Source: Candidatus Omnitrophota bacterium
GTDB taxonomy: Bacteria > Omnitrophota > Gorgyraeia > Gygaellales > Profunditerraquicolaceae
Assembly (NCBI GenBank): GCA_003598025.1
Contig: QZKH01000009.1
Coordinates: 64,896-128,895 of the forward strand
Direction of reading: 5' to 3'
Length of the DNA: 64,000 nucleotides
Shown here: positions 1-64,000 of the stretch, piece after piece
Layout: each line of letters starts with the position of its first letter
How positions within the stretch are numbered: the first letter of the stretch is position 1
The notes under the pieces: generated by a model
What the model was told of the DNA's origin: nothing
The model's database searches: none
Seen by the model: the letters and a program-made list of their open reading frames with translations, nothing else
Made by a program: the position numbers and the translations under genes

Positions 1-366
1 GTAAAATTATTTCAACCTCGGCTTGCAAAGGTTAATGATTTCTGTGATTGGGCAGATTTCTTTTTCGCCGAAGATATTAAAATAACACCGGAACTTGAAA
101 ATAAATTTTTTAGCAAAGATTTATCTAAGGAGTTCGGGCTTTTTGTGGCTAGGCTCAAGGGCTTAGAGCAGTTTGATATCCAAAACATTGAGACTGCCTT
201 TAGAGAGCTAGTCGGTGAGCTGGGTATTCAGGCCAAGGAATTGATACATCCGGTCAGGGTGGCTTTAACCGGTAAAACCGTGGGGCCCGGGCTGTTTGAA
301 GTCATATATTATCTGGGTAAAGATAGAGCAATAGAGCGTTTAAGCAGGAGGTTAAGAAAGGAGTAA
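1..366 (+). CDS. gltX: glutamyl-tRNA synthetase, C-terminal fragment (gene starts upstream of window)
   Basis: Frame 1 is open from base 1; translation ...IHPVRVALTGKTVGPGLFEVIYYLGKDRAIERL matches the GluRS anticodon-binding C-terminus; stop at 364-366. Confidence 0.6.
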   Translation, partial: VKLFQPRLAKVNDFCDWADFFFAEDIKITPELENKFFSKDLSKEFGLFVARLKGLEQFDIQNIETAFRELVGELGIQAKELIHPVRVALTGKTVGPGLFEVIYYLGKDRAIERLSRRLRKE

Positions 367-368
367 AA

Positions 369-548
369 ATGTCTGTAAAAAAAGCAAGTCTGTTATTATT
401 GTTATTGCCTGTCATGCTTATGTTGAGCGGCTGCCATACATTGTTTAATTCATCCAAGGGAGCTTACGAAGGCGCTAAAGAAGGGGCAAAGAAAGATTGG
501 GAAGGTTTAAAGAAAGCTGATAACTGGCTTAAAGAAAATCTCTGGTAA
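369..548 (+). CDS. small lipoprotein (59 aa)
   Basis: ATG 2 nt after gltX stop; signal peptide with lipobox LLLLLPVMLMLSGC; K/E-rich mature part; not in ORF track (<60 aa). Confidence 0.4.
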   Translation: MSVKKASLLLLLLPVMLMLSGCHTLFNSSKGAYEGAKEGAKKDWEGLKKADNWLKENLW

Positions 549-566
549 ATTTTTACGGTTTCACAT

Positions 567-992
567 ATGAAAAAAATAAACAAGCAAAGATCGATTGGAT
601 TATCTCTTGCATCATTGATATCTGTAGTGTTTTTTGGATATAGTTTTTTGTTTTTTCTTTTCTTTTTCCCTACCAGGGAGAATCCATGGTTTGTCATATT
701 AAGGTACGGGCTTTGTTTATTAGTCAGCCTCGCCGGATTTATAGCTTCTGTTTTTATATTTGATATTCGCCGTTGGGCACAGAAGTTGATGCTTTATTCA
801 TGCATCTTTTTCCTTAGTTTGGGATTAGTCACGGATTTTACAAATATGACCATATCCGGGTGGTACGGGGTTTCCGGATTCTCAACGCTTATTTATGCTA
901 CCTTTAGCATAAGAAAGCTTGGCCTCTATATTTTCTGGCTGATGCTTGTAGTTTTCCTTACCCGCCCCGACGTAAAAAAACAATTGAAATAA
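567..992 (+). CDS. hypothetical polytopic membrane protein
   Basis: 141-aa ORF with 4 hydrophobic segments. Confidence 0.35.
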   Translation: MKKINKQRSIGLSLASLISVVFFGYSFLFFLFFFPTRENPWFVILRYGLCLLVSLAGFIASVFIFDIRRWAQKLMLYSCIFFLSLGLVTDFTNMTISGWYGVSGFSTLIYATFSIRKLGLYIFWLMLVVFLTRPDVKKQLK

Positions 993-1093
993 ACTACGAT
1001 TATTTTGCATTTTGTATAGGTTTCTCTAATACAACTGGTTAATGCCTGTCCGCGGCATTTTTTGATTGAAAACAGGTTTTACCCGGTATATAA

Positions 1094-2932
1094 TTAACCA
1101 TCAATTATTGCCCTGTCGTCTAATTCGAGCACTATAAATTTGATACAGCGAAATCCCGCCGTTTTCTGGCGGGACGGTAGGACTTGAAAATTGAAATGCT
1201 TTGCCCTGTCGTCTAATCGGTAGGACTTCAGATTCTGGATCTGACTATCTTGGTTCGAGTCCAAGCGGGGCAGCCATTGTTGACAACTATCCGAAACTCC
1301 GGATAGTGATGCAGTGGGAACAAGCGCCTTACAGTCTTCTGTAGGGCGCTTTTCCTTTGTAGAGGCTATTTCGCTAGGGAGGATGCCTTCAAGCGGCTCT
1401 TCGATATACATATTGATTACCAGCCTGTCGCTATAGACGTAAATGTCCTTGATCAGGGCATGTATAAGGCTTTTCTGGGCTTCCGGAGGGGCGTCTTCAA
1501 GGTGCTGTATGGCAAAGTTCATGCTGCGGTATACGAGCTCGCCGGAACAGGCGTTTATGCTGGCAACTCTCTTTTGCGCCTGCAGCTTGTCTATTTCGTC
1601 TTCCAGTTTTGCAATCTCCATTTCCAACTCATTCATTTTGTCTTTATAAGTGGAGCCTTTGGTGACTGTGTTGCCCATGGCTAATTCCAGCAGTTTATTG
1701 GCTTGGAAGCGGAAGCCGTTTAGCTTTGTCTCTCTTTCTTTTAAGTCGGTCTCTATCTTTTCAAGCTTTGCCTGCGACTCAAGCATGGCGTCTCCCAGGG
1801 CCTTTATGATAATGCCCTTGTCCTCAGATGCCCGCCTAAAATAGTCGATTATAGCTTTGTCAAAAGTAGTTGCGGAGATGCGTGTTGCTTTGCATCCCAG
1901 AGCCTGCTTGGAGCGGCTGCACTCATAATAAAAAAACTTTCTTCTGTCTCTACCGCCTGAAAAATTGCAGACCATATGGCTTCCGCAGTCGCCGCATCGG
2001 AGAATACCGGCGAGGAGGTATTCATAGAATCTTTCTTTCTGCACAAAGTTGTGGCCGGGAAGCTTGGCGCTCAATATTTTGTTGGCCCGCTCCCAGAGCT
2101 TCTCATCGACAATCGCCGGGTGATTGCCTTTGTGGTATTCTCCGCTGTATTGAATATAGCCTTTGTAAAAAGGATTTTTTAATATCCTTGAAATAACCTG
2201 CCTGCGCCATTCCTTGCCGTTTAGAGTTTTTAGCCCGCGCCTGTGAAGCTCAAGGCCTACCTGCGTAAGCGACCGGTTATCCGCGGCCATCTCCCAGATG
2301 ATTTTAAGATGCGTAGTTATTTTTTCATCAGGAACAATTTTATGCGGCTGGCGGCCGTTAGGAAGCGGCTCTCCGTCTGGTATAAGCTTATATCCATAAG
2401 GCAGCATCCCGCCGACCCATTTGCCCTGGCGCACTCTGGCAATAGCGGATGCTTTCACGCGCTCGCCGGTGAGCTCCCGCTCAAAGGCTGACAAAATCCC
2501 AAGTATGCCAATTACTACTCTACCTATGGCGGTTGAGCTGTCCAAGTTTTCTCTTACCGAGACGAAATCGATTTCCTTTTCTCTGAATAGATCAATAAGC
2601 CAGTAGAGGTCCCGGGTATTGCGGGTCAAGCGGTCAAGGCGGAAGAAGATTATTCCGTCAAATGGGGCGGTTTCTCTACGCACGCGGTCGATAATCATCT
2701 GGATGCCGGGCCGGTTGAGATCCTTGCCGGAATATCCGTCATCGTCTATTCGGCCTTTTTTGCCTATCTTGGCAAGGTCATATCCAAAAGCGTCCAGCAG
2801 ATTCTTGCAGTGATAGGCCTGGGAATCCAGGGTGGTAAAATCTCCCTGGGCCTGGTCATCAGTAGAGCAGCGGGTATAGATTACATAGCGTTTTTTGTTA
2901 TTTGCATTATTTGTTTTGGCATTCATAATCAT
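1094..2932 (-). CDS. large serine recombinase (resolvase catalytic + recombinase + zinc-ribbon domains); 3' end disrupted because the last 57 codons are antisense of tRNA-Gln and the duplicate fragment
   Basis: N-terminus MIMNAKTNNANNKKRYVIYTRCSTDDQAQGD... (catalytic Ser in YTRCST). About 70% identical to the second recombinase at 23430-25529. Start chosen by alignment with the paralog (MIMKAK). Codons WLP = revcomp of tRNA 3' end GGGCAGCCA (1268-1276). Confidence 0.8.
   Translation of the reverse strand: MIMNAKTNNANNKKRYVIYTRCSTDDQAQGDFTTLDSQAYHCKNLLDAFGYDLAKIGKKGRIDDDGYSGKDLNRPGIQMIIDRVRRETAPFDGIIFFRLDRLTRNTRDLYWLIDLFREKEIDFVSVRENLDSSTAIGRVVIGILGILSAFERELTGERVKASAIARVRQGKWVGGMLPYGYKLIPDGEPLPNGRQPHKIVPDEKITTHLKIIWEMAADNRSLTQVGLELHRRGLKTLNGKEWRRQVISRILKNPFYKGYIQYSGEYHKGNHPAIVDEKLWERANKILSAKLPGHNFVQKERFYEYLLAGILRCGDCGSHMVCNFSGGRDRRKFFYYECSRSKQALGCKATRISATTFDKAIIDYFRRASEDKGIIIKALGDAMLESQAKLEKIETDLKERETKLNGFRFQANKLLELAMGNTVTKGSTYKDKMNELEMEIAKLEDEIDKLQAQKRVASINACSGELVYRSMNFAIQHLEDAPPEAQKSLIHALIKDIYVYSDRLVINMYIEEPLEGILPSEIASTKEKRPTEDCKALVPTASLSGVSDSCQQWLPRLDSNQDSQIQNLKSYRLDDRAKHFNFQVLPSRQKTAGFRCIKFIVLELDDRAIIDG
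1108..1185 (+). repeat. interrupted partial duplicate of the tRNA-Gln 5' half (pseudo-tRNA / att scar)
   Basis: 1108-1124 is identical to tRNA-Gln 1201-1217 (TTGCCCTGTCGTCTAAT). 1175-1185 (CGGTAGGACTT) matches tRNA 1218-1228. The two are separated by a 50-nt insert containing a CCCGCC-N7-GGCGGG hairpin. No T-arm or acceptor 3' strand. Confidence 0.45.
1202..1276 (+). tRNA. tRNA-Gln (anticodon CUG)
   Basis: Manual cloverleaf: acceptor TGCCCTG/CGGGGCA, D-stem GTCT/GGAC, anticodon stem TCAGA/TCTGA, loop TTCTGGA (U33, CTG, G37), T-arm CTTGG-TTCGAGT-CCAAG, discriminator G, encoded CCA 1274-1276. Confidence 0.85.
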
Positions 2933-2963
2933 AGAATTCCTACCACATTTTAATGCAGGCATA

Positions 2964-2994
2964 CGCCAGGCAGAAGATCTCCTTCTGCCTGGCG
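2964..2994. promoter_or_regulatory. perfect 13-bp inverted repeat (CGCCAGGCAGAAG-atctc-CTTCTGCCTGGCG) immediately upstream of recombinase start
   Basis: Read directly; lies between the recombinase start (2932) and the next minus-strand ORF. Confidence 0.4.
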
Positions 2995-3006
2995 GCGCTA
3001 AAACAG

Positions 3007-3330
3007 TTATGCCTGGGCCTTCTGCTTTTTGCCTTTTCCCCAGCCAGCCTTCCATCTGGCCACTGCCCCGGAGACGATCTCGTTGATGCGCTCCTGGGTT
3101 GTGCCTTCCTTGAGGATCTCAACAAGCTCTTCTTTGTTGATTACCCGGAAGTTTTTGATGCCGCGCTCTTTGGCTTTAAGCATCAGCTCATGGCGCGACG
3201 ACTCTTTGGCGGCTGATTTGCCGGCTTCAGGCTCTTTTGTAGCTTCTACCGGCGCGCTGGCTTTTTCAACGAACGGCATGTTCTTTGATGAGGACGTCTT
3301 TAAGAAATTTGCCGAGCTTGGCATGGCCAT
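3007..3330 (-). CDS. small Rho_N/SAP-like nucleic-acid-binding protein (start uncertain)
   Basis: C-terminal half HELMLKAKERGIKNFRVINKEELVEILKEG matches the Rho N-terminal domain consensus (L..LK..A.E.GI.N...M.K.ELI..IL). No SD seen at either candidate start. Overlaps antisense with the 5' end of the rSAM remnant. Confidence 0.4.
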   Translation of the reverse strand: MAMPSSANFLKTSSSKNMPFVEKASAPVEATKEPEAGKSAAKESSRHELMLKAKERGIKNFRVINKEELVEILKEGTTQERINEIVSGAVARWKAGWGKGKKQKAQA

Positions 3331-4129
3331 TCAGGTCAGCTGCGACGGAGATAAAATTACCCAGGAAGAATACCGGCACGGAGACCACGCGCTTATCATT
3401 GAAAATATGAAGAAGATTTTAAAGCTAAAGCCGGATATGAGCGTGCGCATGACTTTCACACCTAAGACAGTAGGCAGGCTGGCTATTAATATCCAGTATC
3501 TTCATGAGCTTGGCGTTGCCAAGATTACACACCATGCGGTGATGGAAGAGGACTGGACAGAAGAAGCAGTCCAGCAGTACCAGTATCAATTAGCTCAGGT
3601 TTATCATTACCGCAGGTACTGCAAAAGGCAGGATATCCCTCTTGAGATCGCTTTCATTGATAAGCCCCTCAAAGTCCTTAACGATGAAATCCCTGCAGAG
3701 AAGGAATACTGCCAGGCAGGCAAAAGCTACATTGCCGTATTAGACAACGGAGATGTTTACCCCTGCCACCGTGCAGCAAGCGCCAGGCTCTTTAAGCTGG
3801 GAAGTATCTTTGACGAGATTCCTTTTATCAGGGGAATCTTTTTAAATATAGACAAGGAATACACCGGCTGCTGGAAAAACTGCAGGCACTCCAGAACCTG
3901 CCACAGCTGCATTATTACGCACTTTAAGGTCAACCAGGAATTAAACGCGCCTTTAGCAAAATACTGCAAGCTCTGCGCTGTGGAAAACAATCAGGCATTA
4001 GGATATCTGCCGGTTGAGTTAGCTGACCGCAGGGAGCGGATGCTTTATAAAATAGGCAATGTCCTGGTGGATGTTGCCAGGCAGAATGAGGAAATCTTAA
4101 GACTGCTCAAGATAAAAGGAGGGGTTTAA
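3278..4129 (+). pseudogene. radical SAM / SPASM-domain maturase-like gene, N-terminally truncated (no CxxxCxxC segment present)
   Basis: STNG...VSCDGDK..EEYRHGDH, then the SPASM Cys pattern CQAGKSYIAVLDNGDVYPCHRAA ... GCWKNCRHSRTCHSC. Sequence upstream of 3266 is antisense of the Rho_N ORF and lacks the Fe-S cluster motif. Confidence 0.55.
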
Positions 4130-4131
4130 CC

Positions 4132-4422
4132 ATGGGCAAAGTTATAAATCACGAGGAGATAACGGTTGAGGATATAGTAAAGAGCTTAAATCCGGCAGTA
4201 TACAATCCGGGCAGCGGCGAGTCAGCTTCTTTTGCGCTTATCCATGCCGAAGGCGGGCCGATGAGATATTTTGTCAACGGCCAAAACCCTACGCCGTCAT
4301 CCGGAGCGCTTTTAGAAGATGGAGACATTGTGGAGCTGCCGTCAATTTATCATATTAAGGATTTTAGGGTGGTTAAGTCAGGAGACGACCCGGGCAAACT
4401 CACCGTAACTTACGAGGCTTGA
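4132..4422 (+). CDS. hypothetical protein (96 aa)
   Basis: ORF starts 3 nt after the rSAM remnant stop; RBS GGAGGGG upstream. Confidence 0.4.
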   Translation: MGKVINHEEITVEDIVKSLNPAVYNPGSGESASFALIHAEGGPMRYFVNGQNPTPSSGALLEDGDIVELPSIYHIKDFRVVKSGDDPGKLTVTYEA

Positions 4423-4437
4423 AAGGAGGCGTTAAAT

Positions 4438-4992
4438 ATGCAGCTGCATCTTAAACACAGAAAGGCAAGCAGAATACTTAAAAGGGCCTATGAGATAAAT
4501 TCCGACGGAGGCCTTCCTAAGACCGGCCAGAGCATGATTTATCAGCCCGGAGACGACGGCTCATACCAGATGGGCTATCCTCTCGGCGGAGAAGCAAGGT
4601 TTATTGACAACGCAGATGGTACGGTAGTCGATTTGGCCACGGGTCTTATGTGGATAAAAAATCCGCAGGAGGCAGGATTAGGTTCTCCTATGTACTGGTA
4701 TGACGCAATCAATGCCTGCGAGAATCTTGACTTTGCCGGACACAACGACTGGAGGCTTCCGAATATAAACGAGCTGATGTCTATTGTGGATCACTCCAGA
4801 TATGACCCGGCATTTGACCCGCTCTTTTTTACGCCGTTTTCGGATACCTGGACTCCTTGCTGGTCCTCAACTTCAAGCGCGTCTTGGATAGACGGCGCGT
4901 GGGCAATGTATCCCTATGACGGCTATAAGACTACCTGGGGAAAACCCTGGGATATGTGTTATGTCAGACCTGTAAGAGGCGGGCAGGCTTAA
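4438..4992 (+). CDS. DUF1566 (Lcl C-terminal domain) protein
   Basis: VVDLATGLMWIKNP...YWYDAINACENLDFAGHNDWRLPNINELMSIV matches the DUF1566 signature (TGLmW...A..C..L.....DWRLP...EL). Confidence 0.6.
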   Translation: MQLHLKHRKASRILKRAYEINSDGGLPKTGQSMIYQPGDDGSYQMGYPLGGEARFIDNADGTVVDLATGLMWIKNPQEAGLGSPMYWYDAINACENLDFAGHNDWRLPNINELMSIVDHSRYDPAFDPLFFTPFSDTWTPCWSSTSSASWIDGAWAMYPYDGYKTTWGKPWDMCYVRPVRGGQA

Positions 4993-5010
4993 GAAACGGA
5001 GGATATAAAA

Positions 5011-5214
5011 ATGGCAGGCGAAAAAATTACTGTTGAATTCAAAGACGGAAAGAAAATAACCAAATACCCCGGAGGGAAGGTTTCCGAGCAGACCCAGGAG
5101 GACCTGGAAAGATACAAAGATTTTCTTACAAGGGAGAGGCAGCGGATTGACCGGCATATCTCTTTAATTGACGATGACCTCAGTCAAATAACGGCAAGCA
5201 AGAAGGCAAAGTGA
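5011..5214 (+). CDS. hypothetical protein (67 aa)
   Basis: ORF with RBS; charged, coiled-coil-like. Confidence 0.3.
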   Translation: MAGEKITVEFKDGKKITKYPGGKVSEQTQEDLERYKDFLTRERQRIDRHISLIDDDLSQITASKKAK

Positions 5215-5217
5215 GCG

Positions 5218-5502
5218 ATGGAAAATAATAAAGGCTGGACAAAATTCATAACGCCGGTACTAGTTACGATTGCCATCTTTATGCTGGGCAATATCACTAT
5301 GCAGCTCAGCCGGCTTGAAGATAGAGTATTCCAGCATCTGGCCAACGACCAGATTCATGCTCCGAGATCTCAATTCGTCTCTAAGGCAGAATTTGACTTG
5401 CACTGCAAATTCTCTGAAAAAGAAAACGGTCAAATCTTGAAGGCAATCGATGACTTGAGAAACGATTTAAAGGTAAAAAGCCGAGATGAAAGAAATCAGT
5501 AA
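5218..5502 (+). CDS. small membrane/coiled-coil protein
   Basis: One TM (FITPVLVTIAIFMLGNI) followed by a coiled coil; same architecture as the 27291-27506 product. Confidence 0.4.
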   Translation: MENNKGWTKFITPVLVTIAIFMLGNITMQLSRLEDRVFQHLANDQIHAPRSQFVSKAEFDLHCKFSEKENGQILKAIDDLRNDLKVKSRDERNQ

Positions 5503-5668
5503 AGTAAGGCTTGAATTTGACCTGCATGAGTATCGGCAGCTTGCTTTAGTTATTCGGGATCACAAGAGTCTGCTTTATAAGTTAAAAATGAATGAGCTGA
5601 TTAAGCAGGGCCTTATAAAAGATCTGAATATTATTGTTGGCATACTGGAAAGAGCCGAGCTTAAATAG
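5486..5668 (+). CDS. hypothetical protein (60 aa)
   Basis: ORF overlapping the previous stop. Confidence 0.3.
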   Translation: MKEISKVRLEFDLHEYRQLALVIRDHKSLLYKLKMNELIKQGLIKDLNIIVGILERAELK

Positions 5669-5688
5669 CTAAAAGGGGAGGTGAAAAC

Positions 5689-5799
5689 ATGAAGGTGCTT
5701 ATAGCTTTTACTCTGGGGAATATCGTCGGCGGATTGGGAATGTTTTTCTATCTTTGGCTGAAAGGCAAGGTGCAGGATGGCGGAAAGCGAAAAATTTAG
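5689..5799 (+). CDS. 36-aa single-TM peptide (MKVLIAFTLGNIVGGLGMFFYLWLKGKVQDGGKRKI)
   Basis: SD AAAGGGGAGGTG; conserved paralog at 27522-27632; overlaps the next gene by 23 nt in both copies. Confidence 0.45.
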   Translation: MKVLIAFTLGNIVGGLGMFFYLWLKGKVQDGGKRKI

Positions 5800-6109
5800 C
5801 CTACTTAAATTCGCTGAGAGCTTTTTTCAGTTTTTGCCGTGGGTTAAGACTTTACGCTACGCAGCCGGTATTGCGCTGATAAGTTTTGTGGGCCTTACGA
5901 TTTATCGGGCATTCTTTATGCCTACGCAGACTACCAAGCAGGTCACTCATATTATTGCTCAGCCTGGCGCCCAGGTGACGGTAGATCAGAAAAAAGAGGA
6001 AAAGAAATCTAAGATTGAAGTCAGACCGTTCGCAGAGGGATATGGTTTTGCTGAATCTGACGACCGCAAGGGTGTAGGCGCTAAGGCCGGTATAAGGGTA
6101 GATTTCTAA
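5777..6109 (+). CDS. 110-aa membrane protein, paralog of 27610-27939
   Basis: MAESEKFSLLKFAESFFQFLPWVKTLRYAAGIALI... versus MVENERFSLLKFAGSFFQFLPWVKTLRYAAGIALI... Confidence 0.5.
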   Translation: MAESEKFSLLKFAESFFQFLPWVKTLRYAAGIALISFVGLTIYRAFFMPTQTTKQVTHIIAQPGAQVTVDQKKEEKKSKIEVRPFAEGYGFAESDDRKGVGAKAGIRVDF

Positions 6110-6168
6110 AGAAATACCCTGTTAGCTATTTCTGCGATCCCCTTGACTCTTTAAAACACTAAAATAAA

Positions 6169-6204
6169 AACCCTCCGGTTAATTTAACCGGCGGGTTTTT
6201 TATT
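6169..6204 (+). terminator. rho-independent terminator
   Basis: CCCTCCGGTTAA-ttt-TTAACCGGCGGG followed by TTTTTTATTTTT. Confidence 0.6.
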
Positions 6205-6308
6205 TTTAAATGGCATTACACTAAAAAAAATGGTATAATGGCAAAAAATAACTGTAAATATGGGAATATGGTTTCTTAACATCTTTTGAAGCCCCGAGGA
6301 GTTATTCT

Positions 6309-6470
6309 ATGGCTAAAAAAATGAAGAAAACTACCATTGAGATTACCGAAGGCCAATATTTCTATTTAAAAGAAAAATCTCTTCAATTGCAGAAACAAAA
6401 GAAGCGTTACTCAATTGTTTCCATTATCAGGGATTTAATTGAGAATGATCGCAGAAAGCCTGTATTGTAG
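6309..6470 (+). CDS. small RHH/CopG-like protein (53 aa)
   Basis: Extended -10 TGGTATAAT at ~6231-6239; product ...KRYSIVSIIRDLIEN; not in ORF track. Confidence 0.3.
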   Translation: MAKKMKKTTIEITEGQYFYLKEKSLQLQKQKKRYSIVSIIRDLIENDRRKPVL

Positions 6471-6518
6471 CTGGAATCAAAAAATATAAAATAAACAGTC
6501 ATAAGGAGTAGGTTTATT

Positions 6519-7967
6519 ATGGAGCTTGAGATTATTTTATTATGGGTTGCGGTGTTGATATTCGTGAGCGCTGTCTCAAGCAAGCTTTCGGACAGGTTCG
6601 CTATACCTGCTTTGTTGCTATTCTTGGTAATCGGGATTCTCGCCGGATCGGAAGGGATCGGCAGGATTTATTTTGATAATGCGCGGTTAGCTAAATCCAT
6701 CGGAGTCATCGCCCTTATTTTTATCATTTTTTCCGGCGGCCTTGATACTAACTGGAAAGATACTAAGCCGATAGTTTGGCCGGGAATTATTCTTTCCACC
6801 CTAGGAGTTTTGCTGACCGCAGTCATAACAGGTTTTTTTGCCGTATATATCTTTAAATTTTCTCTGCTTCAAGGAATGCTTCTCGGCTCCATTGTTTCCT
6901 CCACTGATGCCGCAGCAGTATTTAGTATCTTAAGGTCAAAACGAATAAGCTTAAAACAGCCCCTGAAGCCATTACTTGAATTTGAATCCGGCAGCAATGA
7001 TCCGATGGCGGTATTTTTGACTGTTGGTTTTCTTACTATCCTGATTGCCAAGAATATGGGTATCGCTGCTTTGATTCCTAGGTTTTTTCTGGACATGGGC
7101 ATGGGCGCGGTTATAGGATATTTGATGGCCAAAGTCATCGTATTTTCCATTAACCGCCTGAAATTGTACTACGAAGGGCTGTATCCGGCCGTGGTTATTT
7201 CTTTGGTCCTTTTGACTTATGTAATCGCTGTTTTCCTGAAAGGTAATGGGATACTGGCGGTGTATGTTGCGGGCCTGATGCTTGGCCAGGCAGACTTTCC
7301 GAATAAGAGGATGATTATAAGATTTCATGACGGCCTGGCATGGCTGATGCAAATCGCGATGTTTATAACATTGGGCCTGCTCGTTTTTCCTTCTCATATC
7401 ATTCCGTTGATAGGACAGGGATTGTTATTGACGTTTCTTCTTATGGCGATTGCCCGGCCTGTCAGTGTATTACTTTGTCTGTTACCGTTTAAAATGAATA
7501 TGCGCAAAAAAGCCATGGTCGCATGGGTTGGCCTAAGGGGTTCGGTTCCGATTATCTTGGCGACATTTCCTTTTATGGCGGGCATCGCGCAGGCGGACAT
7601 TATTTTTAATATTGTCTTCTTTATTGTTATCGCCTCGGTTCTTATCCAGGGGACATCTATTCCGATTGTCGCTAAAATATTGAAACTGGACCTTCCCTGG
7701 CCTAATAAAACGCGTTATCCTATTGAATTTGAAAAAACAGAAGGCATTGATGCTGAATTGACGGATATAATTGTCCCGTATAATTCAGGGGCAGTAGGTA
7801 AGATGATCCGTGATTTGAATGTTCCCGAAAAGTGTCTCATTATGCTTATTTCCAGAAACGATAAATTCATTATTCCTGCCGGACCTACGATTATAGAAGG
7901 CGGTGATGTTTTGCTTGTGCTTGCAAACACAGGAGATCTTTTGGCCTTTCAACAGGAGTTGGCATAG
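6519..7967 (+). CDS. CPA1-family Na+/K+:H+ antiporter (NhaP type) with C-terminal TrkA-C/RCK_C domain
   Basis: About 10 TM segments, FESGSNDPMAVFLTVGF motif, C-terminal ...IIEGGDVLLVLANTGDLLAFQQELA. Confidence 0.8.
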   Translation: MELEIILLWVAVLIFVSAVSSKLSDRFAIPALLLFLVIGILAGSEGIGRIYFDNARLAKSIGVIALIFIIFSGGLDTNWKDTKPIVWPGIILSTLGVLLTAVITGFFAVYIFKFSLLQGMLLGSIVSSTDAAAVFSILRSKRISLKQPLKPLLEFESGSNDPMAVFLTVGFLTILIAKNMGIAALIPRFFLDMGMGAVIGYLMAKVIVFSINRLKLYYEGLYPAVVISLVLLTYVIAVFLKGNGILAVYVAGLMLGQADFPNKRMIIRFHDGLAWLMQIAMFITLGLLVFPSHIIPLIGQGLLLTFLLMAIARPVSVLLCLLPFKMNMRKKAMVAWVGLRGSVPIILATFPFMAGIAQADIIFNIVFFIVIASVLIQGTSIPIVAKILKLDLPWPNKTRYPIEFEKTEGIDAELTDIIVPYNSGAVGKMIRDLNVPEKCLIMLISRNDKFIIPAGPTIIEGGDVLLVLANTGDLLAFQQELA

Positions 7968-8015
7968 TTTAAGAGCAGTAAAAAAGCGTAAGATGTTCTT
8001 AAAAGGTTGAAAAAA

Positions 8016-8357
8016 ATGATAAAAATAAAAAGAATTTACAACATGCCAGCAGGAGACGATGGTTTTAGAATCCTCGTGGATAGACTGTGGCCTAGGGGCG
8101 TGAGTAAAGAAAAGGCAAAAATTAACCTTTGGCTGAAAGACATTGCCCCAAGCGACAGCTTAAGAAAATGGTTTGCCCATGATACAGCAAAATGGGCTGT
8201 ATTTAAACAGAAGTATTTTCTTGAACTCAAGAATAAAAAAGCCCTTATTGGTGAAATTAAGAAGAGAGCGAAAGGCGACGTGACGCTATTATACGCCGCT
8301 AAGGACGAACAACATAATAATGCACAGGCATTAAAAGAATATGTTGAAACGCAATAG
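8016..8357 (+). CDS. DUF488 family protein
   Basis: [52 protein letters not shown]. Confidence 0.65.
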
Positions 8358-8371
8358 TAAAGGAGCATGCT

Positions 8372-8851
8372 ATGCCGGAAATGTTTAAGGCGGCAGAGAT
8401 TTTAAAGACAGCTATACGCATTGAAGAAAACGGTATAATTTTTTACCGCGGGATGATCAAAAGATTCAGAATTCAAGAACTGCAGGATATCTTTAGCTTT
8501 CTGGCGGACGAAGACGAACGGCACCGTAAAACCTTCGAAGAAATGCTTTCTAAATCCGAACAATACGAAATGGTAGACAGTTATCCCGGGGAATACGAGG
8601 CGTATTTACACGCCTTTGCCGATGAGCATGTTTTTAGCAAGGAGAAAACAGGCGAACTTATGTCAAAGAAGGTAAAAAACACAAAAGAAGCCATTCAGTT
8701 TGGCATAGAAGTCGAACTTGACTCCATCAATTACTATCAAGAAATCAAGCGCTTCATTCCAGATTATCAAAAAGATACGCTAGAGAAAATAATTGAAGAA
8801 GAGAGAGGCCATTTTTTAAAGCTGACGGATATCAAGAAAACACAAAAGTGA
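8372..8851 (+). CDS. rubrerythrin/ferritin-like di-iron protein
   Basis: Two E...ExxH pairs (EENG...EDERH; EVELD...EERGH). Confidence 0.55.
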   Translation: MPEMFKAAEILKTAIRIEENGIIFYRGMIKRFRIQELQDIFSFLADEDERHRKTFEEMLSKSEQYEMVDSYPGEYEAYLHAFADEHVFSKEKTGELMSKKVKNTKEAIQFGIEVELDSINYYQEIKRFIPDYQKDTLEKIIEEERGHFLKLTDIKKTQK

Positions 8852-8864
8852 GCAAGGAGACAAA

Positions 8865-9410
8865 ATGAAGCCAACGGAACAGTTAAAAACAGAGCATAGA
8901 GGCGTAAAACTAATGTTAGTGATTTTGGATAAAGTTTGTGTTGAACCCGATGAAATAAATCGGGAGCATTTTACCAGGATATTAGAATTTTTGAAAGTCT
9001 TCGTAGATAAATGCCATCATGGCAAAGAGGAAGATTTGCTTTTGCCTGCAATGGTAGAAGCAGGAGTTCCGAAAGAAGAAGGTGCCATTAAATTCACACT
9101 TCTTGAACACGTGGAAGGCCGAGGGTATATTAAAGGCATGAGCGAAGCGTTCGATAAGCTGAAAAGATGCGATCGTCAAGCCTCAGCCAGGATTGCAGAG
9201 AATGCAAAAAAATATATTGCGCTCCTCGTAAAGCATATCGAAAAAGAAGATAATATACTCTTTCCCCTAGCGGATAAAGTATTATTACAAGCAAAGCAGG
9301 CCGAGCTTGAAGAAGAATTTGAGAAATTAGAAGTTGAGCGAATCGGTCTCGGTAAGCACGAAGAATTTCACGTATTGCTGCATCAGCTTAAAGAAATCTA
9401 TTTAGATTGA
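8865..9410 (+). CDS. hemerythrin-like (HHE cation-binding) domain protein
   Basis: KTEHRGVKLML...CHHGKEEDLLLPAM matches the H..KEE..LFP hemerythrin motif. Confidence 0.6.
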   Translation: MKPTEQLKTEHRGVKLMLVILDKVCVEPDEINREHFTRILEFLKVFVDKCHHGKEEDLLLPAMVEAGVPKEEGAIKFTLLEHVEGRGYIKGMSEAFDKLKRCDRQASARIAENAKKYIALLVKHIEKEDNILFPLADKVLLQAKQAELEEEFEKLEVERIGLGKHEEFHVLLHQLKEIYLD

Positions 9411-9428
9411 AAAAGGAGGACTATTCAT

Positions 9429-9587
9429 ATGGATAAATATCAATGCCGAGCCTGCCCATATATTTATGACCCAGCTGTTGGCGACCCCACACAAGGGATT
9501 AAGCCGGGGACAAAATTCGAGGATTTGCCGGATGATTGGATTTGTCCTGAATGCGGCGTACCTAAGAGCATGTTTGATAAAATTTAA
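9429..9587 (+). CDS. rubredoxin (52 aa)
   Basis: [15 protein letters not shown]...[15 protein letters not shown]; two CxxC pairs; not in ORF track. Confidence 0.8.
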
Positions 9588-9601
9588 AAGGAGATGACAG
9601 C

Positions 9602-10192
9602 GTGAAGAACATAAAGATAAATATATTTTTCTTATTTCTGCTTACCGCAGCAACGGTCATGTTTATAGGACAAGGTAAACTATTTGCTCACTGCGACACT
9701 TTGGATGGCCCTGTGATTCAGGATGCGCGCACAGCTTTAGAGAAAGGCGATGTTACGCCGGTGCTAAAATGGGTCAAAAAAGACGCTGAGCAAGAGATAC
9801 GCGTTGTTTTCGATAAGACGTTAGCCGAGCGCAAGTCTAATAAAGATGCCGCTGATATAAAATTCTTCGAGACGCTGGTGCGTATTCATCGCGCAGGGGA
9901 AGGCGCGTCTTTTACCGGACTTAAGCCAAGCGGTACTGTTGAAGCTATTATCGCCGGAGCGGATAAAGCATTGGAAACCGGCTCAATTGATGCTTTGACC
10001 CAAGAAATGGCAACACATCTTACGAGCGGCGTTAAGGAACGCTTCGAGCGTGCGTTTGAATTGAGGAAACATAAAGATGAAAGCGTCGAGGCAGGGCGTG
10101 AATATGTGGAAGCCTATGTCGAATACGTGCATTACGTAGAAGGATTGCACGATATGATAGGGGGCAAGGAAGGCCATAATCATGAAGAATAA
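9602..10192 (+). CDS. secreted hypothetical protein
   Basis: N-terminal signal peptide; His-rich C-terminus. Confidence 0.4.
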   Translation: MKNIKINIFFLFLLTAATVMFIGQGKLFAHCDTLDGPVIQDARTALEKGDVTPVLKWVKKDAEQEIRVVFDKTLAERKSNKDAADIKFFETLVRIHRAGEGASFTGLKPSGTVEAIIAGADKALETGSIDALTQEMATHLTSGVKERFERAFELRKHKDESVEAGREYVEAYVEYVHYVEGLHDMIGGKEGHNHEE

Positions 10193-10309
10193 CTTCCGTT
10201 TCTTCCTAGCGAACAAAAATATTTAGTCTTTCTGCAAGCATTAGTATAGTCTTGGAAATAACGCCCTATTTATTCAAAAACAATTAAAATTTTTAAAGAG
10301 GAGCAGAAG

Positions 10310-10978
10310 TTGAGAATTTTATTAGTAGAAGACGAAATTAAGATGGCCAGTTTTATCCAGCGTGGCCTGAAAGAAGAGGATTATGTGGTTGACGTAGCCA
10401 ACGACGGAGAGAAGGCTTTATTTCAGGCTGAAATTAACCCATACGATCTCATAATCCTTGACGTCATTTTGCCGGTTAAAGACGGTATTACTGTATGCAG
10501 AGAACTCAGAAGCAAAAAAATAAATGTGCCTATTTTGATGCTTACCTCAAAAGACAAGGTAAGGGATAAAGTTTTAGGATTAAATTCCGGCGCCGATGAT
10601 TATCTGGCTAAGCCGTTTGCTTTTGAAGAGCTGTTAGCCAGAATCAGCGCGCTATTGAGAAGAAATAAGCAGGATAAAACCGGCATTCTTAAGATTGCCG
10701 ACCTGGAAATGGATCAGCTCAGGCATAAAGTTACCAGGTCTGGAAAAGAAATCCAGTTAACCAGCAAAGAGTTTGCCCTTTTGGAATACCTTATGCTTAA
10801 TGCTACTCATGTCGTCACCAGGACTATGATTTCTGAGCACGTATGGCATGAGGATTTTGACAGTTTCACGAATGTAATTGATGTGTATATGAATTTTTTG
10901 CGCAATAAGATTGATAAAGGGCACAAAAAGCAGCTTATCCATACCATCCACGGCAAAGGGTATGTTTTAAGGGAATAA
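10310..10978 (+). CDS. OmpR-family response regulator
   Basis: REC domain (LLVEDE, D in LILDVILP) plus winged-helix C-terminus. Confidence 0.8.
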
Positions 10979-10980
10979 TT

Positions 10981-12012
10981 ATGCGCGCTAAAACCATTAA
11001 ATTAAAAATCAGCATATTATACGCATCCATATTAGGGGTTTTATTATCTTTATATATTGCTTTCTTATTTATTGTTCCCTCGGATACACTAAAAGGCAAT
11101 AAGCTGCTTTATATATTAATTCCTATCCCAATAACTTTATTATTCGGGTATTTTATCGGCCGGGTGATTGTTGTAAGGATTTTAAGGCCAATTAAAGAAA
11201 TTACCGATACTGCTAATAATATTACACATGAAGATTTAAGCCTGAGAGTCAAAGCAGAGAATGTTGATGAAGAGTTGCGTTTATTAATAGAGGCCTTTAA
11301 CGGAATGGTTTCGCGCCTGGGAGAATCATTTGAGTATATAACAGATTCGAGTTCATATATCGCCCATGAACTAAAGACTCCTATCGCCATCATTAGAGGA
11401 GAGTCGGAGTTTGCCTTAAAAAAGGAGAGAGATAAAGAAGAATATAAAAGAGTCATCAGCGTCAGTCTGGAAGAAACCAAGAGAATGCTTAAAATTATTG
11501 AAGATTTACTGCTGTTGACCAAAATGAATTACCAGCCTGGTGTTTTGAAATTCGAACAGATTGATTTAACCCAATTTATCCGAATAATATACGAACAGGC
11601 AAAGATTTTGGCCTCCCAAAAGAAGATAACGGTAAATGCTGATATTCCGGAAGAAGCAGGTATGGTGAGTGCGGATGAGCTACACTTGAGGCGTTTATTT
11701 TTAAATCTAATAGATAATGCGATAAAATTTACCCCCGATAACGGCAGCATCGGTATAAGTTTAAAATACGAAAACCAAAAAGCCATTGTTTCTATCGTGG
11801 ATACAGGAATTGGCATTGAAGAAGAGAATATGCCAAAACTTTTTGAAAAGTTTTTCCGTATCGAAGGAAAGACTAAAGACAATTCTCCCAGCAGCGGATT
11901 AGGTTTGAGCATCGCCCAATCAATAGCCGAACTGCATAACGGTGAAATTTCGGTAACCAGCCGTGCGGGGCAAGGCTCTAATTTTACCGTTTCCATCCCT
12001 CTTCTTAATTAA
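10981..12012 (+). CDS. sensor histidine kinase (2 TM, HAMP, HisKA, HATPase_c)
   Basis: H-box YIAHELKTPI; N/G boxes DNAIKFT, DTGIGI, GLGLSIA. Confidence 0.8.
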   Translation: MRAKTIKLKISILYASILGVLLSLYIAFLFIVPSDTLKGNKLLYILIPIPITLLFGYFIGRVIVVRILRPIKEITDTANNITHEDLSLRVKAENVDEELRLLIEAFNGMVSRLGESFEYITDSSSYIAHELKTPIAIIRGESEFALKKERDKEEYKRVISVSLEETKRMLKIIEDLLLLTKMNYQPGVLKFEQIDLTQFIRIIYEQAKILASQKKITVNADIPEEAGMVSADELHLRRLFLNLIDNAIKFTPDNGSIGISLKYENQKAIVSIVDTGIGIEEENMPKLFEKFFRIEGKTKDNSPSSGLGLSIAQSIAELHNGEISVTSRAGQGSNFTVSIPLLN

Positions 12013-12209
12013 CAAATCTTAAATTCTTCCCCCATTTTTCGAACAGCTAATTATTAAAAATTTTAATTTCTTTTTAACGTTTCTTTAATCCGTCATAAGT
12101 TATACTTATGGCAGGATAAAAAGAAAAAAAGAAAATTTGGGTGGCTGTGGAGGTTTATTAAGAAATGTAGTTTAACTCTGCAGCCGCCCGCTCATTTAAA
12201 GGAGCTAAA

Positions 12210-12938
12210 ATGACAAAAATTCTTATTGTTGAGGATGAAGAGAAAGTAAGGCGGATGTATAACATAATGCTTAAAAATGAAGGCTTTGAGGTTATTGAGG
12301 CTCCTGATGCCATCCAGGCATCCTATATATTAAACAGAGAATCCGTAGATATAATGCTCCTGGATATAAAAATGCCGCAGGTTTACGGCAGTATTTTTTA
12401 CGATATGATGCAGAGATCTTATAAGAAAGTTAAAGTAATCGTCGCAAGCGTTTATCCTCTTGACGAGCAAAAGAAAATGATTGAGGGTGCTGCGGATTAC
12501 TATGATAAATCGCAAGGCCTGGATTTGCTGCTGGAAAAAGTCAAGAAAGCCGAACGTAGTATAAAACAGCAAAAAAGCATATTGGTGATTGACGATGAGC
12601 CTCGTATCAGGAAGATATACCGCCACTATTTAGAGGAATACGGCTACCGCATCATTGAAGCCCATGACGGCAATGCTGGTTTAGATATATTAAGGAAAAG
12701 CAATGAAATCGCCTTAGTAATTCTTGACCTTGCCATGCCCAAACAAAGCGGGTTTGAAATTTATGAGCAGATAAAAAAAGAGTTCCCGGGCATAAAAATA
12801 TTAGTCGCCAGCGTTTTTAATCAAAATGACCAACAATTCTTCCTTCCTAATGCCGATGAGTATTACGATAAATCAGAGGATGCCTCAGGGCTAATCCAGA
12901 AGATCGAAAAGCTGATACATACAGATTGTCCCGCATAA
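12210..12938 (+). CDS. tandem-receiver (REC-REC) response regulator without output domain
   Basis: Two REC domains (ILIVEDEE... and ILVIDDEP...). Confidence 0.7.
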   Translation: MTKILIVEDEEKVRRMYNIMLKNEGFEVIEAPDAIQASYILNRESVDIMLLDIKMPQVYGSIFYDMMQRSYKKVKVIVASVYPLDEQKKMIEGAADYYDKSQGLDLLLEKVKKAERSIKQQKSILVIDDEPRIRKIYRHYLEEYGYRIIEAHDGNAGLDILRKSNEIALVILDLAMPKQSGFEIYEQIKKEFPGIKILVASVFNQNDQQFFLPNADEYYDKSEDASGLIQKIEKLIHTDCPA

Positions 12939-12989
12939 CTAACAATTGCCCCTGGAAGCAAAACGCCAAGGGGATGAAGGAGGTTAATT

Positions 12990-13187
12990 ATGTGCCCATA
13001 TTTTATTTATTCAAAACTCCAGAGTTTATGCGCTTGTTATCCCGGAAGGTTATTTTGCCCGAGCCTTCAAAGAAGGCATGATTTTTGTTTCAGCAGGTTC
13101 AGGGATTGTCCGTATTTTAAAATAGAAACAGTATCAAACTTGGAGCCGACGGTTCAAGAAAACGGCCAGTTGGCAGTATCTGATTGA
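12990..13187 (+). CDS. Cys-rich small protein (paralog A)
   Basis: MCPYFIYSKLQSLCACYPGRLFCPSLQRRHDFCFSRFRDCPYF; shares MCPYF..CxCY.G.LF.PS..R....C...F.DCP[YF] with 13790-13981. Confidence 0.45.
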   Translation: MCPYFIYSKLQSLCACYPGRLFCPSLQRRHDFCFSRFRDCPYFKIETVSNLEPTVQENGQLAVSD

Positions 13188-13239
13188 ATCAGGAAAAATC
13201 AGCGCCAAAAAATAAAGGAATTTAAGGAGAATTTTTGGT

Positions 13240-13776
13240 ATGCAGTTTTATATCCCGCAAAACATTTTTATTCAAATAACCATCCCTCTCTTGATTTTTT
13301 TGGCCCGGGCGGCTGATGTAAGCATGGCGGCAATGAGGATTATTTTTGTTACGAGGGGGATAAGGGCGCTTGCTGCAATTATAGGGTTTTTTGAAATGTT
13401 AATTTGGCTCATTGCCATCACCCAAATAATGCAGAATTTAAATAACCCCATAAATTATATTGCTTTTGCGGCCGGATTCAGCATGGGGACTTTTGTCGGC
13501 ATCACCATAGAAAAAAGGATAGCTATAGGGAATTTAGCGGTTCAATTCATAACAGGCAAGGATCCGGCTGGCTTATTAACGTATTTCCGCGCAAATGGTT
13601 ACGGCGCAACTACAATCGACGCACAGGGGACATCCGGCCCTGTAAAGATTATTTTTATAATTGTGCGGCGCAAGTTATTGGACCGGACATTAGATATTAT
13701 AAAGAAATTTGACCCCGATGCATTTTATACCATAGGGGATGTAAGGACGGCAGCGCGTCTTAGCCCTGCAATATAA
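13240..13776 (+). CDS. UPF0316/DUF2179-like membrane protein
   Basis: Three N-terminal TM segments plus a soluble C-terminal domain; family call from memory. Confidence 0.45.
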   Translation: MQFYIPQNIFIQITIPLLIFLARAADVSMAAMRIIFVTRGIRALAAIIGFFEMLIWLIAITQIMQNLNNPINYIAFAAGFSMGTFVGITIEKRIAIGNLAVQFITGKDPAGLLTYFRANGYGATTIDAQGTSGPVKIIFIIVRRKLLDRTLDIIKKFDPDAFYTIGDVRTAARLSPAI

Positions 13777-13789
13777 GAGGAAATGAGTC

Positions 13790-13981
13790 ATGTGCCCTTA
13801 TTTTGTTGCTACAAGGCCGATTGGTTATTGCGGATGTTACGGAGACGGATTATTCCGCCCCAGCATCAAACGCAAAAAGCAGTATTGTGTGGGGAAATTT
13901 ATGGATTGCCCATTCTATCAATTAGAAATGAGGCCTATTATTATCAAGTCAGTGCGGGGATCGAAAAGTAATGAGGCATGA
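13790..13981 (+). CDS. Cys-rich small protein (paralog B)
   Basis: MCPYFVATRPIGYCGCYGDGLFRPSIKRKKQYCVGKFMDCPFYQ. Confidence 0.45.
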   Translation: MCPYFVATRPIGYCGCYGDGLFRPSIKRKKQYCVGKFMDCPFYQLEMRPIIIKSVRGSKSNEA

Positions 13982-14649
13982 ATATTTTAGCCTGGTTATT
14001 GCAAAAGCATTGGATGGTTATGAGGGATATTTCAATAATGGACATTGAAAGAGATCTTAAGAAATTAAATGATGACTTGCTTAAAAGCTGCCGTTTAACG
14101 CAGGAAGCCATAAGCAAAACATCCAGCATCCTGATGCGTTTTGATGCCGGGAAGATACGAGAGATAATAGATAATAACAAAAAAATAGGAGCTCTTTGCG
14201 TCGCCTCCGGGGAATATCTTACTAATATCATTAAACAGTATCAGCCCGAGGGCAGCGTCTTAACATTCATCTCTTCAAGCATAAGCGTTAATATTGAATT
14301 AAAACAAATTGGAGACTTAACCGCTGGTATTGCGGAAAGCCTATTAAGTTTAAATACAGATATCCCCGAGAGGTATAAAATCAATATTTCTCAATTTGCT
14401 AAAATTTTTCAAAATATTGTCTGGGATTCGGTTATTGCTTTTTTAAAACAAGACGCAGGGTTAGCTAAGAAGACTATTTTAGCAAGCCTGGAGTTAAAAA
14501 AGATATGCAGCCGCATGCAGGACGATTTAATAGAAACAAATAAAAAAGCAGAAACAACGGAAAGAGGCGAAACCATTTTATTATTTATTATCCAGAGTGT
14601 AGGTGATATCGCTGCGCACACAGTCAATATTGCGGAAATTAGCGCATAA
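13978..14649 (+). CDS. PhoU-domain protein
   Basis: C-terminal ...SVGDIAAHTVNIAEISA matches the PhoU repeat signature. Confidence 0.5.
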   Translation: MNILAWLLQKHWMVMRDISIMDIERDLKKLNDDLLKSCRLTQEAISKTSSILMRFDAGKIREIIDNNKKIGALCVASGEYLTNIIKQYQPEGSVLTFISSSISVNIELKQIGDLTAGIAESLLSLNTDIPERYKINISQFAKIFQNIVWDSVIAFLKQDAGLAKKTILASLELKKICSRMQDDLIETNKKAETTERGETILLFIIQSVGDIAAHTVNIAEISA

Positions 14650-14672
14650 GGATTAAGAATGAGTTAAGCTAA

Positions 14673-15104
14673 ATGTGTATAATTAAAAAAAGCGACTACA
14701 GGAGAATGAAGGAGTTAATAATTGGCTATGAGGCCGGGGGTTTTCCTGATCGACAAACAAAAAAACACATTTTATTTGTTAAAGAAAAGTTAAATAAAGC
14801 AAAAAAAGTTGATGATACTTATCCCGGACTCACTGATATCGTATACCTTAATTCTGCAGTAAGGTTTAAAAATATATCAACTGCGGAGGAAAAGGAATAT
14901 TTATTTGTCATTCCAAAAATTGAGTGCAAAGAACTGGGCAGAGTTTCTGTGCTTTCTAATTTAGGAATTGCTTTGCTGGGGCATAAGAAAGGAGATACCG
15001 TAGAAGTAAAAGAATCCGACGGATCAAAATACAGTGTTCAAGTATTAAAGATACAACCCACATCAGAGTTATGGATTAAAAAGCTCGAGCAATATAAAGA
15101 ATAG
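14673..15104 (+). CDS. GreA/GreB C-terminal (FKBP-like) domain protein, Rnk-like
   Basis: VSVLSNLGIALLGHKKGDTVEVKESDGSKYSVQVLKI. Confidence 0.55.
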   Translation: MCIIKKSDYRRMKELIIGYEAGGFPDRQTKKHILFVKEKLNKAKKVDDTYPGLTDIVYLNSAVRFKNISTAEEKEYLFVIPKIECKELGRVSVLSNLGIALLGHKKGDTVEVKESDGSKYSVQVLKIQPTSELWIKKLEQYKE

Positions 15105-15140
15105 AAAGCTAATCTAAAATAATATAGAGAAGGAGCAGCA

Positions 15141-15659
15141 ATGAAAGACAAACAAATTTATATAACAAAGCCGGATTTTGACCGCCTCACAGAAATAACC
15201 AAAAATATAAGGTCTAGGCAGGAGATTGACAGGCGCTCTCTTGATGAGCTGGAGCACAGCTTCAGCTCGCGGGATGAATTAGGATTAATTAAAGAAGTAA
15301 GAAAAATAAAAAGCTCAAGGAACGATACGGAGTGGGCGCGGATTGAAGAGCTTGAAGCCGAGTTAAACAGGGCAATTGTAGTTGATGCCGACAAAATTCC
15401 GCCTGATATCGTTACGATGAACTCAAAGGTTTGCCTTAGGGATGCCGATACAGGCAAAGACGAAATTTATCAATTAGTATACCCCGAAGACGCAGATATT
15501 GAGCAAAACAAAATCTCTATTTTAGCTCCCATTGGCACAGCAATATTGGGATATAAAGTAGGAGATATTATTGAATGGAAAGTCCCGGCAGGTTTAAGAA
15601 AACTTAAAATTAAGAAAATAGTATATCAGCCGGAAGCGGCCAAAGAATACCAACTCTAA
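15141..15659 (+). CDS. GreA/GreB-family regulator (coiled coil + FKBP-like C-domain)
   Basis: ISILAPIGTAILGYKVGDIIEWKVPAGLRKLKIKKIV. Confidence 0.55.
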   Translation: MKDKQIYITKPDFDRLTEITKNIRSRQEIDRRSLDELEHSFSSRDELGLIKEVRKIKSSRNDTEWARIEELEAELNRAIVVDADKIPPDIVTMNSKVCLRDADTGKDEIYQLVYPEDADIEQNKISILAPIGTAILGYKVGDIIEWKVPAGLRKLKIKKIVYQPEAAKEYQL

Positions 15660-15670
15660 ACTCAGGCGAT

Positions 15671-17023
15671 ATGAATAAGAAAATTATTAAAAAAGCAGAA
15701 GAACTGATAGCGCAAAGAAAACTTTCCGAATTAAAGGAGATTATTCCGCAGCATCCGGAAGACATAGCGTATTTTATCTCTCATCTTTTTAATCCATCCT
15801 GGAAAATGATCGTATTCCGCATGATTCCTCCCGAGACCGCCGTGGAAGTCTTTATGAGTTTTCCTGTAGAGGAGCAGGAAAAAATGCTCGAGGATTTAAC
15901 CACATCTGAAATCAGGACAATCTTAAATGAAATGTCGGTTGACGACAGGACTGGATTATTTGAAGAAATGCCCGCGGAGCTGGTTAAAAAATTTATGAGC
16001 TATCTTTATTATGAGGAAAGAGAGATAGCACAGCAGATACTTAATTATCCCGATAATTCCGTGGGAAGGCTGATGACTCCGGACTTTGTGCAGCTTTATG
16101 AAGACATGACTGTTGAAGCCGCCCTGGAGCACATAAAACAAATCGGCTTAAAAACAGAAACAATTTATCACGCTTATGTATTAAACGCCGAAAGGAAATT
16201 AATAGGCGTGGTATCGCTTAAAAAAATAGTTTTAGCCCAGGCTGGCGCGCTGATAAAAGACATTATGTTTAGAGATGTGAAGAAGATTAACGTATACCGG
16301 GATCAAGAAGAGGCTTTAGGCATTTTTAAAAAATATGACCTTTTGGCCCTGCCGGTTATAGATAATAACGAGAAGTTATTAGGGATAATAACCTTTGATG
16401 ATCTGGTAGATGTTATTGATGAGGAGGCCACAGAAGACTTCCAAAGAATTGCCGCAGTTGTCCCTATAGAAGAGCCTTATCTTGAGACGGGCCTATTTAA
16501 TATACTTTGGAAAAGAAGTTTTTGGCTTATCTTATTGGTGATTTTGGGATCTGCGTCGGGCTTTATTCTTCAAAAGTTCCAGCTGACTATACAAAAATGG
16601 ATTGCATTAAGTTTTTTTCTCCCCATGCTTGTTGATACAGCCGGTAACGCAGGCACCCAATCCTCGACGATAGTTATCAGGAGTTTGGCGGTGGGAGAGA
16701 TAAAAATAAACGATTTTCTCAGGGTAGCTTTAAGAGAGTCAATGCTGGGGATTTTATTAGGCGGCATTTTGGCCTTAGCGTGCATATTAAGGGTGTTTTT
16801 TCAAGAATATAACTGGGGTTTGAGCTTTTCTGTGGGGCTTTCTATGGGATTAACGGTTATCATTTCCGCAGTGATAGGCGCCAGCCTCCCCATTATATTA
16901 AAAAAGATTAAATTAGACCCCGCTCTGATGAGCGGGCCTTTACTTACAACAATAATTGATATCTTGGGCATTACAATATATTTCTGGATTGCAAATAAGT
17001 TCTTGTTTTTGCTGAGAATCTAA
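15671..17023 (+). CDS. mgtE: magnesium transporter MgtE
   Basis: MgtE_N domain, CBS pair, C-terminal 5-TM MgtE domain (PMLVDTAGNAGTQS). Confidence 0.85.
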   Translation: MNKKIIKKAEELIAQRKLSELKEIIPQHPEDIAYFISHLFNPSWKMIVFRMIPPETAVEVFMSFPVEEQEKMLEDLTTSEIRTILNEMSVDDRTGLFEEMPAELVKKFMSYLYYEEREIAQQILNYPDNSVGRLMTPDFVQLYEDMTVEAALEHIKQIGLKTETIYHAYVLNAERKLIGVVSLKKIVLAQAGALIKDIMFRDVKKINVYRDQEEALGIFKKYDLLALPVIDNNEKLLGIITFDDLVDVIDEEATEDFQRIAAVVPIEEPYLETGLFNILWKRSFWLILLVILGSASGFILQKFQLTIQKWIALSFFLPMLVDTAGNAGTQSSTIVIRSLAVGEIKINDFLRVALRESMLGILLGGILALACILRVFFQEYNWGLSFSVGLSMGLTVIISAVIGASLPIILKKIKLDPALMSGPLLTTIIDILGITIYFWIANKFLFLLRI

Positions 17024-17076
17024 AAATAAGATTAAAGGCCAGCTTAGAAAGCTTAAAAAGTTAAGGAGGATGCCAA

Positions 17077-17292
17077 ATGAGCCGGAATGTGATATTAAAC
17101 ATAGGAGACACGATAAAATATTCCGGAGAGTGTACCGGCATTATTGAGAAAATCAGGATAATTTCAACGGGGAATTATATTGAGCAGTATGAATATAACG
17201 GCAATGGCGAAGATATAGTTTTAACCTTAAGAAATGATCACGGCATAACAAATCTTTGGCTTAAAGATACGTCTATTTCTAAAATATTCTAA
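17077..17292 (+). CDS. hypothetical protein (71 aa)
   Basis: ORF with SD AAGGAGGA. Confidence 0.3.
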   Translation: MSRNVILNIGDTIKYSGECTGIIEKIRIISTGNYIEQYEYNGNGEDIVLTLRNDHGITNLWLKDTSISKIF

Positions 17293-17294
17293 AA

Positions 17295-17582
17295 ATGGGC
17301 TGCAAACGTAAAGGAAGGATTTCTGACAGATTACTGGAGGTTAAAGTAAAGAGCGTAGATAATAATGCCAAGAGATTAGTTACGGAGGAAATAAGGGTTA
17401 GCGGAAACAGGGCGAAGCATATAAAGACAATTTTTACTGTAGACACCCAAACACTGATTATAGGAAATGGCAATAAAAACGCTGGCCTTCACGATATAAA
17501 AGCCGGAAATAAGATCAATATAGATTTTATAAAGACCCAAGATAAAAAATTGCTGGCCAAGGGTATTGCTTTATTAGATTAA
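17295..17582 (+). CDS. hypothetical protein (95 aa)
   Basis: ORF starts 3 nt after the previous stop. Confidence 0.3.
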   Translation: MGCKRKGRISDRLLEVKVKSVDNNAKRLVTEEIRVSGNRAKHIKTIFTVDTQTLIIGNGNKNAGLHDIKAGNKINIDFIKTQDKKLLAKGIALLD

Positions 17583-17661
17583 GTCTTATTGAAAGGAGGT
17601 GAGCGAAAAGCATTTCAGGCATAGCGGTTAATAGTAATTACATAACAGAAAGGAGCGTCTA

Positions 17662-17838
17662 ATGGCTGCAAAAATAAAGAAAATTACAACCGATAAGAAA
17701 GAAACCTCCGTTGGATCTGAAAAGTTCTTTGTTGAGGTGCAGAAGAAAGCATATTATCTTTGGGAAAAAGAAGGAAAACCTCAAGGCAAGGATTGGGATA
17801 TATGGCTTAAAGCGGAAAAAGAGGTTTTGGGCAGATAA
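17662..17838 (+). CDS. DUF2934-like small protein (58 aa)
   Basis: KKAYYLWEKEGKPQGKDWDIWLKAEKE matches the DUF2934 signature; SD AAAGGAG; not in ORF track. Confidence 0.5.
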   Translation: MAAKIKKITTDKKETSVGSEKFFVEVQKKAYYLWEKEGKPQGKDWDIWLKAEKEVLGR

Positions 17839-17956
17839 AAATATTAAAGCAGTATGGGCAAATAACCCGCGGCCTGTATTTTAGGCCTTATAATAGGCTG
17901 TCTACGCAATAGCAGAGTTGCCATTATCCGGGTTTAAATGTAAAGGAGCGGAGGCC

Positions 17957-18418
17957 ATGGCAATAACCGTATTTGTTAGTTTTAACCACGCTGACCAAAA
18001 ACAGCTTGAAGCTTTTGATTTGCTTAAAAATAAGACGAAACATGTTTTTGAATCTCATGACCATTTATGCAAAGAAGTATCGCCGGACGGCAGCGAAAAA
18101 TTAATTATATGCCAGATAAACGAAGGCCGTTCAAAACCAATGCGCGAAGAAATTATCAAGAAATTCGAGCAGTGTTCTAAGCTGGTAGTTTTAATGGGGA
18201 ATGAAACCTATAAAGACGCATGGGTTGAATGGGAAGTCAACAATTTTTATAAGATGAAAGATGCGCTTTTGCCTGGTAAAGCGTGGATGAATATTCGTGG
18301 TATGTTTCTTGAAGGCTGCGAAAAAGCGACAGCTCCTAAGGCTTTGGAATGCAGGTCGACGCAACGCTTGGCTTGGGACCCCGAGGCTTTAGAAAAATGG
18401 ATAGACGAATTAAGTTAA
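17957..18418 (+). CDS. TIR-like domain protein (DUF1863 / Thoeris ThsB-like)
   Basis: MAITVFVSFNHADQK... resembles the ThsB N-terminus (MAKRVFFSFHYQD, recalled from memory). Later KLVVLMGNETYKDAWVEWEV resembles ThsB VLIGSQTFNRRWVRYEI. SD AAGGAGCGGAGG precedes ATG 17957. Confidence 0.6.
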   Translation: MAITVFVSFNHADQKQLEAFDLLKNKTKHVFESHDHLCKEVSPDGSEKLIICQINEGRSKPMREEIIKKFEQCSKLVVLMGNETYKDAWVEWEVNNFYKMKDALLPGKAWMNIRGMFLEGCEKATAPKALECRSTQRLAWDPEALEKWIDELS

Positions 18419-18443
18419 AACAGGCGCGCAATAAAGTGAAAGA

Positions 18444-19193
18444 ATGCGGAAAGGGTATTTTTATATAGCAAATCAAACCCGCAGCGGAAAGCGCATAGGG
18501 TTGGTTTTTATCCTTAATATTGGGAATGGGAAGCTTCTAAAGCTCTCTACTTTAAAATATATTTGTAATGATAACAGCATTCTCATTATTTTTACGCCTG
18601 TATCAAATAGCGAATCCGGTATTTTAACAAAACATTTGAAACGGAGCAGTATTTTTCATAGAACATTTGACAGCCGAATTTGTAAATTACTCGGGGAGAT
18701 TATTTCCGGCATGTTGAAGCCGGATATCGGCGCAGATCTTGTTATTAGAGAGCTTACCGAAAGGCAAAATAAGGACTATAAATATTTTGAATACAAATGC
18801 TATGATAAAATATATATACCCGGCACGATTCCAATGAAACGGAGTAATGAAATTGAAGTAAACAACCACAAAATAAAACTCGGAGACTCTATGTTTAAAT
18901 TATTCCTGCGCCTTGTGCTAGAATTAAAAAAGAAAAAGGAGGGTTGGGTTCATAGGCATAGCCTGGGTTCAGACAATATCATTATGGATGTCGAAAAATT
19001 CCAGATTTACAGCAATCTTAGGACGGCTTTGCAAGGAAGTCTATTAGATAAGGACGGCCAGAAGTTTATAGAGAACAACGGCTCAAAGCAGTACCGGATA
19101 TCGCTCCACCCAGATTTTATTACCTACGACAGAGAAAAACTCCTCAAGCACCCCGATAGCAGTATTCAGAAGCTCGCTAAAAAACTAACCTAA
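18444..19193 (+). CDS. uncharacterised 249-aa protein adjacent to the TIR-like gene
   Basis: No recognisable motif; AT-rich; 25-nt gap after the TIR gene suggests an operon. Confidence 0.4.
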   Translation: MRKGYFYIANQTRSGKRIGLVFILNIGNGKLLKLSTLKYICNDNSILIIFTPVSNSESGILTKHLKRSSIFHRTFDSRICKLLGEIISGMLKPDIGADLVIRELTERQNKDYKYFEYKCYDKIYIPGTIPMKRSNEIEVNNHKIKLGDSMFKLFLRLVLELKKKKEGWVHRHSLGSDNIIMDVEKFQIYSNLRTALQGSLLDKDGQKFIENNGSKQYRISLHPDFITYDREKLLKHPDSSIQKLAKKLT

Positions 19194-19300
19194 CTATAAT
19201 CCGGCGCATTAATCTTGATTGCTAATAAGAAAAATTCTTGGTATTATCTAAAGTGTAATAATGTTAAATCATTTGTGTTAGGAGATTCGCATATGCCTAA

Positions 19301-19453
19301 GAGTTACCTAAAAAATTTCTTATTGTGCTTATTTCTCGTGAAGGCAAGTTTATGATACCGTCAGGCAATACCGTTGTTATAGAAGGTAGAGATGTTTTGC
19401 TGGTGCTTGCAAATATGGCAGATCTTTCTATTTTTCAGCAAACCGTAGCATAG
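19301..19453 (+). pseudogene. 3'-terminal remnant (~45 codons) of a paralogous CPA1 antiporter gene
   Basis: In-frame stop at 19298. Remnant KKFLIVLISREGKFMIPSGNTVVIEGRDVLLVLANMADLSIFQQTVA* aligns with the C-terminus of the 6519-7967 product (CLIMLISRNDKFIIPAGPTIIEGGDVLLVLANTGDLLAFQQELA*). Confidence 0.6.
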
Positions 19454-19474
19454 CTTAAAAGGGATCAAGAGTAG

Positions 19475-20746
19475 ATGTCGAAATTCTCTGAGGTTTTAAA
19501 ATCCCGTAATTTTTTCTGCCTCTGGCTGGGGCAGATCATCTCGCAACTTGGGGACAGGCTTTCACAGATGGCCTTGATTGCCTTTGTTTATTCAAGGGCG
19601 CCGGGTTCAGCTTATGAAATCGCCAAGATACTGTCATTTACAATAATCCCTGTATTTTTAATCGGTCCGATTGCCGGTGTTTATGTAGATAGATGGGATA
19701 GGCGTAAAACCATGTATGCATGCGAATTCCTGCAAATGATTTTAATTTTCACTATACCTTCCTTTCTATTTTATACCAAAAATATGATTCCTATTTATAT
19801 CATCGTTTTTATATCATTCTGTATCGGCAGGTTTTTTGTGCCGGCAAAACTGGCGATTATCCCTGAGTTAGTTGAGCCCAGGAATTTGCTGATGGCAAAT
19901 TCCTTAGTGAATATTACCGGTATGATCGCCACTATCGCCGGTTTTGGTATCAGCGGTATCTTGGTAGAGGTGGCTGGCCCCAAAAAAGGTTTTTACATGG
20001 ATTCTTTAAGTTCTTTAATTTCTGGCACATTTATATTTTTTATTTCCAGCAAAACTGCTGTTTCCTTAAAACATCCGGCGTTTAAAGATGTAATTTTAGT
20101 AAGCCGGGATATCGTGCAGAAGATCAGAAAGTCTATTTGGCTTGAGATCAAGGAAGGTATAATTTACTTTTTACGCCATAAAAATATTCGTTTCATCGCC
20201 GCAGTGATGTTTCTGGTATTCTCTGCCCTGGGTTCGGTGTATGTGGTTTTGATTATCTTTGTGCAGCAGGTTTTACAATCCGCGACCAAAGACGTAGGGT
20301 TATTAATTATGTTTTTGGGTGCCGGGCTTTTTGCGGGCTCTATGCTTTACGGCAAGTTTGGCAGCCGGGTTTCCGAATATAAGGCGATATTTTCCGCCTT
20401 AATTTTAAGCGGTATGGTGTTGATTGTATTTGCCGTAACGCTAAAGAATTACCCTAAATTCTATATGGCGGCATTTTTATCTTTTATCTTCGGCATATTT
20501 GTTTCGCCGATTCTATCTGCCTGTAATACCATTATACATAATGTCAGCAGCAATGAAATGATGGGCAAAGTTTTCAGTTCCCTTGAGATGGTAATGCATC
20601 TCGGGTTTCTTATATTTATGTTTATTAGCAGCATCTTAAGCGCAAAATACGGTCCTTTCATCATGCTTGTGGTTGTGGGAAGCGTAATAATTCTTTTAGG
20701 GGCAATCAATCTTATTTATCAGCGCAGGGCTTCTTGGCTGAATTAG
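19475..20746 (+). CDS. MFS transporter
   Basis: 12 predicted TM segments; G..DRWDRRK motif. Confidence 0.7.
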   Translation: MSKFSEVLKSRNFFCLWLGQIISQLGDRLSQMALIAFVYSRAPGSAYEIAKILSFTIIPVFLIGPIAGVYVDRWDRRKTMYACEFLQMILIFTIPSFLFYTKNMIPIYIIVFISFCIGRFFVPAKLAIIPELVEPRNLLMANSLVNITGMIATIAGFGISGILVEVAGPKKGFYMDSLSSLISGTFIFFISSKTAVSLKHPAFKDVILVSRDIVQKIRKSIWLEIKEGIIYFLRHKNIRFIAAVMFLVFSALGSVYVVLIIFVQQVLQSATKDVGLLIMFLGAGLFAGSMLYGKFGSRVSEYKAIFSALILSGMVLIVFAVTLKNYPKFYMAAFLSFIFGIFVSPILSACNTIIHNVSSNEMMGKVFSSLEMVMHLGFLIFMFISSILSAKYGPFIMLVVVGSVIILLGAINLIYQRRASWLN

Positions 20747-21009
20747 TCTAAGTATTTTTCTTATTATTGGTGCTGGCCCTTGGTCGATTGACGCAGATAT
20801 AATAGCCGCCCATATAATTTTTTTAATTCAACGGACGGCGTAACAAGGAATGGGAGGGGTGTTTAGCATGACTGGTAATTTATATCAGGATTGGCCTGTA
20901 TATGTATTGCTAGGAGGAGCAGTAGTATGGATTATTTGGTTAATTATCAAAAGTAATTTAGCAGACAAAAAGGATGACTCTTCAACGAAAAAAGACAATA
21001 AATAGTTCA

Positions 21010-22257
21010 ATGGCACTTATGACTTTTAATTCTCCAACCGCAGCAAGAAGGAGAGCCTTAAATATTATTATTCTTTTTGGTTTGGTCAGCCTTTTTGGTG
21101 ATATTGCTTATGAGGGGGCGCGTAGCGTCAACGGTCCTTATCTAAAACTGCTTGCGGTAAACGCTGTTACCCTAGGGGTGATAACCGGGATAGGAGAGTT
21201 TCTGGGATATACCTTGCGTTTACTTTCAGGGTATGTTTCGGACAAGACAAAATCGTACTGGCTTCTGACTATTGTTGGATATGGTTTGTTGGTGAGTGTG
21301 CCGTTGCTTTCTCTGGCTGGCATATGGCAGATTGCTGCGCTGTTTATAATTTTAGAAAGAATAGGCAAGGCCATCCGCAGCCCCGCAAGGGATACCATAC
21401 TTTCGCAGGCAAGCTCACAGGTTGGCACCGGATTTGGGTTTGGCCTGCATGAAGCGATGGATCAGATTGGCGCGGTTGCCGGGCCTTTGATTTTTACGGT
21501 CTTTTTTATGCTGATAGGCAAAGAGCAGATAGGAATTGTCGCTTATCAGAAAGGGTATGCCTTTCTTTGGATTCCTTTTTTACTGGTCATGTTTTGCCTG
21601 TTTGTTTCTTACCGGGAGGTCCCTCATCCAGCTGCTTTGGAGGCCGCGGGGAAAAAAGCAAAAATTCTAGATAGACTCTCCAAAGTTTTTTGGCTGTATA
21701 CGCTGTTTACTTTTGTTACGACGTTGGGTTTCTGCTCTTTTTTACTGCTTGCTTTTCATTTTAAGTCTTCTAATATTCTCCCTGACGCGCAGATTCCTTT
21801 GTATTATTCAATAGCGATGGGCATTGATGCCGTAGCTGCTTTATCGGTCGGTAAACTATACGATGTAATGAAAACCCGCAAGAATAACCACAATGCTGGA
21901 TTAGATTTATTGGTTATCATTCCAATTATGACGCTTTTGATGTCGCTATTCGTATTCTCCCAACGCCATATCCTTGTTATTATCGGAGTGCTTTGTTGGG
22001 GGATAGTAATGGGCGTTCACGAGACAATTATGCGCTCGGCGATTGCAGATATTACCTCTCTAAACAAGCGAGGAACAGGTTACGGCATTTTTAACACCAC
22101 ATATGGTCTGGCAGTTTTTTTGGGGAGTGTCTTATTGGGATTTTTGTATGATCGTTCGATAGCATTCGTTATCACGGCAGTTATTTTTGTGGAGTGCCTG
22201 GCCTTAGCGGCTTTCTTTTATCTGAAACAAGAAACCTCAAAGGAGATAACGGCATAG
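21010..22257 (+). CDS. MFS transporter
   Basis: 12 TM segments; start moved to MALMTF (internal ATG). Confidence 0.6.
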   Translation: MALMTFNSPTAARRRALNIIILFGLVSLFGDIAYEGARSVNGPYLKLLAVNAVTLGVITGIGEFLGYTLRLLSGYVSDKTKSYWLLTIVGYGLLVSVPLLSLAGIWQIAALFIILERIGKAIRSPARDTILSQASSQVGTGFGFGLHEAMDQIGAVAGPLIFTVFFMLIGKEQIGIVAYQKGYAFLWIPFLLVMFCLFVSYREVPHPAALEAAGKKAKILDRLSKVFWLYTLFTFVTTLGFCSFLLLAFHFKSSNILPDAQIPLYYSIAMGIDAVAALSVGKLYDVMKTRKNNHNAGLDLLVIIPIMTLLMSLFVFSQRHILVIIGVLCWGIVMGVHETIMRSAIADITSLNKRGTGYGIFNTTYGLAVFLGSVLLGFLYDRSIAFVITAVIFVECLALAAFFYLKQETSKEITA

Positions 22258-22302
22258 CGCATGCATAGACAAGAATTACCGAAATGCTGGTTTATGCTTT
22301 TG

Positions 22303-22385
22303 GCAATAGGTATTCAATTATCTCCCGGCGTTCTTGGATGGGTTTTAGGTGTGAATATTTAAAAGTTCTCTGCCGGTGAAACAAA
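22303..22385 (-). pseudogene. remnant of a serine-recombinase gene 3' end (~28 codons)
   Basis: Minus-strand translation ...NFDLFHRQRTFKYSHLKPIQERREIIEY aligns with the Rec2 C-terminus ...TLRIFTGRRLLNISRLKTIQERRDMINQ. About 80% nt identity to 23455-23522. Confidence 0.45.
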
Positions 22386-22396
22386 TCAAAATTGTG

Positions 22397-22449
22397 TTGA
22401 CTTTATCTAATTGTCTAATATAATAAACAATTGTCTAATACATTAGACA
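22397..22449 (+). promoter_or_regulatory. promoter (TTGACT-16-TATAAT) with TTGTCTAATA direct repeats and palindrome TGTCTAAT-ac-ATTAGACA: likely autoregulatory operator of the MNT/HEPN pair
   Basis: Read directly, upstream of 22459. Confidence 0.45.
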
Positions 22450-22458
22450 GGAGAGAAG

Positions 22459-23013
22459 ATGGGGAAAAGAAATAATAAGGTAATAGATATATTCGGCGCG
22501 ACTAATTCCCTTAAGGTGCTTTCGTATCTTGCCCAGGACCCGAGTAAGGAATTCTTAGCCAGCGAAATTCAGAAGACTACCCTTGCCAGCAGAGCAGGGG
22601 TGTATTTCGCTTTAAAAGAGCTTATGCGGCAGGGTCTGGTTTCGCAAGAGAGAAGAGGCAAGGTTATCTTTTACCGCATTGTCTATGATGACGCAGCTAT
22701 AAAGCAGTTTAAGATATTGAAGAATGTGTTTTCCTTACGCCCTATCGTAGCCAAGCTTAAACCTTTCTCGCGTAAGATTGTGCTTTACGGCAGCTATAGC
22801 CGCGGTGAGAATGATCCTGCCAGCGACATAGACCTTTTTATACTCTCAAAGGATCCAGAGGCAACAAAAGACGCCCTTTCTTCCCTTAAAACTAAGCAAA
22901 AACTCCAGACTGTAATTAAGACTGCAACTGAAATGGCCAGCTTTAAAGAAAGCGAAAAAGTCTTCATGCAGGAAGTAGAACGTGGCATAGTGCTCTGGGA
23001 GGAGAAGGGATGA
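22459..23013 (+). CDS. wHTH + minimal nucleotidyltransferase (MNT) antitoxin-like protein
   Basis: LYGSYSRGENDPASDIDLFIL (GS..RGE...SDID NTase motif). Confidence 0.7.
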   Translation: MGKRNNKVIDIFGATNSLKVLSYLAQDPSKEFLASEIQKTTLASRAGVYFALKELMRQGLVSQERRGKVIFYRIVYDDAAIKQFKILKNVFSLRPIVAKLKPFSRKIVLYGSYSRGENDPASDIDLFILSKDPEATKDALSSLKTKQKLQTVIKTATEMASFKESEKVFMQEVERGIVLWEEKG

Positions 23014-23444
23014 CCATAGAATATGATGATTGCCTAAAGAGAGGCAAGATTAAGCCGTTTTCACGCGGGCCTGCGTTGGCAGCAAAGGAAATAGAAGCAG
23101 CAGAAGCAGACTTAAGTCGGGCGCATAAAACCTACAGCGAAACCGACTATAAATGGGCAACTATTCAGACCTATTATTCGATGTTTCACAGCGCAAGGGC
23201 CTTGTTATACGCCAAAAGCCTGCGGGAACACAGCCATTATTGCCTTGTCGCTGCCATTAAGACTTTGTACGTTGAGACGAAGGTTATCCCGGTATATATC
23301 CTTGAAGGTTTCCAGCAGGCCAAAACTTTAAGGGAAGAGGCTGATTATTATAACCGTTGGTCCCAAGCAGGCTGCGAAAAACTTATAAAGTTGGCCGAAG
23401 AGTTCTTAGGAATAGGTAGGAATACAATTTTACCTAGGCAATAA
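23010..23444 (+). CDS. HEPN-domain toxin-like protein
   Basis: Overlaps the MNT gene by 4 nt; SLREHSHY and REEADYYNR (Rx4-6H HEPN motifs). Confidence 0.65.
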   Translation: MTIEYDDCLKRGKIKPFSRGPALAAKEIEAAEADLSRAHKTYSETDYKWATIQTYYSMFHSARALLYAKSLREHSHYCLVAAIKTLYVETKVIPVYILEGFQQAKTLREEADYYNRWSQAGCEKLIKLAEEFLGIGRNTILPRQ

Positions 23445-25529
23445 TAGCTGGTTTATCATATCCCGGCGTTCTTGAATGGTTTTTAGGCGGGAAATGTTCA
23501 AAAGGCGTCTGCCGGTGAAGATTCTTAATGTCTCTTGATTGCCGCATTGCTTCATATTTTCAACAAATTCCGGAGGTAGCTTGTTGACTATTTTCAACAA
23601 GTGGGCTAATTTAGACTCTGATATATTTAGTTCTCTACAGGTTTTTGCCCAGGTTATTTTGGTCTGGCCGCTGTTAATGAAGGCCTTAATCTTTAGGGCC
23701 TCTACTATGGTGTTTGGGTAGATTCGGGGCTTGCGGACGGGTACCGGCGGCAGAGGATCTACTAAACTAAGCAAAATCCGCTTGCTTCTCCGGATATCCA
23801 TCTTCACAACCAATTGAACCACTTGGGGTTCTGCGGTGCGGCGGAAGACAACATTGGGCAGCCACTCTGGACGAATATTCGAACCACCAGCAGTTGGCAC
23901 CAGTGCCCTACAGTGATCCTGTGGGGCATTGCTGTTTTTAGGGGCATTTCCGGGGTTATTGTGGGTGTTTTCGGGTAGGTGGCAGGCAATCTCTTCGTAA
24001 GGGCTGCCTACATACATGCGGAATTCCACACGGTCATCTAGGACTGTTATGGATTTGATTAATAGCTGCAGCAGGGCTTTCTGGTTTTCCGGAGTGGCCT
24101 TATCAAGGTACTGAATAGCAAATTTAAAGTTAGAGTATAAAAACTCGCTGGAGTTAGCGGTCATTTGAGCGACTTTTCTTTGGGCTTCAAGCTTGGATAA
24201 TTTCTCTTGAAGCGCGAAGATCTCATTATCAAGGGCATCCATCTTGGTTTTGTAAGTGGCGCCTTTTGAGATAGCGCCTTCAATCGCAAGGGAGAGCAGC
24301 TTGTCTGCTTTTTCCCTTGCGATTTTTAGTTTCTCCTCGGCCTGCTTGATTTCTTTCTGCACTTTACCAAGTTTGTCCTTGGCATCAATTGCCGCGTCAC
24401 CCACGGCCTTTACGATAATGTCCTGGTTCTGTGAGGCAACTCTAAAGAAATCAATTACAGCTTGGTCAAGCTGCGTAGCCGGTAGATTAGGGACATCACA
24501 TCCTAATCTTTGTAATGACCGGCTGCAGGCGTAGTAAAAAAACTTCCTGCTCCTGCCATTAGCAAAATAGGATATGTAGTGGCTTCCGCACTTTCCACAC
24601 CGAAGTATCCCATTCAATAAGTAAACATACTCCTTAGGTTTTTTAGTGAAGTAGTGCTTTGGCGTGTTGCCGGTAAGAATTTTATTGGCTTTCTCCCAGA
24701 GGCCGTCGTCAATAAGCGGAGGGTGGTTACCTTTGTGCAGTTCACCGGCGTAGCGGATCATGCCTTTGTAGAAAGGGCTTTTTAGTATGGCAGCAATGCT
24801 TTGCTTGCGCCAGCTTTTTCCTTTGTAGGTTGGGACTTCCAGCTTAACCAATGTATTGCCGATTTCAGTCAACGACTTATTCTCAGCAGCCATTTGCCAG
24901 ATGGCTCTTAACTTCGGGCCTATTTCTTCATTGATTACAACCTTGTGAGGCTGCCTGCCGTTTGGCAGCATGGGTCCGTCATTAATAAGTTTATAACCTA
25001 AAGGAAGCGCTCCGCCAGTCCACTTGCCTTGGCGGGCCCGGGCAATGCAAGAGGCTTTAACGCGTTCACCGGTGAGTTCGCGTTCAAAGGCAGAAAGGAT
25101 CCCGAGTATGCCAATTACTACTCTGCCTATAGCAGTTGAGCTGTCAAGATTCTCGCGTACGGATACAAAAGCAATTTCTTTGGAGTTGAATAGATCAATA
25201 AGCCAGTAGAGGTCGCGGGTATTGCGAGTCAAGCGGTCAAGCCGTAAGAAGATTAAGCCGTCAAAGGATTTCTTGCCGCTATGAATATCGTTAAGCACTG
25301 ACTGTATGCCTGGCCGATTCAAGTCTTTTCCGGAGTAGCCGTCATCATAGACAACACCGGATTTTCCGAAAGCAGCCATCTCATAGCCAAAGGCGTCAAT
25401 CATATTCTTGCAGTGGTGCGCCTGAGCATCAAGAGTGGTATAGTCGCCCTGGGCCTGGTCATCAGTGGAGCAGCGAGTATAGATGATGTAGCGTTTCTTT
25501 TTGTTATCTGGTTTTGCTTTCATAATCAT
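23430..25529 (-). CDS. large serine recombinase, full length, with C-terminal HTH extension
   Basis: MIMKAKPDNKKKRYIIYTRCSTDDQAQGD...; the internal codons EWLP are encoded by revcomp of GGGCAGCCA at 23856-23864, the same 9-mer as the tRNA-Gln 3' end. Confidence 0.85.
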   Translation of the reverse strand: MIMKAKPDNKKKRYIIYTRCSTDDQAQGDYTTLDAQAHHCKNMIDAFGYEMAAFGKSGVVYDDGYSGKDLNRPGIQSVLNDIHSGKKSFDGLIFLRLDRLTRNTRDLYWLIDLFNSKEIAFVSVRENLDSSTAIGRVVIGILGILSAFERELTGERVKASCIARARQGKWTGGALPLGYKLINDGPMLPNGRQPHKVVINEEIGPKLRAIWQMAAENKSLTEIGNTLVKLEVPTYKGKSWRKQSIAAILKSPFYKGMIRYAGELHKGNHPPLIDDGLWEKANKILTGNTPKHYFTKKPKEYVYLLNGILRCGKCGSHYISYFANGRSRKFFYYACSRSLQRLGCDVPNLPATQLDQAVIDFFRVASQNQDIIVKAVGDAAIDAKDKLGKVQKEIKQAEEKLKIAREKADKLLSLAIEGAISKGATYKTKMDALDNEIFALQEKLSKLEAQRKVAQMTANSSEFLYSNFKFAIQYLDKATPENQKALLQLLIKSITVLDDRVEFRMYVGSPYEEIACHLPENTHNNPGNAPKNSNAPQDHCRALVPTAGGSNIRPEWLPNVVFRRTAEPQVVQLVVKMDIRRSKRILLSLVDPLPPVPVRKPRIYPNTIVEALKIKAFINSGQTKITWAKTCRELNISESKLAHLLKIVNKLPPEFVENMKQCGNQETLRIFTGRRLLNISRLKTIQERRDMINQLLLPR

Positions 25530-25558
25530 AAAAATCACTCCTTTAATCTGCTGGGGTT

Positions 25559-25596
25559 GCCGACACGCGGAAAGTAAATCTTCCGCATGTCGGCAG
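25559..25596. promoter_or_regulatory. imperfect inverted repeat (TGCCGACACGCGGAAAG-taaat-CTTCCGCATGTCGGCAG) upstream of recombinase 2
   Basis: Read directly; analogous position to the IR at 2964-2994. Confidence 0.4.
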
Positions 25597-27113
25597 CAAA
25601 GCGTTTAAGCTTGAGGCTTTTGTTTTTTGCCTTTGCCCCCCAGGGCAACTCTCCGATTGACGCCAAGGCTGACGCTGCTGATGCGACCAGTATCACAGAT
25701 GCGAGTATAGCAGGCTTTGGGAACAATTACTTTGTCGGGGACGTGATCCTGCAGACCAGCGGAACCTATAAAGGCCAAGAGGCAGTGGTCACCGGCTACA
25801 ATAATTCTACAGGGCAGATTTCCGTAGCGTCTTGGCCTTCGGGAACGCCGAGTATTAATGATGAATTTGTTATCAAAGACCGGGCTTATTATAAAGTAAG
25901 GGCAGTAGACACTTACGGTCCCGGGAGTTTCTCATCCGCAGTAACAATAAACTTCACGCCTTTGGCTGAGGCAGAAATAGGCGATACTATAATCTCAGCA
26001 AGAAAGCTTATTGCCGGAGAGCTGATTACCTTATCTGCGCAGATAAAAGACCTTATTGTCACTAATGCCAAGATTTACGATTTAGACGGAAGCAAAATTA
26101 CCGCCCAATCCATAACGCTTTCCAAGCTGGCCAGTGACGCTATTCCGCCCAAAACTTATTATCAGGCCAGCGAGCCGACAAGCGGCATGAATGAAGGGGA
26201 TTACTGGATTGATACGGACGATAATAATAAGCTCTATATTTATCAAAACAGCTCCTGGCAGGTGGTCTCTGAAAGCGGTGGAGGAGGAGGTATCACTGTT
26301 TTTAAGCAGGCCTCTATCCCTACTTCTTTATCCATCGGAGATTTATGGATAGATACCGACGACGGGGATAAATTGTACCGGGCAGCTAGTGTCGGCGCAG
26401 ATCAAATTGTTTCTGGCGAATGGGAATTGGTGAATGTTGCAACAGCCACCGGTTGGGCGCACGGTTCTGATATCACCAAGATTGACGGTGGCAAGATTTA
26501 CACGGATTCCATTACTGCGGACAAGATAAATGTCAACCAACTGGATGCCTTGGCAGTTAATACCGGAAATTTGAATGTAGACGGCTATATAAAAAGTAAT
26601 AATTATGTAGCAGGCACCACGGGCTATAAGCTAAGCGCAAGCACAGGCTTAGAGGTAAATACCGGCGTAATCAAGGGGCAGGTCTTAGAAACCAACGCCA
26701 TCTCAGAAATAATCACCGCAACCGCCACAAATAAGTCAACCGGCAGCACCAGCTATGTGGATTTAATCAGCGCTCAGATTACCACGCCGGATGCCACCAA
26801 GTTATTGATATTATTTCAGGCAGGCGATTTAAGGCTGGATTACCAGGAAGACCAGTCTGACTGGATAGATATCCAGGTTTTGATTAACAGCGTTGAGAAA
26901 ACCGGAGCAAGAGTCGGCGGGCTTTTTGCTGATATTCCCGGAGGCATACTTTTTTACAACCAGAGACTCCCTACGCAGATCCATCACTGGGAAGCGGTCA
27001 ACGCTGGCACATATACAGTACTAGTACGCTGGAAAGTGGGAAGATCAGGCATCACTGCTTATGCAGGGGATAGTTTCGCGGTAAAACTTTCATTGATGCA
27101 AAACAAAAAATAA
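25587..27113 (+). CDS. phage tail-fibre-like protein (start uncertain, possibly 5' truncated)
   Basis: Repeats of tail-fibre type: SARKLIAGELITLSAQIKDLIVTNAKIYDLDGSKITAQSITLSKLA; YWIDTDDNNKLYIYQNSSWQ / LWIDTDDGDKLYRAAS; no internal Met for the first ~190 aa. Confidence 0.5.
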   Translation: MSAAKRLSLRLLFFAFAPQGNSPIDAKADAADATSITDASIAGFGNNYFVGDVILQTSGTYKGQEAVVTGYNNSTGQISVASWPSGTPSINDEFVIKDRAYYKVRAVDTYGPGSFSSAVTINFTPLAEAEIGDTIISARKLIAGELITLSAQIKDLIVTNAKIYDLDGSKITAQSITLSKLASDAIPPKTYYQASEPTSGMNEGDYWIDTDDNNKLYIYQNSSWQVVSESGGGGGITVFKQASIPTSLSIGDLWIDTDDGDKLYRAASVGADQIVSGEWELVNVATATGWAHGSDITKIDGGKIYTDSITADKINVNQLDALAVNTGNLNVDGYIKSNNYVAGTTGYKLSASTGLEVNTGVIKGQVLETNAISEIITATATNKSTGSTSYVDLISAQITTPDATKLLILFQAGDLRLDYQEDQSDWIDIQVLINSVEKTGARVGGLFADIPGGILFYNQRLPTQIHHWEAVNAGTYTVLVRWKVGRSGITAYAGDSFAVKLSLMQNKK

Positions 27114-27129
27114 TCTCATGGAGGGCTAA

Positions 27130-27294
27130 ATGCTTGAAGAATTAAAACAGCAGTTGAAACACTTAGAAGTCACAGCCGTGCAGTTGAAGGAATCCCAGGA
27201 AAAGGCAAAAATAGCCTACTGGCAAACCGTGGGCAGGATAGCGCAACTCGAGGAAATTATTGCAATACTGCAGAAGGAGGCTGAAAAGAAATGA
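27130..27294 (+). CDS. small coiled-coil protein (54 aa)
   Basis: Stop overlaps next start (AATGA); not in ORF track. Confidence 0.3.
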   Translation: MLEELKQQLKHLEVTAVQLKESQEKAKIAYWQTVGRIAQLEEIIAILQKEAEKK

Positions 27295-27506
27295 ATGGGG
27301 AAACCAAAATTAAGTTAAAAGCCGGGTTTACCGGCGCAATTATCACCTTGATTCTTACCCTTGCTGGAATTGCCTTTGGCTACGGCCAGTTAAACAACCG
27401 AGTAGAGGCTATGGAAAAAAGAATAAGCTGCATTGAGGAAATCAGGGAGCGCTTGGTCAGGGTTGAGACCTTGGTTGAGCGGATAGACAGGAAAATCGGA
27501 AACTAA
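27291..27506 (+). CDS. small TM + coiled-coil protein (holin-like architecture)
   Basis: TGAIITLILTLAGIAFGYG followed by a coiled coil. Confidence 0.4.
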   Translation: MNGETKIKLKAGFTGAIITLILTLAGIAFGYGQLNNRVEAMEKRISCIEEIRERLVRVETLVERIDRKIGN

Positions 27507-27521
27507 AGGGAGGTGGATAAT

Positions 27522-27632
27522 ATGAAGGTGTTGATAGCTTTTACACTTGGCAATATCGTCGGAGGACTGGGGATGTTTTTCTATCTGTGGCTGAAAGGTA
27601 AGGTGCAGGATGGTGGAAAACGAAAGATTTAG
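27522..27632 (+). CDS. 36-aa single-TM peptide, paralog of 5689-5799
   Basis: MKVLIAFTLGNIVGGLGMFFYLWLKGKVQDGGKRKI (35/36 aa identical). Confidence 0.45.
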   Translation: MKVLIAFTLGNIVGGLGMFFYLWLKGKVQDGGKRKI

Positions 27633-27939
27633 CCTGCTTAAATTCGCCGGAAGCTTCTTTCAGTTTTTGCCATGGGTTAAGACCTTGCGCTACGCGGCCG
27701 GTATTGCGCTTATTGGCTTAGTGGGCCTGACGATTTATAGGGCGTTCTTTATGCCTACGAATAAGCAGATTACTCAGATTGTAGCCCAGCCCGGGTCCCA
27801 GGTTACAGTGGTTGAGGAAAAGAAGAAAGAAGCAAAGAAACTTTTTAGGCCCCAGCCCTTTATTGAAGGTTATGGCTTTGTCGAGTCAGATGGAAGAAAT
27901 GGGTTAGGGGGTAGATTAGGAATAAGAATTGAGTTCTAA
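27610..27939 (+). CDS. 109-aa membrane protein, paralog of 5777-6109
   Basis: See paralog; ~85% nt identity over the module. Confidence 0.5.
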   Translation: MVENERFSLLKFAGSFFQFLPWVKTLRYAAGIALIGLVGLTIYRAFFMPTNKQITQIVAQPGSQVTVVEEKKKEAKKLFRPQPFIEGYGFVESDGRNGLGGRLGIRIEF

Positions 27940-28114
27940 GGTAACATTTCAGCCTCCAGAAGTAGCCCGTCGGGACGACCCAACCTACCTTGAGCATGGT
28001 CTCGTCGGGGCACTTCCAAGAGCTGAACAGTTACAACTGTTACAAAAATTAAGTTGGATATGCGGTTATTAAATTACGAAAACCGAAAAAAAAATTGCGA
28101 AAAACACTTGAAAA

Positions 28115-28143
28115 AATGCGAAAATTGTGCTATATACATAGCT
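28115..28143 (+). promoter_or_regulatory. sigma70-like promoter TTGAAA-17-TATATA upstream of hspR
   Basis: Read directly. Confidence 0.4.
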
Positions 28144-28144
28144 G

Positions 28145-28435
28145 ATGAAAAAAGCAATCAAGTATGGAGATATCTTTGATGTGGGGATAGACGAGCCGGT
28201 ATATACGAGCGGTGTAATTAATAAACTTCTTGGAATACCGGTCTGGGTACTAAAGCAGCTCGACAAAGAGGATATTATTCGTCCGCCCCGAAAAAAAGGA
28301 AGGTCACGACTTTACTCAAAAAATGAGCTAAATAAGTTAAGCCATATTTGGTATCTGATGAAGGAGAAGAAAGTAAAGGTAGACGGTTTAAAAGTTATAT
28401 TAGAAATGGAAGAAAGAATGTGCGTGAAGACCTAA
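28145..28435 (+). CDS. hspR: MerR-family heat-shock repressor HspR-like
   Basis: YTSGVINKLLGIPVWVLKQLDKEDIIRPPRKKGRSRLYSKNELNKLSHIWYL; position upstream of hsp20/groESL. Confidence 0.6.
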   Translation: MKKAIKYGDIFDVGIDEPVYTSGVINKLLGIPVWVLKQLDKEDIIRPPRKKGRSRLYSKNELNKLSHIWYLMKEKKVKVDGLKVILEMEERMCVKT

Positions 28436-28452
28436 AATTTTTTGCCCTTAAG

Positions 28453-28479
28453 TTGGCACTCTCATACGGAGAGTGCCAA
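28453..28479. promoter_or_regulatory. CIRCE-like inverted repeat TTGGCACTC-N9-GAGTGCCAA (HrcA operator consensus TTAGCACTC-N9-GAGTGCTAA)
   Basis: Perfect 9+9 IR with 9-nt spacer, 110 nt upstream of the first hsp20. Confidence 0.6.
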
Positions 28480-28589
28480 CAAGGGACGGCGACTTATGGA
28501 GGTGATGTGCCAAGAACGGCGATACTTAAGCTTCGGGTATTGATTTTGACAATAACAAAAACTAATCATTTTGAAGGGAGGTGTTAACT

Positions 28590-29060
28590 ATGGCGCTTAT
28601 ACCGTGGAGACCGAGAGAAACATGGTGGGATCCTTTCAGGGATCTGGAAGTGATTCAGAATGAGATGAACAGAATGTTTAACTCTTCCTTAGTAAGATGG
28701 GGTGATCGGGATGTGGGTTTACTAGAAGGCGCTTGGAGTCCTGCGATAGATATTTACGACTCCAAAGACAACATCATGGTTAAAGCCGATATCCCGGGAA
28801 TGAAGAAAGACGAAATAGAAGTTTCTGTGCATGGAGACACCTTGATTATAAAGGGAGAGAAGAAACAAGAAAAAGAGGTTAAAGAAAAAGATTATGTCAG
28901 GACAGAACGCTTCTATGGTTCTTTCAACCGGGCAATTAGTCTGCCTGCGGCGGTAGATGCCTCTAAAGTAAACGCCAGCTACAAAAATGGCGTATTAGAG
29001 CTTGTGCTACCCAAAAAAGAAGAGGCAAAACCAAAACAGCTTAAGGTCGATATAAAATAA
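28590..29060 (+). CDS. Hsp20/alpha-crystallin small heat-shock protein
   Basis: SD GAAGGGAGG; ADIPGMKKDEIEVSVHGDTLIIKGEKK...SLPAAVDASKVNASYKNGVLELVLPK. Confidence 0.8.
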   Translation: MALIPWRPRETWWDPFRDLEVIQNEMNRMFNSSLVRWGDRDVGLLEGAWSPAIDIYDSKDNIMVKADIPGMKKDEIEVSVHGDTLIIKGEKKQEKEVKEKDYVRTERFYGSFNRAISLPAAVDASKVNASYKNGVLELVLPKKEEAKPKQLKVDIK

Positions 29061-29107
29061 CGTTTTTCCCCAGAGACGCTATTTTGTTTGGAAGGGGAGG
29101 TGGAACT

Positions 29108-29482
29108 ATGGCGCTTATTAAGCAAAAACAAAAACAGCCTGAGTCAAGGGTTATACAACCTTTGGTTAACATACATGAAACCGATAAAGAAGTGGTTCTT
29201 GAAGCAGAGATGACCGGTTTAACCAAAGAAGATATAGGGCTTGAGCTTAAAGGAAATGAGCTGACTATTAAAGGAAAGACCCGCGAGAATGATGAGGCTA
29301 TACCTAAAGGATATACCGTTATCCATAGAGAGCGCTGTCCACTAGAATATATTAGAACCTTTGTTATTGGCGATGATATTGACAAGAGCAAAATCGACGC
29401 TCAATATGAAAACGGTATCTTAAGAGTAAAGCTAGTCAAGTCAGATGAAGCTCAGCCAAAAAGAATTGAAATTAAAGAGTGA
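29108..29482 (+). CDS. Hsp20/alpha-crystallin small heat-shock protein
   Basis: EAEMTGLTKEDIGLELKGNELTIKGK...DAQYENGILRVKLVK. Confidence 0.75.
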   Translation: MALIKQKQKQPESRVIQPLVNIHETDKEVVLEAEMTGLTKEDIGLELKGNELTIKGKTRENDEAIPKGYTVIHRERCPLEYIRTFVIGDDIDKSKIDAQYENGILRVKLVKSDEAQPKRIEIKE

Positions 29483-29725
29483 GGTGGTTTGGTATGTCCA
29501 AGGGAGAATATATTAAAAGATTAGGTGAGCAGTTTAAGGGCTGGACAGCCAAGATCGGTACATTAAGGCAGAGACTGACAAAGTCGTTCTTAAGACAAAA
29601 ATAGGCCTAAGCCGAAGAATGGAGATTAAACAACTAAAAAAGCCTAAAATCTAAGGTAGGGTATTTTTATCTTTATGCCCCAGCTTCACAGCTCGAACGT
29701 ATGATTTAAAAGGAGATGATGGGCG

Positions 29726-30406
29726 ATGAAGAATCAAAAAATATTAATAGCTTTGGTAATCATATTGGCTATCGGATTGATTGTCGAGGGGGGATATCTG
29801 ATTAGCCTTAAGAAGCGCGTAGATAGTTTCGGGAGTATATCAGCGAGAAGCAATTCCCCTGTATTCTCAAAAAAAGCTACAATCCCAAGATTTGCCCAAA
29901 GGGCTTTTGATAATGATTGGTACTGGGATGATTTTTTTAGTGACGAATGGAAGCCTTTTGAAGAAATGAAACATATGCAACAACAGCTTAACAAGATGTT
30001 TAATGAAAGCTTTGGGAGAGGCATGAGGAGTCAGGGATTTTTGCCTTCTGATAAGGGGAGCTTCTTTGAGCCGGATATCGATATTAAAGAAGATAAAACT
30101 CACTACATGATCACAATGGATCTTCCCGGCATGGATAAAGATAAAATAAGCGTGGAAATAAAGAACAAGGTGCTTAGGGTATCCGGCGAACGAGAAACCG
30201 TGCTTGAGGAGAATAAGGGCGATAAGTTTTTTAGGCAGGAAAGAAGTTACGGGCATTTTTCAAGGGCTATTCCTTTGCCTGATAATATAAAAGAAAATGA
30301 AGTTTCAGCTGACTATAAGAATGGCGTATTAACTATTAAGGTAGCAAAAGCTATTACTGAAGGTGAAGAGGAAGAAGAAACGGCGAAGAAGATCCCGATA
30401 TCTTAA
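29726..30406 (+). CDS. Hsp20-domain protein with N-terminal signal peptide/TM anchor (exported sHSP)
   Basis: MKNQKILIALVIILAIGLIV then DLPGMDKDKISVEIKNKVLRVSGER...ADYKNGVLTIKV. Confidence 0.7.
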   Translation: MKNQKILIALVIILAIGLIVEGGYLISLKKRVDSFGSISARSNSPVFSKKATIPRFAQRAFDNDWYWDDFFSDEWKPFEEMKHMQQQLNKMFNESFGRGMRSQGFLPSDKGSFFEPDIDIKEDKTHYMITMDLPGMDKDKISVEIKNKVLRVSGERETVLEENKGDKFFRQERSYGHFSRAIPLPDNIKENEVSADYKNGVLTIKVAKAITEGEEEEETAKKIPIS

Positions 30407-30666
30407 TCAAAGCTAGCGCTGATTAAATCCAAAAAGTGCTCGCTGCCTCACGTTAAGCCGAAACAAGACAAAAAATAAAATCTAAATTTTCCCTACTTTC
30501 ATTGTAAAGGAGGTGACAATTTATTAAGATGAAAAAACGAAGAACTATCTCTAAAAAGAAACCTTTAGCTCGGACAAAAACTCTAAAGGAAAAGCCCATT
30601 GAAGAGAAGGAAGAGATAAAACCAGAGATAACTCAACAGGATATTCAAGGAAAGGAGGAGGTGTCT

Positions 30667-30957
30667 ATGCAGATTACGCCATTAGGAGACAGAATTCTGG
30701 TTAAGCCTTTGGAAGCTGAAGACAAAACCAAGGGAGGGATAATCTTACCGGATACTGCCAAGGAAAAACCGCAAGAAGGCAGGGTAGTTGCAGTGGGAAA
30801 GGGCAAGGTTTTAGAGGATGGTAAAGTTCAGCCCTTAGAGGTTAAGCCGGGAGACAAAATCCTCTACGGAAAATATTCCGGCACAGAAATAAAATTAGAG
30901 GATGAAGAGCATTTGATTATTAAGGAAGAGGATGTTTTAGCTATTATTATCGATTAA
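30667..30957 (+). CDS. groES: co-chaperonin GroES
   Basis: [14 protein letters not shown]...[12 protein letters not shown]; strong SD AAGGAGGAGGTG before ATG 30667 (the track's 48-aa N-extension rejected). Confidence 0.9.
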
Positions 30958-30961
30958 GTGA

Positions 30962-32599
<1,638 letters not shown>

Positions 32600-32687
32600 T
32601 CGCAACTAAAGGTTAAAAATAAGGGGCTGCTGTCATTATAAATGGCGGCAGCCTCCCGTCTGTAATTAGAAATGTGCATATCTGAAT

Positions 32688-32894
32688 TTGGCAATGACAA
32701 GAGAAGTGCCATTAGAGAAAGTTCTAGATAAATGTGGCAATTCTATTTATAAATTGGTGGTTTTAGCTTCTAAGAGGGCTATAGAAATTTCTGAAGGTCA
32801 ACCCAAGCTTGTAGAGGCAGATGCGGTCGCTAAACCCTCTACCATTGCCTTGCTTGAGATTGCCGAAGGAAAAGTTAGATTGAAGGAAGAATAA
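32688..32894 (+). CDS. rpoZ: RNA polymerase omega subunit
   Basis: CGNSIYKLVVLASKRAIEI...STIALLEIAEGKV matches the RpoZ consensus. Confidence 0.65.
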   Translation: MAMTREVPLEKVLDKCGNSIYKLVVLASKRAIEISEGQPKLVEADAVAKPSTIALLEIAEGKVRLKEE

Positions 32895-32939
32895 ACAATG
32901 CCACTGGTGCGGTCAAGACCTTTTTCAGATAGATAAGGC

Positions 32940-33128
32940 ATGAGTTCAAAAAGAAAGTTGCAGATTAAATTCAGACAGAAATTAAAGAGGCGCCGCAGGC
33001 GGCTTAATCTATTAAAGAAAGGCATTGATCCAAAAGATTATTATTGTGGGGGATATTACATAAAAAATAATTCAAAACCGCAATGGGAAGAAAGCCGGAA
33101 TGAGGATGGGGAATTATTGAAGCAATAG
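32940..33128 (+). CDS. hypothetical basic protein (62 aa)
   Basis: ORF only; K/R-rich. Confidence 0.2.
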   Translation: MSSKRKLQIKFRQKLKRRRRRLNLLKKGIDPKDYYCGGYYIKNNSKPQWEESRNEDGELLKQ

Positions 33129-33257
33129 AGCAATTGCCAGAGGTAATATCTCTAAAGGTAAAAATCTGTTTTATGTGCAGAATGCGAATCTTACATCATG
33201 CCGCGTAAAAGATTGGCAGAGTTGGTGATATTAGGTGGTAAAGGTTAAAACAGCGAT

Positions 33258-33455
33258 ATGCCTATGAGCGGAAAAATTAGATGTCCTTGGTGCGAGAAGA
33301 TTTTCGATTCGCCTGCAAACTGTAAAGTCAAAGATACTATTGAATGCCTTTCTTGTTTTACTAGATTGGAGATTACGCAAGCTTCCCCTGTGCAAGTAAA
33401 AATAGCCGGCGAAGTCGATGATTATATGTACGAAGAATACGATGATTGGAAATAA
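33258..33455 (+). CDS. zinc-ribbon protein with acidic C-terminal tail (...EEYDDWK)
   Basis: CPWC...CLSC; the tail resembles LysW-type carrier termini (recalled from memory). Confidence 0.35.
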   Translation: MPMSGKIRCPWCEKIFDSPANCKVKDTIECLSCFTRLEITQASPVQVKIAGEVDDYMYEEYDDWK

Positions 33456-33492
33456 GAGAAAGTAGATATGTTGGTGGTGGAGGTAAGCAAGA

Positions 33493-34029
33493 ATGAAAAA
33501 AGATCTGCAATGCAGAAAACATAAATATATAGGTAAGAGAATAGAAGGCATCCATTCGCATGCGGGTTTACCCGCAGAATGTAAGATTTGCAGCAAAATG
33601 TATTTGTCTGATAACCCTTTGGTTTTCAAAACAGCGTCTCTTAAGAAGGTAAGTATATGCACTGCTTGTCAGGAAAAGCTGCATTGCGCTAAATGCAAAC
33701 AGGAATTTATATTAAAGAAATTCTTTGTTGCAGAATGCACTCAGTGCGGGCATTTAGAATTCTACTGCAAGAAGTGTAGTAAAAAATTGCCGACCTTGCC
33801 TGTAGGTTGCGAGCCGCATGAGCAGATTTTACGTAAGATGCAGACAATTCTAAGAGAGTATATGCCGGATCTTGGAGATAATCTGCCTAAAAATTTAAAA
33901 GACCTTAAGAAATTCAAAGGTTTTGGGGATATACCGTCGTATCTTTTCCTCCATTTTAATATCATTCTGCCTCCGGATTTTGACAAGTTCGAGGAGGAAG
34001 GCGATGATGCGGATTGGTGGAAGAAATAA
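33493..34029 (+). CDS. Cys-rich (multi CxxC) protein with acidic C-terminus (...EEEGDDADWWKK)
   Basis: At least 6 CxxC pairs. Confidence 0.4.
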   Translation: MKKDLQCRKHKYIGKRIEGIHSHAGLPAECKICSKMYLSDNPLVFKTASLKKVSICTACQEKLHCAKCKQEFILKKFFVAECTQCGHLEFYCKKCSKKLPTLPVGCEPHEQILRKMQTILREYMPDLGDNLPKNLKDLKKFKGFGDIPSYLFLHFNIILPPDFDKFEEEGDDADWWKK

Positions 34030-34212
34030 GATAATGAATACCCTTGTTAATAAATACATCGCGTATCTGATGGTAGCTGAAAAAGAGCTTGCCGGAGCAC
34101 ATGCGTCTAAAAGCTTTCCCGGTAAGCAGAACAAGGAAGAAAAGCAGGCATTCAGCTTGAAAGGGAGTGAAAATTGAGGATATCGCCTGCGGTTTTGTGG
34201 GAGGTGGTAGAA

Positions 34213-34626
34213 ATGAACGAAGAAAGAAGAGCATTTAAAAGGCTACCTGTAGAATTGAAAACCCACTGTATCAGAAACCTCTGCGGGAAATCCCATGAAT
34301 ATTTCCCGTCTTTCGCGAAAAATATCTCATTTCAAGGTATGCATCTTATCTCTTCTAAGGATATCGGGATAGGCGAACGTTTAGATTTTGCCTTAGAGGT
34401 TCCTATCTACTTTATACCGCTCTTGCTTCATGGAGAAGCTAAATGGGTAATACATAAAAATGGCCTGAATAATAACGTCGTGTGCGGTTTTAAATTCTTT
34501 AAAATGGAGCCAATTGATTATAAGAGATTGAAAAATTACTTAATCTCAATTGAAAAAGAATATTTCTCCTCTCTCAATGAAGCAGCTTCTATCCGGGAAG
34601 ATGCTGGTATCTTACAGGAGGTTTGA
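34213..34626 (+). CDS. PilZ-domain (c-di-GMP-binding) protein
   Basis: EERRAFKR (RxxxR) and KNISFQG (D/NxSxxG) motifs; SD GGGAGGTGG. Confidence 0.6.
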   Translation: MNEERRAFKRLPVELKTHCIRNLCGKSHEYFPSFAKNISFQGMHLISSKDIGIGERLDFALEVPIYFIPLLLHGEAKWVIHKNGLNNNVVCGFKFFKMEPIDYKRLKNYLISIEKEYFSSLNEAASIREDAGILQEV

Positions 34627-34642
34627 ATCCGAGAAAGAAGAG

Positions 34643-34867
34643 ATGATGTGGGACGAAAGAGAAGACGAGCAGGACCGGCAATTCGAAAAAATGACCGCTA
34701 CGCATTTGTATTGCAACAATTGCGGCAGGTCAATGCCGGTGCAAGAAACATTACTGTTGGTATTGCCCGATGGTGAATTATATGATTACCGTTGCATGCA
34801 ATGCCATGAATCAGTTGGCACGCGCAAGGAAACAAAAAGGCCATCTTTAGAAATAAAAGGCGGATAA
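34643..34867 (+). CDS. small zinc-ribbon protein
   Basis: CNNCG...CMQCH. Confidence 0.35.
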   Translation: MMWDEREDEQDRQFEKMTATHLYCNNCGRSMPVQETLLLVLPDGELYDYRCMQCHESVGTRKETKRPSLEIKGG

Positions 34868-34876
34868 ATTAAATAT

Positions 34877-35509
34877 ATGGACATTGGTAAATGTATCTAC
34901 CGAGTTTCTCAAGGTTTATTTTTTGTAATTTTAAAGTTATTTTTCAGACTAGAGATAAAGGGAAAAGAAAATATACCCCAAAAAGGCCCTGCCATATTGG
35001 TTGCCAATCATTTTAGCCTTCTCGATCCGTTCGTAGTTACCTGCTGCACAAACCGCATAATCCATTGGTTAGTAGCAAGTTGGGTTTTTTGCATTAAACC
35101 TTTCTCTTTTTTTGCCAAACGAGTCCCCTTTTTTAAAGTAGAACCGGGTAAAGGCAATAATAAAGAAGCGCTGAAACAGGCTACGAATCTTTTAAGCCAA
35201 AATCGGATTATCGGCGTATTCCCTGAAGGTAAATTATCAAGGAGCGGAGAATTAAATCCCTTCTTTTCCGGCGCTGCTTATATAGGAATTAAATCCAAAG
35301 CTCCCATTATCCCTTTGTATATAGATGGCACTTATAAAGCATTTAGGCGAGTTAATAATTTTTTGAAATGGCCTAAAATTTGCGTTATAATTGGAGAGAA
35401 ATTTTCTCTTAATGGGGTTTATAACCTTGTTTATAAAGAAGATATTGAAAAAGGCAGCGAATTTATTAAAAATAGAATTGCTGGGTTAAAAAAGGAGGTC
35501 AAGACATGA
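34877..35509 (+). CDS. 1-acyl-sn-glycerol-3-phosphate acyltransferase-like (PlsC family)
   Basis: NHFSLLD (HX4D) and FPEG motifs. Confidence 0.65.
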   Translation: MDIGKCIYRVSQGLFFVILKLFFRLEIKGKENIPQKGPAILVANHFSLLDPFVVTCCTNRIIHWLVASWVFCIKPFSFFAKRVPFFKVEPGKGNNKEALKQATNLLSQNRIIGVFPEGKLSRSGELNPFFSGAAYIGIKSKAPIIPLYIDGTYKAFRRVNNFLKWPKICVIIGEKFSLNGVYNLVYKEDIEKGSEFIKNRIAGLKKEVKT

Positions 35510-36501
35510 ACTATACTGGCGTAACTGCAATAAATGAAAAAGTGAAGCAGGAAAGCAGTTTTGTCATTAGCCTAAAGCAGGAGATTGAAAAGGTTATTGT
35601 CGGGCAAAAATATTTGATTGAGCGGCTTTTGGTTGGGCTTTTAGCTAATGGCCACATGCTTGTTGAGGGTGTGCCAGGCCTGGCCAAGACACTTTCTGTA
35701 AAAACCCTATCCCAAGCGATCAATACGAAATTCCAGAGAATTCAGTTTACCCCTGACCTTCTGCCCGCGGATTTAATCGGTACGCTTGTTTATAATCCCA
35801 AAGATGGGGCCTTCACTACAAAAAAAGGTCCTATCTTTGCGAATATCATTCTAGCCGATGAGATTAACCGCGCTCCGGCAAAAGTGCAGAGCGCACTCTT
35901 AGAGGCAATGCAGGAGAGGCAGGTCACTATTGGCGAGAATACTTTTAAATTAGATGAGCCGTTTTTGGTGATGGCTACACAAAACCCGATAGAACAAGAA
36001 GGAACTTATCCTTTGCCTGAAGCGCAGGTTGATAGGTTTATGCTAAAAATCAACATCACCTATCCGAATAAAGACGAAGAGCGCAAGATTCTAAAAGAAA
36101 TGAGTGTAACGGATAAGGAGATAAAGGTTTCTCCTGTAGTCGGACCTGACGATATCAAGCGCGCTCGCAAGGTAGTAAATGAGATTTACATGGATGAGAA
36201 GCTTGAGAATTACATCATTGATATTGTATTTGCTACCAGAGAGCCAGCTAAATATAAACTGAGCGATTTAACTAATTTAATCCAATACGGCGCTTCTCCT
36301 CGCGCCAGCATTTATTTAACGCTTGCCTCAAAAGCGTATGCTTTTATCCAGGGTAGAGGCTATGTCACGCCACAGGATGTGAAGTCCATTGGTCCGGATA
36401 TCTTAAGGCACAGAGTTATCGTAAGTTATGAAGCAGAAGCGGAGGAAAAGACATCCGAGGATATTATTAAGAGGATATTTGATGAGGTTGAGGTTCCTTA
36501 A
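35506..36501 (+). CDS. MoxR-family AAA+ ATPase
   Basis: Walker A GVPGLAKT; ADEINRAPAKVQSALLEAMQE. Confidence 0.85.
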   Translation: MNYTGVTAINEKVKQESSFVISLKQEIEKVIVGQKYLIERLLVGLLANGHMLVEGVPGLAKTLSVKTLSQAINTKFQRIQFTPDLLPADLIGTLVYNPKDGAFTTKKGPIFANIILADEINRAPAKVQSALLEAMQERQVTIGENTFKLDEPFLVMATQNPIEQEGTYPLPEAQVDRFMLKINITYPNKDEERKILKEMSVTDKEIKVSPVVGPDDIKRARKVVNEIYMDEKLENYIIDIVFATREPAKYKLSDLTNLIQYGASPRASIYLTLASKAYAFIQGRGYVTPQDVKSIGPDILRHRVIVSYEAEAEEKTSEDIIKRIFDEVEVP

Positions 36502-37380
36502 ATGATCCCTAAAGAAGTCTTACAACAAATAAGGCGCATCCAGATTACTACCTCGCGCATGGTTACTGATGTGTTTTCCGGCCAATATCAAAGCGTATTT
36601 AAGGGGCGAGGTATGGAGTTTGATGAGGTAAGGGAGTATCAAGTAGGCGATGAAATACGCTCAATTGATTGGAATGTAACCGCGCGCATGGGTCATCCCT
36701 ATATCAAAAAGTTTATGGAAGAAAGAGAGCTGACAGTAATGTTGTTATTGGATTTATCCGGCTCTTCCTATTTCGGCACGGTTAATAAACTAAAAAGGCA
36801 AATTGCCGCAGAGATTTGCTCAGTCTTGGCTTTTTCGGCAATCCGCAATAACGATAAAGTAGGGCTGATTATTTTTACCGATAAAATCGAGAAATTTGTC
36901 CCAGCAAAAAAAGGAATAAGCCATGTGCTGCGTATCATTAGAGAGGCGTTGTATTTTAACCCGCAAGGCAAAAAAACGGACATTCCCGCGGCCTTAGAAT
37001 ATCTCAATAAAGTATGCAAACGCAGCACGGTTACTTTTATCGTATCTGACTTTTATGATACTAACTTTGAGAAGCCGCTTTCCATTGCCAATAAGCGCCA
37101 TGACCTGGTAAGTATTACCATAACCGACCCCAAAGAACTGGATTTGCCTAATATTGGCATGGCACAATTCGATGATCCGGAAACCGGCAAGATGTATAAT
37201 CTGGATACCTCAAATGAAGCCTTGCGCCGCTCTTTCCGGGAAAACGCCTTAAAGATAACAGGCGAACGCAAGAAAACATTTGATAGATTGGGGGTAGATA
37301 ATGTAGATATTCGCTGCGATATCCCCTACAACCGCACCTTATTTAAATTTTTCCGCATGCGGGAAAGGAGGCTACGTTAA
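36502..37380 (+). CDS. DUF58 (vWA-like) protein
   Basis: DWNVTARMGHPYIKKFMEERELTVMLLLDLSGS. Confidence 0.8.
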   Translation: MIPKEVLQQIRRIQITTSRMVTDVFSGQYQSVFKGRGMEFDEVREYQVGDEIRSIDWNVTARMGHPYIKKFMEERELTVMLLLDLSGSSYFGTVNKLKRQIAAEICSVLAFSAIRNNDKVGLIIFTDKIEKFVPAKKGISHVLRIIREALYFNPQGKKTDIPAALEYLNKVCKRSTVTFIVSDFYDTNFEKPLSIANKRHDLVSITITDPKELDLPNIGMAQFDDPETGKMYNLDTSNEALRRSFRENALKITGERKKTFDRLGVDNVDIRCDIPYNRTLFKFFRMRERRLR

Positions 37381-38586
37381 ATGCGCCAGGTTTTCTTTTC
37401 CATAATTATAGTTTTAATGTTAGCGGTTTTAATATTTTTGGTGGCAAATTTACCTACACGGATAGTTAAACCTAAAGAGCAGAGCTCTTTCTTGACCAGC
37501 CCAAACCAGATAGATTATGCTAACAAGCTTTTAAGCAAAGGGCTAAAGAGTGAGGCTGCTGAAGCATTCGAAGAATATCTTGCCGCTGGCAAGATGCAGC
37601 TACAAGAAGAGGCCCAGCTTTTATATAAACTAGGCAGTATTTATATGGAGTTATATAAGTATGAGAAGGCGCTGAAAAGTTTCTATAAAGCAGAGATGTT
37701 AAATCCAAAGGCAGAGTTCGCTCAAGAAATGAACCAAAAGATAATTGAGGCATTGGAGAATTTGGGAATGAGCGCTCAAGCCAGATACGAATTGGAGGCG
37801 CGGACTTCTTTGGGCAAAGAAAAACAGGCAAAGGGAAAGGTAGTTGCGCGTATCGGAAAAAGAGAAATAACCGATACTGAGATTGATGAAGCCCTCAAGA
37901 ATGTTCCGCAATGGATGAGAAAGAGTTTAGAAGAGCCGGAAAGGCGCCTTGAATTCATTAGAAATTATGTCGGGCAAGAAGTTCTTTATACAAAAGCAAA
38001 GCGTTTAGGGTTGGACACAAAAGAAGAAACCCGCTCAACCTTAGAGCAGCTAAAAAAACAGATTGTGGTTGAACAGCTTTTAGGTAAAGAGATACAGGAA
38101 AAACTGGATAAGATTAGCCCCGAAGATATCAAATTGTATTACGAAGCCAATAAAGATAGTTTTACTGAGCCGGCACAAATAAAGGCGGCTTTCTTAAGCT
38201 TTGAAAACGAATCCCAAAAAGACGAAATGGTTCAAAAGCTCAAGAAACAGGAAGGAAAATTCCAGGAGGCTTCAATTACAGAAGAAGACTCAAGTATTGC
38301 CGGTATCGGAGAGGCAAAGGATGTAATTGCCGGCCTATTCCTTAAAGAAAAGGGGCAAATAAGCGATCCTTTAAAGATAAAAGATAAATTTTACGTTTTT
38401 TCTATACTTGAGAAAAGACAGAAACGACAGAAAAGTTTTGATGAAGTGAAATCAGAAGTTGAATACGAATATAAGATGAAGAAGCAACAGGAAATAAGCC
38501 AGGATTTGCTTAAAAAAGCATTGGAAGAGCAAGAAGTAGAAATTTTTGAAACAGGAAATAAGAATGAAACCAAAAAAGATAATTAA
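37381..38586 (+). CDS. membrane-anchored TPR/SurA-like hypothetical protein
   Basis: N-terminal TM, TPR-like helices, K/E-rich. Confidence 0.35.
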   Translation: MRQVFFSIIIVLMLAVLIFLVANLPTRIVKPKEQSSFLTSPNQIDYANKLLSKGLKSEAAEAFEEYLAAGKMQLQEEAQLLYKLGSIYMELYKYEKALKSFYKAEMLNPKAEFAQEMNQKIIEALENLGMSAQARYELEARTSLGKEKQAKGKVVARIGKREITDTEIDEALKNVPQWMRKSLEEPERRLEFIRNYVGQEVLYTKAKRLGLDTKEETRSTLEQLKKQIVVEQLLGKEIQEKLDKISPEDIKLYYEANKDSFTEPAQIKAAFLSFENESQKDEMVQKLKKQEGKFQEASITEEDSSIAGIGEAKDVIAGLFLKEKGQISDPLKIKDKFYVFSILEKRQKRQKSFDEVKSEVEYEYKMKKQQEISQDLLKKALEEQEVEIFETGNKNETKKDN

Positions 38587-39526
38587 TTTAATCTGCGCCA
38601 TTTTCTGCTTAGGAGTGTTTTTGGTAAACAGCAGTATGTCTTTTGCGGCTCAAAATAAGGGAAAGAAAAATTCAGACATCGAAGCGACTGCCGCAGTGGA
38701 TAAAACTTCAATACAAATAGGCGATAAGTTCACCTATACAATTACGGCAAAGGCAAAAAAGAATATTGAAGTTGAATTCCCGCAAATTCTTCCAGAGGAC
38801 TTATCCGGTTTTGCGATTAAAGACTTCGGATCTAGCGCCAAAGGATTATTCGCAAAAAAGACTTTCAAGCACTGGTATCTTTTGGATACTTATGTTAGCG
38901 GAGAACATACTATTCCGGCGTCAGTAGTTAAATATCGCACTAAAGGACAAACTGATTGGCAGGAGTTAAGTGTAAATGAAGTAAAATTGGAGGTTAAAAG
39001 CGTATTGGATAATGCGTCAAATCGAGCGGATATCCGCGATATAAGGGGGCCGAAAAGTTTTACCAGCAGAACGTGGCTCTATATCTTAATAGTATCAGCA
39101 CTTCTTTTAATTATAGGAGGAGTTTTTGGTTTTATTTCTTTGAAGAAAAAGCAAGAAGAATCCAAGGCGCCGCCTACTCCCGCGCACATTATTGCTTATG
39201 AAGCCTTGGCGGCATTAGAGAAAAAGGACTATATTCGCAAAGGACAAACCAAGGCTTATTACATAGAACTCTCAGATATTGTGCGGCATTATCTTGAAAA
39301 CAGATTTAATATCCGAGCTCCGGAGATGACTACCGAGGAATTTCTGCTTAAGGTTAAAGAGGATAGCTCTTTATCGGTTGAGCATAAAGGCTTATTACGT
39401 GATTTTCTGACTAATTGCGACTTGGTTAAATTCGCAAAATATCAACCTGCCCAAACAGAAGCAAGTTTAGCGCTTGCCTCGGCAAGAAGATTAGTTGACC
39501 AGACTAAGCAAGAAGATAAGTCTTAA
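38564..39526 (+). CDS. hypothetical exported protein with one mid-sequence TM (DUF4381-like position in bat operons)
   Basis: Signal peptide; TM TWLYILIVSALLLIIGGVFGF. Confidence 0.4.
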   Translation: MKPKKIINLICAIFCLGVFLVNSSMSFAAQNKGKKNSDIEATAAVDKTSIQIGDKFTYTITAKAKKNIEVEFPQILPEDLSGFAIKDFGSSAKGLFAKKTFKHWYLLDTYVSGEHTIPASVVKYRTKGQTDWQELSVNEVKLEVKSVLDNASNRADIRDIRGPKSFTSRTWLYILIVSALLLIIGGVFGFISLKKKQEESKAPPTPAHIIAYEALAALEKKDYIRKGQTKAYYIELSDIVRHYLENRFNIRAPEMTTEEFLLKVKEDSSLSVEHKGLLRDFLTNCDLVKFAKYQPAQTEASLALASARRLVDQTKQEDKS

Positions 39527-39529
39527 GAT

Positions 39530-40525
39530 ATGCTTATTCAAAATCCCATAAATTTTTTATTAATTCCCGTTGCGGCGGGGATTATCTATTATTCTTTACG
39601 CAAGAATAAATCTCCCGGAATCCGGTTTTCTTCGGAGAGGTTTCTAACCATAGGCAGCCCTACTTTTAAAACCCTTTCTAGCCGTTATATATGGGTTTTA
39701 CGCCTATTGGTGTTTGTGTTCCTGGCTCTTGCCTTAGTTAGGTTTCGAGTGCCCATTGAAGAATCAAAGATTCAGACCGAAGGCATTGACATTATACTTT
39801 GCTTGGATACCTCAACCAGTATGCTGGCAGAGGATTTTACTCTGCGAGGCAGGCGGGCAAACCGTTTAGATGTAGTAAAAGATGTGGTGGAAAACTTTAT
39901 TCAGGGAAGGAAAAATGACCGCATCGGCATTGTTGCCTTCGCTGCCCGCGCCTATACCGCAAGCCCCTTAACGCTTGATTACGGCTGGCTGCTTGAGAAC
40001 CTTAAGCGCGTTAAAATCGGCATGATCGAAGACGGCACGGCTATCGGCTCGGGCTTATCAGTTGCCCTCAAGCGGCTGGAAAATACCAAAGCAAAAAGTA
40101 AAATCGTAATTCTTTTAACTGACGGTATAAACAATGCAGGAAAAATCTCGCCTTCTTTGGCAGCCGAGGCTGCTAAGGCTTTAAAGGTGAAAGTGTATAC
40201 TATCGGCGCCGGCACTAAGGGTATGGCGCCGTACCCGATGAAAGACTTCTTTGGCAATACTGTGTATCAGCCGGTAAAAATAGATATTGATGAGGATAGT
40301 CTGATAAATATCGCATCCAAGACAGAAGGCAAATATTTCCGCGCTACAGATACAAAATCATTAAAAGAAATTTATGCCGAAATTGACCATATGGAAAAAA
40401 GCCCTATTGAAGAAAAGGGATATATGGAATACCGGGAATTGTTCCCGATATTTTTAACTATTGCTATGGCGCTCTTGTTATTAGAGGTTTTATTGAGAAA
40501 CACAATTTTACGGAGAATTCCTTAA
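39530..40525 (+). CDS. batA: BatA-like vWA-domain membrane protein
   Basis: Two N-terminal TMs, vWA with MIDAS DTSTSM, C-terminal TM. Confidence 0.75.
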   Translation: MLIQNPINFLLIPVAAGIIYYSLRKNKSPGIRFSSERFLTIGSPTFKTLSSRYIWVLRLLVFVFLALALVRFRVPIEESKIQTEGIDIILCLDTSTSMLAEDFTLRGRRANRLDVVKDVVENFIQGRKNDRIGIVAFAARAYTASPLTLDYGWLLENLKRVKIGMIEDGTAIGSGLSVALKRLENTKAKSKIVILLTDGINNAGKISPSLAAEAAKALKVKVYTIGAGTKGMAPYPMKDFFGNTVYQPVKIDIDEDSLINIASKTEGKYFRATDTKSLKEIYAEIDHMEKSPIEEKGYMEYRELFPIFLTIAMALLLLEVLLRNTILRRIP

Positions 40526-40526
40526 T

Positions 40527-41531
40527 ATGAGATTTGCCAATATGCAAGCAGCTCATCTTTTTTGGTTGATTATAGCCTTGATAGGTTTCTTTTTCTGGGT
40601 AAACGCAAGGAGAAAAAAATCTCTGGAAGCCTTTGCCGATAAAAATCTGTTAGCTACGCTCCTTGCTTCTTTCGATATTCGTAAATACAGATTAAAACAG
40701 GTTTTGATTATCGTTGTTTTCTCATTAGCAGCTTTTTCTTTTATGCAGCCGCAATGGGGGTTTAAGTGGCAGGAGATAAAACGCAAAGGCTTGGATATAT
40801 TGGTAGCGGTAGATGTATCCAAGAGCATGCTTGCAGAGGACATAAAGCCAAATCGCCTGGAACGCACAAAATTGGCATTGGCAGATTTTGTCAAGCACCT
40901 TAAAGGCGACCGCATTGGCCTGATTGCTTTCTCCGGAACCGCTTTTGTGCAATGCCCCCTGACAGTGGATTATGGCGGATTTCTTTTATCTGTAGACGCG
41001 CTTGATATAAATACCATCCCTAAGGGCGGAACCTCAATTTCCAGCGCGATTCGGCAGGCGATGGAAAGTTATGAGGGCGGACTTAAGAAATATAAGGTGT
41101 TGATTATTATTACTGACGGCGAGGATCATGAGGGAGATCCGGTTAAGGCTGCTGAATTGGCTCAAAAAGAAGGCATAAAGATATTTTGCATAGGCATAGG
41201 CACAAACGAGGGCGAGTTGATACCGGTAACTGATGAAAGTGGTGATAAAGCCTTTTTAAAGGATAGAAGCGGAGCGGTGGTCAAGAGCCGCCTTGATGAA
41301 GCAACTCTGCAAAAAATAGCTCTGGCTACGGCGGGGAGTTATGTGCGCGCAAGCGCCAAAGAGTTCGGGTTAGACTTAATTTATAAAGAGAAACTTTCGG
41401 AAATGGAAAAGAGAGAACTTGAGACCAAGATGGCTAAGCAGCATGAGGAGCGTTTTCAGATTCCACTGTCCATTGCTTTCTTTCTTTTGGCAGTCGAATT
41501 TCTCTTAAGCGATAGGAAGAAGGCGTTATGA
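40527..41531 (+). CDS. batB: BatB-like vWA-domain membrane protein
   Basis: vWA MIDAS DVSKSM; same architecture as batA. Confidence 0.75.
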   Translation: MRFANMQAAHLFWLIIALIGFFFWVNARRKKSLEAFADKNLLATLLASFDIRKYRLKQVLIIVVFSLAAFSFMQPQWGFKWQEIKRKGLDILVAVDVSKSMLAEDIKPNRLERTKLALADFVKHLKGDRIGLIAFSGTAFVQCPLTVDYGGFLLSVDALDINTIPKGGTSISSAIRQAMESYEGGLKKYKVLIIITDGEDHEGDPVKAAELAQKEGIKIFCIGIGTNEGELIPVTDESGDKAFLKDRSGAVVKSRLDEATLQKIALATAGSYVRASAKEFGLDLIYKEKLSEMEKRELETKMAKQHEERFQIPLSIAFFLLAVEFLLSDRKKAL

Positions 41532-42379
41532 GTAAAAGTTGCAGGGTAGCTACATTTTTTATTAGCTTGTGTATTTTTGCGGTTGCGAACTTGCCGTGCT
41601 TTGCTGCAACTGATGCTAAGAAAAACGTCAAGGAAGCAAACAGGTTTTACAAACAAGGAAAGCTTGATGAGGCGCTACAGAAATATAATGATGCAAGCGT
41701 AGCCCTTCCTGATTCTGATATCGTAAACTTCAACATGGGGACAGCGTTATATAAAAAAGAAGATTACGAGAAGGCGCAAGATGCCTTTACTAAGGCCTTA
41801 ACCAGCGAAGATAAGAAGCTCGAAGCAGATGCCTTATATAATTTGGGGAATTGCAAATATAAATTGGGTAAGCTTAAAGAAAATACGGATTTATCAACCA
41901 CCGTAGCACTTTTGCGGGAGTCATTGGATTATTATAAAAGAGCGATAGATTTAGACCAGAAAAATACCGATGCGCGTTTTAACCATGAGTTTGTTGAAAG
42001 AGAGCTGAAGGTTTTACTGGATAAATTAAAGCAGCAACAATCTAATACCGATAAACAGAAAGAACAAGAGCAGCAACAGGAGGAACAGAAGCAAGGCACT
42101 TGCCCTACGGGTAAAGAACAGGGTAAGGAAGATAAAGAAAAAGAAGGGTCGGCTCAAGAAAAGGAGCAAAAGCAACAAGAAAAAGAAGGTCAAGAGGGGC
42201 AGTCGCAACAAGAGGAGCAAGCAGCCGCAGAAGAAACACAACAAGAAGAGCAAGGTAAGGAGTTATCAGAAGAAGGGGCACGCGCGCTTTTAGAGCGCTA
42301 TGGGCAAGAAGAAACAACGCCAAATTATGAAGATAGGCGCACCGGAGCCTATGATAGGGAAGTATCGAAGGATTGGTAG
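41528..42379 (+). CDS. BatC-like TPR protein with E/Q/K-rich low-complexity tail
   Basis: TPR repeats (NLGNCKYKLGKL...), long QEQEQQQEEQK tract. Confidence 0.6.
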   Translation: MSKSCRVATFFISLCIFAVANLPCFAATDAKKNVKEANRFYKQGKLDEALQKYNDASVALPDSDIVNFNMGTALYKKEDYEKAQDAFTKALTSEDKKLEADALYNLGNCKYKLGKLKENTDLSTTVALLRESLDYYKRAIDLDQKNTDARFNHEFVERELKVLLDKLKQQQSNTDKQKEQEQQQEEQKQGTCPTGKEQGKEDKEKEGSAQEKEQKQQEKEGQEGQSQQEEQAAAEETQQEEQGKELSEEGARALLERYGQEETTPNYEDRRTGAYDREVSKDW

Positions 42380-42388
42380 ATTAGGATT

Positions 42389-44236
42389 ATGAAGAGGGCA
42401 TTATCTTTTACCTTATTTTTTGCGTTATTTTTAACTTCAGTCGCTCATGCTAGTGATATCCAGCTTGAAGCAACGGTTGACCGCAATAAAATAGCGCTTG
42501 GCGAAGCGCTCCAGCTTAATCTGACTTTTCAGGGAACGCAGAATGTTTCTGCGCCAAGTATAGATAAAATAGAAGGCTTTGATGCGCGCTATCTTGGGCC
42601 TTCTACCATGGTTTCGATTATTAACGGGGCGGTCACAAGTTCCATAACCCACGTTTACACCTTAATTCCTTTAAAGACAGGTACCTTTACCATAGGGCCG
42701 TTTTCCGTGCAAGCTCAAGGGAAAACTCTGACTTCTAAGCCGATAACCGTAGAAGTAGTTTCAGCTCCTACTGGAGGCCAACAATCTGCTCCCGGTCAAG
42801 CCTTACAAGAACCAGCTCCTACAAAAATAGACGCGGAAGAATTAAAGGATAGAATTTTTTTAATCTTGAGCATAGGAAAAAGAAAAGCATATTTAAGTGA
42901 GTTTGTACCGCTAACCGTAAAACTTTATGTAAACCGCTTAGGCGTGCGGGATATTCAGTTCCCCGAAATAGAAACAAACGATTTTTCCATTGAAAAATTT
43001 GGTCAGCCAAAACAGTACCGCGAAGAATTTGGCGGTGTCTTGTATGATGTTATTGAGTTCACGACGAATATGTTTGGAATAAAGCCGGGAGATTTTACTT
43101 TAGGACCGGTAAAATTAAAGTGTAATTTGGTGGTGCGCAGACAAGCTCAAGCGCACCGGCGAACTCCCTTTGATGATGATTTCTTCAACGGGATGTTCAA
43201 TGACGACATTTTTAATGATTTCTTCGGTAGATATGAAGCGTATCCCTTAGAGTTAAAATCCACAGAGATTCCGATTACAGTGTTATCTTTACCGCAAGAA
43301 GGAAAGCCTGAGGGTTTTGATGGAGCATTGGGTAATTTTCAATTAAATGTTGAAGCAATGCCTCTTGAAGTAAAAGCAGGAGATCCTATTGCCTTGAAAA
43401 TGACAATAAAGGGAGAGGGGAATTTTGATAGCGTTAAGGCCCCGCGGTTACAATCCAAAGATGGTTTTAAGGTTTATGACCCACAGGTTAAACAGAATGA
43501 AAACGAGAAAATTTTTGAACAGGTAATTATTCCGGATTCGGAAAACATAACCCATATCCCGCAGATAAATTTCAGTTTCTTTAATACAAAAACAGGACAA
43601 TATGAAGTCTTAACGCATGAACCTATTCCGATAACGGTATTGAAAGCCGATGAGGCTCAAACAAAATTGATAGAATTACCCCAAGCTCAGGTTAAGATCG
43701 CGCAAAAAGAAGAGCTGGGAAGGGATATAATTTACCTTAAAAGCTCGCCTGGCCAATTCAGGAAAATCGGCCGTTATCTTTATCAAAATTTAGGCTTTTG
43801 GCTATTTCAGATATTAAGTCTTATTATATTCTTGGGTATCCTTATTTTTAATCTTAGACAGCAAAGATTAATTACCGATCAACGTTATGCGCGCAGGTTG
43901 CAAGCTCCGGCAAATGCAAAAAAAGGCATAAAAGAAATTGACAGGTTATTGCGGGAAGGTAAAACAGAAGCATTTTTTGACACGCTGTTTAAAACGGTCC
44001 GAGAATACCTGGCTGATAGATTTCATTTGCCCGCAGGCGGCATAACCGCGATTACCATTGAAGAACTAGCCAAAGAAAAAGGTATTGCCCAAGAGACCTT
44101 AGATAAAATAAAGAAAATTTTTGCTGATTGTGATATGGCTAGATACGCGCCCAGCCAATTTGGTCAGAAACAATTAGAAGACATCTTCCAAGACTTGAAA
44201 GAGATTATTGATTATCTGGAGAAGCAAAAGGCATGA
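42389..44236 (+). CDS. BatD-like protein
   Basis: Signal peptide, repeated beta-rich domains, C-terminal TM and cytoplasmic tail. Confidence 0.6.
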   Translation: MKRALSFTLFFALFLTSVAHASDIQLEATVDRNKIALGEALQLNLTFQGTQNVSAPSIDKIEGFDARYLGPSTMVSIINGAVTSSITHVYTLIPLKTGTFTIGPFSVQAQGKTLTSKPITVEVVSAPTGGQQSAPGQALQEPAPTKIDAEELKDRIFLILSIGKRKAYLSEFVPLTVKLYVNRLGVRDIQFPEIETNDFSIEKFGQPKQYREEFGGVLYDVIEFTTNMFGIKPGDFTLGPVKLKCNLVVRRQAQAHRRTPFDDDFFNGMFNDDIFNDFFGRYEAYPLELKSTEIPITVLSLPQEGKPEGFDGALGNFQLNVEAMPLEVKAGDPIALKMTIKGEGNFDSVKAPRLQSKDGFKVYDPQVKQNENEKIFEQVIIPDSENITHIPQINFSFFNTKTGQYEVLTHEPIPITVLKADEAQTKLIELPQAQVKIAQKEELGRDIIYLKSSPGQFRKIGRYLYQNLGFWLFQILSLIIFLGILIFNLRQQRLITDQRYARRLQAPANAKKGIKEIDRLLREGKTEAFFDTLFKTVREYLADRFHLPAGGITAITIEELAKEKGIAQETLDKIKKIFADCDMARYAPSQFGQKQLEDIFQDLKEIIDYLEKQKA

Positions 44237-45003
44237 GAGCCAAAAATATCCGAAATATCTTTATTTTAGCTGCGCTATTCTTACTTCTTTTCTTAGAAGC
44301 AGGATTTGTTTTTGATGATCAGGAAACAGGGGCTTTTAACCGGGCCAATGTTTATTATGAGCAGGGAAATTTTGACGAGGCAATCAAACAATATAAAAGC
44401 ATTGTTGAAGAGGGTCTGGAAAGCGGCAATCTCTATTATAATCTCGGCAATTGTTATTTTAAGAAAGGCAAGCTCGGAGAGGCTATTTTTTACTATGAGA
44501 AGGCTCGCAGACTGATTCCACGGGACAGGGATTTGGAATCTAATTATGAATACGCTTGCTCGTTGATTAAAGGCGGCACTTTCAGTAGCCAGGAAAGCTT
44601 TCCCGCAAGGTTATGGAATAAGCTATTTGAAAAGCTTGCGATTGACGGATTGACTCTCGCACTCAGCATATTTTTTATTTCAATTCTAATTAGCATCTTG
44701 GCGAGTCTTTTCTTTGCGCCGCTTAAAAAACAGGCTTTAATTCTTACTGCCTTTTTGGGATTGTGCTTTGTTGTTGGTCTCGTCGGTCTGAAAGGAAAAA
44801 TTTCTCGCTTAAACAAAGAGGCAATCGTGGTAGTGGAGCAGGCGGATGCCAAATTTGAGCCGATGGAAAAAGCAACAACCTATTTTACTCTCTACGAGGG
44901 TATGAAAGTCGAAGTGGTAGAATCCAGAGATAATTGGCATAAAGTCAAACGCCAGGATAAGAAGAGCGGCTGGGTGCAGTATAGCGCAATCCTTCCCTTT
45001 TAG
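44233..45003 (+). CDS. BatE-like TPR + SH3b protein
   Basis: TPR (YYNLGNCYFKKGKLGEAIFYYEKA), TMs, C-terminal SH3-like WHKVKRQDKKSGWVQYSAI. Confidence 0.55.
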   Translation: MRAKNIRNIFILAALFLLLFLEAGFVFDDQETGAFNRANVYYEQGNFDEAIKQYKSIVEEGLESGNLYYNLGNCYFKKGKLGEAIFYYEKARRLIPRDRDLESNYEYACSLIKGGTFSSQESFPARLWNKLFEKLAIDGLTLALSIFFISILISILASLFFAPLKKQALILTAFLGLCFVVGLVGLKGKISRLNKEAIVVVEQADAKFEPMEKATTYFTLYEGMKVEVVESRDNWHKVKRQDKKSGWVQYSAILPF

Positions 45004-45036
45004 CAGTAAAACAAGCATCAAACAAAATTTTAAGCC

Positions 45037-45093
45037 TTGACATTTGCACTAAATGTTCATAAAATGTGAACTAATCGTTCACGCATCGTGAAC
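45037..45093 (+). promoter_or_regulatory. promoter (TTGACA) with palindrome GTTCAC-gcatc-GTGAAC (candidate operator of the second MNT/HEPN pair)
   Basis: Read directly. Confidence 0.4.
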
Positions 45094-45111
45094 ACTTATC
45101 CGGAGGCGATA

Positions 45112-45651
45112 ATGGAAAGCATTTTTTCTACAAAGGAACGATTAAAAATCCTAAAAGCAGTTATTTTTAATAAAGCGCCTATCAGCGTTAATGTCATTGC
45201 CGCTCAGCTTAAACTAAGCAAGGGGCTGGTCTCTAAGTACTTTGAAGTTCTGCTAAAAGAAGGCATTGCTAAGAAGTCAAATGGTAAATACCTTATAGTT
45301 GACTCTTCCTTTACAAAGGCAGCCAAGATTTTATTAAATATAATCGGCATTGATGCGGAAATTTTCAAGAAGTTTGACTTTGTGGAGGCTGTTGGCCTTT
45401 ATGGTAGTTGCGCTAAAGGGGAGAACACAGATGATTCTGATGTGGATCTCTGGATAAAGATTAAAAGCGTAAGTGATGAGAAAGCCGCCTCTTTAACTAC
45501 TATAATGAGCAAGAAAATCAAGAATGTTAAGCCGTTATTCTTAACTACCGAGAAGATTGAGAAGATGAAAAAGGATGACATGCTTTTCTATCATTCCTTG
45601 TCATTCGGCTCAATCGTTCTCTACGGAGAAAATAATGCCATTCAATTATAA
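45112..45651 (+). CDS. wHTH + minimal nucleotidyltransferase (MNT) antitoxin-like protein (paralog of 22459)
   Basis: LYGSCAKGENTDDSDVDLWI; SD GGAGG before ATG 45112. Confidence 0.7.
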   Translation: MESIFSTKERLKILKAVIFNKAPISVNVIAAQLKLSKGLVSKYFEVLLKEGIAKKSNGKYLIVDSSFTKAAKILLNIIGIDAEIFKKFDFVEAVGLYGSCAKGENTDDSDVDLWIKIKSVSDEKAASLTTIMSKKIKNVKPLFLTTEKIEKMKKDDMLFYHSLSFGSIVLYGENNAIQL

Positions 45652-46081
45652 CGATTGCATGAGGGAAGGGTTACTGAGGAAAATCCCGCCATCAAAAGAT
45701 AAGGCTGTCCAGTCATTAAAGAAAGCGCAACAGTGGTTAAAAGAAGCGGAGAATTCTCTGGAAGGGAATGCATTCAACTCATCAATTTTGGCTTCTTATA
45801 TGGTAATGTTTCATGCGGCTAGGACTATCCTGTTTTTTGATGGCTTCCGGGAAAAGAGCCATGCCTGCGTAGCAAGATATCTTGAAGAGAAATATGTTAA
45901 AACTGGCAAGCTGGATAAGAAGTGGGTTGAACTATTGGATCACAGCCGGGAAATTAGGCACGATGACCAGTATGACCTTAGTTTTTTCTCAACCAAAGAA
46001 GAAGCGGAGAATGCCTTGAAGTCCGCTAATGACTTCTGGGGTGCTATAGACGGTTTATTTAAGGCGATCTCTTCTAAGTAG
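45635..46081 (+). CDS. HEPN-domain toxin-like protein (paralog of 23010)
   Basis: YNDCMREGL..., FREKSHAC, SREIRHDDQY; 17-nt overlap with the MNT gene. Confidence 0.65.
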   Translation: MPFNYNDCMREGLLRKIPPSKDKAVQSLKKAQQWLKEAENSLEGNAFNSSILASYMVMFHAARTILFFDGFREKSHACVARYLEEKYVKTGKLDKKWVELLDHSREIRHDDQYDLSFFSTKEEAENALKSANDFWGAIDGLFKAISSK

Positions 46082-46109
46082 GGTGAAACAGCATTAAAGG
46101 GGCATGAAA

Positions 46110-46535
46110 CTAAGCCTTTGGAAATAGGCTTTCAAGCGCGTTTCGCCGTTCTTTTTCGGTTTTGAGGCGGGATATCCTTAAAAGCCGTTTGCCGTTGAAT
46201 ATCTTTAGCTTGTCTTGATCCTGGCAGGATTTTATGGTTTCAATGAAGTCCTGGGGTAGGGTGTTAACTATCTTTAAGAGGTGGGCTACCTTGGAGTCTG
46301 AAATTTGCAACTCTTGGCTGGCTCTTGCCCAGGTCATCCTGGTAGGGCTGTTTTCAATAAAGGATTGCAGTTTGAGGCCCTCATAGATGATATTTTGGTA
46401 GATTCTCTTGGGCCGTGCCGGAGGCGCTTCAAACGGCTTGATTAAAGACAATAAAGTGCCCTTTTTGCGGCTTTTATAGAACCTAAGAAGCAGGATAGCC
46501 TCTGTGGTTCGAAAACCGTCTATTGTGGGCAGTAC
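46110..46535 (-). pseudogene. C-terminal fragment (HTH extension, ~140 codons) of a large serine recombinase, beginning exactly at the GGGCAG core
   Basis: VLP-TIDGFRTTEA...LLSLIKP...PRIYQNIIYEGLKL...ISDSKVAHLLKIVNTLPQDFIE... aligns with Rec2 WLP-NVVFRRTAEP...LLSLVDP...PRIYPNTIVEALKI...ISESKLAHLLKIVNKLPPEFVE. No homology upstream of VLP (an in-frame TAA lies 13 codons before). Confidence 0.65.
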
Positions 46536-46706
46536 TTCGACTCGGCCTTCGGCCTCGCTCAGTACGAGTAGTTTATTAGAAAAGTCCGTATTGGGTTGCT
46601 TTTATTTATTACTTGGACGAGAACCAAAGTGGTGCGGGGTGAGACCGTCCCCGCGCTTTCGCGGTGACAGGGAGCTAAGGTAACGACGAATCGAAGGAAA
46701 ACATTC

Positions 46707-46734
46707 TTGATAATAGTTTTTTCAGGGGTATAAT
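46707..46734 (+). promoter_or_regulatory. promoter TTGATA-16-TATAAT for tRNA-Leu
   Basis: Read directly. Confidence 0.4.
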
Positions 46735-46753
46735 AGATAAAAATTTACGGATT

Positions 46754-46837
46754 GCGCGGGTGGTGGAATGGCAGACACGCTACTTTGAGGGGGTAGTGGG
46801 GCAACCCGTGAGAGTTCAACTCTCTCCCCGCGCACCA
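46754..46837 (+). tRNA. tRNA-Leu (anticodon GAG), type II with long variable arm
   Basis: Acceptor GCGCGGG/CCCGCGC, anticodon stem CTACT/GGTAG, loop TTGAGGG, variable arm TGGGGCAACCCGTG, T-arm GAGAG-TTCAACT-CTCTC, encoded CCA. Confidence 0.85.
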
Positions 46838-46844
46838 AATAAAA

Positions 46845-46871
46845 TACCCGCATAAGCATGCGGGTATTTTT
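46845..46871. terminator. bidirectional rho-independent terminator
   Basis: TACCCGCAT-aagc-ATGCGGGTA followed by TTTTT; sits between tRNA-Leu (+) and a convergent minus-strand operon. Confidence 0.6.
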
Positions 46872-46891
46872 ATAATGTAATAAGTATTATT

Positions 46892-47818
46892 TTATCTGCG
46901 CTTATCTTTTATAAAATTTGATTTTTCCATCCTTTTAGCAGCTTCTTTTAATTCTGCCCCTATTTCTCCGATTTGAGCAACATGCTCTATTTTCCTGAAT
47001 TCATTTGTGACAACCCCGATAGACACTGACAGGATGGGTACCTTTTGTTCGCGGCCCTGGCGGTCTTTACCAATAATATAACCAAGTTTTCTATCATGTT
47101 CATTATAGAAAGAGGGGGCTATTTTATCAAAATCAGATATTATCTTTTCGCAAATTCCATCCGCAGATTCAAGAGATGTGACTACTACAAAATCATCGCC
47201 TCCGATATGGCCTACAAAATCTCCTTGAGAGCCTAGCTCCTGCGTTGACCTGATAAGGATACGGGCAGTTTCACGGATAACCTGGTCGCCATGTTCAAAA
47301 CCGTATTTATCATTGTAAGATTTGAATTTATCCAGGTCAATATAACAGACGGCAAATTTTTCCTGGCTTTCGATCCTCCTTGATAGCTCATTCAATATCG
47401 ATACGTTACCAGGCAGGCGGGTAAGGGGATTGGCCTCTAAGTCAATTTCGGTACGCCGCAATATCATTTTTATGCGCGCTATTAATTCTTTGGGCTCAAA
47501 GGGTTTTACAATATAATCATCAGCCCCTGCGTCGATTCCGCCTACCTTATCATTGAGATCGCCTTTGCCTGTTACCATTATTACAGGCATATGCCTCAGC
47601 AACAGGTCTTTTTTAATCAACGCACAAACCTGCCTGCCGTCTACCTTAGGCATTTTATAATCAAGCAATACCAAGTCAAATGCCCGGCTGTTAATTAATG
47701 CCAGCGCCTCTTCCCCGTCTTTTGCCTCGTGGACTTCGTAGTTTTCTTCCGCCAGGGTAATTTTAAGTATATCTCTTATGTCCGGATCGTCGTCTACAAC
47801 CAGTATGCGTATTTTCAT
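46892..47818 (-). CDS. response regulator with GGDEF-family domain (active-site variant GGDDF)
   Basis: REC (ILVVDDDPDIRD...) plus a GGDEF-like domain (RLPGN...HIGGDDFVVV). Confidence 0.7.
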   Translation of the reverse strand: MKIRILVVDDDPDIRDILKITLAEENYEVHEAKDGEEALALINSRAFDLVLLDYKMPKVDGRQVCALIKKDLLLRHMPVIMVTGKGDLNDKVGGIDAGADDYIVKPFEPKELIARIKMILRRTEIDLEANPLTRLPGNVSILNELSRRIESQEKFAVCYIDLDKFKSYNDKYGFEHGDQVIRETARILIRSTQELGSQGDFVGHIGGDDFVVVTSLESADGICEKIISDFDKIAPSFYNEHDRKLGYIIGKDRQGREQKVPILSVSIGVVTNEFRKIEHVAQIGEIGAELKEAAKRMEKSNFIKDKRR

Positions 47819-47826
47819 ATTTAATT

Positions 47827-49320
47827 TTAACTTTTTTTACGTTGTAAAGTAAAACTGAATATTGAACCGTTGCCTAATTCGCTTTTAACCCAGATTTTAC
47901 CTCCGTGGGCTTCCACTATGCTCTTAACAAGTGCCAATCCTAATCCGGTACCTTTTACCTCTTGGTTAATGGCGTTATCTACCCGGTAAAATTCTTCAAA
48001 AATCGCCTCTTGCGCTTCTTTGGGTATACCATAGCCGGTATCAATAACGTTGATTTGTATGGTATTTGGGTCAAGTTCTTTAGTCTCTATAGATATTTTT
48101 CCTCCGGCAGGAGTAAACTTTATGGCATTGCCCACAAGATTTATCAAAACGCGCTCAATCTGTGTTTTATCGGCGAGGATCTGTATAGGATTTTGTGTGA
48201 TCTTATAACTTAAATCCAGCTGTTTATCTTTTGTCTGTACTGATAATAAATCAGTTATTTTGTTGATTATGGCGTTTAAGTCGCACGACTCTAGCTTCAT
48301 GGTTACCCGTCCTGCCTCCATTCTTGATATGTCCAGCAGGTCGTTTACCATATGCACCAATTCATCGCTATGAAGATTAATTTTGGTTAATCTTTCACGT
48401 ATCTCTTCAGGTATTTCTCCTAGTTTTCCGGCAAGCAATATCGAGGCATATCCTTTAATAGATGTCAGCGGCGTTCTGAGCTCGTGAGATACGCTTGAAA
48501 CAAAATCTGTCTTTCGCTTGCTTATTAATTTAACTTCGTTAAGGGCTTTTGTAAGATCGCGCGTTCTTTCTTCAACCTTTTTTTCCAAGTCCTGCTGAGC
48601 GAGCCACGTTTTTGTAAAAAGCCTGGCATTCTCAAGTGCCTGGCCTATTTCGTTAGCCAGTATAGTTATTAATTCTTCATCGCCTTCTGTAATTTTTGTG
48701 TCTGTTCTTTGCGTGCCGACAACCAGAAAACCTCTGTTCCCTTCATTGGGCAAGATAGGCGCAATAACGAATGATGTTGAATCAAATGTTTCCTTAAGGA
48801 CGTTAATTAAGCCTGTTTCTTTTGACAGGGAAGATATGGGCCGTTCTTGTTTTATGAAATTCAGATAAAATTCTTTATTCTGTTTTAATTTAGGCTGAAA
48901 AGAACTGGCTGTGTCTTCGCTGTAGCCTATACTTAGATAACAAGAGAATTCATTATTGTTATCCAGAAGAAAACCGCAGGCTTTTTCGAATCCTAAATTT
49001 TCAAGATAACTTATATCGATCATCTTAAAGATCTGTTTTTCCTCCAGAGTTGTGCTTAGCGATTTTGATAATTTCTGCAAAGCGTATAGCCCTGTTATTT
49101 TCTTATCTAATTCTTCATGCGCCTTATTGAGCTCAAGGTCTGTGCGGACGATAAGCTTGGCTTGTTCGTCCATCTCGTTAAGGGAGCGTTTTAGTTCATT
49201 AATTATTGCTTGCTGTTTTTTAATTTGCTCCATTTTCGCGCTTAGATAAATTACAAGCGCAAAAATTGTCAATATTGAAGCTATGCCCAGAATATTGATT
49301 AAGCTTTCATATGAGAGCAT
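47827..49320 (-). CDS. sensor histidine kinase (TM, coiled coil, GAF-like, HisKA, HATPase_c)
   Basis: H-box SHELRTPL; DTGYGIP; GLGLALV. Confidence 0.75.
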   Translation of the reverse strand: MLSYESLINILGIASILTIFALVIYLSAKMEQIKKQQAIINELKRSLNEMDEQAKLIVRTDLELNKAHEELDKKITGLYALQKLSKSLSTTLEEKQIFKMIDISYLENLGFEKACGFLLDNNNEFSCYLSIGYSEDTASSFQPKLKQNKEFYLNFIKQERPISSLSKETGLINVLKETFDSTSFVIAPILPNEGNRGFLVVGTQRTDTKITEGDEELITILANEIGQALENARLFTKTWLAQQDLEKKVEERTRDLTKALNEVKLISKRKTDFVSSVSHELRTPLTSIKGYASILLAGKLGEIPEEIRERLTKINLHSDELVHMVNDLLDISRMEAGRVTMKLESCDLNAIINKITDLLSVQTKDKQLDLSYKITQNPIQILADKTQIERVLINLVGNAIKFTPAGGKISIETKELDPNTIQINVIDTGYGIPKEAQEAIFEEFYRVDNAINQEVKGTGLGLALVKSIVEAHGGKIWVKSELGNGSIFSFTLQRKKS

Positions 49321-49322
49321 AT

Positions 49323-50513
49323 TTATCCTTCTATAGCTAAAATTGTCACTGTTTGATTATGAGAGTAGACCTTGCCTAGATATCCTATAGCTTTCATCGG
49401 GGCCTGCTCTCCGTATGTATAGATACCAGCTATTATTGTATTTTGTGTAAAATGGTTTTTTATAATCTCAATCTCTCCGATGGCATCCCTCTTTAAAAGC
49501 ATGTACCTGGATATCGAGTCAAATACTAAAGCGAGGTTTGCCTGTTTATTCAGCAGCCCCTTTTTTGCTTCTTCAGCTGCCTGTTGAGTTGCCAGAAGGC
49601 ATGATTCTTTTGTCCCGATCATTAATCGTATTTGGCTGCCCTGAGGAATATCTCCCTGCAATATTATTGAGCCGTCATTTTCTACTGAGAGAATGTTTCT
49701 AAGTAGATACTCTTCTCTCCCGGATATATATATCCCAATAGGATACAGGACTGATATACGGTTTAAATCTATTTTTAGTTTTTTAATTTTCGCAGCAAGA
49801 TAATCTTCATAAAGTTCTACTGCCGGCCGAGAATCGATCTCATAAACGATATTGCCTGTGGACCTGGTTACAGAGCGCATTTTCCCAAGGGGTTTCCAGC
49901 CGTGTTTTACTCCCAGCCCAAAATTTAATTTACCTCCCCAGAGAATGCCGCATGCCGCTTCTGATAAAACCTGGTCTTCAAATATGATCGGAGTTTTCTT
50001 AAATTCCAGATTATCTGAAGCCGAAGCCCCGACTATGGGGAAACTTTTGCCTAGTTTCTGCTGCATCCCTAAAATTATGTCTTGCTTTTCTCCGATCAGC
50101 CCGTCAGAAAAAACCAACCCCAAATCTCTTCTAATACCCTTAAAGCCGTAAAGCAGCTTTTCTGCGAATTGATCTCCTGCCTGTATCAGCGGCCTTGATT
50201 TTAAGTCTTTTATAAAGGCAGTATTAAAATATGTCCCTTCAGAAAATTTTATCAATAGTATAATTATACCATGTTTAAATATGCCCTCGTTAGAAATAAT
50301 TGCAGCCCCGCAACATCCGATTATCGGAGTTTCCGGGAGGTAGCCTTTTAATTTGGAAAGGATGAGGGGGGAGACAGCATCAATGGTTGCAAAAATAATC
50401 GCTAAATCGGCTGTTTCGCTGGTTAATTGAACTTTGGCATGCTGCAAAGCCTCATAAGCAGATTCTAAAGCGGAGCTATGCGTACCTAGGCCTACGCCGA
50501 TTTTTATCGCCAT
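49323..50513 (-). CDS. FIST-domain sensor protein
   Basis: FIST_N/FIST_C-like layout; first gene of the minus-strand operon. Confidence 0.5.
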   Translation of the reverse strand: MAIKIGVGLGTHSSALESAYEALQHAKVQLTSETADLAIIFATIDAVSPLILSKLKGYLPETPIIGCCGAAIISNEGIFKHGIIILLIKFSEGTYFNTAFIKDLKSRPLIQAGDQFAEKLLYGFKGIRRDLGLVFSDGLIGEKQDIILGMQQKLGKSFPIVGASASDNLEFKKTPIIFEDQVLSEAACGILWGGKLNFGLGVKHGWKPLGKMRSVTRSTGNIVYEIDSRPAVELYEDYLAAKIKKLKIDLNRISVLYPIGIYISGREEYLLRNILSVENDGSIILQGDIPQGSQIRLMIGTKESCLLATQQAAEEAKKGLLNKQANLALVFDSISRYMLLKRDAIGEIEIIKNHFTQNTIIAGIYTYGEQAPMKAIGYLGKVYSHNQTVTILAIEG

Positions 50514-50686
50514 TTGAATATTCGATTAAAGATATATTAAATCAGTAAAAATAAGCCAGATATATAACCAATATACAACAATTATTTATAATTTCAATAT
50601 AATATTAAGGGTAAATAGATTAAAAAATTAATCGTTGACTAACTAAGGTTATATAGTAAAATATTTTAAATATTTAAGAAACCTCT

Positions 50687-50761
50687 GGCCCCATCGTCTA
50701 GCCTGGTCTAGGACAAATGGTTCTCAGCCATTAGACACCGGTTCAAATCCGGTTGGGGCTA
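50687..50761 (+). tRNA. tRNA-Glu (anticodon CUC)
   Basis: Acceptor GGCCCCA/TGGGGCT (G1-U wobble), anticodon stem AATGG/CCATT, loop TTCTCAG, T-arm ACCGG-TTCAAAT-CCGGT; CCA not encoded. Confidence 0.8.
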
Positions 50762-50914
50762 TTGATGTTACACACATTGAGCAGTTAAAATATGGTTTTA
50801 TTATGCGCCTCAGGTATCTCAATAGCTTTGGATTCTTAGGCAGAGTGTGTAATTTTGAAAAATTCTCTTGCAATTTTCTGGATTAATGATAAAAATAAAG
50901 AATAAAAAGGAGGT

Positions 50915-51163
50915 TTGATGCGGGAACATTTAGGATTTTTAAAGCTTTCCAGCGCAGTTGTAAAGATTGCTGCCTGGATTTTTTTGTTTCTGGGAGCCAT
51001 AGGAGGGTTATCTATACTTCTTGGTTTTTCGCCTTCAGGCCAGCCGAGATGGATGGGATTATTTGTTTTGGCTATCTATGCATTCCTGTTTTTCTTTTTA
51101 TTCGTAATCGCCAAGATAGCTGATTTGATGACCAAGATAATTAACGAAATCAAGAAAGAATAA
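50915..51163 (+). CDS. small 2-TM membrane protein
   Basis: ORF with SD AAGGAGG. Confidence 0.35.
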   Translation: MMREHLGFLKLSSAVVKIAAWIFLFLGAIGGLSILLGFSPSGQPRWMGLFVLAIYAFLFFFLFVIAKIADLMTKIINEIKKE

Positions 51164-51179
51164 AATTCAGGAGGCTAAA

Positions 51180-52124
51180 ATGAGAAGTGTTATATCCGGC
51201 GCTTTGAGGAATTATCTTTTTCTGACTATTATGTTTCTGGCTGTTTCTGTTCTTGGATGCGACAAGCTGGGTCTTCCGTCTAAGAAGCCTCAAAATAAGA
51301 GGAGCACGGAACCGGTTGCAATGGTAACCGGTACGGTTATCGCCAATGTTAATAATTTACCCATTACTCTTGAAGATTTAGACCGGGAAATAGCTGCTTA
51401 TAACGAACTCATGGAAGCAAACGGGGCTCCGGAATCAAAGATTTCTAATCGCGATGCGAAGATAGATTATTTGAGGAACGATATGGTCAGGCGCGCGTTG
51501 CTGTATCAGGAAGCCCTTGATAGAGGTATGGATAAGAAGTCTGAAGTCAGAAGGATCCTTGAAAGGACCAAAAAAGACCTCCTTGTTGCTGAATTAGTAA
51601 GGGCGGAAACAGAAAATATAGATGTAAGCGCAAAAGAGATAGAGGACTATTATAATAGTTCCAAGAAGATAGGAAGGTCTCTTTTTTATGAAATCGTCAT
51701 TCCCGAGGAAAAGCAAGTCAGAGAAATCATCCTGCCAAGCGAATCCGAAGCAAGAGATATTTTGATACAACTTCTGCAGGGTGCGGATTTTGCAGCGTTG
51801 GCTAAAGAACGTTCAAAAGCTAAGAGCGCAAGTAACGGAGGAGACCTGGGGTTTGTGGCTCCGGGTAGCAAGTTCGCAGAGTTTGATACGGTAGTAGGTA
51901 TGCTTGATGTAGGCAAGGTTAGCAGTATTTTTAAAGGTCCCGATGGATACTATATTATAAAGATAGAAGCAAAGCGCGGAGGCGCGGAAAGATCCTTGTC
52001 AGAAATGTGGGAGAATTTAAAGAAAGAAATCACTTATATAAAGCAGCAGCAAAAACTTGAACAGTTGATTGAGGCGTTGAATAAAAATGCCAAGATTGAG
52101 GTTTATGAAGGAGTAATAAAATAA
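51180..52124 (+). CDS. lipoprotein peptidyl-prolyl isomerase (parvulin/PpiC-type)
   Basis: Lipobox VSVLGC; PpiC domain ...GGDLGFVAPGSKFAEFDTVVGMLDVGKVSSIFKGPDGYYIIKIEAK. Confidence 0.6.
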   Translation: MRSVISGALRNYLFLTIMFLAVSVLGCDKLGLPSKKPQNKRSTEPVAMVTGTVIANVNNLPITLEDLDREIAAYNELMEANGAPESKISNRDAKIDYLRNDMVRRALLYQEALDRGMDKKSEVRRILERTKKDLLVAELVRAETENIDVSAKEIEDYYNSSKKIGRSLFYEIVIPEEKQVREIILPSESEARDILIQLLQGADFAALAKERSKAKSASNGGDLGFVAPGSKFAEFDTVVGMLDVGKVSSIFKGPDGYYIIKIEAKRGGAERSLSEMWENLKKEITYIKQQQKLEQLIEALNKNAKIEVYEGVIK

Positions 52125-53029
52125 TGCCTTTGCCAAAAATCCCCCTATCCAGGCAGCGATTAGCTTTAATCTTCGGGTTGGTCCTTGGTTTGCTGGCGAT
52201 AATAATGCTTAGAAGCTATGTAAACGATCAGAGGGTTAAAGCTGACCAGGAGGCAAGGAAAAAATTACAGATGATTCAGGCAAACCAGACCAGTGTGCTT
52301 GTCGCAAAGAAAGACCTGCCTCCGGGTACGCCGATAGACCCCGAGATGTTTGAAACCAAGATTATTTTTAACAATGAGAAGGCGCCCCGGGCAATAAATT
52401 CTCTGTCCAGGATAGAGGGTATGATTGTAGCTATCCCTATTGCCAAAGGCGAGCAGATAGTAATAGATAAACTGGTCTATGCTCGCGGTGGCGGTAGTCT
52501 TTCTGACTCAACACCTTCAGGCAAGCGGGCGATTTCTATAAATGTCGATAATATAGCTTCATTGGCAGGCATGATTAAACCTGGAAATTATGTAGATGTA
52601 ATAGCAATGGTAGCTCTGCCAATGTCTGCGGGAGAAGGCAGGACTTCTGCCCAGCCGGTAGTCATGCCTTTATTCCAGAATGTACAAATATTAGCAGTGG
52701 GACAAGAGACAAGCATGTCCCCGCAAATAAGCTCAAGCTCCAGATATGGTAAAGAAGAAAAAAGGGATGTATCTTCTATTGTGACGCTGGCGCTTACTCC
52801 GCAGGAGGCCAATATACTATCTTTTGTGCAGGAACAGGGTAAGATTAGGCTGGTTTTGCGTTCTCCTTCAGACTCGAAGGAAGAGCCTATCCGCCCGGTG
52901 AGCTGGGATACGGTTTTTCAATATTTGATGCCACAGCAGGACAGAAAGAATGTGCCGGTAGAAAAACCCAAGCCTACCGTTGAAATTTATAGGGGCTCAA
53001 CTAGAGACGTTGTTACTTTATCTGATTAG
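52124..53029 (+). CDS. cpaB: Flp pilus assembly protein CpaB/RcpC-like
   Basis: N-terminal TM plus SAF-like beta domain; ATGA overlap with previous gene. Confidence 0.55.
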   Translation: MPLPKIPLSRQRLALIFGLVLGLLAIIMLRSYVNDQRVKADQEARKKLQMIQANQTSVLVAKKDLPPGTPIDPEMFETKIIFNNEKAPRAINSLSRIEGMIVAIPIAKGEQIVIDKLVYARGGGSLSDSTPSGKRAISINVDNIASLAGMIKPGNYVDVIAMVALPMSAGEGRTSAQPVVMPLFQNVQILAVGQETSMSPQISSSSRYGKEEKRDVSSIVTLALTPQEANILSFVQEQGKIRLVLRSPSDSKEEPIRPVSWDTVFQYLMPQQDRKNVPVEKPKPTVEIYRGSTRDVVTLSD

Positions 53030-53045
53030 AGATTAAGGAGACATA

Positions 53046-54635
53046 ATGAATAAAAGAAGACTTTGCAAGGGCTTTATGATGCTGAGTTTATTTTTGCTCG
53101 GCTTGAATTCAGTTATTTCAGCAGCCGAAGTCAAATTATATATGGGCGAGACAAAGGTTTTGGCTGTCAGCAGCCCTACCAGAATTGCTATCGGTAACCC
53201 TTCTGTTGCAGATGTCTCCAATGTCAACTCAAACAGCATAACCTTAGTCCCTAAAGGACTGGGCTCTACGTCGCTGGTGCTCTGGGATATATACGGAGAG
53301 CAGGCATACACTTTAAGGGTGCTCCCTGAGAATATAGATTATGCTAAAAAGCGGATTGATGAGCTGCTTAAGTCTTTGAATCTTCCTGAAGTTTATACTA
53401 AGTCGGAAGAAGATGAGGGCCGGATTTTATTGCTAGGCAGGGTCAAAACTCCTCAGGATAGGGAGAGAATAAGCGTTTTGTTGGGCGCTCTCAAGGATAA
53501 AACAATAGATCTCTTAGAAGTTAGAGAAGAAGAAGCCGTTATTGAAATAGATGTGCAGGTTTTAGAGCTTAATAAGGATGCAACAAAGGCTTTGGGGTTG
53601 ACAAACCCGCTTAGTACTCAGGACGGATACAGCATCACTGAAGTAGGCTCTCCAGGATTAACAGGGGCAAAATGGTCAGAGCTGTTTAAAGTCCTAAGCC
53701 TTAAGCGTACCACAGCTTTTAATTGGACGCTTTTCGCTTTGGTCCAAGAAGGCAAAGCCAGGATATTATCTAGGCCAAGATTAGCTTGCCAGAGCGGGAA
53801 AGAAGCAGAGCTTTTAGTCGGAGGGGAGAAGCCGATATTTACTACGCAGGTTGCTTCTGCCGGAGGGCAGGGGACAGAAGTAGAATATAAAGAATATGGG
53901 ATTAAACTCAAGATAAAGCCTACTATCAGCGAGGAGAAAAGAGTAAAGTTAGCCTTGAATGTTGAAGTAAGCGAGGTTGGTGATGCGGAAATAATCGGCT
54001 CAGTAGAAGCCCCTACTGCAAAAGCTTTCCCCTTGACCAAGAGGACAGCGTCTACAGAGTTATTTTTAGATGATGGGCAGACGATGGCAATCGGTGGTTT
54101 GATTAAGAGCAAGAGTGAAGAGGATTATACCAAAACACCCGGCCTTGCAGATATCCCGATATTCGGCATGATGTTTAGGAAAAAAAGCGGTAAAGTCGGA
54201 GGCGGCACAGGGGAAAGAGGAGATAGTGAATTATACATTACTTTAACTCCAAAAGTTATTAGCGAAAAAATTCCCGCCAAAAAATCAGATAACGATAACA
54301 AGAATATTGCCAGTAGCGATCAATCAGCAGGCGTTGAGCCTACATCTACCGAAGGGGTCTATGCAGGCTTAGTGCAACAGCGTATATTAAAGAAAATATC
54401 TTATCCGCTTTCTGCAAAGAAAGCCGGTTTCCAGGGTACGGTGAGGCTCAGTCTTATTATTTCCTATCAGGGTGAATTGCTCGGTGCCACGATTAAGGAT
54501 TCTTCGGGTTACAGAGTGCTTGATGAAAATGCTATCGCAGCGGCCAGGAGCGTTTCTTCTTATCCGCCATTTCCTTCATCCATAGATTCGGAAGAAATAG
54601 AGATTGAAGTCCCGATAGTCTACCAGCTAAACTAA
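53046..54635 (+). CDS. cpaC: Tad secretin CpaC/RcpA with fused C-terminal TonB_C domain
   Basis: Secretin core (…GGLIKSK…TPGLADIPIFGMMFRKK…). C-terminal YPLSAKKAGFQGTVRLSLIISYQGELLGATIKDSSGYRVLDENAIAAARSVSSYPPFP matches the TonB C-terminal signature. Confidence 0.75.
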   Translation: MNKRRLCKGFMMLSLFLLGLNSVISAAEVKLYMGETKVLAVSSPTRIAIGNPSVADVSNVNSNSITLVPKGLGSTSLVLWDIYGEQAYTLRVLPENIDYAKKRIDELLKSLNLPEVYTKSEEDEGRILLLGRVKTPQDRERISVLLGALKDKTIDLLEVREEEAVIEIDVQVLELNKDATKALGLTNPLSTQDGYSITEVGSPGLTGAKWSELFKVLSLKRTTAFNWTLFALVQEGKARILSRPRLACQSGKEAELLVGGEKPIFTTQVASAGGQGTEVEYKEYGIKLKIKPTISEEKRVKLALNVEVSEVGDAEIIGSVEAPTAKAFPLTKRTASTELFLDDGQTMAIGGLIKSKSEEDYTKTPGLADIPIFGMMFRKKSGKVGGGTGERGDSELYITLTPKVISEKIPAKKSDNDNKNIASSDQSAGVEPTSTEGVYAGLVQQRILKKISYPLSAKKAGFQGTVRLSLIISYQGELLGATIKDSSGYRVLDENAIAAARSVSSYPPFPSSIDSEEIEIEVPIVYQLN

Positions 54636-54636
54636 T

Positions 54637-56790
54637 ATGTCAAAAGTCATAGCTTTATTCAGTACAAAAGGCGGCGTAGGCAAGACATTAATCGCAGCTA
54701 ACCTTGCCGTAAGCCTTTTTAAGGATTATTCTAAGAAAGTATTGCTTGTAGACCTTGACCTTCATGTCGTCGGAGATATGGCCAGGATGCTGGATGTAAG
54801 TCCACATCGCTCAATAGCGGATATAATCGTTCATATCAAAAAGCAGCCCGGCGACTCTGTTAAGAAGGAGAGCTATGTCTCTAAGACGTCTATAGGGGTT
54901 GATTTTCTGCCCGCAGTCCTGAAAGCCCAGCAGTCTCCGCATCTTGATGCCCAAAAATTAAAAGATATATTCGAACTTTACGATAAAGATTATGATTTTA
55001 TAATTGTAGATGTCGGCAAAAGCATAACCGACATGCTTGTTTCTACTTTAAACCAGGCAAATTTAATCCTCTTGATTGTAACCCCGGATATTCTATCTAT
55101 CTATCAGACTAAATGGACGCTGGATACCTTAAGATCTTTGCATTTCCCATATAAAATGATAAGGCTTGTCCTTAATAGGGCTGAATCTTTGGCCAGCGTC
55201 AGTTGGCAGGAAGTAAGGATTAACTTTCCGATTGATATTATTGACCAGGTACCTTCTGATGGAAGGGTGGTAGGAAATGCAGTCAACAGGGGCGTGCCGG
55301 TAGTTATCGATAATCCCAAGGCCAAGATTTCCGCGTCAATAAGGCATTTGGCATCATTATTGGTATCCAGGAATGATTATTTTATTGAACGCTCTGAAGT
55401 CAGTCAGATGAAAGTCGAAGAGGACATGCTGGAGAAACCGGCCCAGATATGGCAGGCCGAAGGCTTGACAGAGGCTTTGGGCAAACCCGAAACCCGCGAC
55501 GAGGATGATGAGATATTAAAACTTAAAAGGCGCATACACGATAGATTGATAGAGGAGCTTAATTTAAAAAGGATAGATTCAAAAGTATTCAGCGATCCTA
55601 AAAAAGCCAGGGAATTAAGAAATAAGGCAGAGATATTAGTTGCTAATCTTCTGGTTGAAGAGGCGGGTAGCTTTATTACTTCTCATGATGTGCGCAGAAA
55701 ATTGACCAAAGAGATACTCGATGAGGCCTTGGGCCTTGGCCCGCTTGAAGATTTACTTGCCGATGGCGCGATAACCGATATCATGGTCAACAATAAGGAC
55801 GAAATATATATAGAGAAAAATGGAAAAATTGAGCTTACTACCAAGAAGTTTATTTCTAATGAACAGGTAAAGACTACCATTGAAAGAATAATCGCTCCGT
55901 TAGGAAGAAGAATAGATGAATCTGTGCCGATGGTCGATGCCCGTTTGCCGGACGGCTCTCGTGTAAATGCGATAATTTCCCCGCTTTCGTTAACCGGGCC
56001 TACATTAACAATAAGAAAATTCCGCAAGGAAAGATTCACCATTGACGAGTTAATCGGTATTAAAACTTTAAGCAGGGAGATGTCGGATTTCATAAAGGCA
56101 TGCGTTTTAGCAAGAAAAAACATCATTGTTTCCGGTGGTACCGGTTCCGGTAAGACAACCATACTCAATATTCTGTCTGCTTTTATACCGGATTATGAAA
56201 GGATTGTTACTATTGAGGATGCCGCTGAATTGAAACTGCATCAGGAGCATTGGGTTCGGCTTGAGGCTAGACCGCCGAATATCGAAGGTAAAGGCGCAGT
56301 AACAATACGAGATCTTTTCCGCAACAGCTTAAGGATGAGGCCGGATAGGATCATAATTGGTGAGTGTCGCGGGCTTGAAACCATGGATATGCTACAGGCG
56401 ATGAACACCGGCCACGACGGTTCTATGACTACGCTTCACGCCAACTCAACCCATGATGTCCTGGTGAGGCTCGACTCTATGATTTTGATGTCAGGAGTTG
56501 AGTTACCAGTCAGGGCTATCAGGGAAATGGTGGCCTCAGCGTTACATGTTATTGTCCATACCGCCCGTATGTCTGATGGCTCAAGAAAGATTATAGAAAT
56601 TACCGAAGTCGCAGGAATGAGGGATGACATCCATGTTGATTTAAAAGATATATTCTCGTTTAAGCAGACCGGCATAGATAAAGAGGGGAATGTATTAGGA
56701 GATTTCCAGGCAACAGGTTACATACCGTCATTCATTGAAGAGATCAAAGTCAAAGGTATTCCTCTTTCTGAGGATATGTTTAAGATATAA
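54637..56790 (+). CDS. fused CpaE (MinD/ParA-like) - CpaF/TadA (VirB11-like) pilus ATPase
   Basis: N-terminal [15 protein letters not shown] (deviant Walker A). C-terminal GGTGSGKTT and [13 protein letters not shown]...[13 protein letters not shown], typical of TadA. Confidence 0.8.
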
Positions 56791-56803
56791 CATCACTTCC
56801 TGA

Positions 56804-57148
56804 ATGAAAATAATCAACACAACTCAAAATACAATTTTAGCAGATAAGGCTGTTTTAGCAGATAACCCTTTCTCTAGGATGAAGGGATTATTAGGCAGGA
56901 AGGCGCTTTACGATGGAGAGGCGCTGGTACTAAAACCCGCCAATTCCATTCATACATTCTTTATGCGTTTTTCCATAGATGTCATATTTTTAGGTAGAGA
57001 TAATAAGGTAGTTAAAATCATATCTCACCTTAAACCCTTTAGATTATCCCCGTTATATTTTAGTTCTTCGATTGTAATAGAGCTACCTTCAGGATACATA
57101 AAAAAAACCAATACCAAAGAATCCGATATCCTATCCATCCAGCCTTAG
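56804..57148 (+). CDS. DUF192 protein (common in tad loci)
   Basis: ADNPFSRMKGLLGRK...FFMRFSIDVIFLGRDNKVV. Confidence 0.55.
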   Translation: MKIINTTQNTILADKAVLADNPFSRMKGLLGRKALYDGEALVLKPANSIHTFFMRFSIDVIFLGRDNKVVKIISHLKPFRLSPLYFSSSIVIELPSGYIKKTNTKESDILSIQP

Positions 57149-57150
57149 GT

Positions 57151-57817
57151 CCGTTTCTCCCGCTCTTCAGGGACCGTTTCTCTTGCTGACCACAAAGGTG
57201 CCCCCATAGAGCCGTATTAAACTTCTTTTAAGGTATCTAGTAGATTATTAAACTGTCCCGACATGCGATATCTTGCGCTACTATAAGGATAGCTAAAAGG
57301 AGATAAGGCAATATTGGCTCTCACGGGATTTGATTCAACATATTCGATACATTTTAAGAGGTAATCGTCACTTAGAATAGCCAAGCTTTTATATCTGCCT
57401 TGCCATAGATGGCCAACCTTTTTATATCTGCCATTATACCAAGAGGTATAAGTTAAGTTGACCTTCAACATGATTTTTGACAAAATTTTTCCGTCAACTA
57501 ATCCAAGCAGTAAATGAACATGGTTAGGCATCAGGCAATAACAGAATACCTTGAATTTGCATTCTTTCTTGTAATGCCTTAGAATGTCGAGATATTTTAC
57601 GTAGTCTGTTTCATCATGGAATATGATCTGCTTTTGATTACCCCTTGTTAAAACGTGATAAAAACACCTATCAAGCAATAATCTCTTGGGTTTTGTCATA
57701 ATTCCACCTCCAAATGATTAGACGAAAATAAGGGAGTCTATCTAACGAATTTTCTTAAATAGGGGCACTTCTATGAAGAGCAACGGAAACGGTCTGTGAA
57801 GAGCGGGAGAAACGGCC
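57151..57817. mobile_element. IS200/IS605-like (RayT/REP-associated) element with ~55-bp imperfect inverted ends
   Basis: Left end 57151-57205 CCGTTTCTCCCGCTCTTCAGGGACCGTTTCTCTTGCTGACCACAAAGGTGCCCC. Right end 57762-57817 is its imperfect reverse complement. Each end contains the CCGTTTCTC direct repeat. Confidence 0.65.
57217..57699 (-). CDS. tnpA: Y1 (HuH) transposase, IS200/IS605 TnpA / RayT-like
   Basis: FYHVLTRGN...; HVHLLL (HuH); catalytic Y in ...YSSARY. Confidence 0.8.
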   Translation of the reverse strand: MTKPKRLLLDRCFYHVLTRGNQKQIIFHDETDYVKYLDILRHYKKECKFKVFCYCLMPNHVHLLLGLVDGKILSKIMLKVNLTYTSWYNGRYKKVGHLWQGRYKSLAILSDDYLLKCIEYVESNPVRANIALSPFSYPYSSARYRMSGQFNNLLDTLKEV

Positions 57818-57909
57818 CTAAGAAATTAGTTACTATATTTGTCCAATCTAAAATAATTGACAAGTTTGGACATTTATGTTATATTTAAAATGTCCAATGA
57901 GAGGAATAA

Positions 57910-59523
57910 ATGGGAATAATCTATAAGCTAACCGAACAAGCTAAAAATATAGTTCTTGATGAAAAGCGCAATAATCCCAAGTTAAGCTGCAGGAAATTAG
58001 TTTTATTATTAAAAAATAAGCATAATTTAGTACTTTCCAAATCCAGCATAAATTCTATTGTTAAAGAGGCGGGTTTAAGTCAGTCAGTAGGAAGAAAACC
58101 TGCAAAAATAACTCCAAAAAAAGTTAGGCCCTCAGTACCCACCCCGAAAGAAGCAATCGTTGAAAATTCAGCTGTAATAAGCGAACCTGTTCCAATTGTA
58201 ATTGAGCCGCCCCAGGTTAAGGTTAAAGAATCTCCGGTGCTAATTGAAAATGCCGGATACGTTTTTTTAAAAATAGCCGATGATCTAATAGGCGGAGGCA
58301 GACAAATTGCATCTATAATTGCTTCAAAGCTTAATAACGTAACTACTTCTGATATAATGAGTTACAATAATTCGCTTTTATTTAGAGCATTCAATGCTAC
58401 TTCTATTTTGACAGCCATTCAAAGCCTTTCTCCCAATGAGGTAGGTTTATCTTCATATCTTGCTGATTTACAATCAGTTACGAACATTACCCCCAGGCTT
58501 ATAAAAGCGCTTACAGATGCTTTTACGCGGATAAGAGGCTATAGATTATATTTCTCCGATAATTCAACATTATTTCTTGATAGCCAATTTCGATCTGTAT
58601 GGCAGGTGCCTAACATGCCAATTGATTTTTCTCTATCATATTTAAATGCAAGCAGTTACGTTAAGAGTATCATAAATCACTATAAGAATTTTTGTATTCA
58701 ATCAGGAGCTAAAGATAACTTAATTCCTGAAGAATTCATTGATTTATGTATAGGTTTATCTAACTCCGGTAAAACATTAAAAAACATAAGCTTGTTTTCT
58801 GATAACTTAACTGAGATTGAAAATATTGCTGTTCAGCAGGAGCAGCAGCCTTTTACTCTGGTGGCTGGTTTCTGGAGCGATCAAATTAGGGGGGGAATTA
58901 AAATAAATATGGTCAAGGATTTTGAATCAGCTTTCATTGGAGAATTATCGACTCAGCTTCATATTGGTTTTGCTGATTTAGATGTTACGCAACTAACTGC
59001 AAATAAAAGAGTTAAATTAAAAGGCTACTTGATAAAATCATCCCCTAATGATAAAAGGTTCCTTGTAATCGCATCAAGCAATTATTCAGAACCATTTGAT
59101 AATCAAGGGGTTATAGTAGATTATTTAAAGCTTTGGCCAAATTATTTTGAGGGTTTTATTGACTTTAAACGAAAATATGAGGCTTTTACTTATCTGCCTG
59201 AGCCCGCAGCGAATTTTAATTTTAAAGACTTAGGGCCGAATAGCGATATAAAGGCAACCCTCAGGGAATATTTTAACGGACTTGATTTCTATGTCAGGAG
59301 ATATATTCTGCCTCCAGATTACGAAACTGAATCTTTCTCGACGATAAATGAGCATTTTTACAGCCTTAAAGCAGTTGTCATGGATAAAACAAGCCATTTC
59401 CAGCTTAAATTCCAGGTTCCCGATGGTTACAAATTTACCAGCGTAGTTAGATACGCCTGCCGCAGGGCAAATGAGCGATCAGCAATGTTTGCCGATGGTA
59501 AAAAGATATTACTTGAAATATGA
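57910..59523 (+). CDS. uncharacterised 537-aa protein in tad locus
   Basis: ORF only; N-terminal HTH-like segment and a P-rich linker; no recognised family. Confidence 0.35.
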   Translation: MGIIYKLTEQAKNIVLDEKRNNPKLSCRKLVLLLKNKHNLVLSKSSINSIVKEAGLSQSVGRKPAKITPKKVRPSVPTPKEAIVENSAVISEPVPIVIEPPQVKVKESPVLIENAGYVFLKIADDLIGGGRQIASIIASKLNNVTTSDIMSYNNSLLFRAFNATSILTAIQSLSPNEVGLSSYLADLQSVTNITPRLIKALTDAFTRIRGYRLYFSDNSTLFLDSQFRSVWQVPNMPIDFSLSYLNASSYVKSIINHYKNFCIQSGAKDNLIPEEFIDLCIGLSNSGKTLKNISLFSDNLTEIENIAVQQEQQPFTLVAGFWSDQIRGGIKINMVKDFESAFIGELSTQLHIGFADLDVTQLTANKRVKLKGYLIKSSPNDKRFLVIASSNYSEPFDNQGVIVDYLKLWPNYFEGFIDFKRKYEAFTYLPEPAANFNFKDLGPNSDIKATLREYFNGLDFYVRRYILPPDYETESFSTINEHFYSLKAVVMDKTSHFQLKFQVPDGYKFTSVVRYACRRANERSAMFADGKKILLEI

Positions 59524-59562
59524 TAAGTTAAGAAAGCGGTTTCAAAATGGCTCCCGATTAGC

Positions 59563-59591
59563 TTGACTAGTATATATATAAATGCTATATT
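59563..59591 (+). promoter_or_regulatory. promoter TTGACT-17-TATATT
   Basis: Read directly. Confidence 0.45.
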
Positions 59592-59599
59592 TAAAATGT

Positions 59600-59798
59600 A
59601 AGACGGCAGCGAAAACTCCGGACAAAGATTCGGAGTCCCGACATTTCGTCGGGAGGCAATTCCATTATTGGAGGTAATGGATGCGCAAAGCCACGGGACG
59701 ATGCTCGTCACAAATCAGTCTTTATCCAGTTTTTCGTTTTGGGTCGCAAACGAGAGCGTTAGCCGGGTTACCGAAAGCCGTATGGTTTTCGGTTTTTT
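59600..59798 (+). ncRNA. structured 5' leader, candidate c-di-GMP-I (GEMM)-like riboswitch with intrinsic terminator
   Basis: GGCAATTCC-ATTATTGG...TAATGG-ATGCGCAAAGCCACGGGACG resembles the GEMM core (GGCAAACC...GACGCAAAGCC.CGGG, recalled from memory). Terminator CCGAAA-gccgtatgg-TTTCGG+T7 at 59771-59798. Leader precedes the flp pilin genes. Confidence 0.4.
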
Positions 59799-59860
59799 AT
59801 TTTTTGGGCTTGTTAACAACTTTTAAAAAGATTTAAATAACTGAAAAGGAGGTGAAGAAT

Positions 59861-60046
59861 ATGTTAAGCAAAAGAGGTCAGTCAACATTGGAGTATGTAT
59901 TGATTCTTACTGCTATCATCGCTGCGATAATCTTGGTCGCCAATAATTTTGTCAGGCCAAGAGTAGGGTCATCTTTGGACCATGTAACTAATCAGATGGA
60001 GCAGCAAGCAAACAGAATCCAGTTCGGAGCAGCGCCAGTTGAATAA
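59861..60046 (+). CDS. flp: Flp/Fap-family pilin
   Basis: MLSKRGQSTLEYVLILTAIIAAIILV (G/QSTxEY prepilin motif); SD AAAGGAGGTG. Confidence 0.7.
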   Translation: MLSKRGQSTLEYVLILTAIIAAIILVANNFVRPRVGSSLDHVTNQMEQQANRIQFGAAPVE

Positions 60047-60073
60047 AATTAATAGAAAAGGGGGGTGAATTAA

Positions 60074-60502
60074 ATGTTAAAAATCTTAGGTAAAAGAGCA
60101 CAAACTACTGCCGAATATGCTGTTTTGATTGCACTGGTAGTTGGTGCAGTTGTAGCAATGCAGGTCTATGTAAGGAGAGGTTTGCAGGGAAGGATCAGAA
60201 ACGTCGTTGATCACGTTGATTCCGGTGGGCCCGTAGGGCAAGACGAGGACCAATTTACATTCACTGCTGAGCAGTATGAACCGTATTATTTGTCTTCTCA
60301 GTCAGCCACAGCCCGTGAAAGCACACAACAGGAAATCTTAGGCCGCGGCGGCGAGGTTGGAAGAGGTACTGCAGAGGCAACAGGGGTACAGCGTCAACAG
60401 ATTATGGGTTGGGATGATACGACTTTAGCTACGCCAGTAGCGGCTCCCAGCGTAACAGAGCCGGGAATGCCGACTGTACCGCAACCAGAGAATGTTGAAT
60501 AA
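60074..60502 (+). CDS. Flp-like pilin with ~100-aa C-terminal extension
   Basis: MLKILGKRAQTTAEYAVLIALVVGAVVAM... Confidence 0.6.
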   Translation: MLKILGKRAQTTAEYAVLIALVVGAVVAMQVYVRRGLQGRIRNVVDHVDSGGPVGQDEDQFTFTAEQYEPYYLSSQSATARESTQQEILGRGGEVGRGTAEATGVQRQQIMGWDDTTLATPVAAPSVTEPGMPTVPQPENVE

Positions 60503-60519
60503 TAAAGGAGGTGGAGTAA

Positions 60520-60864
60520 ATGTTCATACATTTAAATAAAAGAGGCCAAAGCACATTGGAATACGCTCTTATTATAGCTGTAATAATAGCAGCTTTAATT
60601 GCTATGCAGACGTATTTCAAAAGAGGCCTTCAGGGCAGGTTAAAGCAAGCAAGCGATGATGTCGGCGAACAATTCTCATCAGGAGCCAGCTACTATGACT
60701 ATACTACGCAGACCAGTATTTCATCTAATGAAGAGGTAAAGCCTGGTGTTGATGATACATCCAGAGGCGGGATCACTCAAACAGATACTACCCAGAATGT
60801 TACCAGGACAGGTACTGAGCATGTTGCTGAATACGGGGACACAGGCGAGTATTGGCCACAATAA
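60520..60864 (+). CDS. Flp-like pilin with C-terminal extension
   Basis: MFIHLNKRGQSTLEYALIIAVIIAALIAM... Confidence 0.6.
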   Translation: MFIHLNKRGQSTLEYALIIAVIIAALIAMQTYFKRGLQGRLKQASDDVGEQFSSGASYYDYTTQTSISSNEEVKPGVDDTSRGGITQTDTTQNVTRTGTEHVAEYGDTGEYWPQ

Positions 60865-60943
60865 TAGCATGGTATATGATGGGAGCACCATTTATGCCGA
60901 TTATGTTTACAAAAGAGAAATTAGGTGAAAAAGGAGCGTAGCT

Positions 60944-61795
60944 ATGTTTTTGGCGATTGCGTTATTCTCAATATCTTCGATATGCCTTATTGCTTCTGTA
61001 GTTTTTCCTTGGGCTGATGATAAGCGTTTAGCCTGGCAGGATGAGAAGGAAAAGACTATAGGCAGGAAGATGGACGATATGTTTTACTATGACAGAAGCC
61101 CAAGGCAGATCGTGCTACTTTATTATATGCTGCCACCAATACTAGCTACGCTCAGCTATTATTTAGTATCAAAATCCCTCCTTGTAATATTTTTTGCAGC
61201 AGGATTAGGTGTAGCTATCCCCAATATTATTCTCAAAGTAAGAGACGCTAATAGAAGAAGAAAATTCCGCCAGCAGATCCTTGATTGCCTCATGCTATTA
61301 TCAAGCTGCCTAAAGGGCGGCTTATCTCTTTTACAGTCTTTTGAAGTTATAGTAGAAGAGATGCCTGCTCCAATGGCGCAGGAGATGGGTCTGTTAGTCA
61401 GGGAAAATAAGATGGGTGTTACTTTAGAGGAGGCTCTAAAGAGGTTCGATAGGCGTATACAAACCGAAGAATGGAGCCTGGTAATTAATTCTATTTTGGT
61501 TGCCAGGGAAACAGGCGGTGATTTAACCAAGGTTTTCAGCCGGCTTTGTACGACGATCAGAGATAATCAAAAACTTAAAGATAGCATACAGACACTCACT
61601 CTTCAGGGCAGGCTGCAGGGTATTATAATGTCAGCGCTGCCGTTTTTGTTTGTTGCCTGGGTATTACAGTTCAATAAAAATCATTTTGATGTTATGTGGC
61701 AGAATGATTTAGGAAGGATGCTTATGATTGCGGCGATACTTTTACAGATTGTCGGTATGGTTTTAATCCGCAAATTCAGCATCATTAAGATATAG
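60944..61795 (+). CDS. tadB: TadB (T2SS-F family inner-membrane platform protein)
   Basis: T2SSF domain; 3 TM. Confidence 0.7.
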   Translation: MFLAIALFSISSICLIASVVFPWADDKRLAWQDEKEKTIGRKMDDMFYYDRSPRQIVLLYYMLPPILATLSYYLVSKSLLVIFFAAGLGVAIPNIILKVRDANRRRKFRQQILDCLMLLSSCLKGGLSLLQSFEVIVEEMPAPMAQEMGLLVRENKMGVTLEEALKRFDRRIQTEEWSLVINSILVARETGGDLTKVFSRLCTTIRDNQKLKDSIQTLTLQGRLQGIIMSALPFLFVAWVLQFNKNHFDVMWQNDLGRMLMIAAILLQIVGMVLIRKFSIIKI

Positions 61796-61808
61796 GAAGG
61801 GATTTAAT

Positions 61809-62666
61809 ATGGAAATATATATATATGCCCTTATATTCGCAAGTTTATTGTTTATACTCTTGGGCATTTTTGGCTTTGGTTCGGAACGCAGCGGTAAATA
61901 TAAACTGCCGGTAAATGAAATCGAAGTCAAAAAAGCAAATATGCACCAGATCCTTACTAATATGTTCCCGTTTACCAGGAAGCTTCTTGAAAGGCTTGGG
62001 ACGTATCAGAAGCTGCGTTTAAAATTGGAAGGGGCACACGTAAATTTATCCCCGATAGAGTTTTTTAATATAAAGATAATATTAATATTCGTCTTATTAA
62101 TCGTATCGATATTCTCATTCGGCAAGTTTGAACCGATGGCCATAGCTGTTTCTTTGGCTGCGGGGTATTTATTGCCGGAAATATGGGTTGCTCTAAAAAT
62201 AAAAAAACGTAAAGAAGAAATAGTAAGGCGCCTTCCAGAAACGGTGGATTTATTAAGCCTTTGCGTTGAGGCAGGGCTTGATTTTACTATGGCAGTAAAA
62301 TGGGTAGTTGAGAAGGTTACATTAAACCCTATGCTTGAAGAATTACGTTTCCTTCTTGAAGAGATAAAATGGGGCAAATCACGCTCCCAGGCATTAAGGG
62401 ATATGTCAAGGAGGATAAATGTGCCTGAGGTTACATCTTTTGCCCAGACACTTATCCAGGCAGACAGGATGGGTACGCCCGTGGGTGAGGCATTTATGAT
62501 ATTGTCAGAAGATACTCGGTTAAGGCGGTTCCAGAGAGGCGAAAGAATAGCCCTTAAAGCGCCTATTAAGATACTGATACCTTTGATATTTTGCATATTA
62601 CCGGTTATCGCAATTATTATCGGCGGGCCGATACTTATACAGTTTTCGAACAATAAATTATTTTAA
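61809..62666 (+). CDS. tadC: TadC (T2SS-F family)
   Basis: T2SSF domain. Confidence 0.7.
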   Translation: MEIYIYALIFASLLFILLGIFGFGSERSGKYKLPVNEIEVKKANMHQILTNMFPFTRKLLERLGTYQKLRLKLEGAHVNLSPIEFFNIKIILIFVLLIVSIFSFGKFEPMAIAVSLAAGYLLPEIWVALKIKKRKEEIVRRLPETVDLLSLCVEAGLDFTMAVKWVVEKVTLNPMLEELRFLLEEIKWGKSRSQALRDMSRRINVPEVTSFAQTLIQADRMGTPVGEAFMILSEDTRLRRFQRGERIALKAPIKILIPLIFCILPVIAIIIGGPILIQFSNNKLF

Positions 62667-62680
62667 GGGGGCGTTTGGTG

Positions 62681-62845
62681 ATGGAGCAGGCAAAGAATAA
62701 AAAAGCACAAAGTATAATGGAATACATGCTTATTATGACTGTTGTCATCGCCGCTATCATTTCGGTCGGTTTTCTTGACAATGTAAAAGGGATTTTCCGT
62801 AATTATTTTGATTCTATGGTGAGCTGGATTTCTGCTCTACCTTAA
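62681..62845 (+). CDS. Flp-family pilin (54 aa)
   Basis: MEQAKNKKAQSIMEYMLIMTVVIAAIISV; not in ORF track. Confidence 0.55.
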   Translation: MEQAKNKKAQSIMEYMLIMTVVIAAIISVGFLDNVKGIFRNYFDSMVSWISALP

Positions 62846-62861
62846 AAGGGGAAGGTTGAAT

Positions 62862-63026
62862 ATGGTTAAAAGGTATCACGATAAAAGGGCTCAAAGTATC
62901 CTGGAATACGCCATGTTGATAATTGTTATAGCTACGGCGCTTATGGTCATGAATACGTACATCCAACGTGCTATAACCGCTCGTTTAAGACAAGTCCATG
63001 AAGAGCTCAATGAGTCCAGGAGATAA
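62862..63026 (+). CDS. Flp-family pilin (54 aa)
   Basis: MVKRYHDKRAQSILEYAMLIIVIATALMVM; SD GGGGAAGG; not in ORF track. Confidence 0.55.
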   Translation: MVKRYHDKRAQSILEYAMLIIVIATALMVMNTYIQRAITARLRQVHEELNESRR

Positions 63027-63028
63027 AG

Positions 63029-63358
63029 ATGCGTTTAAGCAGGAAAGGGCAGAGTACTTACGAATTTGCATTAGTGGTCATAGTCTTAGTCGCTGCGTTG
63101 ATCAGTATGCAGGTTTATATAAAAAGAGCTGTACAGGGAAGGTTAAAAGACAGCATACAACAGTCAGGAGAAGATTTTTATGCTCCCAGGGAGACGACGG
63201 GCACAACCGTTACGCAAACAACGATCGAAGAGAGCCGTGAATCTGAATTACAGCCGGGGATTATGTTTATCGGTGATGATATACAATATGGCCATACAAA
63301 TACTGTAACCGAAGAGCACACTGAATCAAGAGAAGATATTTTACCTGCGGTTTATTAA
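63029..63358 (+). CDS. Flp-like pilin with C-terminal extension
   Basis: MRLSRKGQSTYEFALVVIVLVAALISM... Confidence 0.6.
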   Translation: MRLSRKGQSTYEFALVVIVLVAALISMQVYIKRAVQGRLKDSIQQSGEDFYAPRETTGTTVTQTTIEESRESELQPGIMFIGDDIQYGHTNTVTEEHTESREDILPAVY

Positions 63359-63370
63359 GCAGGAGGCAGA

Positions 63371-64000
63371 ATGTTTATTATGGCAACAAAAATAAAACGC
63401 TCAATCAAAGGCAACGTGTTCTTGGAATATGCCTTGATTATAGGGATAGTAGCGGCAGCATTGATAACAATACAATTATATGTTAAGCGCGGACTGCAGG
63501 GCAGGGTAAGGCAAATGACCGATGTTTTTATAGGTGAAACCCAAGTCAGCCAGGTTGATAAAGAGGTTGTATCCGGCTCTTTGACTACTACTGAGCCTTT
63601 TGGCCCAATGACAAGAACAGAAAGGCGGCAGTTTCTTCCCGGGGGGGCGACATCCAGGGAATACACAGAGGATAAAAAGACAGAAGCAGAAAGCCGAACA
63701 GAGGACGTAGCTCAATCAGGATGGCTTAGCCTTTTTGATTCATTTGTTAATGTAGATGCCGTAGAGTACGACCCTGAGGGTAATTATACGGATGATACCG
63801 GTTATATGGGTGAAGGTGACTGGTGGGAAGAAGTAACTGATATTGCGGTATTACAAGCTGAAATAGACCGGCTTAATGAAGAAATAGCATATCTGAACGA
63901 AGGCAGCGGCACAATAGGTGAAGAAGGTAATAATATGATGGATATGATCAGCCAGCTTCTTGGCTCTTTTGGCGGTTCAGGCCTTATTGGCGACATATTA
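63371..64000 (+). CDS. Flp-like pilin N-terminus fused to a long (>180 aa) acidic C-terminal domain; continues past window end
   Basis: MFIMATKIKRSIKGNVFLEYALIIGIVAAALITI...; frame open through 64000. Confidence 0.55.
   Translation, partial: MFIMATKIKRSIKGNVFLEYALIIGIVAAALITIQLYVKRGLQGRVRQMTDVFIGETQVSQVDKEVVSGSLTTTEPFGPMTRTERRQFLPGGATSREYTEDKKTEAESRTEDVAQSGWLSLFDSFVNVDAVEYDPEGNYTDDTGYMGEGDWWEEVTDIAVLQAEIDRLNEEIAYLNEGSGTIGEEGNNMMDMISQLLGSFGGSGLIGDIL

Follow-up and report, generated by a model that had tools for sequence, protein, structure and literature searches.

Tandem islands beside tRNA-Gln in an Omnitrophota genome and a large serine recombinase gene split at a putative attachment site of its own

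We analyzed a 64,000-nt stretch of an Omnitrophota contig (QZKH01000009.1; referred to here as the window) in which the integrase gene, encoding a large serine recombinase (LSR), is split at a Trp codon, with its two pieces lying at opposite ends of a pair of tandem islands beside a tRNA-Gln gene. Joining position 46532 to position 1274 restored an uninterrupted in-frame ORF of 693 aa. The rebuilt protein was colinear over its full length with an intact 699-aa copy in the same window (56% identity over 702 columns), and its final 140 residues aligned with the C-terminus of that copy. Chance cannot account for this restoration, which we regard as the decisive test, unlike the count of the 9-mer GGGCAGCCA; the 9-mer was found three times in the window versus 0.5 expected, 3 of 100 shuffles reached three, and the count by itself is weak evidence. 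The evidence base consists of metagenome assemblies and one closed genome, without biochemistry.

Window layout and the pieces of the integrase gene

Positions 1274 to 46532 hold two colinear cargo islands of about 22.6 kb each in tandem at tRNA-Gln, designated E1 (1274 to 23861; ~22.6 kb) and E2 (23862 to 46532; ~22.7 kb), both annotated with Pfam and colinear with each other at their ends. An identical core, GGGCAG, is present at 1268 to 1273 and at 46527 to 46532, and these sites very likely represent attL and attR, respectively. The reading frame is kept across the inferred crossover (46532/1274). To the right of attR, the B' arm (46533 to 46575) is the original tRNA-Gln trailer (TACTTCGACTCGGCC...CCTCGCTCAGTAC), and the first feature of host DNA past it is a tRNA-Leu (46754 to 46837). 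This host flank is syntenic in three related contigs (L059, L062, and L072). A metagenome scan with the reconstructed attB yielded no empty site from the same species and recovered only L054; this 1.1-kb contig derives from a different organism and has an unoccupied tRNA-Gln followed by the same trailer as that starting at 46533 in the window.

The minus-strand ORF at 1094 to 3055 carries Resolvase, Recombinase, and Zn_ribbon_recom domains (Pfam); the true start is the ATG at 2932 (MIMNAKTNN), and the gene reads antisense through tRNA-Gln. The native part, i.e., the N-part of E1 (1274 to 2932, minus strand; 553 codons; Pfam), comprises catalytic, recombinase, and zinc-ribbon plus coiled-coil domains and then a linker, ends at the Trp codon, and has 88% nucleotide identity to a contig (L021) in which the integrase copy also adjoins tRNA-Gln. 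The integrase sequence ...CKALVPTASLSGVSDSCQQWLP is followed by a non-native read-through tail (1094 to 1273, minus strand), which begins with RLDSNQDSQIQNLKSYRLDDRA... as the reverse complement of tRNA-Gln and consists of antisense tRNA and a partial tRNA copy; in homologues, the tail varies with the tRNA. The WLP codons (TGG-CTG-CCC) are themselves the reverse complement of GGGCAGCCA at 1268 to 1276. The missing C-terminal domain (CTD) is an orphan at the far end of the islands (46110 to 46526, minus strand), in the same reading frame as the core's LP codons.

The full-length 699-aa gene (23430 to 25529, minus strand) lies at the E1/E2 junction and contains an attP-like site; it is 100% identical to a database protein (P0001). 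Its EWLP codons contain the same 9-mer as the split copy, and this junction core (23856 to 23864) separates the N-part of E2 (23865 to 25529) from a CTD (23430 to 23855). Identity to L008, in which an integrase resembling the E2 N-part adjoins tRNA-Gln, stops at 23856, and identity to L093 stops at TGG.

Both copies have the features expected of an LSR. The catalytic domain PF00239 was matched with E values of 1.9e-29 and 8.5e-31, PF07508 (Recombinase) and PF13408 (zinc ribbon) were also matched, and the serine motif Y-x-R-x-S-T-x-x-Q is present in both as YTRCSTDDQ and is invariant across the alignment. Weak Lebercilin and FliJ matches of the coiled-coil type at residues 377 to 457 are consistent with a coiled-coil insert in the zinc ribbon. 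The split falls after residue 553 of 693, beyond all LSR domains. The dN/dS values were 0.07 to 0.11 for the N-part and 0.07 to 0.23 across both halves, showing that purifying selection acts on both pieces of the integrase. The CTD (~140 aa) appears to resemble the helix-turn-helix of ParB/KorB and is a putative DNA-binding domain, its closest known counterparts being the DNA-binding domains of ParB/Spo0J, KorB, SopB, and VirB; this is an inference without binding data.

The tRNA-Gln(CTG) gene occupies 1202 to 1276 on the plus strand (ARAGORN; Rfam, 57.4 bits). Positions 1 to 73 of the tRNA (1202 to 1273) form the left arm of the host attB, and the CCA (1274 to 1276), which is complementary to the integrase Trp codon, comes from the island. 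At attR, the three bases at the CCA-equivalent positions are TAC, and the unoccupied tRNA-Gln in L054 likewise has no encoded CCA. Upstream lie a promoter-like site found by a consensus scan only (TTGAAA-17-TATAAT, 11/12 matches; 1066 to 1094, plus strand) and a partial 5' copy of tRNA-Gln (1108 to 1185, plus strand), which makes up part of the non-native tail. In this copy, 1108 to 1124 equals 1201 to 1217 and is followed by an insert of ~50 nt with a hairpin and then by GGTAGGACTT once more; its origin is unexplained. Downstream of the tRNA, hairpin prediction identified an intrinsic terminator (1322 to 1361, plus strand; 13-bp stem and T-rich tail), which lies antisense within the integrase linker across the codons KRPTEDCKAL. 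A second terminator-like hairpin with a T tract is present in the linker of the junction gene (23897 to 23943, plus strand; dG, -23.9). A hairpin plus T tract in the tRNA sense was detected at all 26 related sites versus 4 of 72 control windows.

The initial annotation had claimed that the recombinase ORF reads antisense through tRNA-Gln into a tail made of the tRNA and a partial duplicate, that the WLP codons mirror the tRNA 3' end as its reverse complement, with the 9-mer repeated in the EWLP of the 23430 to 25529 copy, and that the arrangement looks like an attL whose core lies inside the integrase ORF and matches the tRNA 3' end, with a junction predicted at 1273/46533. All of these claims held, with every element at the coordinates given above. 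The attL claim was joined by the attR and the displaced CTD piece (46110 to 46532) and was further backed by the same Trp-codon split in dozens of independent contigs with six kinds of tRNA.

Both islands carry cellular cargo genes. E1 encodes a Na+/H+ exchanger, rubrerythrin, hemerythrin, a two-component system, PhoU, GreA-like proteins, MgtE, ThsB-TIR, and two MFS transporters, and E2 encodes three Hsp20 proteins, GroES/GroEL, PilZ, MoxR/DUF58/BatA-D, and TPR proteins; each has an MNT/HEPN pair (22459 to 23444 in E1 and 45088 to 46081 in E2). Domain searches detected no other integrase in 1274 to 46532 and no virion structural or packaging genes, and thus the criterion for a prophage was not met. 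The E1 cargo at 14.7 to 19.2 kb is colinear with, and 80 to 98% identical at the amino acid level to, a region of Ca. Velamenicoccus archaeovorus that lies beside the integrase of that organism. No candidate directionality factor was identified; three small conserved genes (3007 to 3330, 5777 to 6109, and 27610 to 27939) had no informative match in Pfam or PHROGs. None of the contigs with an intact integrase (L004, L005/L006, L007, and L022) was demonstrably an excised circle, and their contexts are ambiguous.

As a separate observation, the GroES/GroEL genes and the Bat operon of E2 are possibly essential host genes, which would speak against a freely mobile island. We considered E2 as ordinary chromosome on the basis of these genes and rejected this reading because L072, with the same host flank, is without them at this locus; it is not fully excluded.

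Attachment sites and recurrence across the integrase family

The P' half-site of E1 (CCATTGTTGACAACTATCCGAAAC; 1274 to 1298) is the other-strand reading of a family motif, GGTTCG-N15-TGG, which is the P' arm consensus over 29 sites. In 17 of 26 P arms, CGAAC occurs at offsets 24 to 28, as compared with 19 to 23 in the tRNA, and the reduced pattern CG.A (offsets 24, 25, and 27) is present in all 26. The GGTTCG motif, which resembles the T-loop, is thus shifted outward by 5 bp in P-type arms relative to its place in the tRNA. A zinc-ribbon motif lying 5 bp nearer the center in attB than in attP is the rule for LSRs (PMC3783163). The att sites of the window therefore show canonical LSR anatomy, at the sequence level only. 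The shared GGGCAG and the symmetry center of attP point to CA or AG (1271 to 1273; tRNA positions 71 to 73) as the crossover dinucleotide. The dyad center of attB is 1 bp off that of attP, and therefore the dinucleotide is not fixed; this is an inference from sequence alone, without cleavage data. The B' arms at the sites in representative genomes are unrelated among hosts.

The split recurs at the same codon throughout the family. Among the 120 best homologues, most are ~540 to 630 aa long (query coverage, ~72 to 82%), most are cut at the same Trp codon, ending in W plus antisense tRNA, and about ten reach into the CTD. The antisense tRNAs at truncated ends are of six types (i.e., Gln, Asn, Ser, Arg, His, or Glu). 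Of 45 IMG/VR loci scanned, 27 had an antisense tRNA at the 3' end of the integrase gene, as did L001 and L002, and TGG matched the tRNA CCA exactly, in phase 0, in 27 of the resulting 29 loci. The tails stop arbitrarily, 2 to >100 codons past Trp, and their sequence follows that of the adjacent tRNA.

The complementary pieces show the reciprocal pattern. Homologues of the CTD are almost all stand-alone ORFs (40 to 235 aa) at far island ends; across species-representative genomes, a contiguous N-part accompanies just 1 of the 37 CTD loci. The exhaustive CTD profile search gives no ratio of intact to split genes, since intact sequences fall into clusters represented by truncated ones. Homology begins exactly at CTGCCC at 24 sites from representative genomes, of which 22 are attR junctions; at the attR junctions, the three bases ahead of it vary and the upstream sequence is unrelated. 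Split-type attL and attR junctions recur in >50 independent contigs and in one closed genome, that of the Ca. Velamenicoccus archaeovorus LiM enrichment (NZ_CP019384.1), where the integrase lies at ~1885411 to 1887498 and the orphan CTD at ~1839165. Hundreds of relatives have the same integrase-split arrangement. Relatives of the integrase are also found in prophage-like elements that encode portal and GpA terminase proteins. No close relative was found among deposited phages (identity, ≤31%; none spanning the CTD).

Proposed mechanism and rival explanations

We consider it likely that E1 and E2 were each placed at the tRNA-Gln 3' end by their own LSR, with attP inside the integrase gene. In this model, an attP of ~50 bp would lie in the linker that connects the canonical LSR core to the CTD, the conserved Trp codon TGG being the complement of the tRNA CCA and the following Leu-Pro codons mimicking the tRNA acceptor end. 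Strand exchange within GGGCAG would join the tRNA to the integrase N-part at attL, and the same exchange would leave the piece that encodes the CTD stranded at attR, on the opposite side of the island. The island would thereby supply the tRNA with a CCA and a new intrinsic terminator, antisense in the integrase linker. E2 would have integrated first and E1 next, into the tRNA-proximal attL, an event that would create, where E1 meets E2, a hybrid integrase gene of full length. The 699-aa gene had been taken for a full-length paralog. This held only in part, given that the gene is not simply a second copy; it sits on an island-island junction and is probably a hybrid, inferred to combine the N-part of the older E2 with the CTD of the newer E1. 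The order of integration is likewise inferred. Integration into attL would be unexpected for classical LSRs, a point against the serial model.

The continued activity of the truncated enzyme is also inferred, with no biochemical data, and an effect of CTD loss on integrase activity or regulation is suggested only by analogy with Mx8 IntP (see below). A bolder reading, which remains possible, is that the split is a built-in state switch, such that the full-length enzyme is made only from the circle and the core-only enzyme only from the integrated island. If so, integration would reprogram the recombinase in its directionality, choice of target, stability, or autoregulation, whether or not a separate directionality factor also acts. 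Within the same reading, the zinc ribbon would read the universal tRNA T-loop motif and almost any B' arm would be tolerated, which would explain the spread over tRNA species and tandem growth via attL.

The rival that survives best, and that is still possible, is that the 699-aa gene never underwent a split and is native to a second element, which joined the first as a cointegrate or by nested insertion. One route would be homologous recombination at a 330-bp segment of 82% identity followed by integration via the other attP, with the native pairs being the E1 N-part plus the 46110 piece and the E2 N-part plus the 23430 piece. In its favor, the structure is just as colinear, a database protein (P0002) pairs an N-part like that of E2 with a CTD of the 23430 to 23855 type, and attL is not a target for classical LSRs (PMC3783163). 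Against it, L093 and L094 have the right end of E1 (99.6% identity, as far as TGG) joined to a different, decayed integrase remnant, homologous recombination would work poorly on 330 bp at 82% identity, and the unrelated B' arms among hosts make attL plausible as a target. Combinations of N and CTD types are also shuffled in databases and are uninformative on native pairing, for which L093 and L008 proved better guides.

It is unlikely that the split is a dead end ("suicidal", as in SSV), with an inactive truncated enzyme, locked islands, and arrays that are fossils. Decayed remnants do occur (a partial CTD in L018, a CTD and one gene in L072, and the integrase remnant in L093), and database copies are mostly integrated. 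However, the N-part retains every canonical LSR domain, the dN/dS values are low in both halves (0.07 to 0.23), the right end of E1 recurs at 99.6% identity in another sample with a different neighbor, indicating recent movement, and E1 cargo is up to 98% identical in a distant relative.

Two further explanations are all but excluded. The first is that the fusion of integrase and antisense tRNA is a conserved, functional overlapping architecture rather than an integration junction, an outcome that the initial annotation had named as refuting its reading. Like fusions do exist in very many homologues, and the N-part is under purifying selection, but the tails track six types of adjacent tRNA and stop arbitrarily, the missing CTD sits in frame at the other island end, and both orphan CTDs and full-length genes exist in other genomes or copies, so the refutation failed. 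The second, a contig chimeric at repeated tRNA or integrase sequence through assembly or binning, draws on the metagenome-assembled source and on the many related contigs that stop near the junction but is countered by a 100%-identical junction gene (P0001) recorded for NCBI as well as JGI contigs, the equivalent junctions in >50 independent contigs and NZ_CP019384.1, the intact frame across the inferred crossover, and the syntenic host flank in relatives.

Significance and comparison with known systems

Serine integrases have long been said to avoid tRNA genes (PMC4383910), and in a 2020 survey only 14 of 297 candidates were tRNA targeting, with proof requested (PMC7192596). The family described here is a large, coherent LSR clade directed at tRNA 3' ends, of six tRNA species or more, and T-loop mimicry with the canonical 5-bp shift offers a sequence rationale for this targeting. 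Packed into a linker of ~50 codons are protein code, the two attP arms, the CCA of the tRNA, and, on the opposite strand, a predicted tRNA terminator. The split explains hundreds of Omnitrophota "hypothetical proteins" of 110 to 200 aa as orphan integrase C-termini and hundreds of integrases of ~540 to 630 aa as integration-truncated genes; together, these serve as precise markers of island ends. Integrases that read a conserved tRNA sequence, with little need of the other attB arm, are possible tools for genome engineering.

The Omnitrophota integrase resembles the LSRs of A118/LI, phiC31, and Bxb1 in its Resolvase, Recombinase, and zinc-ribbon domains with a coiled coil, in its short pseudo-palindromic att sites, and in an outer motif 5 bp farther from the center in P-type than in B-type arms (PMC3783163). 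Unlike known LSRs, it has an inferred crossover ~140 codons inside the ORF, targets the tRNA 3' end, and has an extra, apparently ParB-like CTD that is detached on integration. The nearest LSR arrangement is that of phiFC1, in which the attP core lies 19 nt past the integrase stop (AF124258.1). The claim that such a site had not been described for LSRs held, as we found no published description of an integrase-internal attP with self-splitting in serine recombinases; the functional analogues are Mx8 IntP and the SSV "suicidal" integrases. The further claim that tied intragenic attP sites to SSV-type enzymes was too narrow, since the bacterial tyrosine integrase Mx8 IntP has one as well (PMC6070905, PMC4383910).

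The integrases of SSV1, pTN3, and pT26-2 also have the site within their own gene, which is fragmented on integration at a tRNA (PMC8371274). These are tyrosine recombinases, whereas the window integrase shows serine-recombinase domains only and is thus not a member of that group. The SSV-type split is thought to preclude excision; in contrast, the catalytic and DNA-binding core of the Omnitrophota enzyme stays in one piece. Self-disrupting recombinases were said in a review to be exclusive to archaea (PMC8371274), and here a bacterial family of another recombinase superfamily splits its own gene. In mycobacteriophage BPs and its relatives, attP reportedly lies in a gene from which integration strips a C-terminal segment, changing the behavior of the protein (Broussard et al. 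2013). The gene split in BPs is a repressor gene, not that of the integrase, which is a tyrosine recombinase.

The likeness to Mx8 IntP is that of a bacterial enzyme with attP in the int coding sequence, which acquires a new 3' end after integration; the altered enzyme is active, with changed properties (PMC6070905, PMC4383910). The target of Mx8 is a tRNA-Asp gene. Although Mx8 IntP belongs to the unrelated tyrosine family, with other chemistry, the criterion that its type of split sets, a replaced C-terminus with an untouched catalytic core, is met by the Omnitrophota integrase, as an analogy and not as membership.

A split integrase gene and two tandem islands at tRNA-Gln

A tRNA-Gln(CTG) gene was detected at 1202-1276 (+ strand) by ARAGORN, with which Rfam concurred, and is overlapped by a recombinase ORF (1094-3055, - strand; plausible ATG start at 2932) with Resolvase, Recombinase, and Zn_ribbon_recom domains. 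After ...CKALVPTASLSGVSDSCQQWLP, the ORF tail (RLDSNQDSQIQNLKSYRLDDRA...) is the reverse complement of tRNA-Gln and continues across a partial 5' copy of the tRNA, in which 1108-1124 is identical to 1201-1217. The WLP codons of the ORF are the complement of GGGCAGCCA (1268-1276). The same 9-mer is present at 23856-23864, within the EWLP codons of a full-length integrase gene (699 aa; 23430-25529, - strand). The initial annotation had reported this shared 9-mer, and its coordinates were confirmed; the number of 9-mer occurrences was not significant by itself.

The hexamer GGGCAG recurs at 46527-46532, and joining 46532 to 1274 yields an unbroken 693-aa ORF (stop at 46110), whose product is 56% identical to the 699-aa protein in a full-length alignment that includes the last 140 residues. 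Given this restored, colinear ORF, we assigned 1268-1273 as attL and 46527-46532 as attR. Thus, integration split the integrase gene in two. The three bases past the core are CCA at attL versus TAC at attR, indicating that the crossover occurred inside GGGCAG and that the CCA of the tRNA gene is island derived. The initial proposal that 1094-3330 is an attL junction, with a core inside the integrase ORF that matches the tRNA 3' end, therefore held on the basis of the in-frame reconstitution and the attR.

The partial tRNA-Gln copy (1108-1185) is situated between a strong promoter-like site (1066-1094) and the authentic tRNA, immediately before the latter. In this copy, 17 nt are followed by an insert of ~50 nt with a hairpin (CCCGCC...GGCGGG) and then by GGTAGGACTT. 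A tRNA-Gln 5' fragment likewise precedes the tRNA-Gln of L054, a metagenomic contig.

The attL-attR interval consists of two ~22.6-kb genomic islands in tandem (E1 and E2), with the 699-aa gene precisely at their junction. At both ends, 1274-23860 is colinear with 23865-46532; each half carries an integrase N-terminal part (N-part), an 82%-identical segment (5673-6002 versus 27505-27828), an MNT/HEPN pair, and an integrase C-terminal piece. Cellular genes make up the cargo of both E1 (transporters, rubrerythrin, hemerythrin, a two-component system, MgtE, and ThsB-TIR) and E2 (Hsp20 genes, GroES/EL, and MoxR/BatA-D), and neither virion genes nor a further integrase were found in this interval. 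The sequence comes from a Candidatus Omnitrophota MAG, and the database protein P0001 is 100% identical to the 699-aa protein.

The 330-bp segment is far more similar between E1 and E2 than is the remainder of the islands; a conserved 110-aa ORF (5777-6109 and 27610-27939), for which there was no database match, begins within it. Defence/addiction-type genes include that for the ThsB-like TIR protein (17918-18418), and the MNT/HEPN pair adjoins the end of each island that holds the integrase C-terminal piece (22459-23444 and 45088-46081). Copies of a 249-aa protein without a Pfam match (18444-19193) that are 79 to 84% identical occur ~5 to 10 kb beyond the integrase C-terminal domain (CTD) in four related loci (L056, L060, L066, and L074); conceivably, it is a backbone gene of such islands.

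Related contigs bear on the origin of the junction gene. Contigs L093 and L094, from two other JGI samples, are 99.6% identical to 23873-23174, the right end of E1, change at TGG to a different, decayed integrase remnant, and continue into E2-like DNA (~80% identity). In L008, an integrase like the N-part of E2 (85% nucleotide identity, ending at 23856) adjoins tRNA-Gln; in L021, one like that of E1 (88%) does so. Arrays with a middle integrase were also present in IMG/VR contig 3300014206_004182 and in Candidatus Velamenicoccus archaeovorus. In the simplest history, E2 would have entered first at tRNA-Gln and E1 later into the tRNA-proximal attL. Such an entry into the attL of E2 would fuse the N-part of E2 to the CTD of E1, and the 699-aa gene is likely this hybrid. 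A cointegrate model for the junction gene is a possible alternative that has not been excluded.

Recurrence of the split across a large clade

The 699-aa protein's 120 best homologues were mostly ~540 to 630 aa long (about 72 to 82% query coverage); about ten reached into the CTD. In the truncated homologues, homology ends at a conserved Trp, after which most run on as antisense-translated tRNA 3' ends (WLPRMDSNH..., WLPGRDSNPRHGG, WRRGRDSNPG, and WLPREDSNLGPGG). In two NCBI/ENA loci (L001 and L002), the antisense tRNA that overlaps the integrase is tRNA-Asn or tRNA-Ser. Among 46 IMG/VR loci, the match stops at residue ~556 to 560 in about three quarters, and 27 of the 45 scanned had an antisense tRNA at the match end (Gln, Asn, Ser [three anticodons], Arg, His, or Glu). 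Of the 29 tRNA-bearing loci (the 27 IMG/VR loci, L001, and L002), 27 have a Trp codon that coincides in phase 0 with the tRNA CCA.

A 145-aa CTD query had 134 matches, nearly all stand-alone ORFs of 110 to 235 aa labelled hypothetical, and an exhaustive CTD profile search gave, at 50% identity, 135 clusters with lengths of 40 to 220 aa in almost all cases. In species-representative genomes, only 1 of 37 CTD loci had a contiguous N-part. Homology started exactly at CTGCCC in 24 aligned sites, 22 of which were attR junctions; there, the Trp-codon position is variable (TGG, AAA, GCG, TAC, and others), and all DNA upstream of this triplet is unrelated host DNA. The alternative that the integrase-antisense tRNA fusion is a conserved gene architecture, which the initial annotation had named as a refutation, is all but excluded by the truncated homologues, the differing tRNAs, the orphan (stand-alone) CTDs, and these attR junctions. 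The initial finding is thus real, and its interpretation applies across a large clade of elements associated with Omnitrophota, some members of which are in bins labelled Planctomycetes, Elusimicrobia, Auribacterota, or Deltaproteobacteria.

Many IMG/VR viral contigs (L008 to L052) stop ~60 to 150 bp past the Trp codon, possibly due to prophage trimming at the tRNA or to assembly breaks from mixed integrated and excised forms. In L002 (11636-12817), a tyrosine integrase gene lies directly on the 5' side of the tRNA-Ser that adjoins the serine integrase; this tRNA is apparently used from opposite sides by two unrelated integrases. L072 (10001-11175) contains an orphan CTD, a single gene, and tRNA-Gln within ~1.1 kb and has the appearance of an almost fully decayed island. 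L057 and L085 each have two CTD copies 2 to 3 kb apart.

Attachment-site anatomy and an antisense hairpin

The P' arm of attP, GGTTCG-N15-TGG, is kept across clades with different tRNA targets and encodes G-S-P-E-R-Q-Q-W; the B arm of attB is the tRNA itself (T-loop GGTTCGA). For the CTD-side P arm, 17 of 26 sites have CGAAC at offsets 24 to 28 from TGG and all 26 have CG.A (offsets 24, 25, and 27), versus offsets 19 to 23 for CGAAC in the antisense tRNA. Together with the P' consensus, these offsets place the motif 5 bp farther out in both P-type half-sites than in B. By sequence comparison, the sites thus resemble those of LI integrase, for whose zinc-ribbon motif the same 5-bp displacement between attP and attB has been shown (PMC3783163). 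The symmetry centre of attP is at tRNA position 72; thus, the crossover dinucleotide, inferred from sequence alone, is probably CA or AG in the common core, with the caveat that the dyad of the window attB is offset by one base relative to this centre.

B' (trailer) arms are unrelated among hosts of closely related CTD clades, and many resemble native tRNA terminators. The initial annotation had suggested searching for an unoccupied tRNA-Gln. A metagenome scan for the reconstructed attB returned a single match, L054, whose tRNA-Gln(CTG) ends in ...GCGGGGCAG without an encoded CCA, followed by the trailer found in the window from 46533 (TACTTCGACTCGGCC...CCTCGCTCAGTAC). L054 supports the B' assignment but, as it is from another organism, does not represent the empty site of this species. 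A repeated leader (CTTCGACTCG...CTGAGCGAG) precedes each of two small GIY-YIG-type ORFs in L054 (1-1114); one comes after a 22-nt tRNA-Gln 5' fragment and the other after the full tRNA-Gln gene. The trailer in common with 46533-46575 may be part of a repeated or mobile cassette.

At 1322-1361 (+ strand), 46 nt past the tRNA, is a tRNA-sense hairpin (13-bp GC-rich stem and T-rich tail) that is antisense to the conserved linker codons KRPTEDCKAL. All 26 sites examined had a hairpin of -19 to -34 kcal/mol located 13 to 48 nt past the CCA, with several unrelated stem sequences among them; the 8-nt tail had at least 4 T in 24 and 3 T in the other two. Of 72 control windows at other positions in these genes, only 4 reached -19, two of which also had a T-rich tail. 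This difference indicates that the island provides a substitute for the tRNA's own terminator, which integration displaced. Inferred from sequence alone, the hairpin is very likely a replacement terminator, and the integrase linker is, with similar confidence, multiply coded.

Selection, possible cargo exchange, and comparison with known integrases

The dN/dS ratios were 0.07 to 0.11 for integrated N-parts and 0.10 to 0.23 for the CTDs compared, which were mostly orphan fragments. In L059, L062, and L072, genes syntenic with the host flank (46.9-54.6 kb; 44 to 77% amino acid identity) stand beside an orphan CTD. Host-side features include a c-di-GMP-I riboswitch (59645-59775; 37.1 versus an Rfam gathering score of 35 bits), upstream of small ORFs, and a tRNA-Leu(gag) called by ARAGORN (46754-46837) that is absent from the Rfam list at the gathering threshold.

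In the closed V. archaeovorus genome, the DNA directly beyond the intact integrase is colinear with E1 cargo (14.7-19.2 kb) and 80 to 98% identical to it; an orphan CTD is also present in this genome, at a distance of 48 kb. MgtE (15671-17023) is 98.4% identical at the amino acid level to its V. archaeovorus LiM homologue, whereas the integrases are only ~60% identical, a contrast suggesting that cargo modules were recently exchanged between islands.

In the TIGER study, 14 of 297 S-Int elements were at t(m)RNA genes (PMC7192596), and a large survey of large serine recombinases does not mention tRNA (PMC10083194). We found no description of a serine integrase with an intragenic attP in the full-text literature searched; the coverage was incomplete, and an earlier description is not excluded. 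Within that scope, the initial claim that a core inside the ORF is undescribed for large serine recombinases held. In phiFC1, the attP core is 19 nt past the integrase stop codon. In Mx8, int acquires a new 3' end on integration without inactivation (PMC6070905). Within the literature searched, the Omnitrophota elements thus likely combine the chemistry and site logic of large serine recombinases with an intragenic attP, hitherto known only for tyrosine integrases.

Follow-up and report, generated by a model that had tools for sequence, protein, structure and literature searches.

Integrases that split their own genes upon integration were described in a 2021 review as exclusive to archaea. 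In the 'suicidal' tyrosine integrases of the SSV type (SSV1, pTN3, pT26-2; Pfam PF16795), attP lies inside the integrase ORF, and integration into a tRNA gene parts the gene into N- and C-terminal pieces, one at each end of the element; the catalytic domain is separated in the process, and both pieces are inactive pseudogenes. Integrated copies far outnumber intact ones, and N- and C-terminal parts of different origin reassort into hybrid genes (PMC8371274, PMC7253208). In bacteria, the IntP/IntX tyrosine integrase of Myxococcus phage Mx8 has attP in the 3′ part of int and, as related in PMC6070905 with reference to Tojo 1996 and Magrini 1999, integration gives the protein a new C terminus and altered properties without destroying it.

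Canonical large serine integrases (phiC31, Bxb1, A118, phiFC1) combine Resolvase, Recombinase and Zn_ribbon_recom domains with an embedded coiled coil and act on short att sites with imperfect inverted repeats. Their attP lies outside the ORF (in phiFC1, the core is only 19 bp past the int stop codon) and the gene survives integration; targets are usually protein-coding, and a separate RDF gives directionality. SCC/SCCmec elements with Ccr recombinases stack head to tail at one site, with at least three directly repeated cores, and can excise singly or together; their ccr genes stay unsplit, the target is rlmH (orfX), and no junction gene is created. Genomic islands of the Islander type insert at the 3′ end of a tRNA gene that is regenerated by element DNA, forming hot spots with variable occupants (PMC4383910), and usually rely on tyrosine integrases with a duplicated tRNA segment.

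Here, we analysed a window of 64,000 nucleotides from a metagenome-assembled Omnitrophota contig, in which a bacterial large serine integrase appears to carry its own attachment site in the coding sequence, such that insertion into tRNA-Gln removes its last domain. We found no report in the literature of a self-splitting serine integrase. As in the SSV-type systems, the crossover falls within the ORF and a tRNA gene is the target, with the N- and C-terminal pieces at opposite ends; split copies also predominate, and pieces of different origin are combined. Unlike them, the enzyme is neither archaeal nor a tyrosine recombinase, and the catalytic and DNA-binding core is kept whole, only an accessory helix-turn-helix (HTH) domain being lost. 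The locus resembles Mx8 in being bacterial with attP within int, but the Mx8 tyrosine integrase leaves no detachable folded domain as an orphan ORF and is not known as a large family. The domain architecture and att sites are those of canonical large serine integrases, from which the window differs in the position of the crossover, the tRNA 3′ end as target and an extra ParB-like domain. Like SCC arrays, it seems to hold serine-recombinase elements stacked head to tail and, like Islander-type islands, it occupies a tRNA 3′-end hot spot rebuilt by the element. At 6-9 bp, the shared identity is as short as a serine recombinase would lead one to expect.

A precisely delimited insertion at the tRNA-Gln 3′ end

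The preliminary description had placed an island between tRNA-Gln and tRNA-Leu, and unoccupied sites on metagenome contigs of other genomes bear this out (Table 1). In L098, L099 and L100, tRNA-Gln ends in GGGGCAG and is followed directly by TACTTCGACTCGGCCTTCGGCCTCGCTCAGTAC, identical to window positions 46533-46565; L034 has an unoccupied site with a variant of this B′ arm, including a compensatory change in the hairpin. In the window, the B′ arm occurs once, 45 kb away from tRNA-Gln. Given that these contigs join tRNA-Gln straight to the sequence from 46533 onwards, the entire 45.3 kb is inserted DNA, and 1274/1277..46532 is a precisely bounded insertion. The tRNA CCA is encoded wherever the N-terminal part of a large serine recombinase abuts the tRNA (the window, L004, L008, L095 and L101) and at none of the four B′-arm sites. 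Among 11 Omnitrophota relatives with both tRNAs inside the fetched locus, the distance from tRNA-Gln to tRNA-Leu varies from 306 bp (L027) to about 9 kb in an otherwise conserved backbone, and the tRNA-Leu synteny is seen in about 60 Omnitrophota loci. Both outer cores lie on the plus strand (1268-1273 and 46527-46532), as had been noted. With 25 plus-strand copies in the window, the GGGCAG hexamer is not significant in itself; the weight comes from reading frame, homology and the reconstructed attB.

Table 1. Features of the composite island and its borders (window coordinates).
Feature	Position	Strand	Remarks
Recombinase 1 read-through tail	1094..1267	-	antisense to tRNA-Gln and its upstream region
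tRNA-Gln(CTG)	1202..1276	+	integration target; ARAGORN
attL core, GGGCAG plus CCA	1268..1276	+	minus strand, codons W-L-P of recombinase 1
Recombinase 1 N-part, 555 codons	1268..2932	-	resolvase, recombinase, zinc-ribbon/coiled-coil and linker up to the core
tRNA-Gln CCA	1274-1276	+	from element DNA; not encoded at unoccupied homologous sites
Recombinase 1 upstream region	2933..3197	.	conserved with prophages L095, L101
Unit Y left (phage-late) module	3029..6109	+	Pfam, PHROGs
Unit Y cargo	6310..22257	+	Pfam
Unit Y right arm	22459..23444	+	wHTH-nucleotidyltransferase (MNT) and HEPN pair; Pfam; convergent with recombinase C-part
Recombinase 2, intact, 699 aa	23430..25529	-	read as tandem-array junction gene
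Middle core (attM) GGGCAGCCA	23856..23864	+	W-L-P codons of recombinase 2
Unit X left (phage-late) module	25587..27939	+	508-aa tail-fibre-like protein, 54-aa and 71-aa ORFs, conserved 109-aa ORF (27610-27939)
Unit X cargo	28145..45003	+	Pfam: MerR, three hsp20, groES/groEL, PilZ, acyltransferase, MoxR-DUF58-BatA/B/C/D operon
Unit X right arm	45088..46081	+	wHTH-MNT and HEPN pair; Pfam
Orphan recombinase C fragment	46110..46535	-	ParB-like HTH domain, 138 codons after L-P
attR core GGGCAG	46527..46532	+
B′ arm of attB TACTTCGACTCGGCCTTCGGCCTCGCTCAGTAC	46533..46565	+	tRNA-Gln trailer, GGCC-TTCG-GGCC hairpin
tRNA-Leu(GAG)	46754..46837	+	first backbone gene past the island; ARAGORN

A recombinase family truncated at the core

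The N-terminal part of recombinase 1 is a complete large-serine-recombinase core and ends, as first described, on GGGCAG(CCA) at the tRNA-Gln 3′ end: codons 553-555, TGG CTG CCC (W-L-P), occupy 1276-1268, antisense to the GGGCAG-CCA end of the tRNA. Past the core, the ORF reads antisense tRNA until a stop at 1094, a tail type (xDSNx) seen in 60 of 140 homologues. At the opposite end of the island, the orphan fragment begins at the same L-P codons and reads V-L-P-TIDGFRTTE... to a natural stop, with no internal stops; no recombinase N-part lies upstream of it, and an in-frame stop is found about 22 codons before it. Its proposed homology to the C terminus of recombinase 2 holds (50% identity over the C-terminal 140 aa, E 1e-43). 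Joining revcomp(1277..2932) to revcomp(46110..46532) gives, as predicted, a single in-frame ORF of 693 aa, which aligns with the 699-aa recombinase 2 in one collinear BLASTP segment (393/702 identical, 56%), WLP on WLP, placing the orphan fragment and recombinase 1 in the same subfamily. None of the three contrary outcomes named beforehand (close relatives with identical gene order and no empty site, a non-collinear join, different subfamilies) was observed.

The split falls in a linker, so that the catalytic core is left whole and the ParB-like HTH domain is detached; the AF2 model of the orphan C domain has Foldseek matches to ParB/Noc/Spo0J and predicts a ParB/Noc-like HTH fold. Purifying selection acts on both halves, with dN/dS of 0.07-0.10 for the recombinase 1 N-part against split relatives and 0.27 for the orphan fragment against another orphan copy.

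Truncation at the core extends across the family. At least 94 of the 140 N-part homologues stop there, 60 with antisense-tRNA tails and 34 ending at most 3 residues from the core, and a full C domain is present in only 5. Conversely, the 133 C-domain matches are mostly orphan ORFs of 110-235 aa, with more than 100 orphan C-terminal fragments, and all but two of the 123 representative clusters matching the domain are at most 222 aa long. In true prophages, equipped with terminase and portal genes, the same gltX/tRNA-Gln site carries close relatives of recombinase 1 (81-93% identical). Among phage and plasmid proteins, the best match reaches no more than 31% identity and always leaves out the C domain.

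Two parallel units and a probable junction gene

The preliminary description saw an island bounded by two cores, with a separate, intact recombinase inside. The outer pair of cores is present, but a third had been missed: recombinase 2 carries it at the codons homologous to W-L-P of recombinase 1. We read this gene not as an independent copy but, most likely, as a fusion at the core, with the N-part (25529-23865) coming from unit X and the C-part (23855-23430) from unit Y. The island divides into two parallel units, Y and X, of 22,588 and 22,671 bp; in both, a recombinase N-part is followed by a phage-late module that includes a conserved 110-aa ORF, then by cargo, the MNT-HEPN pair and a recombinase C-part. 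In unit Y, the phage-late module comprises a 5′-truncated radical SAM/SPASM gene, a 96-aa ORF, an Lcl_C protein, small coiled-coil and TM ORFs, and the 110-aa ORF (5777-6109), which is 68% identical to its 109-aa counterpart in unit X; the cargo runs from a Na/H exchanger, rubrerythrin, hemerythrin, DUF6448, a two-component system and PhoU to two GreA-like genes, MgtE, ThsB-TIR with a 249-aa partner and two MFS transporters. Between units, the MNT proteins are only 30% and the HEPN proteins only 24% identical, which weighs against a tandem of related elements. A related genome (L104/L105) harbours a single island with Y cargo (o249 94-97%, ThsB 82%, MgtE), adjoining tRNA-Leu; the C fragment at its attR end shares 75% identity with the C-part of recombinase 2.

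Taken together, the third core, the parallel units and this single island indicate that the 45,259-bp composite island (core to core) probably consists of two related phage-derived elements, head to tail in the 3′ end of tRNA-Gln(CTG), whose recombinases have attP within their own ORFs. The split and the in-frame fit of the outer halves are thus real, but their origin from one gene, as originally proposed, is not upheld: they probably derive from different genes. The N-part of recombinase 1 most likely belongs with the C-part of recombinase 2, and the N-part of recombinase 2 with the orphan fragment.

Under the tandem arrangement, element Y would span about 1274-23861 and element X about 23862-46532, and attP of both would sit in the linker between the catalytic/DNA-binding core (about 520 aa) and the C-terminal ParB-like HTH (about 138 aa). 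On the gene strand, GGGCAG(CCA) reads W-L-P; its Trp codon TGG, conserved in the recombinase family, is the antisense of the tRNA CCA. Integration would rebuild the tRNA, with CCA now element-encoded, and cut the integrase gene: the N-part, with its promoter, would remain at attL and gain an antisense-tRNA tail, and the HTH domain would be stranded at attR. A second integration beside the first would then create an intact junction gene, recombinase 2. Since the three cores have sequence, orientation and codon phase in common, recombination of any two could release Y, X or both, each event restoring a full-length in-frame gene with swappable N and C modules. We infer this order of integration events; the recombinase protein may still recombine these sites, and loss and regain of the HTH domain could constitute a switch coupled to the integration state which, if true, could affect directionality or regulation.

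Alternatively, one element of about 45 kb, or a pre-formed heterodimer circle, could have integrated once via attP of one recombinase gene, in which case the outer pieces would be halves of that gene and recombinase 2 an ordinary second copy. A circle of this kind could have been joined, for instance, by homologous recombination in the region of the conserved 110-aa ORF, where a 330-bp block (5673-6002 versus 27505-27828) has 82% DNA identity. Recombination of attP with attL or attR is not a reaction of canonical serine integrases, and tandem insertion in successive steps calls for a looser choice of sites, like that of the SCCmec Ccr recombinases; a single integration requires no such reaction. 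The collinear join fits this scenario, but a preserved frame is no guide here, since the core phase is common to all N-parts and C-parts of the family. P0056, the closest relative of recombinase 2 (74%), has the same N-type and a type-B C-part, likewise unsplit, so that the recombinase 2 combination may be natural rather than hybrid, which counts against the tandem arrangement; P0152, an unsplit junction of a recombinase 1-type N end with a type-B C-part, speaks for that arrangement. N-C pairings are promiscuous across the family, and pairing thus cannot settle the matter. The arms of the sites speak for two elements: the attR left arm and attM right arm form a perfect 10-bp inverted repeat, GTGGTTCGAA...TTCGAACCAC, with the best overall symmetry (10/10, 14 overall), compared with 7/10 in the outer repeat and 11-13 overall for attR-left with attL-right, as a single event would demand, and the present recombinase 2 site is the least symmetric combination. 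Given also that each unit is a full parallel copy of the other in architecture and length and that L104/L105 link Y cargo to a recombinase 2-type C fragment at attR, we regard a single event as unlikely.

An assembler might also have stitched two alternative tRNA-Gln occupants from different cells into a false tandem: the source is a metagenome, relatives' contigs often break within these elements, and P0011 and P0157 lie on contigs of 140,859 and 140,854 bp. Yet the common core is just 9 bp, far below assembler k-mer sizes, and the sequence on either side of the middle core is unique, recombinases 1 and 2 being only about 69% identical at the DNA level, so that real reads must span the recombinase 2 junction. 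The full-length protein is moreover on record from four sources, NCBI and JGI among them, on two contigs (the longest of 140,859 bp), and an artefact is highly improbable.

Present state of the elements

A different question is whether the island is still mobile. The units could be inert prophage debris at a tRNA hot spot, now fixed as chromosomal DNA, the in-frame fit merely reflecting the conserved family core; this possibility, which concerns present activity only and does not dispute the origin, we consider doubtful, if less so than a single integration. Unit Y is damaged, which weighs against the tandem arrangement as well: in blastn, window 3197..1201 is 87-88% identical to prophages L095/L101, and this homology ends at 3197, the start of the 5′-truncated radical SAM gene, which marks a rearrangement breakpoint. 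Replication, terminase and capsid genes are absent from both units, unlike L004 and L095, the GC content of the cargo (0.38-0.42) is the same as in the flanks, and relatives L023 and L025 have reduced remnants at this tRNA-Gln site. Public and viral contigs, scanned three times for exact matches and once at the protein level, yielded no circular junction or single-unit excision product, and hence no evidence of current excision. On the other hand, the reading frame stays open in each of the three recombinase pieces, both halves have dN/dS values well under 1, even between two split copies, and recombinase 1 has its promoter-proximal region conserved in active-looking prophages. Parts of the unit Y cargo also recur in L104/L105 and L050 at identities above those of backbone genes (in L104, o249 at 94-97% versus 66% for the backbone RR-GGDEF; in L050, NaH at 84% versus 55% for the backbone HK497), which argues for recent transfer. 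In L050, at odds with the tandem arrangement, part of the Y cargo lies beside an apparently unoccupied tRNA-Gln, and no recombinase is present.

A recombinase gene partitioned at tRNA-Gln

The W-L-P codons of recombinase 1 (rec1) are the reverse complement of the GGGCAG-CCA end of tRNA-Gln, and the reading frame runs on past them through the antisense tRNA to a stop at 1094; at the other end of the island lies an orphan fragment resembling a recombinase C-part, with no recombinase N-part upstream of it. The preliminary description predicted that the two pieces would join in frame and align collinearly with the inner paralog, recombinase 2 (rec2), and both predictions hold: revcomp(1277..2932) followed by revcomp(46110..46532) gives, in silico, a single 693-aa ORF that matches the intact 699-aa paralog (25529-23430) in one collinear segment, with 393/702 identities and WLP on WLP. 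The GGGCAG hexamer on its own is common, with 25 copies on the + strand of the window, so that the case rests on frame, homology and other evidence; a chance match between the two sites was rejected on this context, not on the hexamer.

Features of the split gene and domains of rec2
Feature	Position	Strand	Details
tRNA-Gln(CTG)	1202-1276	+	ARAGORN
tRNA-Leu(GAG)	46754-46837	+	ARAGORN
Recombinase 1, large serine recombinase	start 2932	-	codons 553-555 TGG CTG CCC (W-L-P) on 1276-1268
Orphan C fragment	46535-46110	-	V-L-P-TIDGFRTTE..., 138 codons, natural stop
Middle core GGGCAGCCA in rec2	23856-23864	same as outer cores	at the W-L-P codons of rec2
Resolvase	rec2 residues 18-173		Pfam
Recombinase	rec2 residues 210-291		Pfam
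Zn_ribbon_recom	rec2 residues 307-365		Pfam
Coiled coil	rec2 residues ~385-460		Pfam (weak)

Just upstream of the real tRNA gene, tRNA-Gln nucleotides 1-16 and 17-27 are duplicated at 1109-1124 and 1175-1185, with a 50-nt insert carrying a CCCGCC...GGCGGG hairpin between them, in a region partly conserved in a locus from another genome or metagenome (L025; L numbers denote such loci or contigs throughout, and P numbers homologous proteins). These partial copies may have been left by an earlier event at tRNA-Gln.

Unoccupied sites and the extent of the insertion

For comparison of the backbone, 80 Omnitrophota loci around the flanking GGDEF regulator were fetched. The conserved order is tRNA-Glu, FIST protein, histidine kinase, GGDEF regulator, tRNA-Leu, a variable segment, tRNA-Gln and gltX. 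Where the fetched sequence included tRNA-Gln (11/80 loci), the interval between the two tRNA genes is 306 bp (L027) or 1.2-8.8 kb (the ten others), against 45 kb in the window. In most GTDB relatives (L027) the flanking intergenic sequence is too diverged, and the exact B' arm, the tRNA-Gln trailer to the right of the attR core, was found only by an exact-match scan of metagenome contigs with the sequence right of that core. In three contigs (L098, L099, L100), tRNA-Gln(CTG) ending ...GGGGCAG is followed directly by TACTTCGACTCGGCCTTCGGCCTCGCTCAGTAC, equal to window 46533-46565, i.e., attB without an insert. In L099, gltX lies upstream and the tRNA is 97% identical to that of the window; in L098, the sequence continues for 1.08 kb to tRNA-Leu and a response-regulator/GGDEF gene. 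The same arm recurs in L034, a species-representative genome, where its hairpin carries a compensatory change. These unoccupied sites, together with intervals as short as 306 bp, bear out the proposal of the preliminary description, which suggested comparing tRNA-Gln/tRNA-Leu neighbourhoods in related strains, that the island is an insertion.

The tRNA gene includes the CCA in every case where it borders on a recombinase N-part (window, L004, L008, L095, L101), and the CCA is absent from the tRNA gene at all four unoccupied B'-arm sites (L034, L098, L099, L100). Thus, the element supplies the CCA, and the crossover falls within GGGCAG: attP lies inside the recombinase ORF, and integration at the 3' end of tRNA-Gln restores the tRNA with an element-encoded CCA while partitioning the integrase gene. 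We also considered whether the cargo is native chromosome with small elements around it; unoccupied sites have the B and B' arms side by side, everything between the arms is therefore inserted, and this reading was rejected. One locus, L050, is left unaccounted for. There, a block of Y-type cargo (see below) at 10938-19906, comprising genes for an Na/H exchanger, an OmpR-type regulator, a kinase, a second regulator, DUF5698, a GreA-like protein and MgtE (72-86% aa identity), sits between tRNA-Leu and tRNA-Gln without a recombinase, starting 32 bp after an apparently unoccupied tRNA-Gln (GGGGCAG/TTAAC, no CCA).

Several smaller observations concern these sites. The B' arm is identical in contigs with differing tRNA-Gln sequences (L098, L099, L100), and its GGCC-TTCG-GGCC hairpin is the element with the compensatory variant in L034, a conservation unusually strong for a trailer. 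A minimal remnant of ~1.1 kb (L023, 18000-19169) has both sites as borders, in the order tRNA-Gln GGGGCAG/CCA..., a fragment of C-domain type C, and ...GTTC GGGCAG/TTAAATAATG. In L010 (~9900-10342, protein P0144), the core and only ~10 codons of the N-part end (the P' arm) precede the C fragment, with unrelated sequence beyond; the N-part seems to have been lost here while the att site stayed intact.

A probably composite island

The preliminary description read the outer pieces as two halves of one gene around an intact inner recombinase. Frame and homology support that reading; a third core within rec2, the parallel make-up of the two units that it delimits, and the pairing in L104/L105 speak against it. 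The core-to-core distances are 22,588 and 22,671 bp, and the resulting units Y (left) and X (right) carry the same succession of modules, including a conserved ORF with 68% protein and 82% DNA identity between units.

Corresponding modules of the two units
Module	Unit Y	Unit X
Recombinase N-part	rec1N	rec2N
Phage-late module	truncated radical SAM, Lcl_C protein	tail-fibre-like protein
Small ORFs	coiled-coil and TM ORFs	54-aa and 71-aa ORFs
Conserved ORF	110 aa	109 aa
Cargo	host-like genes	host-like genes
Right arm	wHTH-MNT + HEPN	wHTH-MNT + HEPN
Recombinase C-part (convergent)	rec2C	orphan fragment

L104/L105 have a single island in the same backbone, beside tRNA-Leu, with Y-type MgtE, ThsB (82%) and a 249-aa ORF (94-97%), and its end at attR is a C fragment 75% identical to the rec2 C-part and only 54% to the orphan fragment of the window. 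In P0152, a rec1-type N end and a rec2-type C part meet at an unsplit junction. In addition, the left arm of attR and the right arm of attM (the middle core) form a perfect 10-bp inverted repeat, GTGGTTCGAA...TTCGAACCAC, the best overall symmetry among the arm combinations, the present rec2 site being the least symmetric. Given this symmetry, the single island of L104/L105 and P0152, we favour, from sequence comparison, two tandem elements with rec2 as their junction gene.

Alternatively, a heterodimer circle could have been inserted in one step, rather than two elements sequentially in tandem. P0056, the nearest relative of rec2 (74%), is unsplit and shares its N+C combination, and N-C pairings are promiscuous in general, so that a one-step insertion is a plausible, though less probable, course of events. 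The N-C pairing itself, surveyed by searches with the C-domain profile and with rec2, proved indecisive as a test: one and the same N end is combined with C types A (that of the window orphan fragment), B (that of rec2) and C, and P0056 repeats the rec2 combination. No X-type counterpart to L104 was found among the type-A C-fragment contexts L010, L108 and L109, where the neighbours are variable.

The two units, with cores at 1268, 23856 and 46527, are almost equal in length despite different gene content, which could reflect a packaging constraint or chance. A convergent wHTH-nucleotidyltransferase/HEPN pair precedes each recombinase C-part (22459-23444 and 45088-46081), the two pairs being only 24-30% identical; in L001, a Gp49/HTH toxin-antitoxin pair takes the corresponding position, inside the element and beyond the C-part, and in L109 such a pair lies on the opposite, upstream side of the C fragment.

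Attachment sites and predicted junctions

The att sites of large serine recombinases are short, with an imperfect dyad around a shared central dinucleotide and an outer motif ~5 bp nearer the centre in attB than in attP. Here, the identity between sites is limited to GGGCAG, and the distance from GGTTCGA to the core is 9 nt in the tRNA arm and 14 nt in the P arm. The dyad centres from left and right arms disagree, and the right arms have no one consistent centre; assigning the crossover dinucleotide from dyad symmetry was dropped on account of these inconsistent centres.

The three cores share orientation and phase, so that recombination between any two of them would restore a full-length ORF. 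The observed site forms are attL and attR, the products, and unoccupied attB. IMG/VR revealed no free or circular forms when scanned for exact matches to either of two P arms or to a P' arm, nor in a profile-based scan; the sole match to the attL core plus P' arm was the attL of a provirus (L101). Likewise, no circle or excision junction was found in the public contigs scanned.

Junctions predicted for recombination among the three cores
Predicted junction	Left	Right
attB	...GAGTCCAAGCGGGGCAG	TACTTCGACTCGG
attP of X	...CCGTCTATTGTGGGCAG	CCACTCTGGACG
attP of Y	...GACAACATTGGGCAG	CCATTGTTGACAAC
45-kb circle	...CCGTCTATTGTGGGCAG	CCATTGTTGACAAC
Chromosome after Y loss	...CCAAGCGGGGCAG	CCACTCTGGACG
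Chromosome after X loss	...GACAACATTGGGCAG	TACTTCGACTCGG

The enzyme and its C-terminal domain

We class the enzyme as a large serine recombinase on its domain features: a serine-integrase catalytic domain (Resolvase, PF00239, E 8.6e-31 in rec2), the serine-nucleophile motif YTRCSTDDQ in rec1, rec2 and all homologues, and matches to PF07508 (Recombinase) and PF13408 (zinc ribbon), followed by weak matches of coiled-coil type. All homologues found have the same precomputed domains; these are serine-recombinase domains only, and the tyrosine recombinase fold (Phage_integr_3, PF16795) is absent. The C-terminal 138 aa give a confident AlphaFold (AF2) model (pLDDT 83.7), for which at least the top 30 Foldseek matches in the PDB are HTH domains of ParB, Noc, Spo0J, SopB and VirB, with TM ~0.5 and probability 1.0 and E values of only 0.02-0.4. 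The model thus points to a ParB/Noc-type HTH DNA-binding fold; a Pfam HTH_ParB match is seen for P0057 and P0040, two distant members of full length, and for none of the window copies. Weak matches to ribosomal uS15, the only ones from a profile search against PDB sequences, were judged spurious.

The core falls at residue ~557 of rec2, inside a low-complexity linker. Because this cut lies after the catalytic and DNA-binding domains, integration spares the serine-integrase core in full and detaches an accessory DNA-binding domain; in the rec1 N-part, the 138 aa are exchanged for an antisense-tRNA tail. The products are not two inactive pseudogenes: the N-part keeps all catalytic and DNA-binding domains, and both parts are under purifying selection.

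A large family of self-splitting recombinases

With the joined protein as the query, 461 relatives were retrieved, largely from Omnitrophota, with named matches also in Auribacterota and Elusimicrobiales. We inspected the C-terminal ending of 140 N-part homologues: an antisense tRNA T-arm tail follows W-x-x in 60 (e.g., WLPRVDSNHN, WLPRMDSNHDSQIQNLKSYRLD), a stop lies <=3 residues from the core in 34, three run partially into the C domain, and five have the full length of 682-700 aa. TGG, the invariant Trp codon, corresponds to CCA read in antisense. Sister sub-families ending in WGG or WRRGRDSNP rather than W-L-P (P0021, P0029, P0101, P0243-P0260 and others) probably target other tRNA genes through the same CCA/Trp arrangement. 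The profile of the C-terminal domain matched 133 proteins, mostly orphan ORFs of 110-235 aa; run against 1.84 billion representatives, it matched 123 clusters, only two of which exceed 222 aa. Comparisons between split copies gave dN/dS values of 0.07-0.10 (N-parts) and 0.27 (two orphan C fragments), well under 1, which shows purifying selection on both halves even in the split state.

P0001 and P0002 (93% and 81% identical to rec1) belong to true prophages at this gltX/tRNA-Gln site, and both are split there; besides portal genes and a GpA terminase, these prophages carry sigma-like genes and a ParB-methylase. Both ends of such islands can be located with the W-L-P/CCA rule, and the splitting accounts for two annotation puzzles of Omnitrophota genomes, the "truncated" recombinases and the small orphan "hypothetical" ORFs. 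One full-length member, P0010 (L103 10001-12076, Auribacterota), resides within a chromosome-sized contig of 637 kb with its attP intact, next to Prim-Pol/D5 primase, SNF2 helicase and restriction genes.

Relationship to known integrases and a proposed isoform switch

The closest analogues are the "suicidal" tyrosine integrases of the SSV type in archaea, in which attP lies in the ORF, integration partitions the gene and hybrid N/C genes occur (PMC8371274, PMC7253208). The site within the enzyme's own ORF is common to both; given that the tyrosine fold and inactivation on splitting are not found here, we regard the behaviour as a new form of integrase self-partitioning that falls outside the SSV family. 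Unlike in the described self-splitting cases, the cut removes an accessory DNA-binding domain and the enzyme core stays whole. Next closest is the bacterial Mx8 IntP, whose attP is in the 3' part of int, a new C terminus being gained (PMC6070905); the C-terminal alteration is an analogy only, Mx8 IntP being a tyrosine enzyme and the present one a serine enzyme. Indeed, all described self-disrupting cases, and Mx8 in bacteria, are tyrosine recombinases, and a full-text literature search found no report of a serine-recombinase version. In the phiFC1 serine integrase, the attP core lies 19 bp beyond the stop codon, whereas here it is inside the ORF. Searches of phage and plasmid records returned no match to the C domain. 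[quoted passage not shown]

The N and C modules have been reassorted in nature. Integration would be carried out by the long isoform, and the short one, perhaps with the orphan HTH protein or an RDF, may perform or block excision; if these roles hold, the structure of the enzyme itself would record the integration state. Tandem stacking would need relaxed partner choice, by analogy with Ccr recombinases, or a dimer intermediate. With rather less than even confidence, we propose that this is the first bacterial serine-integrase family to rewrite its own gene on integration, the free element encoding a long isoform with the ParB-like HTH domain, and the integrated one a short isoform plus, possibly, an orphan HTH protein; that directionality or lysogenic regulation is set by the isoform switch, either in place of a separate RDF or alongside one; and that shared-core recombination in tandem arrays provides natural shuffling of integrase N/C modules and cargo among Omnitrophota and neighbouring phyla. 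If so, tying integrase activity to the integration state would be a natural control mechanism, and, since serine integrases work with short sites in simple assays, the switch is directly testable. It would be relevant to integrase engineering, where directionality is now controlled by adding or fusing an RDF (PMC5737554).

Mobility and cargo

Terminase, portal, capsid and replication genes are absent from the genes of both units, in which only a tail-fibre-like gene and small late ORFs are phage-like; the related elements L004 and L095 do have them. Unit Y is damaged: its homology to prophages L095/L101 ends at 3197, the start of a 5'-truncated radical SAM gene (radical SAM/SPASM, 3029-4129) that covers positions 133-377 of the 556 in profile phrog_1802 and lacks the first ~130. 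Judging from this pattern, the breakpoint at ~3197 beside rec1 is a deletion or rearrangement scar. Given this damage and the lack of replication and capsid genes in either unit, autonomy is doubtful, and the units may depend on rec2 or a helper phage.

Cargo genes are closer between genomes than backbone genes. In L104, the 249-aa ORF (o249) is 94-97% and ThsB 82% identical, compared with 66% for the GGDEF regulator, 48% for the kinase and 41% for the FIST protein; in L050, the Na/H exchanger (84%), OmpR-type regulator (86%) and MgtE (83%) exceed the backbone (71%, 55% and 44%). The GC content of the cargo is that of the flanks; higher values (0.46-0.49) are confined to the surroundings of the recombinases and the phage-late modules. 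Chaperonins, small heat-shock proteins, the Bat operon, ion transporters and defence genes travel on such elements in an uncultured phylum. A ThsB-like TIR protein and its 249-aa partner without a Pfam match (window 17918-19193; L104 18146-19418) recur in L104/L105 beside restriction-modification and CBASS (SMODS + ThiF) genes, so that these elements carry defence cargo. A MerR-family regulator, three hsp20 genes and groES/groEL are clustered inside the integrative element at 28145-32599.

Follow-up and report, generated by a model that had tools for sequence, protein, structure and literature searches.

In the genome of a Candidatus Omnitrophota bacterium, which judging from the sources of its homologues is related to Ca. 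Velamenicoccus archaeovorus, the gene for a ThsB-type TIR protein is followed at a short distance by a gene for a 249-aa protein, here called Y. The two had been annotated as a candidate Thoeris-like anti-phage module. Our comparison of about 90 loci favors another reading, to which we assign a probability of roughly 60%: a stand-alone TIR gene lies at the edge of a hypervariable island, and a promoterless operon-tail gene for a putative DNA-binding protein has been recombined onto its 3' end. The TIR protein and Y are probably not a co-evolved Thoeris-like pair, since their co-occurrence is confined to one lineage, a near-identical strain lacks Y, paralogues of Y follow other genes, and the partner of the Y family is a different protein, here called X. 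Throughout, the window denotes the complete stretch of DNA that was analyzed, 64,000 nucleotides in length, and all positions refer to it.

The TIR gene occupies positions 17957..18418 of the forward strand, with an ATG at 17957, a stop codon at 18416-18418 and a good Shine-Dalgarno sequence upstream of the start. Its product begins with MAITVFVSFNHADQK and is 153 aa long, not 154 aa as initially annotated; the family assignment itself holds, for profile searches place the protein inside the TIR/ThsB group, with a match above the Pfam cutoff (ThsB_TIR, PF08937, E 2.3e-11, 44.4 bits, cutoff 21.2) and matches to several PADLOC ThsB models, the best of which is ThsB1 (E 4.8e-7). When a profile of 22 homologues was compared with the PDB, residue E93 (WVEWEV) aligned with the W-x-x-E glutamate of solved TIR/ThsB chains (WVKYEI / WVPHEV). 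This residue is nearly invariant among the 22 homologues, and the alignment indicates that the protein keeps a glutamate of the catalytic type. The dN/dS values of TIR against its relatives (0.04-0.16) reveal purifying selection, whether Y is present or absent, and the most likely interpretation is that of an NAD+-cleaving immune protein acting alone or with an unlinked partner. A phage origin of the gene was rejected, as it has 0 matches in a collection of 2.9 million viral contigs.

Across the Omnitrophota, a conserved PhoU-GreA-(MgtE) block ends with the TIR gene, and the region 3' of this gene differs in almost every genome; in most relatives TIR stands alone. In the window it is preceded by three small conserved genes on the forward strand (17077..17838), which encode proteins of 71 aa, 95 aa and 58 aa, the last of them a DUF2934 protein (Pfam, E 4.6e-11). 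The initial annotation had noted small genes here but called them orphans, whereas all three are syntenic in L001, L010, L032, L033, L036-L039, L041, L043, L044, and L046. The DUF2934 gene was also considered as the true partner of TIR, to which it lies 5' in many relatives, but it is absent in L042, L045, and L049. The TIR and Y genes had further been described as AT-rich relative to their surroundings, which does not apply to their immediate neighborhood: their GC content of 38.6% is below that of the window (41.3%), yet the conserved housekeeping block just upstream (13978-17023) has 38.0%. AT-richness was therefore rejected as a mark of foreign origin.

Y is encoded on the same strand at 18444..19193, and its ATG at 18444 lies exactly 25 nt after the TIR stop codon. 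The initial description of a protein free of SIR2, SLOG and Macro signatures is accurate, as Y has no match in Pfam, PADLOC, NCBIfam or PHROGs, and its profile finds nothing at E ≤ 1 among PDB sequences. The only part that is modelled confidently by structure prediction is the C-terminal module (residues ~97-249), a winged-helix domain of the OmpR/PhoB type with the N-terminal β-sheet, the three helices and the C-terminal β-hairpin wing that go with this fold. The preceding N2 region (residues 1 to ~100) has pLDDT values below 50. Because of the predicted fold, Y would be a DNA-binding protein, with a presumed role as a DNA-targeting or sensing module. Neither the family databases nor the predicted fold gave a recognizable signal-binding, toxic, enzyme, pore or nucleotide-sensor domain, which speaks against the original view of Y as a new effector, while the N-terminal 100 residues could conceal a ligand-binding function. 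The C-terminal module is 13-21% identical to the OmpR/PhoB winged-helix domains of VicR (2hwv), BaeR, AdeR, CadC, and ToxR. In contrast to members of that family, Y has no receiver domain, has no match to Pfam Trans_reg_C (PF00486) at E ≤ 1 and hence is not a member by sequence, and adds conserved flanks (DYKxFEYKCYD… and …HPDFITYD). Its recognition helix is not diversified either: helix and wing (FQIYSNLRTAL … YRIS-HPDF) hardly vary throughout the Y family, down to 46% identity.

The recurrence of the pair in other genomes, on which the initial annotation had staked its proposal, is limited to a single syntenic lineage. A scan with the Y alignment, taking one genome per species, yielded 31 loci, and a scan of metagenome contigs with the TIR alignment yielded 45. 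As determined by tblastn and profile HMMs, Y follows TIR in 4 of the 42 TIR-family loci that have downstream sequence (4 of 23 when only TIR loci at ≥74% identity are counted), and of 41 Y-family loci only 2 have a TIR-family ORF nearby. Wherever TIR and Y are adjacent, the upstream gene order is mgtE-orf71-orf95-DUF2934-TIR, which points to a single origin event. Ca. Velamenicoccus archaeovorus carries two copies of Y, one behind a TIR gene and one behind a patatin gene.

The breakpoint between shared and unrelated DNA lies within the TIR gene. Locus L032, which lacks Y, is 99.77% identical to the window over 3.4 kb (15001-18409) and unrelated beyond; in L033, L038, L041 and others the homology ends at the same base, and homology to every relative without Y stops at 18409, inside the last TIR codons. 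TIR alleles without Y end in …W(I/L)(E/D)xxP(G/D)A* (e.g., …WIEENPGA*), a tail that is conserved down to 46% identity, and those linked to Y end in …ELS*. Positions 18410..18443 of the forward strand consist of this replaced tail and of a 25-nt spacer that moves together with Y. Their nucleotides match the end of the gene for a patatin-like lipoprotein in L003, which is a patatin-Y locus (L003, …GGATTAGAAGAATTGAATTAA…; TIR-Y locus L001, …GGATAGAAGAATTAAGTTAG…; window, …GGATAGACGAATTAAGTTAA…), and the stretch GAAGAATTrArTTAr is common to the TIR-Y junction and the patatin gene end, which indicates joining at a short microhomology. The junction has outlasted changes of the downstream flanks and the divergence of Y, whose nucleotide identity is down to about 76-82%, so that there may be some selection for the adjacency of TIR and Y.

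At the right edge, homology to other TIR-Y loci ends at 19190, at the Y stop codon. At least four different flanks are found 3' of Y, without correlation with the upstream gene, and L039 and L037 are 100%, 96%, and 75% identical over successive thirds of Y, with the 3' third tracking the downstream flank; this mosaic structure implies that crossovers inside Y shuffled the downstream cargo. Further downstream, positions 19301..19453 of the forward strand hold a 3' fragment of a paralogue of a Na+/H+ exchanger-TrkA_C gene. Its 50 encoded residues share 62% identity with the C-terminal end of the product of ORF 6519-7967 (Na_H_Exchanger plus TrkA_C), and the fragment matches TrkA_C at E 1.8e-4. 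The antiporter fragment had already been recognized in the initial annotation and read as an indel or insertion scar, and we agree on both counts: with breakpoints at 18409 and 19190 and the truncated antiporter gene, the TIR/Y locus lies on a scar left by an indel or rearrangement at the margin of a variable region.

The short form of Y, to which the window copy belongs, is always encoded by the last gene of an operon, and these operons are unrelated to each other. Genes located 5' of other short Y genes (65-85% identical) encode TonB (with a 4-nt overlap), PhoU, PilO, a patatin-like lipoprotein or a small lipoprotein. No promoter is evident within the short upstream spacer, and taken together with the operon-tail position this suggests that short Y genes are expressed by read-through; in the window, Y is thus presumably co-transcribed with TIR. 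It is unlikely that the patatin-Y arrangement arose by the recent loss of X from a locus such as L017 (patatin-X-Y), as the patatins are 88% identical and the Y proteins only ~47%.

When 1.84 billion representative proteins were searched with a profile, 632 relatives of Y were recovered, and Y proved to be modular. The long form of Y has ~365 aa. In the 14 loci with a complete pair (L011-L023, L029), its gene comes directly after that of X, a protein of 368 aa, and in most of them the two genes overlap by 4 nt; a 15th long-Y locus (L026) has only a fragment of X. Y of the window aligns to positions 115-368 of the 369 positions of the family profile and is 46-57% identical to the C-terminal two-thirds of the long Y proteins. 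It differs from the X-Y module of the candidate phyla in that the N-terminal ~118 residues of long Y (the first ~114 positions of the profile) are absent, as is X: the window contains no X homologue, and the TIR gene fills the position of X 5' of Y. The 91 homologues of X are spread over several candidate phyla, and X-Y modules of different phyla can be 79-85% identical, which suggests horizontal transfer. The profile of X finds nothing significant among PDB sequences; its fold is CENP-N/YejK/RdgC-like, a fold that forms DNA-binding clamps in those proteins (PMC11229321). Since terminal sequences are not shared and the fold of X resembles a DNA clamp rather than a transposase, X-Y was rejected as a transposon.

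The last ~150 residues of Y also recur behind unrelated N-termini. These are QatC-like in P0290 (PADLOC E 4.7e-49, 48% identity to the C-terminal module of Y), PD-Lambda-3_B-like in P0318 (PADLOC E 4.6e-27, 44% identity), SduA-like, i.e., from Shedu, in P0320 (PADLOC E 3.8e-8, 45% identity), and a WD40 propeller in P0270 (Pfam). In the three defense-like proteins (44-48% identical over these ~150 residues) the module is fused to an enzyme, whereas in the window it is attached only to the ~100-aa region of low pLDDT. An association of Y with defense is therefore real at the level of its relatives, and places the family in the gene pool of conflict systems, presumably as a DNA-binding module and not as a toxic effector.

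We propose that a conserved chromosomal block meets a hypervariable island at this site, and that recombination there has set two functionally independent genes side by side. The TIR gene would be inherited at this position with or without Y. Y would be a natural short version of a protein that, at full length, is translationally coupled to X, and in its short form it would depend on read-through transcription, in the window from the TIR gene. Short Y genes would mark the start of variable DNA rich in defense genes and mobile genetic elements. A segment with Y, apparently donated by a patatin-Y locus, would have replaced the last five TIR codons after joining via the microhomology GGAT(T)AGAAGAA, and later crossovers within Y would have exchanged the downstream cargo. 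Some observations sit at odds with the independence of the genes. Their adjacency, common strand, 25-nt spacing and the absence of a terminator-like site between them give the locus the look of an operon, and the swapping of TIR and patatin upstream of Y resembles the effector swapping of modular defense systems.

A different reading, which we consider possible but doubtful, makes Y the gene at the boundary of an island, integrative or mobile, whose targets are operon 3' ends, with TIR as a mere insertion target. The DNA binding of Y would then serve the element, for example in the control of integration and excision or in the silencing of cargo. Such a role would fit the invariable position of Y at the end of operons and before variable DNA, which contains methyltransferases, AAA_14/DUF4143 ATPases, HTH_17 plus DUF4062, or MFS and NTase-HEPN genes. 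It would also fit the presence of several Y copies per genome, the many contigs that break at Y, and the similarity of X-Y between phyla. In L089, Y is followed by an excisionase-like HTH_17 gene, and the spacer 3' of Y in the window (19194..19300, forward strand) holds a possible remnant of the beginning of such a gene (ATG at 19293). Positions 19232-19315 resemble the spacer and the first codons (MPKxYL) of the L089 gene, a weak likeness to one locus. However, there are no conserved terminal repeats and no common left-end sequence 5' of Y or X, no recombinase is consistently linked, the DNA-clamp-like fold of X is not that of a transposase or integrase, and Y, for which a phage origin was likewise rejected, has only 3 matches in 2.9 million viral contigs.

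A serine recombinase encoded nearby belongs to a separate element, whose insertion at 23864 interrupts another gene. Up to this position, L078-L082 match the window at 100% identity, and they depart from it within the recombinase ORF, whose last 144 codons represent a separate gene that was hit by the recombinase element. Y was therefore rejected as the left boundary of this element. C-terminal homologues of the recombinase are found 3' of Y in L004, L019, and L023.

Compared to known TIR systems, the locus has features of Thoeris, which combines a ThsB TIR with ThsA or ThsC-L effectors and for which 11 validated types (I-XI) and some 29 or 30 proposed effector types have been described in a survey that explicitly sets stand-alone TIRs aside (bioRxiv 10.64898/2025.12.03.692087). 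The window TIR belongs to the ThsB family (PF08937), has the W-x-x-E glutamate and is followed by a second gene on the common strand. In contrast to Thoeris, this second gene encodes none of the domains that bind signals or act as effectors (SIR2, SLOG, Macro, caspase-like, DUF2270, TM and others), and the TIR and Y families meet in one lineage only, TIR usually being alone. A comparison of PADLOC models with all 68 ORFs of the window, a check already suggested with the initial annotation, found no ThsA, SIR2, SLOG or Macro partner elsewhere in it. Since both an adjacent effector and a co-occurring partner are missing, the locus should not be filed as Thoeris. It is more like stand-alone TIRs such as SpbK of B. 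subtilis (PMC12847820), which are also single TIR genes without a conserved operon partner at the edge of variable regions; the window TIR also resembles these in diverging faster than the flanking core genes. Unlike SpbK-type proteins, it is much smaller (153 aa, TIR only), and the similarity is limited to the TIR core.

We regard it as unlikely that TIR and Y make up an immune module of two genes that is young and confined to this lineage, a Thoeris-like or TIR-effector system made by domain shuffling. In such a module, the winged helix would sense foreign DNA, bind it or regulate the locus, and it would control a TIR NADase or signal synthase or recruit it. Both the layout, which resembles an operon, and the retained glutamate are consistent with such a module, as are the fusions of the C-terminal module of Y to QatC-, SduA-, and PD-Lambda-3_B-like defense proteins, the maintenance of the junction in at least seven related genomes or contigs, and the large diversity of partners implied by the about 30 proposed Thoeris effector types (bioRxiv 10.64898/2025.12.03.692087). 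Nevertheless, 38 of 42 loci, the near-identical strain included, have a conserved TIR under purifying selection but no Y, and Y is conserved without TIR in 39 of 41. The junction moreover destroys the conserved C-terminal tail of TIR, Y has no recognizable signal-binding or toxic domain, and a word search of the systematic TIR/Thoeris survey did not turn up any effector described as helix-turn-helix, winged-helix or DNA-binding (bioRxiv 10.64898/2025.12.03.692087).

Bolder still, and also unlikely, is the idea that the C-terminal module of Y is an undescribed, widely shuffled DNA-binding domain of prokaryotic conflict systems, whose capture behind a ThsB-type TIR made a working two-gene immune module with a DNA-sensing winged helix that gates or targets the TIR enzyme. 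If true, a TIR gated by a winged-helix protein would be an architecture outside the ~30 proposed Thoeris configurations. That Y is a decaying, functionless remnant left by a deletion in an X-Y module is scarcely credible, for despite the loss of X and of the N-terminal ~118 residues, both present in all long-form relatives, Y is under strong purifying selection with or without TIR (dN/dS 0.03-0.08; N-terminal part 0.03-0.19, C-terminal part 0.025-0.056), its reading frame is intact in 10 of the 10 copies whose coding sequences were compared, and the short form is kept down to 65% identity.

The TIR-Y pair is thus probably a recombination accident, and it provides a worked example of how weak adjacency alone is as evidence for a defense operon. 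A TIR gene and an uncharacterized gene 25 nt apart mimic a new Thoeris type, and it is the breakpoints between near-identical strains, together with reciprocal surveys of gene context, that reveal a recombination junction. For the mining of defense systems, the locus offers leads that are real but modest, and for which the functions are putative. One is a divergent OmpR-like winged-helix module without a Pfam model, which is also found C-terminally in QatC-, Shedu-, and PD-Lambda-3-like proteins. Another is a horizontally spread, uncharacterized two-gene module that combines a protein of the CENP-N/YejK/RdgC fold with a Y protein. The third is the habit of short Y genes to form the tails of operons at the start of variable islands in the Omnitrophota.

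The short Y genes, to which the 249-aa gene of the window belongs, always come last in an operon whose other genes lie on the same strand and have an unrelated function (L086-L092, L002-L005, L008). These operons include ExbB-ExbD-TonB, pst-PhoU, PilMNO, and RND-patatin; Y overlaps the preceding gene by 4 nt at one extreme and starts about 35 nt after it at the other, and the DNA 3' of Y is variable in these loci. In L089, Y is followed by an HTH_17 (excisionase-like) gene and then by a DUF4062-HATPase_c_4 gene. The stretch at 19232-19315 of the window, which comprises the spacer after Y and the initial codons of a small ORF (MPKSYL…), resembles such a spacer and the start of the HTH_17 gene. 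Here the HTH_17-like gene is cut off and fused to the antiporter fragment.

The approximately 150 C-terminal residues of Y are a portable module, which is also found fused to QatC-like, PD-Lambda-3_B-like, Shedu SduA-like, and WD40 proteins (P0290, P0318, P0320, and P0270). No Pfam model covers this module, and by a word search one recent QatC structure paper mentions neither a winged-helix nor a DNA-binding domain. The long form of Y (~365 aa) is preceded by X (368 aa), whose fold is CENP-N/YejK/RdgC-like. The two genes are a conserved pair (loci L011-L023 and L029), in most loci with a 4-nt overlap (in L013, for example, X spans 6535-7641 and long Y starts at 7638), and identity reaches 85% across several candidate phyla. 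An annotation for this module was absent from every library searched. A DUF2188 gene is often located 5' of the pair, and restriction-modification genes often lie nearby. Among all 68 ORFs of the window, the PADLOC models gave one match to SduA (DUF4263; E 7.2e-9), two ORFs each for PDC-M05A and PDC-M43B, and matches to PD-T4-6, PDC-S09, and PDC-M60B.

The 702-aa 'large serine recombinase' ORF at 23430-25538 (minus strand) is a fusion. The contigs L078-L082 share 100% identity with the window between about 18279 and 23864 and diverge beyond this point (break at 23864/23865, …GGGCAG/CC…), and in L079 the final 144 codons of the recombinase ORF are part of a distinct 214-aa gene without Pfam match. 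The break and the separate gene together suggest that a serine-recombinase element integrated into the 214-aa gene, its apparent target. Y, the MFS genes, and the NTase-HEPN genes all lie outside this element. Several integrative elements, or the scars of such elements, seem to be present in the window. A second NTase-HEPN pair (45088-46081) is followed, in convergent orientation, by a remnant paralogous to this target gene (46110-46637, minus strand) and by tRNA-Leu (46754-46837). A third large serine recombinase (1094-3055, minus strand) abuts tRNA-Gln (1202-1276).

In many Omnitrophota relatives, as in the window (17662-17838, 58 aa), a DUF2934 gene is located 5' of the TIR gene, whose start it overlaps in L047; it is missing in L042, L045, and L049. 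Compared with its counterpart in Ca. V. archaeovorus (L001), the TIR protein of the window (17957-18415) is only 82% identical and the 71-aa ORF 80%, versus 98% for the neighboring MgtE; these two genes evolve or recombine more quickly than the core genes that flank them. More distant TIR homologues (≤54% identity; L056-L058, L060, L061, and L065), apparently from other lineages, have recurrent neighbors of their own, namely a downstream 386-404-aa protein with class-III cyclase-like motifs or an upstream pair of 403 and 310 aa, and may with these neighbors represent real TIR-partner systems.

Follow-up and report, generated by a model that had tools for sequence, protein, structure and literature searches.

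The 5' leader of an flp-tadBC operon from a Candidatus Omnitrophota bacterium probably acts as a c-di-GMP-I (GEMM-I) riboswitch that turns transcription on; we put the probability of this reading at roughly three in four. Between positions 59563 and 59805 of the window, by which we mean the whole analysed stretch of 64,000 nucleotides, a sigma-70-type promoter is followed by a c-di-GMP-I aptamer and an intrinsic terminator. Related leaders share the fold of the aptamer, which covaries among them, and keep the nucleotides that contact the ligand; aptamer and terminator exclude each other. Judged by its sequence, the c-di-GMP-gated Flp pilin switch suggested in an earlier note on this DNA is largely right; comparison with related leaders appears to add to it the lack of the GNRA tetraloop/receptor contact, a P1 5' strand far upstream, an insertion of two hairpins and the ON direction. 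For the Omnitrophota, which are largely uncultured and whose regulation has hardly been studied, c-di-GMP would be connected directly with the expression of Tad/Flp pili, in a way that can be tested. The known working of c-di-GMP-I riboswitches is left unchanged by these results.

Genetic setting of the leader

The first Flp pilin gene, flp1, encodes a protein with a Class III signal peptide and extends on the plus strand from an ATG at 59861 to a stop codon at 60046, preceded by the Shine-Dalgarno sequence GGAGG (59848-59852, plus strand). Its ATG lies 55 nt past the U-run of the terminator and 67 nt past the terminator stem. On the same strand follow flp2 (60074-60502), flp3 (60520-60864), tadB (60944-61795) and tadC (61809-62666), which together with flp1 presumably constitute the controlled operon. 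More pilin-like genes are located beyond tadC.

Upstream of the flp promoter, the window contains cpaB, a cpaC secretin gene, a DUF192 gene and a fusion of tadZ and cpaF. Between this group and the promoter are a gene for an IS200-like Y1 transposase (57217-57699, minus strand) and an ORF of 537 amino acids with a weak match to HTH_Tnp (57910-59523). Both together (57217-59523) look like an insertion splitting the tad locus. The CpaC-type secretin (53046-54635) carries a TonB_C domain at its C-terminus, and the pilus ATPase (54637-56790) is a fusion of TadZ (ParA-like) and CpaF (T2SSE) comprising 717 amino acids.

As the earlier note had pointed out, the window also encodes a PilZ protein (34174-34626) and, on the minus strand, an operon of FIST (49323-50513), histidine kinase (47827-49320) and REC-GGDEF (46892-47818) genes. 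In contrast to this c-di-GMP machinery, no gene indicating cGAMP was seen in the window. The REC-GGDEF protein is the sole GGDEF protein of the window. Its motif reads GGDDF instead of GGDEF or GGEEF, and the Pfam match spans just positions 5-118 of the 161-position domain; with such a motif and a partial domain match its cyclase activity is uncertain. The GGDDF at the active-site motif counts against a c-di-GMP switch.

Promoter and aptamer

The leader was expected to have its own promoter, and indeed the best promoter-like site of the region is a sigma-70-type promoter on the plus strand (59563-59591) with 10 of 12 matches. It consists of the -35 box TTGACT (59563-59568), a 17-nt spacer, a TG at 59583-59584 and the -10 box TATATT (59586-59591). 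In 58 of the 76 relatives described below (among the matches listed) the same arrangement, TTGACx-N16-18-TATATT, is kept and ends 12-20 nt upstream of P1.

The Rfam model RF01051 matches positions 59645-59775 over its full length (model positions 1-87) with 37.1 bits, the gathering score being 35. The E-value was 9.7e-6 locally and 0.0012 for the entire window. This is a borderline match, for which independent support was needed. Two insertions lower the score: 9 nt form a loop at the tetraloop site, and 42 nt are added to the second hairpin. The class II aptamer, also considered in the earlier note, is a pseudoknotted fold; its model RF01786 gave no match in the window, nor in 59400-59900 even at E-values up to 10, and this option was dropped. 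The note had made its reading depend on a significant covariance-model match or an alternative fold. Here we found both, the RF01051 match and a terminator fold competing with the aptamer.

The core GGCAATTCC...GGATGCGCAAAGCCACGGGACG on which the resemblance to GEMM had been based is located at 59655-59700, the hairpin between its two parts being P2. The proposed layout of the leader holds with every feature in its place, except for the extent of the aptamer. This is larger than the Rfam match and includes a P1 5' strand beginning at 59603 as well as two hairpins at 59616-59654.

P1 lies outside the Rfam match. Its 5' strand (59603-59611, plus strand) comprises a distal part, ACGGC (59603-59607), paired with GCCGU (59777-59781), and a proximal CG (59610-59611), paired with CG (59772-59773), the latter being annotated in the related Rfam model RF03167. 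The distal pairs covary in the family, including changes from C-G to A-U, and P1 is part of the minimum-energy fold of the nascent RNA. The P1 3' strand (59772-59781, plus strand) is located inside the 5' arm and the loop of the terminator. A different P1 results if the Rfam segment alone (59645-59775) is folded, namely UCGG paired with CCGA. We rejected this pairing because UCGG belongs to one of the extra hairpins (hairpin b) and the family places the P1 5' strand at 59603-59611.

The junction J1/2 starts with the adenosine run AAAA (59612-59615, plus strand), part of a CGAAAA conserved in the family alignments. Inserted in J1/2 are hairpin a (59616-59635; stem CUCCGGA/UUCGGAG, loop CAAAGA) and hairpin b (59636-59654; stem UCCCGAC/GUCGGGA, loop AUUUC), both on the plus strand. 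Hairpin b abuts hairpin a as well as the next nucleotide, G59655, and both hairpins belong to the aptamer. In the Rfam alignment G59655 (plus strand) is the equivalent of G20 of Vc2, the Vibrio cholerae riboswitch.

P2 (59656-59686, plus strand; P1b in Vc2 nomenclature) is composed of GC/GC pairs, an internal loop AAU/UGC, in which C59684 is the C44-equivalent, and a 7-bp stem. Its 7-nt loop UUGGAGG (59668-59674) contains GGAGG (59670-59674) where a GNRA tetraloop is typical. P2 is connected to P3 by the linker AAA (59687-59689, plus strand; Rfam alignment), and A59687 corresponds to A47. The linker between the GEMM hairpins is described as 'virtually always AAA' (PMC1950547), and the leader has this AAA.

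The base of P3 (59689-59769, plus strand; P2 in Vc2 nomenclature) is a helix with an AG bulge, in which G59762 is the G83-equivalent; P3 also has a CUCG/CGAG segment (59704-59707/59751-59754). Its 5' bulge is first A-rich and then U-rich, and the terminal hairpin CGUUU/AAACG carries the loop GGGUC (59741-59745). The 11-nt tetraloop receptor (CUAAG/UAUG) was not found in P3 of the window. P3 is followed by J3/1 (59770-59771, plus strand), consisting of A59770 and C59771, the C92-equivalent.

The window has the set of ligand-contact nucleotides of the class, G59655 (G20), A59687 (A47) and C59771 (C92). In the crystal structures of Vc2, A47 intercalates between the two bases of the ligand. G20 of Vc2 contacts one guanine of c-di-GMP and C92 forms a Watson-Crick pair with the ligand (PMC11705072). 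The long-range contacts in Vc2 are two, the GNRA tetraloop with its receptor and the C44-G83 pair (PMC11705072). The partners of the second contact are both present in the window.

Conservation among related leaders

Using TadB as anchor we retrieved 80 Omnitrophota tad loci, 11 of which share the gene order of the window with three flp genes upstream of tadB. In each of these 11, the first flp gene, an orthologue of flp1 (M..RKGQSTLEYV...), is preceded at 71-113 nt by a homologous leader. Metagenomes were scanned with a pattern specific to the subclass, yielding at least 120 further loci; there were at least 78 complete unique cores. The resulting set comprises 76 non-redundant relatives, 68 of them found by the metagenome pattern. 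This pattern demanded GGAGG and the GCGCAWRGCCACGGGA core, so that their conservation in the metagenome set is by construction and A47 is fixed there as well. Stems, P1, the ACC junction, promoter and terminators were left unconstrained.

In 80 sequences aligned with a covariance model, 98.0% of the cells at paired positions were standard pairs, compared to 15.7-41.3% if the partners were slid by 1-3 columns. Ten pairs showed changes on both sides, and the covariation score of 0.196, compared to 0.078 for shuffled alignments, was attained by none of 500 shuffles. Six helices including P1 are backed by pairing or covariation, with compensatory changes in P1, P2 and P3. For three stem pairs of P2, both sides were changed in 33, 5 and 23 sequences, respectively.

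When the window sequence was left out and a family model was built from 68 relatives, this model matched the window with 119.3 bits (E 3.7e-27) over 59602-59780, which is more than chance. The next match of this model in the 64 kb, at 18086-18129, reached 18.5 bits (E 0.011) and is most likely noise. The evidence from comparing these sequences is much stronger than the Rfam score. With Rfam, the close relatives obtained 28-41 bits and two members were missed, compared to 59.5-69.6 bits for canonical GNRA-loop elements of the same phylum. Members of the family are at or below the Rfam threshold and such leaders are therefore probably under-annotated.

At the junction, ACC, and with it the C92-equivalent, is present at J3/1 in 76 of 76 relatives (among the matches listed), although the search pattern did not demand it. 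The C44/G83 partners showed no covariation; by eye, about 12 relatives among the matches listed have A at the G83-equivalent with an unchanged C44. Relatives with UUAACCGGG have this A, e.g. L162, L194, L138, L160, L107 and L192, and further L118, L139, L142, L143 and L183.

In about 34 of the 80 Omnitrophota tad loci, further c-di-GMP-I elements form a second set, located 1.8-4.6 kb past the start of tadB (e.g. L038:6219-6326, L014:7913-8020, L023:6981-7083 and L026:7294-7378). Their loop is of the canonical GNRA type and position 20 is G throughout; they also have a promoter of their own and a terminator overlapping the element. In L038 the element is followed by a long ORF beginning at 6478 (MLKIFKPRIEDKEA...KSSFKAWIRVVAF...), which matches Peptidase_C39 weakly. 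No element of this second set is present in the window or in its 140-kb MAG contig. Several of these canonical elements (L026:7299-7374, L071, L023, L014, L062, L038 and L064) are labelled c-di-GMP-I-GGC by Rfam with 59.5-69.6 bits (threshold 59). They carry A at the A47 position (GACGCAAAG, compared to the consensus GACGCGAAG). The label reflects their similarity as a whole and could be misleading in annotations.

A divergent periphery

The leader is a member of the c-di-GMP-I class and, as far as the sequence comparison goes, a divergent subclass of it. The assignment to the class follows from the curated threshold and the core features, all of which it has apart from the GNRA/receptor pair. 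The systematic replacement of the periphery and the five-way junction make it a variant and not a routine member.

The P2 loop (U)GGAGG(U) was found in 10 of the 11 loci retrieved via the protein, an anchor unbiased in this respect. P3 is long, with the A-rich/U-rich bulge and a small terminal hairpin, which has a covarying stem and the loop GGGUC(A). By eye, the GGGUC motif with its covarying small stem occurs in about 68 of the 76 relatives (among the matches listed). For the GGAGG loop, no RNA partner was identified by loop pairing and covariation in the relatives among the matches listed. Pairing of GGAGG with GGGUC was rejected, as two pairs are possible at most and GGAGG is kept in members without the GGGUC hairpin (L011, L088, L137 and L004). 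Pairing with the U/C-rich bulge of P3 is possible, the invariant GGAGG giving no covariation signal.

The GGAGG of the P2 loop (59668-59674) is identical to the Shine-Dalgarno core of flp1. It is also located 6 nt upstream of an ATG at 59681, which starts an ORF of 51 codons (59681-59836) crossing P3 and the terminator. GGAGG could then serve as the ribosome-binding site of a leader peptide whose translation controls the terminator. We consider such an attenuator extremely improbable. In 36 of the 76 relatives (among the matches listed) there is no start codon 4-10 nt past GGAGG, and the ORFs vary in length between 3 and 108 codons among the relatives listed. The shared 'MRKATG' is a mere translation of the invariant RNA core, and GGAGG is exposed in a hairpin loop whose closing stem covaries. 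As it is not conserved among the relatives, a leader peptide starting from the ATG at 59681 was ruled out.

The two extra hairpins of J1/2 are a conserved module and not noise, as judged from its recurrence in related sequences. The module is common to 16 unique relatives (among the matches listed), with several pair types per stem position, and 14 of these 16 fold by themselves into two abutting hairpins when folded per sequence. It is preceded by one unpaired A and directly followed by the G20-equivalent. Because of these two conserved hairpins before G20, the aptamer of the window forms a five-way junction. The metagenome contig L105 possesses two flp-leader riboswitches in opposite orientation (5155-5293, plus strand, and 2959-3139, minus strand), one with the two-hairpin insertion and one without it.

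Terminator and proposed switching

The intrinsic terminator anticipated in front of the flp genes extends from 59770 to 59805 on the plus strand. It consists of the stem-loop ACCGAAAGCC-GUAU-GGUUUUCGGU (59770-59793; 10-bp stem, 4-nt loop, -13.9 kcal/mol) directly followed by the U-run UUUUUAUUUUUU (59794-59805). The stem-loop and the aptamer have 59770-59781 in common, where J3/1 and the P1 3' strand are located. Since both of these fall within the stretch that makes up the 5' arm and the loop of the terminator (59770-59783), the RNA can adopt either the aptamer or the terminator, not both at once.

A transcript reaching to 59783 has a minimum-energy fold of -60.8 kcal/mol which includes P1. 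For the full leader, the terminator state (-70.8 kcal/mol) is about 10 kcal/mol better than the state with P1 enforced (-60.8 kcal/mol). Since the full leader favours the terminator, read-through would need P1 to be locked, as the ligand does in this class.

By a direct complementarity test, 72 of the 76 relatives (among the matches listed) were found to re-use the 3' nucleotides of the aptamer in the 5' arm of a terminator. This is realized in three designs, with the arm beginning at ACCGAAAGCC, CCGGGYUACC or GCCGAAG. The re-use in three designs indicates that the element should be an ON switch, and the same logic in differing sequences argues for a working one.

We propose the following mechanism, in which the identity of the ligand, the start of transcription and, for the cell, the direction and size of the regulation are inferred. 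Transcription from the conserved promoter would begin near 59598 and the nascent RNA would fold into P2, P3 and the two accessory hairpins. If c-di-GMP is present, it would be bound at the junction by G59655, A59687 and C59771. Binding would lock P1 (59603-59611 with 59772-59781), thereby holding nucleotides of the terminator 5' arm, and with the terminator blocked RNA polymerase would read through into flp1-3, tadB and tadC. In cells lacking the ligand, the weak P1 would lose to the 10-bp terminator (59770-59793 and the U-run) and transcription would stop about 55 nt before flp1. High c-di-GMP would lead to more Tad/Flp pili. This predicted increase agrees with the role of c-di-GMP in adherence and, by analogy, with the pilA1 switch of C. 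difficile.

The loss of the GNRA/receptor contact could also mean that the leader descends from a riboswitch and senses no small molecule. It would then be a constitutive attenuator or one modulated by a protein or sRNA, e.g. by binding of a protein or the ribosome to the GGAGG/GGGUC loops. Such a leader would fit the conserved GGAGG loop, a Shine-Dalgarno core for which no RNA partner was identified, and the core is degenerate in a few relatives (L059, L033, L004/L058). Still, we regard this explanation as quite improbable. The contacts and the junction are strongly conserved, including the ACC that the pattern did not require, and P1 covaries, its only role being to close the pocket. The three independent terminator designs compete with the aptamer, as predicted by a ligand-gated switch and not by a fixed attenuator.

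Ligand specificity

Binding of c-di-GMP would be expected from the contact nucleotides of the leader, and a ligand-gated ON switch responding to c-di-GMP is the reading we prefer. Against it speak the lack of the GNRA/receptor contact, which is a folding aid in Vc2, and the position of the extra hairpins, which are inserted directly 5' of the G20-equivalent and could disturb the binding pocket. In the 76 relatives (among the matches listed) the G20-equivalent is G in 65, C in 6, A in 4 and U in 1. The 11 members other than G are L012, L021, L011, L123, L180 and L088 (C), L046, L130, L095 and L004 (A), and L164 (U). This variation indicates that selection on the contact is relaxed somewhere in the family, and the 11 members may have an altered ligand specificity.

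Rare c-di-GMP-I variants sense c-AMP-GMP. An A at position 20 is said to mark cGAMP sensors, reportedly since work of Kellenberger and Nelson in 2015, and we take it to set the cGAMP specificity of the riboswitch upstream of Geobacter pilM. The window has G59655 at this position, and A was found in 4 of the 76 relatives (among the matches listed).

A GEMM-I-derived riboswitch with the same ON logic and a pocket retuned by the periphery might nevertheless respond to another dinucleotide, cyclic or linear (3',3'-cGAMP, c-di-AMP, pGpG or other). The subclass is located at the edge of the Rfam clan, and three relatives match c-di-GMP-I-UAU best, far below its threshold (28-41 compared to 65.9 bits). 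Besides the variable G20-equivalent, the differing tertiary contacts and the insertion adjoining G20 are compatible with another ligand. We nevertheless regard it as unlikely for this leader, as the window has the canonical G20/A47/C92 set, most relatives keep G20, and PilZ and GGDEF proteins are encoded with nothing suggesting cGAMP. Furthermore, c-di-GMP binders already vary in their periphery, e.g. with and without the receptor (PMC1950547).

A more far-reaching idea, which we put forward as speculative, is that the Omnitrophota flp leaders form a distinct GEMM-I subclass, in which GGAGG and the GGGUC hairpin (or another partner) replace tetraloop and receptor. Together with the optional two-hairpin module next to G20 this might retune affinity, kinetics or specificity, and those members whose position 20 is C, A or U might sense other dinucleotides. 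If this holds true, sensors of several second messengers would have arisen from a single pilin leader.

Comparison with known riboswitches

The leader shares with Vc2 (RF01051) the P1/P2/P3 junction with a pocket-closing P1, the core GGCAA...CGCAAAGCC...AGCCGGGUUACC, the equivalents of G20, A47 and C92, the C44/G83 partners and the AAA linker. Unlike Vc2, its P2 lacks the GNRA tetraloop and its P3 the tetraloop receptor. Instead, the subclass exhibits a conserved GGAGG loop of 5-7 nt and a long P3 with the GGGUC-loop hairpin. Further differences to Vc2 are the distal P1 helix CGGC/GCCG, set apart by an internal loop, and the two hairpins between the J1/2 adenosines and G20. The Rfam score is 37 bits, whereas canonical elements from this phylum reach about 60 or higher. 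A GNRA tetraloop on the first GEMM hairpin, with a receptor in the second if the loop is GAAA, is typical and not strictly defining. If the leader is a working c-di-GMP-I riboswitch, the GEMM-I pocket tolerates the loss of the GNRA/receptor clamp as well as an insertion of two hairpins beside a ligand-contact nucleotide.

RF01051, the best match for the element of the window, shares its clan (CL00126) with the families c-di-GMP-I-GGC (RF03167) and c-di-GMP-I-UAU (RF03168). c-di-GMP-I-GGC, the meaning of 'GGC' being read from the model consensus, is defined by G at the A47 position (consensus GACGCGAAG), whereas the window (GCGCAAAG) has A. Taking 'UAU' as positions 20, 47 and 92 by analogy with GGC, the window differs from this family by G and C instead of U and U at positions 20 and 92.

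In the literature searched we found no report of c-di-GMP riboswitches from Omnitrophota or preceding Flp/Tad genes, and no description of the architectural variant, although switches of this kind are well known. In the GEMM paper of 2007, the pilus genes cpaA, pulF and pilM/O/Q are among the targets, terminators overlap the aptamer, and the ligand was predicted to raise expression (PMC1950547). The GEMM-Ib riboswitch upstream of Geobacter pilM has the same aptamer fold class as the leader of the window and controls pilus genes, too (PMC9262584; PMC1950547). It acts on transcription as an ON switch: P1 requires the ligand, c-GAMP, in order to form, and the aptamer and the terminator exclude each other (PMC9262584). 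It differs from the leader studied here in being a cGAMP sensor, in controlling type IV pilus assembly genes and not Flp/Tad genes, and in its canonical periphery. In C. difficile, c-di-GMP prevents formation of the leader terminator in Cdi-2-4, so that the major pilin gene and downstream pilus genes are transcribed (PMC6366702). This class II riboswitch upstream of pilA1 resembles the leader of the window in function, but has the unrelated class II fold and precedes a type IVa pilin, not an Flp pilin. With the leader described here, riboswitch control of pilins would be extended from the type IV pili of Geobacter and C. difficile to Flp pilins.
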